Under the pieces are notes generated by a model. That model worked only from the letters and a program-made list of their open reading frames with translations. It searched no databases and had not been told where the DNA came from. A DNA stretch of 63,950 nucleotides, counting the filler, from Octopus bimaculoides (lineage: Eukaryota): assembly GCF_001194135.2 (NCBI RefSeq). It is 8 parts of 8 records of this genome, joined end to end, with 100 filler letters (N's around TTAATTAATTAA, not from the genome) between each part and the next. Parts side by side here need not be neighbours in the genome. Positions count along the whole stretch, not along the records: positions 17,259 to 43,106 come from NC_069008.1; 7 more parts are not named here. One strand, given 5' to 3'. The translations under genes were made by a program, and so were the position numbers. Shown here in pieces: positions 1-63,950 of this stretch (the first letter of the stretch is position 1; the number at the start of each line of letters is the position of its first letter).

Positions 1-14234: not shown

Positions 14235-14767
14235 TGCATATCATGTTTTATAGCGAGAAAGAAAAAGGAAAAGGCGGATGAACACCAAATGATTGATGGA
14301 GCTGTATACGAAGGTCTTAGAATTTATGGATATGTGTGTGTGTGTGTGTGTGTGTATGTGTGTGTGCGTGTGTGTGTACCTGCAAGTGTGTTGTTGGCGA
14401 TAGGAGCGGTTAAACGTATGTAAATACGAATATACATATATTTATATGCATACGTGTGTATTCATGTCTTCATGTACATAAAATATACTGAAATATGTCC
14501 GAAAATGTAACAGCATACATAAATATGCAAGTACATATATGTATGTCTGCAGGTTTGAAAGAATATGAAATTTTTGTATATACATTTATATATGTGTGTG
14601 CGCGCGTGAATGTGTGTGCGTATGTGTGTGGGTGTGTGCGTATTTGCCCGCGCTTGCGTGTAACTGGCTACATAGATAGACCAAGAGACGGGTGGAGGAA
14701 CAGACTAACAGAAAAACAGACGGAAACACAGACAGACAGACAGACAGGCAGACAGATAGATAGATAA

Positions 14768-14990
14768 GGCGGCGAGCTGGTAGAAACGTTAGCGTGCCGG
14801 GCGAAATGCTTAGCGGTATTTTGTCTGCCGCTACGTTCTGAGTTCAAATTCCGCCGAGGTCGACTTTGCCTTTCATTCTTTCGGGGTCGATAAATTTAAA
14901 ACCAGTTACGCACTGGGATCGATGTGATCTACTTAATCCCTTGTTTGTCCCCTTCATGTTTAAGCCCCTTGCGGGCAGTAAAGAAATAAG
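14768..14990 (+). mobile_element. tRNA-derived SINE family B, near full length
   Basis: GGCGGCGAGCTGG head, B-box-like GAGTTCAAATTCC, and an AAAGAAATAAG tail followed by (GATA)n. Confidence 0.85.
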
Positions 14991-14992
14991 AC

Positions 14993-15049
<57 letters not shown>

Positions 15050-15642
15050 TGTTATATGTGTGTATGTAATATATATATTCAGTGTAATACATACACTGTT
15101 ATTATCATGGAGATCCCACGGTAAATACGAATTTTTTAGATGACTGGAAGTTTATAGAGAACCATAAAAATTAATGTTTCTTTTGAAATTGCATATTCTG
15201 CATTATTTTCATTTTAAAAATACCTTTCAGTTCTTCTGGATAACGCTGTAATTGAGGGAGCGTGACTTATCCATGCTCTCAATAGTTCAAAGGTTCATTT
15301 ATAAATCTAAGAGCTTGACAGTGATTACAGAGAACATTCATGTCATCAACGTTATAACTTTCAATTATATGTTAAGTTTTTTTTTTTTCTGACGCTCTAT
15401 CACAGTTTCATTTCGCGTTTTCTTATCTGTTGTAAATAACTACTGTATTCCTTTCATTCATATTTTACCTTATACTTTGTCTATGATAAGTTTATTGTTA
15501 TATCGGATATAACCCTTCATTTTACTGTCTACCCATCGATGTATTTGGCAATGTGGATAAAAAAATTTAATACTAAAATATTATTTTCTTGTTAGCTACA
15601 AAAATAATATATTATTGATGCTTAAAATTTCCCTCCCCCCCC

Positions 15643-15682
<40 letters not shown>

Positions 15683-16828
15683 CTCTCTATCTCTCTCTCT
15701 CTCTCTCTCTGCTTTGTTTAACCTGACTACTTGAACATTACACTTCTGCCAAACATTGTATTTCACTCCCTCCAACTAAGTTTTTAGCCACGTAATAACT
15801 ATTACTTTCCCACTACCGCGCGTCATTAACATCTCTTTCCTACCTTTAACCATTTCCCTCTTTTCTTTCCCACTTTTATCTCCCTCTTCGCCTCTCCGTT
15901 CAGCTAACCACATGACAGCATAAACATGACAGCGTAACGCATTTGGTCTTAGCGTATTCATATATAAACTAGCAGTACCTGTGGAAATACCAGGTTTATT
16001 TTGAAAAATGTATGATGAAATGTTATGTTTTTCTGAAACATCTGATTCTTGAGATGAAAAAGGGCAATCAATCAATATATCTATCTATCATGTTCCACTT
16101 ACATTTCTTTCAGTGTGTGTATCTGTCTACTCTAACAATACAAATAAACTTTAAATTAATGAACTTAAAATAATAATAATAAGCGATACCCCAGCATGAC
16201 GTCAACCTCTGGGTTGCTATACATAAAAAGGTAGAAGTAACATCCACAGATATATGCTATGGTTATTTCTCTTTGATTTAACTATGTGTCGATATATCTA
16301 CCCATCCGTTTTTCTATCTTTTATCCGTCAATGAATCTATTTATCCACGTTTATAGATCGATGGATTTAAGATATGGAAGCTGTTGAAGAGTAAAACCTG
16401 TAACAACTAAACTCTTATTTTCATTGTCTGTCACAATATTCTATTATACTACGCTTAATCTTTTATTAATGTGTATGTGTGTTTGTGCATGTATATATGC
16501 ATGTTTTTTTTCTTTCTGTTTTGGGTAAAGACTTGAACAGTTTAATATACACTCATGTAAGAAGTGTGTAGAATCTATGTCTAGTATAGTTTCATACTCG
16601 CTGACGAGTAAGGTCGAGTTAGGCCTGTAGCGGGAATCCTTTGGGCATAAGTAAAATGCACGGTGGACCATCATCTTCATCATTATTATTTACACGTACA
16701 TATATACATTATGCACACACACACACACACACATATATATATACATGTGTGTGTGTGCGTATGTGTGTGTGTGTGTGTGTGTGTAGAAAATGAAGTTATT
16801 TTATTCCACACGGGTAGTAATATATTCT

Positions 16829-16862
<34 letters not shown>

Positions 16863-16865
16863 TTG

Positions 16866-16902
<37 letters not shown>

Positions 16903-16903
<1 letters not shown>

Positions 16904-17158
16904 CAATGTTAATTCTCTAAATGAAGTATTAACAGTAACTGCACGATAAAGTGTAGTATATTGCCACTTAAGTGTGGCTGACCCCTAGGGGTGGATGTTA
17001 CTGTTGCTTTTAGCCCCAGGAGGACATCTCCTCCAGCTGGCTTATCGACACACGACTGTGTCCTGTTTGCCAAGGGAAGTTATCCCTCTCACCTCGATCT
17101 GCAGCACGAACGTATCCGGATTTCAGGGTTATTTCCCTTCGTCGGCGTTCGACAGCTG
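16903..17158. repeat. Interspersed repeat, second copy at about 45678-45928
   Basis: AATGTTAATTCTCTAAATGAAG...GTTCGACAGCTG is near-identical in both places, each at the right end of a piece. Confidence 0.85.
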
Positions 17159-17258
17159 NNNNNNNNNNNNNNNNNNNNNNNNNNNNNNNNNNNNNNNNNN
17201 NNTTAATTAATTAANNNNNNNNNNNNNNNNNNNNNNNNNNNNNNNNNNNNNNNNNNNN
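17159..17258. other. Artificial scaffold linker (44N-TTAATTAATTAA-44N)
   Basis: Exactly 100 bp with a six-frame-stop core, repeated seven times in the window. Confidence 0.97.
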
Positions 17259-17279
17259 ATGTTAACATTATATAGCAAT

Positions 17280-17635
17280 AAATGTATTTAAATGTAAAAG
17301 AAGATATGATGGTGTGTGTGAGAACAATTTCGTAACTACAACTCTCTCTACATTGGTGACATAACTAAATGATATTTTTAATAAAAAACTATTCTTTCAG
17401 AATTCTCAGATATATTCTTATTTAACATATTTCTAGAATAAAGAGAAGCTAGTATCAATTCATTTGGCACTGGTGGTAAATATGTATTCTGTCATAACAT
17501 AATTGTACAGTTTAGTATAAAGTCATAACAAACAATATTTCATCTTACCATTATAGGATAAATATCTATGATATCTCATGAATATTCATGATCTTATTTA
17601 CATTCTTGAATGTATCTCTTATATACAATGGTGTG
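17280..17635 (+). repeat. Left arm of ~360-bp inverted repeat (partner 42744-43106)
   Basis: Reverse complement of the right end of the same piece. By eye it differs by one 7-bp indel and about two substitutions. Confidence 0.92.
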
Positions 17636-17681
17636 AAGTAAAGTGTACCATCATGGTTCTGTTGTTGATAAGATTTATATA

Positions 17682-18854
17682 TGAGGTGCATTCCAGAAGT
17701 TATCAGACTTTTTCAAGTGAGACATTTATTAATTTCCAGGAAGTAGAATATCTTAATCTCATTCAAAATGGGATCCTCCGATTTCGATGGAATTGTTGCA
17801 ACACTCTGGGCCCCTTTGTGAAGACCCTATGGATGCCCCTGAAAGTGAAGGTGTCCAGGACCCTTGATAAGGCCCTCTTGCATCTTCTTTGGTTCGGAGA
17901 ACAATCTAAAGTCACTGGGATCAAGGTCAGGTCTGTAGGGACAGTAAAGGATAGTCAAATAGTCCATTACTGGTATGAAACTGTGAACTCGTGTATGTAC
18001 CACAAACGTACGTGGAAGATCTCTCTGGCCCTTTGCAATGAAAACCCATTATGGACTCCCTCACAACCTCCACAAGTTACTTTTTGCTGACCATCTGGCC
18101 TGAGGGAACCCAATAGATGTAGATGATGCCCCAGCTGTTGAAAAAAGGGGATCATCATGAACTCCCCAGTGGACTTGCTTTGCTTGGCCTTCGTGGGTCT
18201 AGGGGGAGCCAGAATGCTGCCATTTGGCACTCTGTCTCTTGGTCTCTAGATCATAACAGTAGATTCAGCTTTTGTCCCTGGTCACCAGAGACCCAAGTAT
18301 TCTTGGACTGGAGTTAATGAGCTCGACCAGTTCCCTGCCATCACCAACATATCTCTCCTTCGTTCCTGATCATCCTGAGAAGAACTTTGTACACATTTTA
18401 CAAATTATTCAGCTCTTCATAAATGATCCAATGTACTGCAAGGGCACCGTGTACATCCACCGGGTTCTCTTTAGCCTGATGGTCAACAAAGTGGTTTTGA
18501 GGGAGTCCATTAACAGTTTTCATTGCAAAAGGCCAGAGAGCTCTTTCACTCAGACGTGTGGAACCTACACCGGTCCACAATTCCATCCCGGTAACTACTT
18601 GACAGAGATGGGCATCAGAAGAGTCCCTCATTCACCCTATGGCCCCGAACTTGTTCCCTGTGACTTTTTGTTGTTCCTCAAGATAAAGGGATCTATGACA
18701 AGGCTATTAGACGTCTTTATTTTGGAGGGATTATCATAGAGCCTTCACAAACTGGCTAGAGCAACGAAGTCAGTGGATCCCAGTTCAAAGAAGATGGGAG
18801 TTTAGTACTTTGTTGAAATTAATAAATGTCTGAAAAATTCTGGAATATACCTTG
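17682..18854. mobile_element. Degraded mariner transposase relic, two 3' halves in opposite orientation
   Basis: Minus strand gives ELINSSPRILGSLVTR and PRPTKAKQSKSTGEFMMIPFF. Plus strand gives YLTEMGIRRVPHSPYGPELVPCDFLLFLK (YSPDLAPxD motif). The two ends are related and inverted (GACATTTATTAATTTC / GAAATTAATAAATGTC). Confidence 0.8.
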
Positions 18855-18868
18855 TGTATGTATGTGTG

Positions 18869-18910
<42 letters not shown>

Positions 18911-18946
18911 AGAGTTTAAGGATTGGAGAAAACACATGTTATAATT

Positions 18947-19108
18947 GCATACTTTATTCCTACATATGTTTCAAAGGATTACAACCTGTGTGATCCATAG
19001 GGATCTTTGATATTAAAATTGTAACCTTCTCATCAGGGAAAGCATGGAAGATCCCTATGGATCACACAGGTTGTAATCCTTTGAAACATATGTAGGAATA
19101 AAGTATGC
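18947..19108. repeat. Perfect 61-bp inverted repeat with 40-bp spacer, running into a gap
   Basis: 18947-19007 is the exact reverse complement of 19048-19108. Confidence 0.85.
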
Positions 19109-20154
19109 NNNNNNNNNNNNNNNNNNNNNNNNNNNNNNNNNNNNNNNNNNNNNNNNNNNNNNNNNNNNNNNNNNNNNNNNNNNNNNNNNNNNNNNNNNNN
19201 NNNNNNNNNNNNNNNNNNNNNNNNNNNNNNNNNNNNNNNNNNNNNNNNNNNNNNNNNNNNNNNNNNNNNNNNNNNNNNNNNNNNNNNNNNNNNNNNNNNN
19301 NNNNNNNNNNNNNNNNNNNNNNNNNNNNNNNNNNNNNNNNNNNNNNNNNNNNNNNNNNNNNNNNNNNNNNNNNNNNNNNNNNNNNNNNNNNNNNNNNNNN
19401 NNNNNNNNNNNNNNNNNNNNNNNNNNNNNNNNNNNNNNNNNNNNNNNNNNNNNNNNNNNNNNNNNNNNNNNNNNNNNNNNNNNNNNNNNNNNNNNNNNNN
19501 NNNNNNNNNNNNNNNNNNNNNNNNNNNNNNNNNNNNNNNNNNNNNNNNNNNNNNNNNNNNNNNNNNNNNNNNNNTATATATATATATATATATTAAGTTT
19601 GTTTCCAGGGAAACGTTTTGAATATGCAAATAAAGCTCCTATTCCACCATACTGGTCACAGTCCAATGATGCTGACTGGTGAACCAGTTTTTTTTTGGGG
19701 GGGGGGGTGCATTGAGCTGCACCAATAAAATGTAGGATAAATATAATAATAAAAAATTTGGGGATGGAACTTATAAATATTTTAATGCATAGCTACATGA
19801 GTTTCCTATTCCTGGGATGATTATAGTGTAGTCCATGGTATCCATGGCCATCCAGTTGACCATCTTCATGGATTCATTTCTTCAGGTGATATAACATTAA
19901 TGGATGTTTAACCGAGGGTTGTTTATCCATTTTGAACAGTGAGGAGGTTGGTTATGTGGGGTGGAGGGGAAGGTGATGGAAAGCGAGGCAGGAATGGTAG
20001 TTATCTGGGGACAGGGGTGTCTGTGGTGATGGTGGACTTGTGTTGTTATTCGGTCTGCACATAAATATATATGAAGGGTGAATGAAAAGTCTTGAACTTC
20101 AAAAAAAATAAAACAAGACTTCAAGGCTGAAAACTTTTCATCCACCCCTCATAT

Positions 20155-20392
20155 GTGAAGGCATGTGGTCTAGTGGTTAGGGTGTTGCACTGATGATCAC
20201 TAGACCGTGGGTTCGATTCCCTGACGGCGGCACGTTGTGTTCTTGAGCAATACACTTTATTTCACATTGCTCCAGTCCTCCTCTGATCAGCTTGCCTAAC
20301 CAGTGAGGTGGTATCATTTGAAGGTTAAAAACAATGCAAAAACGCCATTGTGACCAGCGATGTGTAACCATCTGATAGCCTGGTCAGTCACA
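20155..20392 (+). mobile_element. tRNA-derived SINE family D (GTGAAGGCGCGTGGC head), diverged
   Basis: A-box/B-box-like head GGTCTAGTGGTTAGG...GGGTTCGATTCC, related to the copies at 36843 and 55510. Confidence 0.65.
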
Positions 20393-20551
20393 TGATATGT
20401 GTGTGTTGGTATGATGTTAAGCTGCATCTGGTGGTGAGGTTCCAGTTCTGGAGTTGTTGGGTGCATGGAATCATCCCTTAATTCCCATTATTCCCAGGTC
20501 AGTTCTGACCCGGAATTGTAGAACCTGTCAGGGTCCCATCCATGGGTTAAA

Positions 20552-21125
20552 TTGACAAAGCTGCGTGGAAGGCAGATCTCCCAGGAGAAAGATTCTCTGA
20601 TATAAAACCCACAGTCAAAATGGTTCCCACTCATCACTGGAACCTAGAATGGCAGCCGAGAGAGTGGCAAAGTGTTGTCCAAGCGTGTAAGGATTTCAGG
20701 ATTAAATCCAAGGATGTTTCACTCTCATTTAATTTCTTGATCCGTTTTGCATTTCATACAGTCTTTTGGGGATGGATTTCCCAGGAGTAGAGGAGGCTTC
20801 TGTTATTTTTGACAAAGCTGTGTGGAAAGCAGCTCTCCTAGGAGACAGATTCTCTAACATAAAACTTGCAGTCAAAATGGTTGCCAGTCATCTTGCAATA
20901 TTTGTTAGAGGAACCTTACAATAGAGACAGACTGGTAAAAGGGTTGTAAAAGTGTGTGAGTGTTGTCACTTAAATCCAAGGATGTCTCACTCTCATTTAA
21001 TTTCTTGATCTGTTTTGCATTTCATAAAGTCTTTTAGGGATGGATTTCCCCGAGTGCAAGAGAGATTCCTTTTGTTTTTGACAAAGCCATGGGGAAGGCA
21101 GCTCTTCTAGGAGAATGATACTCAG
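20552..21125. repeat. Degenerate tandem repeat, ~257-269-bp unit, about 2.3 copies
   Basis: TTGACAAAGC recurs at 20552, 20809 and 21078. TTAAATCCAAGGATG...CATTTCATA recurs with the same period. Confidence 0.85.
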
Positions 21126-21614
21126 ACACAGAACATCTGCGCTGGTGGAACGTAATAAGCAAATATGTGACGTGACTTCCGCTGGAAAATAGGGACAGAT
21201 GTAATGCATCAAAGCTACCTGAGGCTACCTGCAAAATAAACGTCTTCTCTGCCGAGATCCAAACTCAGTCATGTGCACCACCTCACTGGAGAATAGGGGG
21301 GGAAAGTTCCACTTTATAAAGCTGATGGTAGGCTCCATAGAACTTACAGTTCCCAGACATCTTGCAATGTTCATCACAGGAATCTACAATGAAGTCCGGG
21401 ACAACAGCAAAAGCTTTTGTCATTTAAATCCAATGACACATGGATGTCTCGCTATTATTGTGTATATGTGTTTGTATATATCTTTTATCTGTTTCAGTCA
21501 TTGGACGGCAGCCATGCTGGGGCAACTCTATGAGTTTCAAAATCCTGAAATCAGCCTTCACCACTTCATTCTATGAGTAAATTTGGGAGACAGAAAATGT
21601 ATGGAAGCCTGCTC

Positions 21615-21646
<32 letters not shown>

Positions 21647-22581
21647 ATATCTTTTACTTGTTTCAGTCATTTAAACTACAGCCATTCTGAGAAGGTGGGC
21701 ACCACCTTGAAGAATTTTAGTTGAATAATTCAACCCCAGAACTTATATTTTAAGCCTGGTACCTATTTTATTGGTTGCTTTTGCTGATTTGCTAAGTTAC
21801 AGGGTGAAACCAATACTAATTGTCAAGCAGTAGCAGAGCACAAAACAGCTACATGCATATATACAGTCACTGGTTTTGCAACAAACAAAAATCTAAAATC
21901 TCTCCAAGAGATCAATGCAGTTGTTCTACTGACAAGTAATAATCATTATCCATCATCTCTAGCAGACCAGGTGTCCAGTACTGAGGAACCAGGACTGGTC
22001 TACTGGTTCCATGTTCAGTCCTACTGCATGACACCTTGGGCAAGTGTATTCCACTATAGCCTCGGGCCTACCAAAGTGTTGTGAGTGGATTTGGTAGACA
22101 GAAATTCAAAGAAGCCCATCATATATATATATATATATATACTCACTACCTCATGATTGTAAGCCTGACACTCTGACCACTGAGCCATGTGCCTTGGAGG
22201 GGAAATTTCTTGGTGTAATTCCATGGTCTTTCATGACCAAAGGGCATCTTTACCCTATGTATATATAATGGTGTGGAGAGGAGGAGGCTGATATGCATGG
22301 GTGACTGCTGGTCTTCCATAAACCTTTCCAGGACTTGTGTCTTGGAGGGGAACTTTCTGGGTGCAATTCCATGACCAAAAGGGGCAGTCTTTACTGTTGT
22401 GTGTGTGTATGTACATACATATATACATATGATTAAGAAGTTTGATTCCAAATTACATGGCTTTGAGTACTGTCCCACTGTGGGGTACCCTAGACATCTG
22501 TCTTCTACTATAGCCCCAGGTTAACGAAAGCCTTGAGAGTGGACTTGATGGAAACCAAAAGGAGCCCTTCACACACACATA

Positions 22582-22791
22582 CGGGGTGCTGAAAAGTTCA
22601 TGGCTTTAAGGGTCTCATGAAAGACCCGGTTAGAGGCCCAACTTTCCAAGTTCTTTTTACAGGGCTTAGAAACACTGAAGGACCACTGCAATAATCTGAT
22701 AAGGGAATACGTTGAACGAAATCCTAATTCACTGATCCCCTGTACAGTATTTTCTTTTACCCAAAGCCAGGAACTTTCCAGTATTCCCTTG
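22582..22791. mobile_element. mariner-type MITE
   Basis: TA-CGGGGTGCTGAAAAGTTCATGGCTTT ... AAAGCCAGGAACTTTCCAGTATTCCCTTG-TA: imperfect TIRs with TA flanks. Confidence 0.65.
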
Positions 22792-22859
22792 TATAGCCCC
22801 AGGTCAACCAAAGCCTTGAGAGTGGACTTGATAGACAGAAATGAAAAGGAGCCCATCAT

Positions 22860-22947
<88 letters not shown>

Positions 22948-23437
22948 GTATATATATGTCTGTGTGTGTGTGTTTGTACCTCCTTATATTGACATCATGT
23001 GATAATAATAAATAAGTACAATATGATCTCTCAATCTCACATTTTCCTTCCCCGCCCCCATCATGTCCTTCTCTGTCTTTCTTTCCCTCTTCCTCTCTCA
23101 ATCTTATTTCTCATTGTCTCTGCTTTTCTCTCTCTCTCTCTCATCTTTCTCATTCCCCATCTCTTTCTCTCTGTCATTCTGTTAGTTTTCTTTCCTATAT
23201 TTCTCTCTCTCTCTCTCGGTGTGGCTCAGCTGACATGGAAGAAAGAGGCCTCAATGTGGTCACTCTACATGATAAAACAGACAGCCAAAATCTCAACTCA
23301 TCTCTTTAATGTTTTATCCACATCCGTTTGCACAGCAATTTCAGGCGTGGGGTAAAAAAAAGAGACAAACAAAACCATTTTGTTAAGAAATATGGAATAC
23401 TTTATTTTGCACAACCTGACGTTTGACACCGACATAG

Positions 23438-24706
23438 TTATTTATCTGTATGAATACTTGTGTGTGTAGTTAAGTGATGTCTTTGAGAGAATGATTTACC
23501 ACAGATGTCACAGTGATATGGTTTCTCACCTGTATGAATTCGTTCATGAGAAGTCAATTCAACCTTCTGACAGAATGATTTGCCACACACAGAACACCAG
23601 TAGAGCTTTTCTCCCGTATGCCTGCGCTTATGGACAATCAAATTATTCTTTTGAGAGAATGACTTACCACAGATATCACAACAATATGGTTTCTCTCCTG
23701 TATGAATGCGTTGGTGACTAATTAAGTTATTTTTGCGAGAGAATGATTTATCACAGATGTCACAGTGATATGGTTTCTCGCCTGTATGGCTTCGTTTGTG
23801 GGTAGTTAAGTTATGGATTTGAGAAAAGGACTTCCCACAGATGTCACAGTCATATGGTTTCTCTCCTGTGTGAGTACGTCTGTGTATAGTTAGGACACCA
23901 ATGTCAGAGAATGACTTACCACATGAATCGCACTGATATGGTTTTTCTCCAGTGTGAATACGTTCATGTCTTGTTAAGGTATTTCCACAGGAAAATGATT
24001 TACCACAGATTTCACAGTGATACGGCTTTTCTCCAGTATGAATGAGAATGTGTTTAGTCAAGTTGCTCGTTCCAGAAATCGATTTTCCACACACAGAACA
24101 CTGGTACAACTTTTTCCCCGTGTGCATGCGTTTGTGCACAATTAAAGTGCTTCTTTGAGAGAATGATTTACCACAGATATCACAACAATATGGTTTCTCT
24201 CCTGTATGAATGCGTTGGTGATTAATTAAGTCACATTTGTGAGAGAATGATTTACCACAGATATCACAGTGATATGGTTTCTCTCCTGTATGAACATGGC
24301 TGTGTGAAGTGAGGTTACTCTTTTGAGAGAAGGATTTACCGCAGACATCACAGCGGAATGGTTTTTCTTCTGTGTGGATACGCTGGTGGTTAATAAGGTG
24401 ACCTTTCTGATAGAACGACTTATCGCAAATATCGCAGTGGTACAGGTTTTCTCCACTGTGAATTCGTTGGTGAGTTGCTAAGTTAGCTTTGCGAGAGAAT
24501 GAGTTACCACAAACACTACAGTGGTGTGGCTTCTTTCCAGCATGAACGCTGTTGTGTGCAGTGAGTTTACATTTTTGCGAAAATATCTTCTTACAGATAT
24601 CACACTGGTAGATATCACCAGTTTCTTTCATCATAGCATCAGGAGAATCAACTTCATGGAAATCTGTTTGAAATTCATCCTTGTTTTCACACAATTCATT
24701 TTCCAT
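23438..24706 (-). CDS. C2H2 zinc-finger array protein ZNF1 (14 fingers, 422 aa from the first ATG)
   Basis: Intact ORF with 14 CxxC-x12-H-x3-H fingers and TGEKP linkers. The ORF track starts at a TTG (24772). The ATG at 24706 (MENE) matches the MEK starts of the other paralogs. Confidence 0.92.
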   Translation of the reverse strand: MENELCENKDEFQTDFHEVDSPDAMMKETGDIYQCDICKKIFSQKCKLTAHNSVHAGKKPHHCSVCGNSFSRKANLATHQRIHSGENLYHCDICDKSFYQKGHLINHQRIHTEEKPFRCDVCGKSFSQKSNLTSHSHVHTGEKPYHCDICGKSFSHKCDLINHQRIHTGEKPYCCDICGKSFSQRSTLIVHKRMHTGKKLYQCSVCGKSISGTSNLTKHILIHTGEKPYHCEICGKSFSCGNTLTRHERIHTGEKPYQCDSCGKSFSDIGVLTIHRRTHTGEKPYDCDICGKSFSQIHNLTTHKRSHTGEKPYHCDICDKSFSRKNNLISHQRIHTGEKPYCCDICGKSFSQKNNLIVHKRRHTGEKLYWCSVCGKSFCQKVELTSHERIHTGEKPYHCDICGKSFSQRHHLTTHTSIHTDK

Positions 24707-25044
24707 AATTATTCCAGTCTCACCAAAATATACAGATGTTTCTCTTTTGCTTTTGTAGTTGATTCCAAACAAATACTTATCAATTCACTGTTAAATTTCC
24801 ATTGACTGTGGTTTTTGTCCAATAAGTACATCCGTTAGAAATTCTTCAGTAATTTGTGATCCATACTGAATTAACAAGCAAAAATCACACTGGACAATGA
24901 TTTTGATTGATTTGAGTGATTGACAAGAATGTTCCGGTTTATCTCAGTTCAGAAGAAATAGTTTAAGAGTGATTGTATCAGTTTTGTAGCAAAACGATTA
25001 TTTCTGATGTAAAGAATTCTTTGATACCAATATCATTAAATAAT

Positions 25045-25065
25045 CTGAAATAATAAACAAAAATA
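25045..25065 (-). promoter_or_regulatory. Putative 3' splice acceptor of the ZNF1 main exon
   Basis: Minus strand TTTTTGTTTATTATTTCAG|ATT, homologous to the acceptors at 33676 and 38562. Confidence 0.7.
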
Positions 25066-25277
25066 TAAGATATAGAAGATACATAACACACACACACACA
25101 CACAAATGTGCATGCATTATACTGAATACCAAATCTACTCACACGGCTTTGGTTGGCCTTGGGCTATAATAAAGTTATTAACCCAAGGTCAATCACAGTG
25201 AGACTGAACCCAGAACCATGTGGTTGCCAAGCATACATCTTAACCACATAGCTATACTTATGCATATATATATACAT

Positions 25278-25330
<53 letters not shown>

Positions 25331-25414
25331 GGCATCTTAGTCAACTGTCTTCTACTATTGCCTGGGGCTGACCAGAGCCTTGTGAGTGGATTTGGTAGAC
25401 AGAAACTGAAAGAA

Positions 25415-25690
25415 GTCCATCATCATCATTTAACGTCCATTTTCCATGCTGGTATGCTTTGGACGTTTCCACTGGGGTCTGGGAAGCCAGTAGGCTGCAC
25501 CAGGCCCCAATCTGATCTGGCAGTGTTTCTACAGCTGGATGCCCTTCCTAATGCCAACTACTGCAAGAGTGTAGTGGGTGCTTTTTATGTGCCACCGGCA
25601 CAGGGGCCAGAGGAGCTGGCATCGACCATGATCGGATGGTGCCTTTTATGTACCACCGGCATGGGGATCACAACTACATTTGATTCGATT
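25415..25690 (+). mobile_element. (CAT)n-flanked RTE-tail-type repeat (family E)
   Basis: CATCATCATTTAACGTCC...TTTCTACAGCTGGATGCCCTTCCTAATGCC. Related copies at 26642, 29935, 30680, 36630, 50415 and 53040. Confidence 0.7.
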
Positions 25691-25907
25691 TGATCCTTGT
25701 TTGTCTCCCCACCATCACTTGACAACTGATGTTAGTGTGTTTACATCTCTGTAACTTAGTGGCTTGGCAAAAGAGACTGATAAAATAAGTTCTAGGCGTA
25801 AAAATAATAAGTCCTGGGTCGATATGTTTGACTAAAAGTGGTGTTCCAGCATGGCTGCAGTCAAAAGACTGAAACAAGTAAAAGAATATATATATAAATA
25901 TATTATA

Positions 25908-26224
25908 GGCGTAGGAGTGGCTGTGTGGTAAGTAGCTTGCTTACCAACCACATGGTTCCAGGTTCAGTCCCACTGCGTGGCACCTTGGACAAGTGTCTTC
26001 TACTATAGCCTTGGGCCGACCAAAGCCTTGTAAGTGGATTTGGTAGACGGAAACTGAAAGAAGCCCGTCGTATATGCGTGTATATATATATATATGTGTG
26101 TGTGTGTGTATGTTTGTATGTGTGTCCCCCCCAACATCGCTTGACAACCGATGCTGGTGTGTTTATGTCCCCGTAACTTAGCGGTTCGGCAAAATAGATC
26201 GATAGAATAAGTACTAGGCTTCTA
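25908..26224 (+). mobile_element. tRNA-derived SINE family A, cut by gap
   Basis: GGCGTAGGAGTGGCTGTGTGG head, GGTTCAGTCCCAC B-box and CCTTGGACAAGTGTCTT core. Many copies in the window. Confidence 0.9.
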
Positions 26225-26641
26225 ANNNNNNNNNNNNNNNNNNNNNNNNNNNNNNNNNNNNNNNNNNNNNNNNNNNNNNNNNNNNNNNNNNNNNNNNNNN
26301 NNNNNNNNNNNNNNNNNNNNNNNNNNNNNNNNNNNNNNNNNNNNNNNNNNNNNNNNNNNNNNNNNNNNNNNNNNNNNNNNNNNNNNNNNNNNNNNNNNNN
26401 NNNNNNNNNNNNNNNNNNNNNNNNNNNNNNNNNNNNNNNNNNNNNNNNNNNNNNNNNNNNNNNNNNNNNNNNNNNNNNNNNNNNNNNNNNNNNNNNNNNN
26501 NNNNNNNNNNNNNNNNNNNNNNNNNNNNNNNNNNNNNNNNNNNNNNNNNNNNNNNNNNNNNNNNNNNNNNNNNNNNNNNNNNNNNNNNNNNNNNNNNNNN
26601 NNNNNNNNNNNNNNNNNNNNNNNNNNNNNNNNNNNNNNNNN

Positions 26642-26990
26642 TCATCGTTTAATGTCCGCTTTCCATGCTAGCATGGGTTGGACGATTTGACTGAGGACTG
26701 GTGGAACCAGATGGCTACACCAGGCTCCAATCTGGTCTAACAGAGTTTCTACAGCTGGATGCCCTTCCTAACGCCAACCACTCCGAGAGTGTAGTGGGTG
26801 CTTTTACGTGCCACCGGCACGAAGGCCAGTCAGGCGGTACTGGCAACGGCCACGTTCAAAATGGTGTATTTTACGTGCCACCTGCACAGGAGCCAGTCCA
26901 GCGGCACTGGCAACGATCTCGCTCGAATGTCTTTACACGTGCCATCCGGCACAAGTGCCAGGAAGGCGATGCTGGGCACAGGTGCCATGC
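26642..26990 (+). mobile_element. Family E repeat with short internal tandem duplications
   Basis: Same head as 25415. TTTTACGTGCCACC and GGCACTGGCAACG segments are repeated. Confidence 0.75.
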
Positions 26991-27927
26991 ATGGAGAAAC
27001 TTTAAACACATAAACACACTATACGATCATGTAATTAGTATGCGTGCGCGCAACGACCAGATGGTGTTGCGTACTAGTATCGAATGGTCGCCCTTCACCT
27101 TTCATCTTTTCAGGGGATCGATAAAATAAGTAGTTGTATACTGTCAACTTAACGTGACAGTCCCAATAAGGGAATCATACTACTGCTATTTAGCCCTAGG
27201 AAGCTGAACCGCTTACAAGTCGGCCTTGACACATTTCCTATGTCCTTATGTTTATGAGGGGGAGACAAGCACCTCCACCCGGGGTCGATGTAATCGTCTC
27301 ATTCCCACCTCTCCTCCAAGCTGCCCTTGAGGCAAAAAACTTAAAATATTATTATTTTCACAGCTTTAATATAAAGTGGTGAGCTTGCAAAATCGTCAGC
27401 ATGCCTAGTGGGTATTTTGTCCGTCTGTACGTCCTGAGTTCAAATTCTGCCGAGGTCGTGCTTGCCTTCCACCCCCTTCGGGGGTCGATAAATTAATTCC
27501 CAGTGGAGCCGATGTAATTGACTCGTCCCCCTTCACCAAACTTTCAGACCTTGTGTGTAGAGTAGAAAGGATTATCACAGCCTTAATGTAAATCTTTGTC
27601 AACTTACCGTTTTCATATGTAGTCAGCTCGATAAACAACAGGATAATATTGATTCATGTTGTATTCTACAATGAGTTATCAAATACAAACAACTTTGGTT
27701 TCTCTTCGTTTCTACTTCCAGATGGATCCCAGTCGGTTCTCAGTACCTTTTACACCTTTTCTGCTCAAGAGCTACAGAGATAAACCGGACAACAAAAATC
27801 ATCAGTTATTTCCCCTGATTCTTGCAATCCTTCGAAACTTTCGTTTTTACACTTAGCCTTATTTTACCGTTTTTTTTTCTCCCGGTTTTGGATTTGTATT
27901 TTTAATGTGGTTTAGTATTATACAAGT

Positions 27928-28295
27928 GGAGGCGCAATGGCCCAGTAATTAGGGCAGCGGACCCACGGTTTCGATTCCCAGACCGGGCGTTTATTGAGCG
28001 AAAACACCTAAAGCCCCACGAGGCTCCGGCAGGGGATGGTGGCGAATCCTGCTGTACTCTTCCACCACAACTTTCTCTCACTCTTACTTCCTGTTTCTGT
28101 TGTACCTGTAATTCAAAGGGGCCAGCCTTGTCACACTCTCCGTCATGCTGAATCTCCCCGAAAACTACGTTAAGGGTTCACGTGTCTGTGGAGTGCTCAG
28201 CCACTTGCACGTTAATTTCACGAGCAGGCTGTTCCGTTGATCGGATCAACTGGAACCCTCGACGTCGTAAGCGACGGAGTGCCAACAACAACAAC
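27928..28295 (+). mobile_element. tRNA-derived SINE family C, full length with 11-bp TSD
   Basis: GGAGGCGCAATGGCCCAG head and (ACA)n tail. AGTATTATACA is duplicated at 27914-27924 and 28296-28306. Confidence 0.88.
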
Positions 28296-28304
28296 AGTAT
28301 TATA

Positions 28305-28492
28305 CAGTAATCCCTCGACTGACATGGGTTTTACGTTCCAAAACCTCTCACAGAAATAATTAAAATCTAAAAAATTATAAATACCTATCGGCTGCAGAAA
28401 CCTGCGATATAATTTTACGCATATTAGCCAGAAAAATCTGCAACGTACTTGGTGTGCAAAAGGTGAACCTCGATATGGCGAAGGATTACTTG
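28305..28492. mobile_element. Internally deleted copy of the pogo/Tigger-like MITE
   Basis: CAGTAATCCCTCGAC start, and CACAGAAATAATTAAAATCTAAAAAA shared with 8254 onward. Confidence 0.7.
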
Positions 28493-28639
28493 CATATGTA
28501 TCATACATGGGCGAGGGTAAAGCGCGTGCACACCACCCATTTCTGGTGTTTTTTATTTTATTATTTTCCAATTCTTTTTCTTTTCTGATGTCTTTGTTTT
28601 TGAGTTTCTTGAGGACAATACCCGAATCACTGATGGCGG

Positions 28640-29390
28640 CTCCTGGGTGGATGTTGTTTACCTTGACTTTGCTAAAGCTTTTAATTCTGTGCCACACAAA
28701 AGACTTATGGTGAAACTCTCTGTGATGGGTGTAAGAGATGATCTCTAGAACTGGTTGAAGTCCTTCCTTATCGGCTGTAAAGAGGTTGTCACAGTTCTAG
28801 GACAGCACTCTTCACCCTATGAGATGACATCTGGTGTACCACAGGGATCTGTTCTAGGCCCCCTTTTATTTGTTGCATATATTAACGCCATAGATGCCAA
28901 CTTAAAAGGACAGATCCTGTACACTATAGATCTTTATTGCAATCAGACCTGGACACGATCCAGTAATGGATCATGGACTGGCAACTCAAGCTGGCTGTGG
29001 ACAAATATACCACCATGCATTTTGGGAGGAAAATCCCAGCATCTACTTACTCCCTCCACCAACACTAATCTCAAAAACTCTTCTTGTGAACATGACCTGG
29101 GCATTATTATCGACAGCGATTTGCGTTGGACAAAACACATTGCTAAAATTACCAAGAAGGTTGAGGGTGTCTTGGCATCACTTACCGAATCCTTTGTGAG
29201 CCGCTCTCCGGCTATCTATCTGAGGCTTTATATAGCTATGGTGCGGCCTCACCTGGAATTTGCGTCTCCAGTCTGGAACCCCCATCTTGCCCAGGATATT
29301 AATCGTCTGGAAACCGTTCAGTGACATGCAACCAAGAGAATACCCTCCATCAGGCATTTGCCATATTCTGAACACCTTACTTCCTTAGTG
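28640..29390 (+). mobile_element. CR1/L2-type LINE reverse transcriptase fragment (pseudogene)
   Basis: DVVYLDFAKAFNSVPH, SGVPQGSVLGPLLF, EHDLGIII and VRPHLEFASPVWNPH motifs. It has stops, and the YADD region is lost. Confidence 0.9.
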
Positions 29391-31611
29391 GTCTATTGGG
29401 TGGGGAAGAAAAGGAATTTTTCTAATTGAAGTAGTCAGTTTTTAATTGAAAAACCAGATGCTATTTTTAACTTTCTTCAGTAAAAATTAAAAATNNNNNN
29501 NNNNCGGCCTCACCTGGAATTTGCGTCTCCAGTCTGGAACCCCCATCTTGCCCAGGATATTAATCGTCTGGAAACCGTTCAGTGACATGCAACCAAGAGA
29601 ATACCCTCCATCAGGCATTTGCCATATTCTGAACACCTTACTTCCTTAGTGGTCTATTGGGTGGGGAAGAAAAGGAATTTTTCTAATTGAAGTAGTCAGT
29701 TTTTAATTGAAAAACCAGATGCTATTTTTAACTTTCTTCAGTAAAAATTAAAAATCCATTTCCAGGTTTTGTTTTTTATTATGTATTCATGAAAGAATGG
29801 TTGCATGAATGTGGTCAACTTTGAAATCCTAGACGTTTTTGAAAGTGATTTTTTAGTACACTATACACAGCAATCATATGTATATGTGTAAACACACACA
29901 TGCATCTATATACTACATTTTCATATTTATGTACACTCCAATTAGATTGGAGCCTGGTGTTGCCATCTGGTTTCACCAGTCCTCAGTCAAATCGTCCAAC
30001 CCATGCTAGCATGGAAAGCGGACGTTAAACAATGATGATGATGATGATACACACATATATTAGAACACATGATTTAAAAAAAAAATATAATTAAAGATTC
30101 ATCTCTGAGAGACAAACATAGACACATATACATACACTTATATATATATATACTCAGTGTTGGTTATGAGTTTTGCTTAGGTTAACTGTGGTTGGTTCAT
30201 CTTGATGTAGCTGTGTGTTGGTTATGCATGAACTGGTCTAGTCTGTGTGCCTGGAGTGACAGAAGATAAATGAATGACAAGAAGAACCAGGTAAATTCGA
30301 TGTGACTTATTTATTACAACCCTTTATAAATATACATGGCAAATGTCTTACATATTTTGCAAGTTTTATCTAACTATATCTGCAACAGTGGAAGTTGTAT
30401 CATAGTTGAAATTCTGTAGCATGTTCATGGCTTGGTTCTGTGTGTTGGGCAGCACTGGTTGTTGTGATATAATCTCTCTCCCCCTCCTCCTCTCTGCCCA
30501 AATATGTGGGGGACTGTTCCTTATATAATGACAGTTGCTCAGAAAGAGAATTTTTCTGCTTGGAATAAAAACAGTTGCTCAAACACCGATTGGCTAGTTA
30601 AGACCATTTGATCTTTGCAACAGATTTAGTCCAACCCTAATCACATGACCAATGTTGACAATCTCGAAATACACACATCATCATCACCTAATGTTTCCTG
30701 TCTATGCTGTCATGGATTGACAAACTGGAAGGCTCAACCAGACTCTCGGCTGATTTGGCAAGTTTTCTATGGCTGCATGCCCTTCACATGAACCATTCTG
30801 AGAGTGTAATGGGTGCCAGTTACGTGACACCACCAGGATTGCCATTTGCATGAAACCAGTACCAACTTCCTATATATATAAATGATGGGTTTCTTTCAGT
30901 TTCTCTCTAACAGACCCACTTACAAGGGTTTGTTTGGCCTAGGGTTATAGTAGAAAAGACTTGCCCAAGGCGCCATGCAGAGGGACTGAACCCAAAACCA
31001 TGTGATTTGGATTTAAGCTTCTTACCACACAGCCACACAAATTGATTTTAACTAAATTCATGCAAAACAAATTCAAAATTTGGAGGAAATTGTCTTTATT
31101 CCAAAAGTATCCCACAGGTAAGTTACCTTAGACGTGGTGACATAAACTATAGAGTTGGGAGGCTGTTATCACACAGTTCTATCGCCATTCCTGTGTGAAT
31201 ACATTTATAATTAGAGAGAGTGTCCCTTATTTGTTTTCTGTTTTTGGCAAAGAAGGAACTTTGACAATTACAATCCCTGGATGAGTAGCTTGGTTATTTC
31301 CAAGCAGAATGCCTGCAATACTACCACCATTTTAGGAGGAGGTCAAAATGCTTATTCTTCTCATGAATTGTCACAGTGCATCTCTTTTCAAATTCACTCA
31401 AGCAGAACATTTTCCCTTGACAGTCTCACTTTTCCACTTTTCATCTTTTTTTAAGTGTATCATGGATTATTTTACTGATTACAGAATAAACTAAAACAGA
31501 GTCTTTGGTCAATTCATGTACATATTGTCAATTTAATTTATCATTTATGTATCATATCTATATGCACAATACATGCTCTAGCAGAAACCCCGCCTCTGGG
31601 CAGTTTTTCTG

Positions 31612-33345
31612 CTAGTCACAATAATTTGGTGTCTCTCCTGTATGAATACGTTTATGAGTAATTAGGTTACTACTGGCAGAGAAAGATTTGTTGCAGATAT
31701 CACAGTGATATGGCTTCTCTCCTGTATGAATACGTTTGTGTACAATCAAGGAAGTACTTGCAGAAAACAATTTACCACAGACATCACAATGATATGGCCT
31801 CTCTCCAGTATGGAAACGTTTATGAGCAGCTAAGTTGCTACTTTGAGAGAATGATTTACCACAGATGTTACAAGAAAATGGTGTATCTCCTGTATGGATA
31901 TGCTTGTGACTAGTTAAGGCACTACTCTGAAAAAATGATATACCACAGATATCACAGTGATATGGTTTCTCTCCTGTATGAGTACGTATATGAGTAATTA
32001 GGTTACTACTGATAGAGAAAGATTTGTTACAGACATTACAGTGATATGGTTTCTCCCCTGTATGAATACGTTTATGATTAGTTAAAGACGTGTTTGCAGA
32101 GAATGATTTACCACAGACGTCGCAGTGATATGGCTTCTCGCCTGTATGGAAACGTTTGTGAGAAGTTAAGCTGCCACTGCGAGAGAATGATTTACCACAG
32201 ACATCACAATAATATGGTGTCTCTCCTGTATGAATAAGCTTGTGACTAGTTAAAGCACTACACTGAGTAAACGATAGACCACAGATATCACAGTGATATG
32301 GCTTCTCCCCTGTATGAAGACGTTTATGAGTAGTTAGGTTGCTACTGATAGAGAAAGATTTGTTACAGATGTCACATTGATATGGCTTCTCTCCTGTATG
32401 AATACGTTTATGATTAGTTAAAGCAGAGCTGCGAGGGAAAGATTTACCACAGATATTACAGGAATATGGTTTCTCCCCTGTATGAGTACATTTGTGAGAA
32501 TTTAAAGCACTTTGGTCACAGAATGATCTACTACAGATGTTACACTGATATGGCCTCTCTCCTGTGCAAACATATTTGTGACGATTTAAATCACTTTGGT
32601 TAGACTTCTCTCCTGTGTGAGTACGTATATGAATAGTTAGGTTACTGCTGACAGAAAAAGATTTATCACAGCTATCACAGTGATATGGCTTCTCTCCTGT
32701 ATGAATACGTTTATGTACAATCAAGGAAGTACTTGCAGAGAACAATTTACCACAGATATCACAGTGATATGGCTTCTCTCTGGTATGGAAACGTTTGTGA
32801 GAAGCTAAGTTGCCACTTCGAGAGAATGATTTACCACAGATATCACAATAATATGGTGTCTCTCCTGTATGAATATACTTGTGACTAGTTAAAGTACTAC
32901 TCTGAGAAAATGATTTACCACAGATGTCACAGTGATATGGCTTCTCTCCTGTATGAATTAGTTTATGACGAGTTAAAGCACTGCTACATGGGAATGATTT
33001 TCCACAGATATTACAGGAATATGGCTTCTCCCCTGTGTGAATACGTTTGTGACGAGTTAAAGCACTTGGGTCAGAGAATGATTTACCACAGATGTCACAG
33101 TGATGTGGTTTCTCTCCTGTATGACTATGTTGGTGTGTAGTCAAGTTAATTTTTTGAGAGAATGATTTACCACAGATATCACAGTGAAATGGCTTCTCCC
33201 CTGTATGAATACGTTTGTGCATATTCAAGTAACCCTTTCGAGAGAAAGACTTTTTACAGACATCACAGTCATATGACAATTTTTGTTCCCCTTTTTCTTT
33301 ATCTTCTGGAAAAGTCAGATCTTTTAGTTTCTCACTCTTTTCCAT
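31612..33345 (-). CDS. C2H2 zinc-finger array protein ZNF2 (19 complete fingers, 1 internally deleted, ends mid-finger; 577 aa)
   Basis: Intact 1734-bp ORF with TGEKP/TGETP linkers. Confidence 0.93.
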
Positions 33346-33675
33346 TAGTTTTCTAAAATCCCAATATATATATATTTTCTTCTTTTTGCTTCTGTAGTCT
33401 TTTGTTTACAAATATTTTGACTGCTGTATTTCTGTCCAGTGTTACCTTTGTCTAAAAACTCTGCAGTAAATTTATCCAAGTTTAATTTGCAACCAGACAG
33501 TGATGTCTAGAAAGTTTGCTAATAACAAATTTCAGAGTAAATATATCAGAGGAATTCTACCATAGACTTATAGAAACAATCTTATATATCTGCTCTGTAC
33601 AATATTTTCAATTTGGTCTTTAAAAGATGATAAATAATGAGAATGTATCTTGTTATTCCAATGTCATCTGATATT

Positions 33676-33695
33676 CTGAAATAATAAAGAAACAA
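33676..33695 (-). promoter_or_regulatory. Putative 3' splice acceptor of the ZNF2 main exon
   Basis: Minus strand TTTCTTTATTATTTCAG|AATATCAGATGACATT. Confidence 0.7.
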
Positions 33696-34414
33696 CAGTG
33701 TAACATATAGAGGCTACTTAAAATATACAGAGTAAACATTTCCATAGAGGTAAATTCTAGAAATAAGCATTTACCTGAACAACAGAACTTTTCAATTTAT
33801 TAAAAATAACAGCTAAATAGCCCTTAAATCACGTGTCANNNNNNNNNNNNNNNNNNNNNNNNNNNNNNNNNNNNNNNNNNNNNNNNNNNNNNNNNNNNNN
33901 NNNNNNNNNNNNNNNNNNNNNNNNNNNNNNNNNNNNNNNNNNNNNNNNNNNNNNNNNNNNNNNNNNNNNNNNNNNNNNNNNNNNNNNNNNNNNNNNNNNN
34001 NNNNNNNNNNNNNNNNNNNNNNNNNNNNNNNNNNNNNNNNNNNNNNNNNNNNNNNNNNNNNNNNNNNNNNNNNNNNNNNNNNNNNNNNNNNNNNNNNNNN
34101 NNNNNNNNNNNNNNNNNNNNNNNNNNNNNNNNNNNNNNNNNNNNNNNNNNNNNNNNNNNNNNNNNNNNNNNNNNNNNNNNNNNNNNNNNNNNNNNNNNNN
34201 NNNNNNNNNNNNNNNNNNNNNNNNNNNNNNNNNNNNNNNNNNNNNNNNNNNNNNNNNNNNNNNNNNNNNNNNNNNNNNNNNNNNNNNNNNNNNNNNNNNN
34301 NNNNNNNNNNNNNNNNNNNNNNNNNNNNNNNNNNNNNNNNNNNNNNNNNNNNNNNNNNNNNNNNNNNNNNNNNNNNNNNNNNNNNNNNNNNNNNNNNNNN
34401 NNNNNNNNNNNNNA

Positions 34415-34655
34415 CACTCGCGCATCCGCTGTAGCGAGTCGTGACTAGTCGATCCTGCGACTACCTAGCGCGTGTGCTCGTCATGCGCAGAAATAGATGT
34501 GACACCAAAATACACCCTGGAAGAACGTAAAACGACGTTTTTAAGAGTAAGATGGAGAAGATTCAACAACAAAAAAAAAAAGTTATTTACTTTGTGTTTT
34601 ATTTAATTTGTTTAGGATCGACTAGTCACGACTCGCTAGCGCGGATACGCGAGTG
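34415..34655. promoter_or_regulatory. Inverted pair of a 42-bp CpG-rich motif (candidate promoter/first-exon element, or MITE TIRs)
   Basis: 34415-34456 and 34614-34655 are reverse complements at 39/42. A third copy lies at 39859-39900. Confidence 0.55.
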
Positions 34656-35671
34656 CGCGCACCGGGTCCACTCTTCTTGAATAGTACCCACTTTTTTTAA
34701 CAGATTCCCTCGTAAACGTAATTTACGTCATCCGGAATATATTTGCAGCAAATTTCATGGAAGATTATGAGGAAATAAACTCTGAGACAGAATGGAAACA
34801 TATCTGAAGTTGGTGGGTCTGGAACAATGAGATTTTAGGATCGATTACAAAAAGTACATCAGTTAACTAAAACACACAACAAACTAACGTGGAAACGATG
34901 GATCGTGTAGAAGGTAGCCTCCATAGCTAGAAATAGCAGCCAAATGTCGAACAAAACAAAGGACATCTGAGACAGAAAGTATTAAAAGATTAAATGCTTT
35001 CGTTGTATAATACTTACGGAATTGTTCTTATAATGGATAGTGTTGTTGTTAGAAGTGCGTCGGGTGGTGGAGAAATCTATTATAATTGTGTTTGGGAGTT
35101 AAGAAATGAACAAGACACGTTTGTCAAGATGTAATGAATGGAGGCGGAAGTGCGTTTAGTGCGCATGCGTATTAAATATTGGTTTCAAATTTTGGCACAA
35201 GGCCAGCAATTTCGGGGGGAGTGGGGATAAGTCGATTACGTGGAAAAAAATACGCTTCAGATGGTGTAGAATAGAAGACACCATATGACAATATGGCCTG
35301 CCAGCCCCTGATTTTACACACACACTGACAAATATACCAACAGTATCTTTTCTTCATTCAAGAAATATAATGCAACATAGATGAATATTACAAAAGAAGA
35401 ATTTTTATTAAAAATACAACAATGGTAGATATTGATGTGGTTACATAAAATATAACGTTAACAGGTTGTTATAACACACTGATATCTTCTTTCCTGATAG
35501 GATATATTTGTTGTTACATGCGACATTTTTAATTCCACAAATCACTTCAGACATTGATGCAGTTACTCTTCTGTATGAATGTGTTTGTGTCAGTGGTCTA
35601 TTTAAGAGAAGCATTCACTACAGATATTACAGTAATGTGGTTTCTCTTCTGTGTGAAGGTTCGTGTATGTG

Positions 35672-35833
35672 CACTAGCATAGCTAGAGTGTGTGTCGCCC
35701 GGGTTTGCCACTCTCGGACCCCACAAAAAACATTGCCTACAGCAGAGCCCTCGAAAGTGGTGTCCCTTTAAAAGTGCCGCCTGGGGCTGGGGCAGACTGT
35801 ATCTACCGCCCCCTCCCCCTAGCTACACTAGTG
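35672..35833. mobile_element. 162-bp MITE inside a fossil finger
   Basis: Ends CACTAGCATAGCTAG and CTAGCTACACTAGTG are 15-bp TIRs matching at 13/15, with a GC-rich interior. Confidence 0.65.
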
Positions 35834-35950
35834 TACTTGTAGTTAAGTGATTTGTTTGAGAGAAACATTCACTACAGATTTTGCAGTGATGTGTTTTCTC
35901 ATTTCTATGGTGTGTGTGTGGTTAAGTGATGTGGTTGACAGAATGATTTA

Positions 35951-36578
35951 AGTCTTTAGCATTTAAACTGGCCACATCTGGCCTGAATATTCTACCCATT
36001 TTATGTTCAGACCAGAAATCTGGGTTGCCATATGTCCCATACAAAGACATTCCAAAAAAAAAAATAAACAATCACATCATTAATATCTTCAAGCTAAAAG
36101 ATAATGAACAACAACAGGAAACAGGAGTGGTTGTGTGGTAAGTAGCTTGCTTACCAACCACATGTTCCGGGTTCAGTCCCACTGTGTGGTACCTTGGGCA
36201 AGTGTCTTCTACTATAGCCTTGGGCCGACCAAAGCACTGTCAGTGGATTTGGTAGACGGAAACTGAAAGAAGCCCATCGTATATATGTATATATATATAT
36301 ATGTTTGTGTGTCCGTGTTTGTCACCCCAACATCGCTTGACAACCGATGCTGGTGTGTTTACATCCCCGTAACTTAGCGGTTCGGCAAAAGAGACCGATA
36401 GAATAAGTACCAGGCTTCCAAAGTATAAGTCCTAGGGTCGATTTGCTCGACTAAAGGTGGTGCTCCAGCATGGCCGCAGTCAAATGACTGAAACAAGTAG
36501 AAGAGTAACAGATTTAAAACAATGTGAATAAAAAAAAGCATTACATTCAACAAAGTAATCTCAGTGCTAACGAGCTAA
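35951..36578. mobile_element. piggyBac-like MITE (degenerate TTAA ends) with a nested SINE
   Basis: TTAAGTCTTTAGCATTTAAAC at the left end and GTGCTAACGAGCTAA at the right end. Zinc-finger DNA resumes on both sides. Confidence 0.5.
36123..36510 (+). mobile_element. SINE family A, full length
   Basis: AGGAGTGGTTGTGTGG head through GACTGAAACAAGTAGAAGAG tail. Confidence 0.9.
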
Positions 36579-36842
36579 CCATACAGATGTCAGTGATAGA
36601 GTTTCTCCTCTGTATAAATATTTCTGTGTATCATCATTCAACATCCGTTTTCCATGAGTTGCAGGTTTGACAGGGGCTAGCTAGGCAGATTGCATCAGGC
36701 TTTACTGTCTGTTTTGGAAGGGTCTTCACGGTTGGATGCTCTTCCTAACATCAAGCACCCAACAAAGAGGACTGAGGGCTTTTCTTTGTGGTACCAGCTG
36801 TATAAAGATGTTTATGCATAGTTCAGGTACCTGCATCATAAA

Positions 36843-37179
36843 AACGTAAAGACCCCCCTTCGGTCATGAATGACCATGGGATTACACCAAGAAAGTTCCC
36901 CTCTATGAGGCACAAATCTGGGCAAGTTTCTTAATAGGAGACCAGCAGTCACCCACGTATACCAGCCTCTCCTATCCATGCCACTGACATTATCCAAAGG
37001 CTGATATAGCTTGGCACCAGTGACGTCACAACTCATTTCTACAGCAGAGTGAACTGGAGTAACGTAAAATAAAGTGTCTTGCTCAAGAACACAACACACA
37101 ATCTGGTCTGGGGAATCAAACTCACTACTTCATGATTGTCAGCCGAATGCTCTAACCATTGAGCCATGCGCCTTCACAC
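36843..37179 (-). mobile_element. SINE family D inserted just past the ZNF3 stop
   Basis: The minus-strand head GTGTGAAGGCGCATGGCTCAATGGTTAG lies at 37179 and below. Confidence 0.8.
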
Positions 37180-37194
37180 ATCATAGTGATATTG

Positions 37195-38214
37195 TTACTC
37201 TCTTTCATGGATATATACATGTATAGTCAGGTTATCACTTTGAGAGAATGACTGGTCAGAGATACTACACTGGAGTTGCTTCTCTCCTGAATGAATATTT
37301 TTATGTGTAGTTAAGTTACCTTTATGAGAAAAAGATTTATTGCAGATATCACACTGATATGGTTTTTCTCCTGTATGAATCCGTTTGTGTGTAGTCAAGA
37401 TACCATTCTGAGAGAATGATTTGCCACAGACATCACAGTGATATGGCTTCTCTCCTGTATGAATGGATTTGTGTCTAATTAAGTGGCTTCCTACAGAGAA
37501 AGATTTCCCACAGATATTGCACACATACGGTTTCTCACCTGTATGAATGTGTTTGTGTTCAGCAAGGCTATTTCTTTGAGAGAATGATTTACCACAGATA
37601 TCACAGAGAAACGGTTTCTCTCCTGTATGAAGATGCTTGTGATTTATCAAGCTTTCTTTCTGAGAGAATGATTTACTACAGATATCACAAGGGTACGGCC
37701 TCTCACCTGTATGGATACGTTTGTGTGTAGCTAAGTTGCCACGTCCAGAAAATGATTTATCACAGATGTCACAGTGATATGGTTTCTCTCCTGTATGAAT
37801 GCGTTTGTGAATGGTTAAGCCACCTGTCTCAGAAAATGACTTATCACAGACATCGCAGCTGTAGGGTTTCCTTCCTGTGTGAATTCTTTTGTGTATTGTT
37901 AAGCTACTTTTTTGTGAGAATGATTTACCACAGACATCGCAGTGATACGGTTTCTCTCCTGTGTGAATGTATCTGTGAATATTGAAGTTACCCTTCTGAG
38001 AGAATGATTTACCACAAATATCACAGTGATATGGTTTTTGTCCGGCATGAATCTGTCTGTGAATATTCAGATTACCTTTTTGAGAGAATGACTTTCTACA
38101 GATATCACAATGGTAAAATGAATTGCCTGAATCTTTTGACAATTCCCCAAGAAACTCATTCTTTTCAAACTGCGATTCACATTTTACACTGACTTCAGAG
38201 AATTCCTTCTCCAT
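37195..38214 (-). CDS. C2H2 zinc-finger array protein ZNF3 (10 canonical fingers plus 1 degenerate; 339 aa)
   Basis: Intact ORF. The last finger has CSIS in place of CxxC. Confidence 0.92.
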
Positions 38215-38561
38215 AACTTTTCTTCACTCTAACTGAAATATTCGGTTAATTTTCTTTAAGTTCTTATATTTTATTCCTCACAAATATTCATTCTGTTGTA
38301 TTTCTTTATCAATTGTGATCTTTGTCAAAATCTGAAGGTCCTGCAAACTTCTTTGTAATCCAAGTTCAATCAGAATACAGATTCCAAACAGTGCAGCAGA
38401 GAAATTTTGTTAACAATCGTAGCCAAAAGAATTCACAGTAATTCTTACACAGATTTGTATAAACAAGGATTATAACTTCTCTGTATAACAGTTTCCTTTA
38501 ATTTTGGTAAATGATAAATCCAAGGTTAAAATATTCTGGAATTCCTATGTCATCTGGCATT

Positions 38562-38590
38562 CTGAAACAACAGGGAAACAATAAAAAAAA
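38562..38590 (-). promoter_or_regulatory. Putative 3' splice acceptor of the ZNF3 main exon
   Basis: Minus strand TTTCCCTGTTGTTTCAG|AATGCCAGATGACATA. Confidence 0.7.
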
Positions 38591-39380
38591 ACTAGAGAGG
38601 AGACAGAAAAAATAAATTTTGTGATTCAACAATGGAGTTTGCTCAGTATTTCTATAATGATAAACAATAGATAAATGCATGTGTGTGTGTTTGTCAATCA
38701 CTACTGCTTGGCTACAAATTTTGGTGTGTTTACATTTCCATAACTTAGCGGTTCAGCAAACAGATTGATGAAATAAGAACCAGGTATAAAAAAAACAGAA
38801 ACAAATATATAGTGGGGTCGATTTGCTTCCCAAAAATTCTTCAATGCATGCTAACGAAATATACATCTTATTCTTATGGAAGAAAATAAGGCGGCGTATT
38901 TTTCAGCATATTTTGGAAAAAAAAATTCTGAAAAAAGTGAAAAATGAAGGAAATGTGGGTGGGGGGAGGGGGTAATTTAGAAATATCGATTTTTGCCAAT
39001 TTTTTTGCAGATTCGTATCCCCCGAAAATGGAGTTTTGTGTCGAAATAAAAAAAAAAAAAATTAAGGGTAGTTTTTGGTGGGGACGAGCGTAGCCTCGAA
39101 AACGTTTCTCAAACAATTTTATTAAAAATATATACACGTTTAATTAAGTCTGCGAAGCGGGAGGGTGAAATTAAGAAGTAAAAAAAAAAAATTTAATCCC
39201 CACTCCCACACTGACTTGTTTCAGTCACTAGACTGTGTCTATGTTGGGGCACACGTCGAAGTATTTTAGCAGAACAAATTGACTTTTTTTAACCTGGTAC
39301 TTTGAATTGTGAAAAAAATTATGGGAAGACAAAATCGGAGGTGGGCAAACTTCTGTAGGTATTTCTCACTTAAGCATTTA

Positions 39381-39573
39381 TTTGTTTCGATCATTCTAGA
39401 AAATTAAGTTATTTTTGCCCATTTCCATTTCGTTTCGGCCATTCAAGATAGATTATTATGTTAGTACGTTCTACGTTTCGTTTCGCTCATTCAGGATAGC
39501 CAGGATATTTTTGTACATTCCTCATTTTCGATTCGGTTATTCAAGGTAACCAAGCTATTTTCGTGCATTTCCC
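39381..39573. repeat. Degenerate ~48-bp tandem repeat x4
   Basis: TTTCGTTTCG..CATTCA(A/G)GATAG-like units start at 39381, 39428, 39476 and 39526. Confidence 0.7.
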
Positions 39574-39858
39574 CATAATTACCGGTTTCATTTTATACCT
39601 CGCACACATTTCTTTTAGTCTTTTACTTGTTTCAATCATTTGACTGTGGCCATGCTGGAGCACCGCCTTTAGTCAAGCAAATCGAGGCACTATCATGCTA
39701 TTAGCTGTCAGAAGTGAAGTATCTGTCTGTCTGCCTGCCTGCCTGCATGCCTGTTGCTGGTTTGAGTCGATTCTTTGGCTACTGACAGCTAATACCATGA
39801 CTGGCCGGAGCGAGCTATATGTCTGTCTGTCTGTCTCTCTATCTATCTATTACTCGAA

Positions 39859-39900
39859 AGTTCGCGCGTCCGCGCTAGCTAGTCGTGAGTGGTCGATCCT
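39859..39900 (-). promoter_or_regulatory. Third copy of the 42-bp CpG-rich motif, upstream of ZNF3
   Basis: TCGCGCGTCCGCGCTAGCTAGTCGTGAGTGGTCGATCCT matches the 34614 copy at 34/39. Confidence 0.55.
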
Positions 39901-40419
39901 ATTATTTTTAAACTTCAAACTTCATTTGTTTTCTATTTTGATAAATTCTCTTTTTATATTTTAAATAATTTGCAATTTCAGGAAATATGTTTTTATATTA
40001 AATTTGTGTTTTCTACTNNNNNNNNNNNNNNNNNNNNNNNNNNNNNNNNNNNNNNNNNNNNNNNNNNNNNNNNNNNNNNNNNNNNNNNNNNNNNNNNNNN
40101 NNNNNNNNNNNNNNNNNNNNNNNNNNNNNNNNNNNNNNNNNNNNNNNNNNNNNNNNNNNNNNNNNNNNNNNNNNNNNNNNNNNNNNNNNNNNNNNNNNNN
40201 NNNNNNNNNNNNNNNNNNNNNNNNNNNNNNNNNNNNNNNNNNNNNNNNNNNNNNNNNNNNNNNNNNNNNNNNNNNNNNNNNNNNNNNNNNNNNNNNNNNN
40301 NNNNNNNNNNNNNNNNNNNNNNNNNNNNNNNNNNNNNNNNNNNNNNNNNNNNNNNNNNNNNNNNNNNNNNNNNNNNNNNNNNNNNNNNNNNNNNNNNNNA
40401 TAGCATGATAGTGCCCAAA

Positions 40420-40740
40420 TCGATCCCAGGACTTATTCTTTCTAAGCCTAGTACTTATTCTATCGATCGGTTTTGCCGAACCGCTAAGTTACGGGGACGT
40501 AAACACACCCGCATCGGTTGTCAAGCGATGTTGGGGGCACAAATACAGACACACAAACATATATATATGTATATACATATATACGACGGGCTTCTTTCAG
40601 TTTCCGTCTACCAAATCCACTCACAAGGCTTTAGTCGGCCAGAGGCTATAGTAGAAGACACTTGCCCAAGGTGCCACGCAGTGGGACTGAGCCCGGAACC
40701 ATGTGGTTAAGCAAGCTACTTACCACACAGCCACTCCTGT
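40420..40740 (-). mobile_element. SINE family A
   Basis: Reverse complement of the family A consensus, ending CACAGCCACTCCT. Confidence 0.88.
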
Positions 40741-41293
40741 CCCTAAAATCTCCATCTCCCATTATTCAATCTAGTTTTTAATTTCCAAACCCGAATGGTT
40801 GAATCCAAAGTAAATTTAGCTACCATTTCTTAGAGGGTCGGTCGGGCAACAACGTTGAGGGTTCCATCAGTGTCTCTAGCTGCTTTTAGCCCTGGGTCAG
40901 TTCAGCTCTGAACTGAGCCGATAATATTAAAGGCAACGTGTGTTCAAGGATGTTATAAATTCTATAACAGATCAATAAAAAAAGAACGTAACATTATATC
41001 GACGAACGAAGGAAAGATGATTGATTAAAAAGGAAATGAGTCCAACGGAACCTACCTCATGAAAAATCTGTATGCGTAGCGACAATTATCATCAAATACG
41101 ACGTAAAGAAACTAAAGACACATTATGAATGACGTACAGCAGTAAATGGAATTACTGAAGTTTCATTGGTCAGTTCAGGTCATCTAATTAACCACTGAGG
41201 AAGGATGTGAGGAGGTCTTGAAAGCATATTTTTGGGAGGTCAAAGTGGTGGATGAGTCGGATAAAAATATCTTCATGGTTCTTCACGTCTCAT

Positions 41294-41485
41294 ACTCTCT
41301 TTTACTTGTTTCGGTCATTTGACTGCGGCCATGCTGGAGCACCGCCTTTAGTCGAGCAAATCGACCCCAGGACTTATTCTTTGGAAGCCTAGTACTTACT
41401 CTATCAGTCTCTTATGCCTGACAGGTAAGTTACGAGGACGTAAACACACCAGCATCGGTTGTCAAGCGATGTTGGGGGGAGACAA

Positions 41486-41520
<35 letters not shown>

Positions 41521-41690
41521 CATATGTACGACGGTCTTCTTTCAGTTTCCGTCTACCAAATCCACTCACAAGGGTTTGGTCGTCCCGAGGCTATCGTAGA
41601 AGACACTTGCCCAAGGTGCCACGCAGTGGGACTGAACCTGGAACCATGTGGTTGGTAGGCAAGCTACTTACCACACAGCCACTCCTGCGC
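41294..41690 (-). mobile_element. SINE family A, full length
   Basis: CTCTTTTACTTGTTTCGG tail to CCACTCCTGCGC head. Confidence 0.9.
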
Positions 41691-42330
41691 GTTTTGACAA
41701 CGTCAGCTTTGTTTATTATGTTTTCGAAGCCATTATAACGAAAAATCCAGGTCAATTCACCCGTTTCATTATGGATCGAATAGACTGTAGCCAAAATCTA
41801 TCACGGCAGTATTTTTAGGACTCCAAAATAAGTTTAGCACCTTTTGTGACTGAAAATAACGAGGTTTCTACCATTTGGTGAGCAATATACACAAAACCAT
41901 GTGGCACCTACTTTTTTGCATCTTGGCGCTGGGTTACCTATTATGCAAAATAAACACATGTTTAGAGCACCAACGAAAGCGAAAGGGCACCACAGAAATG
42001 GTAAATGGCTTATGACACAACAATAATCACTTTGAACTTCATAAAATAATAATCGGGATGCCTTATCTCTACTAAGCTGATGTGTTACGTAAGAATTAAT
42101 TTTAAGGATCTGATCAACGATTTAGCATTTAAAAAATGCATGAGAAACTTTGCGAATATAATAAAGTGGAAATATACAAAAATAAAATATTATTTTCCAT
42201 CTTACTGGTTTGTTTCATTTTGAAAAATAAAATTTTATTTTATGGTTTATTGTTGTTTATATTTTGAATTTCATAAATATGGGGCACAAAAATCTCTGAA
42301 GTACTTAGGGCTTCTATGGATATTTATTGC

Positions 42331-42540
42331 TTTATTGCCCACAGAGAGCTAAACATAGAGGGGACAAACAAGGAGACACAATGGGATTAAGTCGATTACA
42401 TCGACCGCAGTGAGTAACTGGTACTTATTTAAGCGACCTTGAAAGGATAAAAGGCAAAGTCGACCTCAGAACGTAACGGCAGACGAAATATCGCTAAGCG
42501 TTTTGACCGTCGTGCTAAAGCTTCTGCCAGCTCGCCACCT
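42331..42540 (-). mobile_element. SINE family B with a short internal deletion
   Basis: Ends CTGCCAGCTCGCCACCT. GTCGACCTC is joined directly to AGAACGTA. Confidence 0.8.
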
Positions 42541-42743
42541 TGGGGCTTATAAGGATATTATTCCAGCCCTGGGTATAGACAAACAAGCACATTTATGGGT
42601 TTTAAGGGTTAAACTGCAATATACTTTGATTATCAGAAGATTAGCAATGTTGTTCGTGGCACAATATTTTTAAAATTATTTTTCACACAATAAGCACAGG
42701 ACTGGCTGTACAGGAAAAAGCTTGCTTGCCATCTACAGGGTTC

Positions 42744-43106
42744 CACACCATTGTATATAAGAGATACATTCAAGAATGTAAATAAGATCATGAATATTCA
42801 TGAGATATCATAGATATTTATCCTATAATGGTAAGATGAAATATTGTTTGTTATGACTTAAAGATTTATACTAAACTGTACAATTATGTTATGACAGAAT
42901 ATATATTTACCACCAGTGCCAAATGAATTGATACTAGCTTCTCTTTATTCTAGAAATATGTTAAATAAGAATATATCTGAGAATTCTGAAAGAATAGCTT
43001 TTTATTAAAAATATCATTTAGTTATGTCACCAATGTAGAGAGAGTTGTAGTTACGAAATTGTTCTCACACACACCATCATATCTTCTTTTACATTTAAAT
43101 ACATTT
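42744..43106 (-). repeat. Right arm of ~360-bp inverted repeat (partner 17280-17635)
   Basis: CACACCATTGTATATAAGAG...TTTAAATACATTT runs to the end of the piece. Confidence 0.92.
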
Positions 43107-43206
43107 NNNNNNNNNNNNNNNNNNNNNNNNNNNNNNNNNNNNNNNNNNNNTTAATTAATTAANNNNNNNNNNNNNNNNNNNNNNNNNNNNNNNNNNNNNN
43201 NNNNNN
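43107..43206. other. Artificial scaffold linker
   Basis: 44N-TTAATTAATTAA-44N. Confidence 0.97.
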
Positions 43207-43238
<32 letters not shown>

Positions 43239-43320
43239 ACATAAGGCTTATATGCATATTCATGAGAATCAATCTCTCATTCACTCACTCACTCACTCAC
43301 TCACTCACTCACTCACTCAC

Positions 43321-43355
<35 letters not shown>

Positions 43356-44266
43356 TTATTTATCTATCTATCTCTTTTTCTATCTACAGCATGAAGATTA
43401 GTTGAAGGAACAAGCCACTTTATAAAACTTGTCGAAAAATGTGACTTTATGTGAAGCAACTGTATCTCTTCTTCTAATACAGTGTACATCTTTCATTGGA
43501 TGGAATAATTCTTTTGCTGATCTTAAGGAAACAGTAAAATATGTATCTGCGTGTATATAAATGTGTGTGTGTGTGTTCGTATGTGTATGCGTATGTGTGT
43601 GTGTTCTGGGTTGTACCTCGAAGGGGAACTTTCTAGGTGCAATACCATGGTCATTCATGACCGGAGGGGGCTCCCATGTGTGTGTACATATATACACACA
43701 CACTTACACACGCTCACATATATATATACAGTTCTATATATAAGGGATGAGGAATTATGTACATTATTTACATTATTTACATTTGACGGATATTTGTCCT
43801 CATCTTGTTGTTTCGGCTGATATACTCTCCAGACTTCATCAGATGTCTTGGGGAAATTTCGAACCTGGGTTCTCATTCCTAAGGTATTTTTCGATGTTAT
43901 TACTATTATTATTTTTAAAAATTTTTATTCAGATCACTGCCTGGAATCGAACATATATATATATACATACATACACATATGCATATATCCATATATGCAC
44001 AGATGCCCAGATGTGCATACACATACAAACACGCACGCACTTACGCACACAGACACATACACACACACAAACATACCGATATATGTGTTTTTACATCTGT
44101 ATGAATGNNNNNNNNNNNNNNNNNNNNNNNNNNNNNNNNNNNNNNNNNNNNNNNNNNNNNNNNNNNNNNNNNNNNNNNNNNNNNNNNNNNNNNNNNNNNN
44201 NNNNNNNNNNNNNNNNNNNNNNNNNNNNNNNNNNNNNNNNNNNNNNNNNNNNNNNNNNNNNNNNNN

Positions 44267-44318
<52 letters not shown>

Positions 44319-44832
44319 GCATACACACACACTTTCACAGACACACACACACACACACACTTACACACGCACACACACACATATATATATATATACATAC
44401 ATACACATATGCATATATCCATATATGCACAGATGCCCAGATGTGCATACACATACAAACACGCACGCACTTACGCACACAGACACATACACACACACAA
44501 ACATACCGATATATGTGTTTTTACATCTGTATGAATGTATATGTATTCTAAATATGACGAAACTTTAGGGAATGGAATGCATATCTGTACCCATATAAGA
44601 TGTTCTCAAATGCAGTAACTGAAGGTATATATTACCGTAATCACATGCAAATCTTTAAATTCGCTAGGTTTAGATATGATAAACGATCTTTCTTTGTCGT
44701 TATATCTCCTTTTCATCTTATCAAAATGTGGTGATCAAAAATGCACTAAATTCTATCTATGTATATAAAATTGAGGATGTGAGTATATTTGTGTGTGTGT
44801 GTGTGTGTGTGTGTTTTGTGTGTGTCTGTGTG

Positions 44833-44865
<33 letters not shown>

Positions 44866-45074
44866 ATGTGTGTGTGTGTGTGTGTGTGTAAACCCGCATA
44901 ACTTCTGAAGTTCCCAACTGATTTTCTCCAAACTGGGAACATACACTAAGTATGTTCTAGACATGGTTTTAGGTTTAAAATGTTCCAGATAATGAATAAT
45001 GGGGTCTCTAGGCAGAAAACCCCTTTTTTGGGTAAGCAATACGTAACTTGGTTGCTTTGTTGGTTCAAGGGACA

Positions 45075-45660
45075 TTATTCTCTCTCTCCTCTTTCACTTC
45101 ACTCTCTCCCTTTTTCTGGTCCCTCCCTAATTATTCTGTCCTTCTGCCTCTCTTCTCTCTTCCCACGTGACCGGTGTTCCGCCAGGCCTGACCTTTTTTT
45201 CTTCGTTCGACTACCATCCGTGCCACATCTATATTTGTCAACATGCCAGTCATCTCTTCTGTCCCTCTGGTAAGGCTTCACTTTCACACACACCAGCTTA
45301 ATTTAACTCGTCCTTAGTCGAAATACATCTGTTATGTTATGTTATTTGCATTTGTAGTTGTGTACCATCTTCCTTTTTTTTTCGTCCTTGTTTTCGTATA
45401 TATTCGCTGCTTTCTTCCAAGGAATCTAATGCTTTTAAGTTAGTTTTTCCTTGGGGACGGCCAGATTAGAACAATCTCGAGAATAACCAGCCGAAATTGC
45501 AAAGATAATCTGGAACTCGACTGAGGAAAGAAACTTCGAATGACCCGTCCGTGTTTTTTCTTGTCCCTCTTTTGTATCATCTGTCTGGCTGTTTTTTTTT
45601 GTCCCGTTTTTGTATCATCTAGCTGTATGGATGTTTTGCGTTCTTGTCCCATGTTTTGTA
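45075..45660 (+). mobile_element. Repeat related to 53790-54445 (possible Penelope-like 3' terminus)
   Basis: A pyrimidine-rich block, then TTTGTAGTTGTGTACC...ACTGAGGAAAGAA...TTTGTATCATCT, homologous to the duplicated unit at 53403 and 54137. Confidence 0.5.
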
Positions 45661-45998
45661 TATATATATATATATTTAATGTTAATTCTCTAAATGAAGT
45701 ATTAACAGTAACTGCACGATAAAGTGTAGTATATTGTCACTTAAGTGTGGCTGACCCCTAGGGGTGGATGTTACTGTTGCTTTTAGCCCCAGGAGGACAT
45801 CTCCTCCAGCTGGCTTATCGACACACGACTGTGTCCTGTTTGCCAAGGGAGTTATCCCTCTCACCACGACCAGCAGCACGAACGTATCCGGATTTCAGGG
45901 TTATTTCCCTTCTTCGGCGTTCGACAGCTGATGACCTTGGTGAGAGAGAAAAACCTGGCAAAATCTTATATCTTCTTTTCCAGTGACATTCTTCACTG

Positions 45999-46098
45999 NN
46001 NNNNNNNNNNNNNNNNNNNNNNNNNNNNNNNNNNNNNNNNNNTTAATTAATTAANNNNNNNNNNNNNNNNNNNNNNNNNNNNNNNNNNNNNNNNNNNN
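45999..46098. other. Artificial scaffold linker
   Basis: 44N-TTAATTAATTAA-44N. Confidence 0.97.
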
Positions 46099-46231
46099 AC
46101 GCACAGCATATTTCCAAAGGTCTCAGTCAGAAGTCATCCCCTCGGTGAGGCCCAATGTTCGAAGGTCTTGCCTCATATATTATATAATATATATAATATA
46201 TATATATATATAATATATATATAATATGTAT

Positions 46232-46587
46232 ATATACTCTTTTACTCTTTTATTTGTTTCAGTCATTTTGACTGCGGCCATGCTGGAGCACTGCCTTAAG
46301 TCGAGCAAATCGACCCCAGGACTTATTCTTTGTAAGCCTAGTACTTATTCTATTGGTCTCTTTTGCTGAACCACTAAGTTACAGGGACGTAAACACACCA
46401 GCATCAGTTGTCAAGCAATGTTGGGGGGACAAACATACACAAACACACACACACATATACATACATATATATATACATATATATGACGGGCTTCTTTCAG
46501 TTTCCGTCTACCAAATCCACTCACAAGGTTTTGGTCAGCCCGAGGCTATAGTACAAGACACTTGCCCAAGGTGCCATGCAGTGGGAC
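46232..46587 (-). mobile_element. SINE family A, 5' truncated
   Basis: Family A sequence ending at GCAGTGGGAC. Confidence 0.85.
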
Positions 46588-46712
46588 TTTCAGATAGGGA
46601 CTGTCAGAATCTTATGCAAATTGTTAGAAAGAATCACAAAAGTACAGCTTCCAAAATTACTGCAGAGCTTAATGACCACTTCAAGAACCCAGTTTCCAGC
46701 AAGGGACAGCAA
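46588..46712 (+). mobile_element. Tc1 transposase HTH fragment
   Basis: LSDRDCQNLMQIVRKNHKSTASKITAELNDHFKNPVSSK resembles the second HTH of Tc1/Tc3 transposases. Confidence 0.65.
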
Positions 46713-47442
46713 TCAATGCACACTAGCAAACTGCCCCATCTATGACACAGATTTATGACAACGGGTATAGAATACAATGTAACAAATGCAACAAGTTCTA
46801 TGTGGGTACCACATGACTGTTACACATTCACATCAAAGAACATCTGAATATGAGAGCCTCCTCCTTCAGAAAACATCTAGACAGATGCGGGAACACCAAC
46901 AAAAGCATAACAGCCACAATTGAGGCCAATGAAAGAAATTTGGGTAATCTAAGAATTAAGGAATCTATCCTCATAGACTGACTAGGGCCCCAAATTAACA
47001 ACAGGCTAGAGGTTAGCAATCAGTATATTATTTAGCTACATCTGGATGTGTTTAAGTTCATTTTTGATAACATGCTCGTATATTATTCTTATAAAAAAAA
47101 GAAAGGAAGGAAAAAAGGAAACTGCACGTATAATACATAACTTAGAAGCAGTGCTATGGATGTGCCAGCACACACGAGCTTGAGACATGGCCACCCTTAT
47201 GCACTTCTCATGAGGAATTTTGGAAGGAGCTTCATGAGACACTTCTGGAAAAAAAAAACATTGGGAAACCGATTATAACAGTGACTTGATCACTTCCTAG
47301 GGACATCTGAATAAGGAATTTTTGTATTCCAAAATATTGTATCAGACTATGGATGATTAAATTATAAGTTATGATAGTCCGTTGTTGTGCATTGTTGTGC
47401 CATCCAAGACACATTATATTTTATATATATATATACATACAT

Positions 47443-47495
<53 letters not shown>

Positions 47496-47644
47496 CATAC
47501 ACACATACATACATGCATACATGCATACGTACATACATACATACATACATACATACATACATACATACATACATACATACATACAAGGTTACGCATGGAT
47601 ATGTTAGTAGAAAGCATTGTGATGATAGTAACATCAATCATCAA

Positions 47645-48050
47645 AGCAGCTTATCATAGATGAATAGCTGGTTTATTACCTCCCAGTTTGAAGGGTATGC
47701 TTTGCAATCCAGGAACAGAAAATATCAACCAAGTACCTGATGCACAAAAGAGACAGAGATGTGGGAAAAGCCATAAAATCTGACAACCAATGCAAACTTT
47801 GCTGAGTTCACACTGAAGATATCACCCACACCATAAGCAGTTGTCCAAAAGTGTCATCACAGTATTATCTACCAATGAGACATGACATTGTAGTGAGGAC
47901 ACTCTGTAATGATATCCGTCAGAAGGATAATCCTGAGGACAAAGAAATAAAAACCCACAATATGGTAGAAGCCATAGCCACTCATTATGAAAAGAAATAC
48001 TGGTGGAACGTACCAGTAAAGACCTCAATAAAATGTAAGCACAACAGCAT
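47645..48050 (+). mobile_element. R4/Dong-like (RLE-type) non-LTR retrotransposon C-terminal fragment
   Basis: FEGYA..IQEQKISTKY, then C-x2-C-x8-H-x4-C (CKLC*VHTEDITHTISSC) and the following Y..RHD motif. Confidence 0.65.
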
Positions 48051-48129
48051 TGAATGATGAAGCTTCCACTTTTTAATAGGTAGTATTTCACTACCATTGT
48101 CAGTACTTATGTCCCCACTATCAACCCAG

Positions 48130-48532
48130 ACACACTCAGCAATAAGTACTATAAAGACTTAAAAAGTTTTACAATCACTAATCCCAATACAGACAAGCTC
48201 ATTACTCTCAATAAACTTCAATGTGAGAATTAGTTGCTGCAGCACTCCTGGGATGGAGTAACTGGAAATTATGGGTCAGCAACTGCAGCATCTTGCACAG
48301 AACATGGTCTTGTGATTGCCAACACTGTCTTCTGCCTTTCTACCTGTACCAGGACATCATGAATGCATTCTGATTCACAGCAGTGGCATATTATCAACTA
48401 TCATTATAGGGAAAGAGAACAGGCAGGATGAATGAGTCATGAGAGCCGTGTGTGATGCAGAGTGTTGGATTGACCACCACTTAATTGTCATGAAGCTCAA
48501 ATTTTGTGTCCAACCAAAAAGACTTCCACGGG
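48130..48532 (+). mobile_element. RTE LINE APE-endonuclease fragment (degraded)
   Basis: SWDGVTG, CTEHGLVIANTVF, QWHII and AECWIDHHLIVMKL across frameshifts. Confidence 0.65.
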
Positions 48533-48785
48533 TATGACTGTGTGGTAAGAAACGTGCTTCCTAACCACATGGTTCCAGGTTCAGTCCCACTGTGTGACAC
48601 CTTGGGCAAGTGTCTTCTACTATAGCCCCAGGCCGACCAAAGTCTTGTGAGTGGATTTGTTAGATGGAAACTGAAAGAAGTCTGTCATATATATATATAT
48701 TTGTGTGTCTTTGTGTCTGTTTGTCACCCCTACCATTGCTTGACAACCAACGGTTGTGTATTTATGTCCCCATAAATGACTGAAA
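48533..48785 (+). mobile_element. SINE family A, 3' truncated
   Basis: Family A head and core. Confidence 0.8.
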
Positions 48786-51139
48786 TGTGCAAAAGAATAA
48801 TGTATGAAAACACCAAAACGTTTTAAAGTGAAACAGAAAATGAATTATGGATGACTGAGATAAGAAACTATTTGCAGAAAAGTATGATATTGTAAAAGAA
48901 AATAACAAAATTAAAACAAGTTATAGTGAAATAGGAGGGGTCACTTGTAAGAAAGGGCAAGATAAATACAGGCTGAACACACACACACACACATACACAT
49001 ACATTATAGATATATATAAAGGCTATGCCCCAGCAAGGCCACAGTCCAGTGAGTGAAACAAGATTTAAAAAAAACACACACACACATTAATTTTAACAAG
49101 GAAATGGTTAACAGAGACCACAGTTTCAACTTACTTGCATTACTTGACAAAAAACAAACATTAATATATAATGTTTGTGGACGTGCGTGTATGTGTGTGG
49201 GGGGAAGAGAAAGAAAGAAAGAGAGAGAAAAGCAACATCTATGGAAACAATATACAACTGTAAGTAGTTAAACCATCAATAATCAAATAAGTTATCATCC
49301 TGAAATGTTGATATATTCTAGATTGTTCAAGGAGTGTGTTGTGAGAACTATTGTCTCTTCAAATGCTGGACATGTCAATACTTGACTACCAACATCTATG
49401 ATAGCATTTCTATTTTGATGCTTCAACATGTTATTTTATGTATTAACTATCTGTCAGTCTCTACTTCTTTGTCATTCTATTTTAAGTGAAAGAGCAGTCT
49501 CCTTTAATTTACCTCTTTAATCAACTGTGTTAAGTTTAGCATCATTTTTCTCTTTTTGTATCTTTATTTGGCACTGTTGTTTTAACCAACATTATTTGTT
49601 TTCTTATTGATGTCATTGTTTTTCTTGATACTGGGTTTTATTGTTGTTGCTGTAACTGTTATTGTCATAAATATTGTTGATGCTTTTAATTTCTTTCAAT
49701 TAATTTCTTAAGTAAAAGAACTACTCCAACACAATCTTTCACAAAACTAATGACATGAATTTGCAACTAATCTATTTTTTATTTTAATTTCAACACATCT
49801 AAAATGAAGAATGTGAATTCATGTCAAGACATGTATACATGTAGAAATCCTGATCAATTTTGTTGACTTCATAAACTAGAAAGACTGGACTTGTTTTTTA
49901 AGATTTCATTCTTTAACTGACTAAATCGTTGTGGCATTTACTGAAAATTTAAAAAAGCTGAAGTGATTTTAGAGAAAATAAATATACTGTGGCTTACCAT
50001 CTCTTAGCTCACAGGAAGAACTGAGCTTTGTATTACCAATTGTTTGCTTATTATTTTAGTAAATGATTAGGCATTTAAATCAGTTCAAATGTGTTTGGGA
50101 ATATCTGGTCAGTACAAAGGCCATATTCTCTGCTGTTTGCCATTGAGAAAAATTCTTGCTTTAGTCAATAGATGCTAAAAATACCAACAGTCATTTTAAG
50201 GCACTCTCTAGCAGTTCCGTGAATGTCTTTTTAGTTTCTTGGCTTTCATCAGCACCATGATTTGGAAACCTTAATTTCCTTCCAAGTAAATCAGTATCAA
50301 AACACAAGCTAATCATATGTGACACCAGCTCAGCTAGAACAAAATATTGTAGTAGGCATGTAAAAACAATGTTGTGAGTAAACAAGCATTTAGATTGCTT
50401 CAAAAAGGCCATATTCATCATCATTTAACAGCCATTTTTCCATGCTTGCATGGGTCAGTGGAATTTGTTGATGCAGATTTTTTATGGCTGGAAGCCCTTC
50501 CTGTCACCAACCTCACTAGTTTCCATTCAAGGTAATATTTCCTCAAGGACAGATATATTTTTCACAGGAGATTGGAAACAAACAGCATCACTTGTATGAC
50601 AATGTTGCTGATTTACAAACATCATATAGCATCAAGATGAGAGTACTCACAGAGAACAGGCTTCTTCCAGTTTCCATGTACCAAATCCATTCACAAAGCT
50701 ATGTTCAGACCAAAGGTATAGTAGAAAGTATTAGCCCAGTGAGACTGAAACTAGAACAATATGGTTGGGAAGTAACCTTCACAAACACACAGTACCTACG
50801 CTCATATGTGTCAGTGTGTGTGTGTGCGTATGCATATATATGCATATATGTGTGAGACCTGCATGGCATGACTTACATGTGTATGCATATATGTGAGAGA
50901 CCTGTATGGTGTGGATGTAGGTTTTTTCAAGACAAAACTGGATCTCCTTCTGTCAACAGTTTGGGATGAAATTACCACAAGTTAAGAAACACAGATGAGA
51001 GCAGCAGCATCATCCACCTTATGCCACATATTACAGGAGGTTTACTGAAAGTGTAGCAAAGTAAAAGGTGGTGCCCCAGCATGACCGCAGTCCTCAGATG
51101 GAAATTTAGAGGAGAAAAAATATATATATATACATACCA

Positions 51140-51530
51140 GCACAGGCATGGCTGTGTGGTAAGAAGCTTGCTTCCCAACCACATGGTTCCAGGTTCAGTC
51201 CCACTGCATGGCACCTTGGGCAAGTCTCTTCTACGATAGCCTCAGGCCGACCAAAGCTTCATGAGTGGATTTGGTAGATGGAAACTATATATATTTCTAG
51301 ACAGATATGTATATATTTGTGTGTGTGTGTGTGTGTTTTCCCCACTGCCATCACTTGACAACCAATGCTGATATGTTTATGTTCCTGTAACTTAGTGGGT
51401 CAGCAAAAGAGATCAACAGAATAAGTCCTAGGCGAACAAAGAATAAGTTCTGGAATTGATTTCTTCAACTAACACCCTTTAAGGCAGTGCTCATGCATGG
51501 CCACAGTCAAATGACTGAAACAAGTGCAAG
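51140..51530 (+). mobile_element. SINE family A, diverged
   Basis: GGCATGGCTGTGTGGTAAG head to GACTGAAACAAG tail. Confidence 0.8.
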
Positions 51531-51562
51531 AATATATATAACTGTATATATATATACACAGA

Positions 51563-52990
51563 AGTATCAAATTGTTGGATCAGGTGATGAAAGTTACAGA
51601 GAGAGTCATAGCCCAACTAATTAGGGAGAGAGTTAACCTAGATGAAATGCAGTTTGGGTTTGTGCCAAGTAGAAACACCACTGATGTTATATTTCTGGTA
51701 AGGCAACTGCAGGAGAAATACCTTGCCAAAGATAAACCCCTGTAGTTGGCTTTTGTTGACTTGGAGAAAGCCTTTGATAGGGTCCCTAATCCCTTATCTA
51801 GTGGTCAATGCGGAAACTAGGATAGACAAGTGTTTAGTGAGAGCTGTACAAGCTATGTACAGGGATGCTACCAGTAAGGTGAGGGTTAGCAATGAGTACA
51901 GCGAAGAATTCAGGATACAAATAGGGGTTCACCAAGGATCAGTGCTCAGCCCCCTCTTGTTCATCATAGTCCTCCAGGCAAAAACAGGAATTCAAGACAA
52001 GCTGCCCTTGGGAGCTCCTCTATGCTGATGACTTTGCTCTTATAGCTGAATCACTACCTGAAATAGAGAAGAAGTTCCAGGTATGGAAGCAAGGTCTAAA
52101 ATCAAAGGGCCTTAGAGTTAACCTAGCTAAAACCAGAGTCTTAGTAAGTAGGAAGGCAGACAAATCACAAATGCCTTCAGGTAGATGGACCTGCTCAATC
52201 TGTAGAAAAGGTGTAGGGAGAAACTCCATAAGATGTACCCAGTGTAAGCTTTGGACACATAAAAGGTGCAGCAATATCAGAGGAAGGTTAACAGGGAAAC
52301 TAGTTTTTGTTTGAGGAAGATGCACAGGTAAAATAAATGCTGAAAATATGCAGAAAATAGACTCCATCAACTGCCAGGAGGGCAAGCTACAGGTTGTAGA
52401 TAGCTTCCATTATCTAGGTGACCAAGTTAGTAGTGGAGGTGGATGCTCTGAGAGTATAGCTGTAAGAATAAGATTAGGATGGACAAAGTTCAGAGAGTTA
52501 CTACCCCTGTTGGCAACAAAGGGCCTCTCTCTCAGAGTGAAAGGCAGATTGTTTGATGCTCGTGTGCGAACAACTATGCTGCATGGTAGAGAAACATGGG
52601 CTGTAACAGCCGAGGACATATGTAAGCTTGAAAGAAATGAAGCCAGTATGCTTCACTGAATGTGAAATGTCAGTGTGTATGTTCAACAAGGTGTAAGCAT
52701 CTTAAGAGAAAAGTTAAGTATTAGAGGCACCAGATGTGGTGTGCAAGAGAGAATACTGCACTGGTATGGGTCATATGATACATATGGACGAGGACAGCTG
52801 TGTAAAGAAGTGCCGATGTCTGTGGAGGGAACCTGAGGTAGAGTAAACCCAGGAAGACATGGAACTAGGTGGTGAAGCATGATCTTCGAACTTTGAGCCT
52901 CACAGAGGCAATGACTAGTGACCAAGACCTTTGGTAATGTGCTATGCTTGAGAGGACTTGTCAAGCCAAATGCACCCATGCTGGAGGCAT
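51563..52990 (+). mobile_element. RTE-clade LINE reverse transcriptase and 3' region (pseudogene), with a PHD-like insert
   Basis: IKLLDQVMKV, QFGF, AFVDLEKAFDRVP, GVHQGSVLSPLLF, LLYADD and FHYLG motifs, with several stops and frameshifts. Confidence 0.92.
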
Positions 52991-53319
52991 GTAAAGAACA
53001 TCTTTCATGCATTGGGATTCCTGGAGGCAAAGTGGCTGAGTTCCTTTTGAGTGTTGGACCTCACAGAGAAATTGACCAAGACCTTTGGCATTAGGTCGTG
53101 CTTCAGATGACCCATCAAGCCAAGCAAAATCGTAGTTGTAGCAGATACCAGTGTCACACAAATTGGCATTAGGAAGGGCATCGAACCATAGAAAACCATG
53201 CCAAATCAGACTGGAGTCTGGTGCAGCCTTCCAATGTGCCAGCCCAGTCAAACTATCCATCCCATGCCAGCATGGAAAATGGATGTTAAATGATAATGAT
53301 GATGATGACATATATGTAT

Positions 53320-53352
<33 letters not shown>

Positions 53353-53402
53353 CATACACACACATATATCTTTATATACATATATCCATATATATATTTA
53401 TA

Positions 53403-54445
53403 TTTGTATTTGTAATTGTGTACCATGTTCTCTGTTTTTTGTCTTTGTTGGCATACACATTTGCTAGCATTCTTACAAAACAATCTAATATTCTTAGCTT
53501 AGACTTTTTTGGGGTCAACCAGATCGAACTGTCTCAAGTGTAACTGCCTGAAACAGTAAAGACATCTGGTAACTTGACTGAAGAAAGAAGGCCACGAATG
53601 ACCTGTCTTTTTTTTTTCCCTGTCCTAATTGTTTCTCCTGTCCGCTTTTGTATCATCTATCTGTCTGAATGTTTTATTGTCCTCTATTGTGTTCCATTTT
53701 TTATATTTATATATACTTATAGTGGCATATGTACACATTTGTGCTCACCTTATAGTATGTATCAAAATTTTGTATGACTCATTAACTCTATCTTTTAGTC
53801 TCCCTCATACTTTCTTCCTCCCCCTCTCTCTCACATTTCTTGGCCCTCCCTTTCTTTAAGTCCCACTTTTCCTCCTCATTTATCTCCACTGTACCTTGCC
53901 CTTTGTCTCTTTGATTTTTTCTAATCCTTCAATCCCACTGCCTCCTACCCCTCTCTCCTCCTTCGACATGATCGATGTCTGGCCAACGGTCATCTTTCCT
54001 TCTTGGCCTGACTGCTGACCGCCAACACCTCTTATGTCCATCTCCTATGTCCCTGCTTTTAGGCTTTCACTTCATACATGCCAGCTCAATTTGATTCGTT
54101 CTCAGTCGAAAGACACCTGCTGTTATATTCTTGTTCTTTGTATTTGTAATTGTGTACTATGTTCTCCGTTTTTTTGTCTTTGTTGCCATACACATTTGCT
54201 AGCATTCTTACAAAACATCTAATGCTCTTAGCTTAGACTTTTGGAGGGACAACCAGATCGAACTGTCTCAAGTGTAACTGCCTGAAACGGTAAAGACATC
54301 TGGTAACTTGACTGAAGAAAGAAGGCCATGATTGACCTGTCCTTTTTTTTCCCTGTCCTTCTAATTGTTGTTTCTCCTGTCTGCCTTTGTATCATCTATA
54401 TGTCCAGATGTTTTATTGTCTTCTATTGCATTTTTGTTCCATTTT
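53403..54445 (+). mobile_element. ~300-bp direct repeats (53403-53702, 54137-54445) around a non-coding core
   Basis: Two highly similar copies of TTTGTATTTGTAATTGTGTAC...GTTCCATTTT. Confidence 0.8.
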
Positions 54446-54450
54446 ACATA

Positions 54451-54519
<69 letters not shown>

Positions 54520-54619
54520 NNNNNNNNNNNNNNNNNNNNNNNNNNNNNNNNNNNNNNNNNNNNTTAATTAATTAANNNNNNNNNNNNNNNNNNNNNNNNN
54601 NNNNNNNNNNNNNNNNNNN
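54520..54619. other. Artificial scaffold linker
   Basis: 44N-TTAATTAATTAA-44N. Confidence 0.97.
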
Positions 54620-55136
54620 CTAATGCAAGGATAAAAAATTTTCAAAACAAATTTTATCAGTGGCCAGCATATTAAATTACCTTTTAAGGTGAAAATTAAA
54701 AACTATTATATATAAGGGAAAAAGAAAAAATTCCTATACCAATATGTTGAAAAATAGACTTTAGTTCGTCTAACCACATACAATATTTTTCACAATAAAT
54801 ACACACACACACACACACACACACACATATTTCGTTTCACTGAAATGTAATTGTCCACCGTGTTTTGGAACTACGTGTCAGACTGCCGTCTTCCCTTGTA
54901 ATACATATGATCACTGGCACTCTCCAGATGAATGGTTCTGTATTTTCCAGGCAATGAAACCGTTAACTCTGGTTAGGACAACTAAGGGATTCACCCTCAA
55001 TATTTGTTCTTTACGTTTTGTTTCCAAACGATCTTATTTAACCTTTTACTTGTTTCCCACCCAAGTCTCACAGTCAAGAACTGGGTTCGATATTGTCTAC
55101 TATTCCCCTCTACCGCAAGTTCAGGCATCGTGTTTA

Positions 55137-55172
<36 letters not shown>

Positions 55173-55509
55173 CCTTTCTAATCTAGGCACAAAGCCTGAA
55201 ATGTTGGGAGAGGAACCAGTCGATTACATCGACCCCATTACTTCACTGGTACTTAACTTATCGAACTCGAAGTCGATCTCAGCAGAATTTTGAACTCAGA
55301 ACATAAAGACAGACGAAATACCGCTCAGTATTTCGCCCGGCAGTGTTTGCATTGAGAGCGTCGATTTCTGTTTCGACGATCGTACACAATTCAGAGTAGA
55401 TAAATGCATTTAAAAGCTACTTTAAATCAAACGCTCGTACACAGTCCAAACCAACGACATATTGTGCGCATGGGCAAAAGTGAGAGCAACGAAGACTTTA
55501 GTATAAACT

Positions 55510-55830
55510 GGCAACTGGCACTTCGTCGTTTACGACGTCGAGGACTTCAGTTGATCCGATCATCCTACTGGTGAAATTAACGTGCAAGTGGCCGAGTGCT
55601 CCACAAATGCACATACTTTTAACGTAATTCTCGGTAACCGTCTGCGTGACACAGACTGTGACAAGGCTGACCCTTTGAAATACCGTTACTACCCATTTTA
55701 GCAAGCTGAGTGGACTGAAGCAATGTGAAATAAAGTATCCTGCACAACGACAACGTACTACCAGGAATTGAACTCACGATTTAGGATCGTGAGTCGAAAA
55801 CTTTAACCACTAAGCCACGCGCCTTCACAC
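55510..55830 (-). mobile_element. SINE with a family D head and a family C-type 3' domain
   Basis: Ends CCACTAAGCCACGCGCCTTCACAC. GAAATTAACGTGCAAGTGG is the reverse complement of a segment at about 28200. Confidence 0.75.
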
Positions 55831-56606
55831 TTTAGTATAGAACACCAGTTGAACGAATATGCAAGAAAATATAGATAAGAGTCTAATTTACATTAAATGT
55901 TTCCGATGAAATATTATCACGGTAAGCTAGTAAAATAGTTTTGCTTTTCGAAAATCCTATAAAGAAATGCTACGCTTATTTCTAAAATGTATTTGTTTGG
56001 TCAAAGCATTGTTCAGTTGAAGACGTCTTCCTTTTTACAGGCTACTTTTAAAAATCAATGTTTCGAGAAAAAAGAATTTCAATTCTAAATTTTGGTTTTG
56101 GTCAATTAACTACAGCATTATTTTAATGTATTTGTTCTTTTACATTTTGAGAATATAATTAAAAAATATATTTCATGAATAACTGACAAAGCTATCACTT
56201 ATTTTCATCTTAATTCTCGTTAAATGCTTTCTATATTTGCTCGAAACAAATATTGGACTTATTTTAATGGGTGTTCGTTTCTGTTTATTTATATTTCCTG
56301 TTTGAATCGTGAGAAACTGTATTAACATTAATACATTCTCAAAGATAGATAAATAATTCAAACACGAACTTCGATAATTTTAATGCATGACAGAATTCTA
56401 TGTAAGAAATATAATTTTTTGTCGAGAATTTTATGCATTTTTTTTTCTCAGTGGCATTATATTTATCAAAATCGTTTTATTGCAGAAAAAATGAAATGTA
56501 TTTTAATCATATTTTGTCAAATAATCACATTAGAATATATGGAGTAAATTTCTTTGATAAGCACGCATACAACCACCTCTCAGATGCACGTACACATATT
56601 CGCACA

Positions 56607-56640
<34 letters not shown>

Positions 56641-56753
56641 GAAAATAATGATGAAAGATAAAAGCTAGGTTACTAAAATATATTTTGTGCTAAAATTACT
56701 ATGTGCACAAAATCATGTACTAAAATTATGTAGATATACAAATATACCTTATT

Positions 56754-56899
56754 AAAAAGCAACAAAAATATCACAAAAATTGTTACTCGGAGTTTCACGT
56801 TCCCGATCGTCGGACAGTTTTGTTTCTAAACAAAACTGTCCGACGAACGGGAACGTGAAACTCTGAGTAGCAGTTTTTGTGATATTTTTGGTGCTTTTT
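56754..56899. ncRNA. 72-bp-arm palindrome made of two inverted type I hammerhead-like units
   Basis: Arms 56754-56825 and 56828-56899 have 5 mismatches. Plus strand reads AAAACTGT-CCGACGA-ACG GGAA CGT-GAA-ACTC T GAGT-A-GCAGTTTT. Confidence 0.6.
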
Positions 56900-57401
56900 G
56901 ATAAAGCACATTACTCTACTTCTGGTATTCGAGTACTATTTGTTTCACCTTGTTTCGCATTTATGTGATAACTCTGATACACAACTATATAAATATAGTT
57001 AAAAATATATTTAAAATACATGAAATATATATCGATATAAATATATAAATATACTAAGAATATATTAAGAACATAGAATATGTAGTCCTACTTTCAGTAA
57101 AACCGTATTAAAATTATATACGCAGAATAGGTGGAGTGTAAAGAATATTGTAAATCCATATAGAGGTTTATAGTTTGTGAAAATCCGACGGCCGTTTCTG
57201 GGGGCATAGTAGTGCAATGATGTAAAAGAATTTAAGTTACGTTAATCTAATATCACCGCCACTTTCTTCAGTTTTAGTAATCTATCTTTTGTCTCTCATC
57301 ATTATTTTTCCTATTCTCCTATGGCTCAAATATACTGAGTACTTCTATATATAGAGAAAATTTCTTAATAATCACTTGAAAATAAATTTTACATATACGT
57401 A

Positions 57402-57773
57402 CAAGGTGATTCGAAAGTCTCCATACATGGGAAGAAATTATTTTTTTATAAGAAATAGTTTATTAGATCCCCTAGGTCTCTTGTTCTGTCCCCTCTTGAT
57501 TTCTATCTTTGGGGGCATTTGAAAGGCATGGTGTATCGTGGAAAGATAAAAGATATCAACCATTTGAAGGAACGCATCACCAAATCCTTTGCATACGTAT
57601 CACCAGATGTGTTATTACAAGTTCACAATGAGTGGGGTAAACATATTGCAATGTGTATTCAAAACAATGGTAACCATATAGAGTCCGTTACAAAAAACAA
57701 AACTGTTCTTAAAAACTGTTTCTTATAAAAAAGATAAATTGTTCCTATGTATGGCGACTTTTGAATCACCCTG
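57402..57773 (+). mobile_element. Internally deleted Tc1/mariner-superfamily element with ~60-bp TIRs and TA TSD
   Basis: TA-CAAGGTGATTCGAAAGTC ... GACTTTTGAATCACCCTG-TA. The interior PPRS..LSPLDFYLWGHLKGMVY...HIE is a transposase C-terminus. Confidence 0.85.
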
Positions 57774-57828
57774 TATATAGGTATGTATATATATATATAT
57801 ATAATACAAAGAATATATATACATGTAT

Positions 57829-57928
57829 NNNNNNNNNNNNNNNNNNNNNNNNNNNNNNNNNNNNNNNNNNNNTTAATTAATTAANNNNNNNNNNNNNNNN
57901 NNNNNNNNNNNNNNNNNNNNNNNNNNNN
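57829..57928. other. Artificial scaffold linker
   Basis: 44N-TTAATTAATTAA-44N. Confidence 0.97.
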
Positions 57929-57959
<31 letters not shown>

Positions 57960-57970
57960 GTATGTATATA

Positions 57971-58708
57971 CAGAGCTGGTCGTAAGTCTGTTAATCCGTT
58001 AATCATCAATTAACAAAGTTAACATTTTCCTTAACGATTTAACTTTTAAAGTTAACTTTAAAAATCATTATCGGACTAATTAACTTCCGTTACATTTAGC
58101 TTCCGTTAACTCAAGTCCGTTAACCCAAAACTTGTCTACCACAGCCTCTTGGTCGACGCAGTTTTGGTCCCTTGGTTGACACACTTTTGGCATCCATCGA
58201 CAAAAGAATTGCGACCCTCCTGGACGATGAAGAATGCCAATTGGCTGCTGCCTTCCACCTCAAGTTTCACCTCATCGGGTTGGTTAGGTATGATAGCACA
58301 AAGTTCACTAAAGTGAGGAGAAGCATGAAAGACAAAGTCGAGGAGGCCATGAGGCAGCAGTCTGAGGAAGTGAGCAGCAACAGGGGTTTCACCCAACAAA
58401 AAGAGAGCGGAAGCCACAAGTCACTGCAGGAGAAGGCCCAGAATTTAGTAAAGACCTGGTTAGAGACCAACTCCAAAGATCGACTGACAGATGCTGCCGT
58501 CTTGAGTGAGCAAGTGTTGATGGACTTGTTCATCAAATTCAACACAGCCATCCCTTCCAGTGCTGCAGCTGCATGTTTATTTTCCATGGGCAAGGACTTC
58601 TTGAGTGCCAAGAGATCGTCCTTATCTGATGAAGATTTGCGTATGTTAATTTTCATGAAGGGCAACGTGAATCTCATCAAAAAAATGGAGAAGAAGAGGA
58701 AAAATTAA
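57971..58708 (+). mobile_element. hAT transposon relic: left end fused to the transposase C-terminal dimerisation domain
   Basis: CAGAGCTGG terminus and a GTTAA-rich subterminal array. The ORF carries AAAFHLKF and LFIKFNTAIPSSAAAACLFS...KRSSLSD...LIFMKGN. Confidence 0.75.
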
Positions 58709-58943
58709 ATTTTTGTATATATCGTGTTTTTTATTTCCTTTATTTTAATTTTTTTACGGCCACTTTATCAATAAACGTTTTTTTTAGTTAATATTTATTG
58801 TGTTTCAATTGAGTATTTTTTTACCCTTTGCTGGCACTAAAAGTCTTTAAAAACCCAAGAAAGAATCAAAACTATGACATAAGTTTTTTTAGGCCCTTTG
58901 AAATTTAAAAATACAAAATCAGCATTTTTTAACTCTAAGCAAA

Positions 58944-58945
<2 letters not shown>

Positions 58946-59017
<72 letters not shown>
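58946..59017. repeat. (AAT)n microsatellite
   Basis: Read directly. Confidence 0.95.
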
Positions 59018-59019
<2 letters not shown>

Positions 59020-60242
59020 CTATAGTTTTTGAGTTTTAAAGCTCTCAAAAGAATAAAAAACGCTGGTTTTATAGTCTTGGCACTTTTTAACCTTTTAGTG
59101 TTTAAACAGGCCAAAACCCGTTGTATCTAATTCCTCTACGAAATCTTTTTAAAAAATAAACAAATCACGCTAGTGAATTCTCGTAGCTTTGTGATAATGT
59201 GAAGGCTTTTCTTCCAGAAAGCACAGAACTGTGAGAAAAGCAAAATTAACTAAGATGGATGTCAACAGAGAAAACATCGACTTCCATAAAGTGGAAAAAA
59301 TAAATGGAAGGGAAAAGTTGGTAAATATTTCGGTGTGGACGCAAATAGCTGCTACGTGGTAGCAGGACATGCTAGAAATAGCAACCAAATCTTTCCTTTT
59401 CTGGTAGAAGGAGCCGTTTACGCGTAATTTCGATGTCACATTCGTTGTAAGCATGCAAAATAACCTGGAAAAGAAGAAAAGACCCACGAAACAAACTCCC
59501 TTGGTGGGAAACTTCGAGGTCTACACCACCCCTCTTTATCTTTCTTTCCTGGAAAAAAGTGACTAGCGGCGTGTTTGAAGGTCCAATACGTTGAAGGCAC
59601 TCGAAAAAACTGTGGGCAAAAATGATTCTACACCAAGGTACGAAATATTTACCGAAAGAATAAAATCATGTACTGATTATACCTGTATTTTAATTAATTC
59701 AAATTAATGTACCTCATCTTGAAGGTGGTAAAAGTTTTGTCAGTTGCCATTTGGGATAATTTTGGTAACAAATCAACCAGGTAAGATGCATTAGGAATTT
59801 CAATTTTAGTGTTTATCTATAATGTTATTGCTTTTACACCTGTTACTTAAATTTACCTGCCCATAAATGTCAAATTTACTCAGCATGATCAACTAACATT
59901 ACGCAACAATAAACCAGTGGAATATAAAGCACCCACTGACAAAACTTCGAATCTGTATGAAAAAATTTACTAAGTTACAAGCAAATATTGTGGACACCCC
60001 TCTTGAACCTGAATAATTCAAAATAACGTGAACAAATAAGCATTACATTTGACAGATTAATATGAACACGAAATATGTTTCAAGTTTTTTTTTTTTCTTA
60101 TACACACACACGACACGGTCTCGCTCGGTTGGGACTGCCTTTGTTTATGGGGAGAAATATACTGAAAAATATCAATAGATGTATATGTGAGAAAGAAACG
60201 AGGAGGGAGGTTTTGGGATGTGCTAGAAACGACAGCCAGACC

Positions 60243-60342
60243 NNNNNNNNNNNNNNNNNNNNNNNNNNNNNNNNNNNNNNNNNNNNTTAATTAATTAANN
60301 NNNNNNNNNNNNNNNNNNNNNNNNNNNNNNNNNNNNNNNNNN
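60243..60342. other. Artificial scaffold linker
   Basis: 44N-TTAATTAATTAA-44N. Confidence 0.97.
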
Positions 60343-60344
60343 TA

Positions 60345-61259
60345 GTCTGTGGTAAATCGTTCTCTGGAAGCAGCGTTCTCACTAGACACAAACGTATCCA
60401 CACGGGAGAGAGACCGTTCCAATGTGATATCTGTGGTAAATCGTTCTCTATAAAAAACTACCTACATAAACACAAAAGTATCCATACGGGAGAGAAACCA
60501 TATCACTGTGAAATCTGTGGTAAATCATACTCTGATTATAACAGTCTCTTTCGACACAAACGTGGTCATACAGGAGAGAAGCCATGTCGTTGTGATATCT
60601 GTGGTAAATCATTTTTTATGATGCATGATATAATTTTACACAAACATACACATACTGGAGAGAAGCCATACCACTGTGAAATCTGTGGTAAATCCTTTTC
60701 TGTAAATGGCAATCTAACTCGGCACAGGCGTATTCACACAGGAGAGAAACCATTCCAATGTCATATCTGTAGTAAATCGTTCGCACAATTTAACAGTCTA
60801 TCTCAACACAAACTTGGTCATAGAGATGAGAAGCCATGTCATTGTGACATCTGTGGTAAATCATTCCATAACAATAGCTCTCTAAGTACGCACAAACGTG
60901 TTCATACAGGAGAGAAGCCATATCACTGTGATATCTGTGGTAAATCGTTCTCAGTGAATAGTAATCTAAGTCAACACAAAAGCATTCATACTGGAGACAA
61001 ACCATATCGTTGTGATATCTGTGGTAAATCATTCTCTCAAAATATCCATCTAACTGATCACAAATATATTCATACAGGAGAGAAGCCATACCATTGTGAT
61101 GTCTGTAGTAAATCATTTTCTCACACTAGCACTCTAACTGCACATAAACGTACACATACAGGAGAGAGACCATATTACTGTGATATCTGTGGTAAAACAT
61201 TCTCACAAAGTAGTCATGTATCTGTACACAAACGAACACATAAAGGAGACAAACCATAA
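60345..61259 (+). CDS. C2H2 zinc-finger array protein ZNF4, 5'-truncated at the piece edge (10 complete fingers plus 1 partial)
   Basis: The frame is open from 60345 ([19 protein letters not shown]...) in phase with the annotated 60618 ORF. The ATG at 60618 lies inside a finger and is not the true start. Confidence 0.88.
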
Positions 61260-61430
61260 CTGTGATATCCGCAGTAAATCATTATATCACAATAGCAGTC
61301 TAACTACACATTAACACACATACAGGAGAGAAGCAATATCATTGTGATATCTGTCGTAAATCATTCTCGTGGAATAGCTATCTAAATAAACACAAACAAA
61401 TTCACATAGGTGAGGAATCATATCGCTAAA
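61260..61430 (+). pseudogene. Two fossil fingers downstream of the ZNF4 stop
   Basis: After frameshifts: CDIRSKSLYHNSSLTTH* and [35 protein letters not shown]. Confidence 0.8.
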
Positions 61431-61504
61431 CGATTCTCTTGCTAAAAACGGAAGAAAGTGCACATCTCTGCATACATACAGAATTGCAACTTTATCTGTC
61501 AGTA

Positions 61505-61704
61505 TACTCTTTACTCTTTTACTTGTTTCAGTCTTTTGACTGTGGACATGCTGGAGCACCGCCTTTAGTCGAGCAAATCGACTCCAGGACTTATTCTTTA
61601 GAAGCCTAGTACTTATTCTATCGGTCTCTTTTTTTGCCGAACCGCTAAGTTACGGGGACATAAGCACACCAGCATTGGTTGTCAAGCGATGTTGGGGGGG
61701 ACAA

Positions 61705-61757
<53 letters not shown>

Positions 61758-61870
61758 TACGACGGGCTTCTTTCAGTTTCTGTCTACCAAATCCACTCAC
61801 AAGGCTTTGGTCGGCCCGAGGCTATAGTAGAAGACACTTGCCCAAGATGCCATGCAGTGGAACTGAACAG
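61505..61870 (-). mobile_element. SINE family A
   Basis: Family A tail and core on the minus strand. Confidence 0.88.
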
Positions 61871-62169
61871 CCTACTCACTCCTACTCACAACACTTCCAT
61901 ATGTAATATATTTCAGAAGGAATAAAAGATGCCATTTGACATTGTTTCTTTGTCTTTTTACTTTTAATCGGTTCACTTATTTGACCATAGCCATTCTGGG
62001 GCACTGCTTCGAAGGGTTTCATTTGAATAGATTGACCTCAATACTCTTTTATAATCTGGTACTTATTCTATCAGTTTCCCTTTGCTGAACTGCTAAGATA
62101 CAGGATGTAAAGAAGTACATCCTGCTCGATGTGCTTCTTGTTGCTAATCTTCATCTGTTTCTGAGGTAC

Positions 62170-62452
62170 TCTATTACTCTTTTACTTGTTTCAGTCATTT
62201 GACTGCGGCCATGCTGGAGCACCGCCTTTTAGTCAAGCAAATCGACCCCAGGACTTATTCTTTGGAAGCCTAGTACTTATTCTATTGGTCTCTTTTTGCC
62301 GAACCGCTAAGTTACGGGGACGTAAACACACCAGCATTGGTTGTCAAGCGATGGTGGGGGGACAAACACAGACACACAAACACACATACATATATATATA
62401 TACATATATACGACGGGCTTCTTTCAGTTTCCGTCTACCAAATCCACTCACA
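62170..62452 (-). mobile_element. SINE family A, cut by linker
   Basis: Family A tail and core on the minus strand. Confidence 0.88.
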
Positions 62453-62552
62453 NNNNNNNNNNNNNNNNNNNNNNNNNNNNNNNNNNNNNNNNNNNNTTAA
62501 TTAATTAANNNNNNNNNNNNNNNNNNNNNNNNNNNNNNNNNNNNNNNNNNNN
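62453..62552. other. Artificial scaffold linker
   Basis: 44N-TTAATTAATTAA-44N. Confidence 0.97.
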
Positions 62553-63779
62553 CACACACACACACACACACACAAAGAGCAGTGAATCACCATACATACA
62601 TACATACATACATACATACATACATACATAAATACATATATACATAGGAACTGTAAAGATCTGTAAAACTTTGCAGAAGTTTATCATTTAAATTTATATG
62701 ATCATGGCTAGATATGCAAATATATGCATTAGAATACATAAATAAAACATACAAATCTACACATATACATACATACATACATACATACACACACACATAC
62801 AAAAATACCCTGTTCTTGATGTTGAAATTCCAATGAAGAAGCCTTGGGTCTAGGTTAGAAACTGACCCTTTCTCTATTGGCAAGAAATCTTGAAATAAAC
62901 TGAATAATGACAAACACACATGCACATATGTATATATGTGCATGTGTGTGTGTTTGTGTGTGTGTGTGTGTGGTTATGAAGTTTGCTTTGCAGCAACATG
63001 ATTTCAGGTTCAGTTGTGGCTGTGGGGTTTAGAAGCTAGCTTCTCAATCACATAATTTCAAGTTCAATCCCCTTTCATGAACAGCACTTTGGCAAGTGTC
63101 TTTACCATATAGCTCTGGGCTGGGCTGGATGGAAACAGAAATTATACAACAGCACTGTATTTTCAACCAAAACTAATTCCAAAGACCGCAACAATAAAAA
63201 AAAAAAAAGAATAAAAATCAAATTACAGAAGAACTGAACGTTTGGCAGCTGATTTCCAATTTAGTTGTTGTTCTGAGACTTATTGGTAACCCTAGCTCCT
63301 AAATCCTGTATAGAACATTTATAGATTTTATGGGGTCATGTCAAATTTGGATGACCCCATAAAATAAGATTAAATGAAGTGATTATTTCATTTTTTTCTC
63401 AGTTAAACAATTATAATTAATATTTTGATCGACGATGGTAAAAAAAAAAGAAATGATGCGCCAGGCTTCTGAATGGCTTCATACATGCACACAGCCAGCA
63501 CATAGCTAGATAGATTCATAGAAATATGTAGACAGATTACCATACGGATAAATATTAAATATAAATGTATATATTCTCACATACACACATGTATGTATTC
63601 ACGCATGTGTGTGTGTGTGTATATGTGTGTACACAGGTTTGTAAGTATGCTTGTATACAATTATACATACAGACACATATATAATCATCATCATCATCAT
63701 GGATGTTAAATGATGATGGTGATGATGATGATGATGATGATGATGATATATATCTATATGCGTCTGTATACAAGCATAC

Positions 63780-63865
63780 TTACATATCTATGTACACATA
63801 TATACATACATATATATATACATATATATATACATACATGCATATATATACATACATATATATAC

Positions 63866-63898
<33 letters not shown>

Positions 63899-63899
63899 C

Positions 63900-63950
<51 letters not shown>
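63780..63950. repeat. (AT)n/(ATAC)n microsatellite
   Basis: Read directly. Confidence 0.95.

Follow-up and report, generated by a model that had tools for sequence, protein, structure and literature searches.

Within the window, a 63,950-nucleotide stretch of Octopus bimaculoides DNA, we analyzed a piece of 25.8 kb (positions 17259 to 43106) that lies at about 5.847-5.873 Mb on chromosome CM046628.1 (ASM119413v2). The piece contains three C2H2 zinc-finger (ZNF) genes, a pair of inverted arms at its two ends, and several further repeats (Table 1). Coleoid cephalopods carry clustered, lineage-specific expansions of C2H2 zinc-finger genes (PMC9068888, PMC12513265). The O. bimaculoides locus resembles these clusters: its three poly-finger genes share one orientation, have a single exon each, and fall within 15 kb.

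Table 1. Features of the analyzed piece, in positions of the window
Feature	Position	Strand	Description
Left arm	17259-17635	+	Homology to the right arm covers 17280-17635; 17259-17279 are extra outer bases
ZNF1	23438-24772	-	C2H2 ORF, 14 fingers; 422 aa when counted from its first ATG (24706)
SINE-like multi-copy repeat	25694-26225		Stops at the gap 26226-26641
Reverse transcriptase fragment, LINE-like	28600-29494	+	RVT_1, E = 1.4e-12, 48 bits; enters the artefactual 10-N gap
Direct duplication, perfect, 251 bp	29244-29755		Copies 29244-29494 and 29505-29755 flank the 10-N gap 29495-29504
ZNF2	31612-33345	-	C2H2 ORF, 577 aa, 19 fingers
Further SINE-like copies	36121-36512, 40416-40749, 41297-41690	both orientations	88-92% identity
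ZNF3	37195-38214	-	C2H2 ORF, 339 aa, 10 fingers
Right arm	42744-43106	-	Reverse complement of the left arm; ends with the piece at 43106

ZNF2 contains internally duplicated blocks of fingers (82-84% identity), and its ORF stops mid-finger. The ATG of ZNF2 is also the start of an annotated gene model of 1062 aa. Rebuilding this model from that ATG yielded zero two-exon solutions and 218 three-exon solutions, every one with poor splice-site scores. ZNF3 is a single-exon gene in the GCA_001194135.2 annotation. Exact look-ups of ZNF1 (422 and 398 aa) and ZNF2 (577 aa) gave no annotated product on record, and none of the three ORFs was present in the protein collection that we searched. Protein searches with ZNF1 and ZNF2, and with the N-terminal 40 aa of ZNF2, yielded vertebrate or other poly-ZNF proteins or nothing, with no cephalopod protein among the results. 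The ZNF paralogues share 57-59% identity at the amino acid level and 68-72% at the DNA level, whereas the arms are ~99% identical, indicating that the repeat forming the arms is much younger than the cluster. The ZNF genes between the arms are ordinary old tandem paralogues; nothing in their arrangement is unusual, and tandem duplication suffices as the mechanism.

We aligned the two ends of the piece by BLASTN (17259-17700 against the reverse complement of 42681-43106). Positions 17280-17635 paired with 43106-42744 at 354 of 363 identical positions (E = 2e-180), and a repeat search recovered the same inverted pair, divided at an indel. The arms differ by two substitutions (A/G at 17388/42998 and G/A at 17484/42902) and by seven bases (AATCTTT) that are extra in the right arm at 42860-42866. 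They are spaced 25.1 kb apart, with an assembled length of 363-377 bp. At the inner end, both arms stop at the same base (...CAATGGTGTG), which in the left arm is 17635. Past this boundary, we detected no resumption of homology over 1.5 kb inside the left arm and 2.3 kb inside the right arm, except for (TA)n. At the outer end, the left contig carries 21 bases for which the truncated right arm has no counterpart, so that the breaks of the two arms are at most 21 bp apart in relative position. The repeat/unique junctions of both arms lie inside contigs, away from gaps. The differing unique flanks, together with the two substitutions and the indel, indicate that we are dealing with two separate sequences, as opposed to a single contig that was placed twice. 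An earlier note on this DNA had described a near-identical inverted repeat of ~360 bp with a common sharp inner boundary, placed around three co-oriented C2H2 genes. The alignment bears out both the repeat and the boundary, and all three genes proved to be intact and on the minus strand. The note had also seen both arms run off the piece, which is correct for the right arm; the left arm reaches the outer end of the piece through 21 bases that have no assembled counterpart.

The arm is AT-rich (26% GC) and noncoding, with no ORF of note. Searches of the arm for tRNAs and against Rfam gave no match and no tRNA-like head, and its DNA fold was unremarkable (z = -0.08). The visible inner part of the arm contains two small palindromes and lacks any repeated subterminal motif, the true termini lying outside view. 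By inspection, the inner end (...TATATACAATGGTGTG) has no poly-A or microsatellite tail, TG..CA, terminal inverted repeat (TIR), or hairpin with CTRR. Likewise, the search for an internal TIR or internal repeats within the arm gave nothing diagnostic of a transposable element (TE). The lack of a terminal hallmark is compatible with a TE, as only one end of the arm is visible. In 31 kb of reachable sequence, the arm occurs in only two copies, and exact-pattern scans of JGI metagenome contigs gave 0 matches. As in an interspersed repeat, the copies share a precise terminus with unrelated sequence beyond it, and as in an inverted duplication, they are two inverted copies at or above 90-95% identity. 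An ORF of 170 aa spans the arm boundary, and its exact look-up gave no record. A mariner-like motif starts ~50 bp inside the left-arm boundary. We considered a mariner insertion that shortened the homology of the left arm and rejected it, as searches of Pfam and PDB did not confirm the motif as a transposase and no homology resumes in the right inner flank.

The Pfam scan of the interior took in ten of the larger ORFs, along with 17636-19108 and about 27200-29480 in translation; the remaining interior was checked solely via the list of ORFs of at least 90 aa. No transposase domain was detected in the Pfam-scanned stretches between the arms, where the reverse transcriptase fragment was the only match, in agreement with the earlier claim that no intact transposase lies there. 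The 251-bp direct duplication is a contig-end overlap that the assembler left unmerged, and the 10-N gap between its copies is an artefact. We rejected a similar origin for the arms, given their inverted orientation, their spacing of 25 kb, and their differences at three sites. A contig overlap is identical, direct, and separated by a small gap, whereas each arm is joined to different unique sequence. As a whole, the interior resembles an ordinary set of old tandem ZNF paralogues, strewn with SINE-like and LINE debris.

ASM119413v2 was made by re-scaffolding an earlier (2015, short-read) shotgun assembly with Hi-C data (PMC9068888), and long reads therefore played no part in resolving the arm ends. 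Within the locus fetched through ZNF3, the only ORF whose look-up led to one (window 27195-43106), the piece and CM046628.1 are 100% identical across 15.9 kb, and the 382-, 575- and 10-N gaps of the piece are kept unaltered in the chromosome-level assembly. In CM046628.1, 1188 N directly adjoin the right arm, which places the outer arm ends outside the assembled sequence. Comparison of the stretch past this gap (positions 1-3920 of the fetched locus) for arm context gave nothing informative. The piece itself contains five gaps, none of which interrupts a ZNF ORF. Of its 12 contig ends, 7 to 8 lie in repeats with copies elsewhere in the same 25.8 kb, indicating that repeat-terminated contigs are normal for this assembly. 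Contigs ending in repeats reach ~300-530 bp into them, similar to the assembled length of the arms.

We consider it probable that the arms are copies, in opposite orientations, of a single young repeat that extends beyond the portion assembled here and is situated at short-read gaps. This was the most mundane reading in the earlier note, two young repeat copies that halted the assembler, and it fits best with the 1188-N gap, the re-scaffolding by Hi-C only (PMC9068888), and the repeat-rich contig ends. The sequence in the arms would most likely represent one end of an interspersed element or a small duplicated segment, with the remainder of each copy falling in an unresolved gap of the short-read assembly, and the common sharp inner boundary would mark where the repeat unit truly ends. 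A defined repeat terminus is expected to give an identical end base with no homology resuming beyond it. Each contig leaves unique sequence, enters a separate copy of the repeat, keeps copy-specific variants, and then breaks, presumably at the point beyond which read pairs with an anchor in the unique flank no longer resolve the path. The similar break position in both arms is expected if the assembler was halted in both copies by a single feature of the repeat or by how far anchored read pairs reach. The bracketing of the ZNF genes would arise largely from the delimitation of the piece by breaks and not from the ends of a mobile unit. As a by-product, inverted copies of ~99% identity 25 kb apart could allow the block to invert via non-allelic homologous recombination (NAHR). 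The earlier note had listed an inversion-prone block among its readings, and the geometry of the arms could have this consequence. As with other contig breaks in young interspersed repeats, the arms sit at contig ends beside N gaps, other contig ends also lie in repeats, and the chromosome-level version retains the gaps; a difference is that the arms are 99% identical, compared with 88-92% for the SINE-like copies at gap edges. Against a young interspersed repeat, the arm is seen only twice in the reachable 31 kb and bears no TE hallmark, a very high-copy family would normally halt a k-mer assembler less than 360 bp from the boundary, and a low-copy segmental duplication would give an identical picture in this assembly.

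Such a duplication is an alternative that we regard as unlikely: a locus-specific segment duplicated in inverted orientation around the ZNF block, with its copies maybe kept alike by gene conversion. In that case, NAHR would tend to invert the 25-kb block, which might be polymorphic in orientation. Inverted low-copy repeats mediate inversions by NAHR at human F8 (int22h) and at 8p23.1 (olfactory-receptor repeats). The octopus locus is similar in having a gene block between near-identical inverted arms, and ZNF clusters are typical sites of local duplication; the difference is that the arms here are resolved for ~0.36 kb only and in one observed orientation. An inverted duplication is consistent with the presence of only two copies in the reachable 31 kb, with 99% identity amid much older SINE-like repeats (88-92%), and with an arm that carries no TE hallmark. 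Furthermore, the contigs enter the repeat for more than 360 bp with copy-specific variants, which is easier at low copy number. However, the resolved 363-377 bp is under the usual 1-kb criterion for segmental duplications, the sequence past the right gap contributes nothing informative, the assembled orientation is the sole one in evidence, and in a repeat-rich genome the priors favor TE copies. It is more improbable that a single genomic copy of the repeat is represented by two alleles attached to different unique sequences, for which a heterozygous inversion or rearrangement, a chimeric contig, or a scaffolding error could be the source. End-duplication artefacts do occur in this piece, as in the perfect 251-bp duplicate at the 10-N gap, and two substitutions and one indel between the arms could be allelic. 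The copies in this known artefact differ from the arms in being adjacent, in direct orientation, and 100% identical, and both repeat/unique junctions lie within contigs and not at gaps. The breakpoint of a heterozygous inversion should have forked the contig exactly at the boundary. In addition, the divergence of ~0.6% plus an indel between the arms is several times the heterozygosity of the sequenced individual, which we take to be roughly 0.08%.

The earlier note had also proposed a large non-autonomous cargo element with long TIRs that moves ZNF clusters. The arms would then be the TIRs of a unit of at least ~26 kb that contains the three ZNF genes and depends on a transposase encoded elsewhere for its movement in trans, and we find this extremely improbable. 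Cargo and composite elements with long inverted ends include Pack-MULEs, the long-TIR Maverick/Polinton elements, and, in Drosophila, the Foldback-flanked "transposing elements". Like these elements, the locus has inverted repeats several hundred bp long on either side of a segment with multiple genes, in which the scanned stretches hold no transposase; it differs in showing neither a superfamily signature nor genes of Polintons or MULEs and in having an old-looking interior. What speaks for a cargo transposon is the geometry of near-identical inverted arms with a common inner boundary around genes, along with the absence of a transposase domain from the scanned stretches. No defining feature of such an element is visible, however: its outer termini and any target-site duplication would fall in the gaps, neither a second copy of the unit nor an empty site is known, and the inner arm end shows neither subterminal repeats nor a superfamily-like terminus. 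Moreover, the diverged paralogues and decayed SINE/LINE debris of the interior are typical of resident chromosomal sequence. These observations offer no positive evidence for a cargo element with long TIRs, and the interpretation given in the earlier note is supported in part.

Repeats are where a gap-rich short-read assembly breaks into pieces, so the same young repeat is to be expected at both ends of such a piece, and its presence there does not point to a cargo element. As it stands, the case serves mainly as a caution about assemblies of this kind. We regard as very unlikely the broader proposal that the arms are the inner portions of long terminal repeats, either of a composite cargo element that moves entire ZNF sub-clusters within the octopus genome or of an inverted-repeat cassette that flips the 25-kb block between two orientations in the population. 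If the arms do bound a mobile or invertible unit, they would provide a concrete route for octopus C2H2 clusters to spread and rearrange, and such a mobile or flipping unit would be a specific mechanism contributing to the C2H2 expansion in cephalopods.

In a BLASTN alignment of 17280-17635 and reverse-complemented 42744-43106, 354 positions out of 363 matched (E = 2e-180), and a repeat search recovered the same pair of arms, split by an indel. We observed two substitutions between the arms (A/G at 17388/42998 and G/A at 17484/42902) and seven additional bases (AATCTTT, 42860-42866) in the right arm. The inner end is identical to the base in both arms (...CAATGGTGTG). These findings confirm the near-identical inverted repeat and the common sharp inner boundary claimed in the earlier note, and the repeat is real, with a chance match excluded. 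The right arm is truncated at the piece end, and the left contig has 21 extra outer bases (17259-17279). When the 1.5 kb adjoining the left arm on its inner side was sensitively compared with the inner 2.3 kb next to the right arm, only (TA)n was shared, and homology therefore does not resume past an insertion. The exact common inner end has the appearance of a defined repeat terminus.

The arm is AT-rich (26% GC versus 39% for the piece), contains no meaningful ORF in an ORF scan, matched no tRNA or Rfam family, and has an unremarkable fold (z = -0.08 by fold scoring). Exact-pattern scans of JGI metagenome contigs gave 0 matches to it. The final 8 bases of the left arm (ATGGTGTG, 17628-17635) recur 319 bp outward in the same arm (17309-17316), with 11 of 13 bases matching once context is counted, and the right arm does likewise; this recurrence may be coincidental, may mark a target-site-like duplication flanking a 311-bp insert, or may be left over from a tandem unit.

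The piece contains five N runs, none of which interrupts a zinc-finger ORF. Multi-copy repeats lie at both edges of the 416-N gap and at the right edge of the 382-N gap, (TA)n lies at the right edge of the 466-N gap, and a further run spans 575 N. On its two sides, the 10-N gap (29495-29504) carries perfect direct copies of one 251-bp sequence (29244-29494 and 29505-29755). This duplication is a contig-end overlap left unmerged, and the true sequence across this gap is therefore almost certainly continuous, with one 251-bp copy. This duplication falls within a reverse-transcriptase fragment and is retained in the chromosome-level assembly. The locus fetched from that assembly (L001, chromosome CM046628.1) was 100% identical to the piece over their shared span (window 27195-43106). 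It retains the 382-, 575-, and 10-N gaps as they are and has 1188 N immediately outside the right arm; in the 3.9 kb past this gap, we detected no zinc-finger gene, coding signal, or arm-related sequence. As a Hi-C re-scaffolding of the 2015 short-read assembly (PMC9068888), the chromosome-level assembly is unable to resolve what the short reads left unresolved. Overall, 7 or 8 of the 12 contig ends in the piece fall in sequence that has other copies in these 25.8 kb, and contigs extend about 300-530 bp into such repeats, much as the arms extend for 363-377 bp. Assembly breaks set the limits of the piece, and repeats are where this assembly breaks.

Apart from the zinc-finger ORFs, the interior is typical repeat debris, including microsatellites, the reverse-transcriptase fragment (RVT_1, E = 1.4e-12, Pfam), and several SINE-like repeat copies, each about 300-400 bp long. 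This repeat has no tRNA-like head by ARAGORN, and its copies often sit at contig ends. In agreement with the earlier note's claim that no intact transposase is present, Pfam detected no transposase domain in ten of the larger ORFs or in the translations of 17636-19108 and about 27200-29480; the remaining interior was screened via the ORF list alone. Translation of two head-to-head inverted fragments (17967-18131 and 18442-18594; 77% complementary) gives in each a C-terminal motif that is mariner-like, PY.P[ED]L.P.DF.LF, and Pfam and PDB searches did not confirm a transposase in them.

Coordinates of the zinc-finger ORFs between the arms and of SINE-like repeat copies
Feature	Position	Strand or orientation	Details
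ZNF1, C2H2 poly-finger ORF	23438-24772	minus	14 fingers
ZNF2, C2H2 poly-finger ORF	31612-33345	minus	19 fingers
ZNF3, C2H2 poly-finger ORF	37195-38214	minus	10 fingers; 339-aa product
SINE-like repeat, at least 5 copies	25694-26225, 36121-36512, 40416-40749, 41297-41690; L001 1084-1750	both	88-92% identity

The three co-oriented C2H2 genes described previously were all found. They are old paralogues, sharing 57-59% protein and 68-72% DNA identity. Exact look-up of the window-encoded proteins matched ZNF3 alone, annotated in GCA_001194135.2 (Octopus bimaculoides) on CM046628.1, with the plain ZNF1 and ZNF2 ORFs absent as annotated products. Large protein searches with the window zinc-finger queries returned no cephalopod protein, and none of the three ORFs is present in the protein collection searched. 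ZNF2 has one disrupted finger and stops mid-finger after 577 aa, whereas a public 1062-aa model begins exactly at its ATG (window 33345 leftwards; L001 14870-21020+), spans more than 6 kb, and probably reads through the cluster as a chimera. Within ZNF2, finger blocks about 336 and about 600 bp long are duplicated at 82-84% identity and are younger than the divergence of the three genes.

The arms probably represent one young repeat, present as two copies in opposite orientation and extending past its assembled part. They break at most 21 bp apart in relative position, suggesting that homology goes on outward until a feature that both copies share, or as far as anchored read pairs can reach. 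The unique sequence adjoining the two arms differs, as do the variants they carry, and the arms are therefore two distinct copies rather than one contig reused. Together with the exact inner end and the tendency of contigs to break in repeats, these observations favor the ordinary reading in the earlier note, two young-repeat copies that stopped the assembler. An allelic or assembly artefact is unlikely, as both arm junctions are internal to contigs and the one clear artefact of the piece, the 251-bp duplicate at the 10-N gap, differs strongly in properties from the arms.

A locus-specific inverted duplication flanking the zinc-finger block is a less probable but appreciable alternative, somewhat favored by the very high arm identity, by an arm without transposable-element hallmarks, and by the 360-bp reach of the contigs into the repeat, over which variants specific to each copy are preserved. 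A cargo transposon carrying the block, with the arms as its inverted ends, is very improbable: its support is purely geometric, and the interior resembles old resident sequence. Its defining features would be outer termini, a target-site duplication, extra copies, and empty sites. Likeness to Pack-MULEs, Mavericks, and Foldback-flanked segments, composite or cargo elements whose inverted ends are long, is in outline only. The closest parallel is ordinary contig breaks in young repeats of short-read assemblies, followed by inverted low-copy repeats that mediate inversions. The observation is real, and its likeliest explanation is ordinary.

The three genes are likewise ordinary members of the C2H2 zinc-finger expansion known in cephalopods (PMC9068888, PMC12513265). 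Whether the arms are young-repeat copies or a locus-specific duplication, their inverted geometry could permit inversion of the zinc-finger block by non-allelic homologous recombination.
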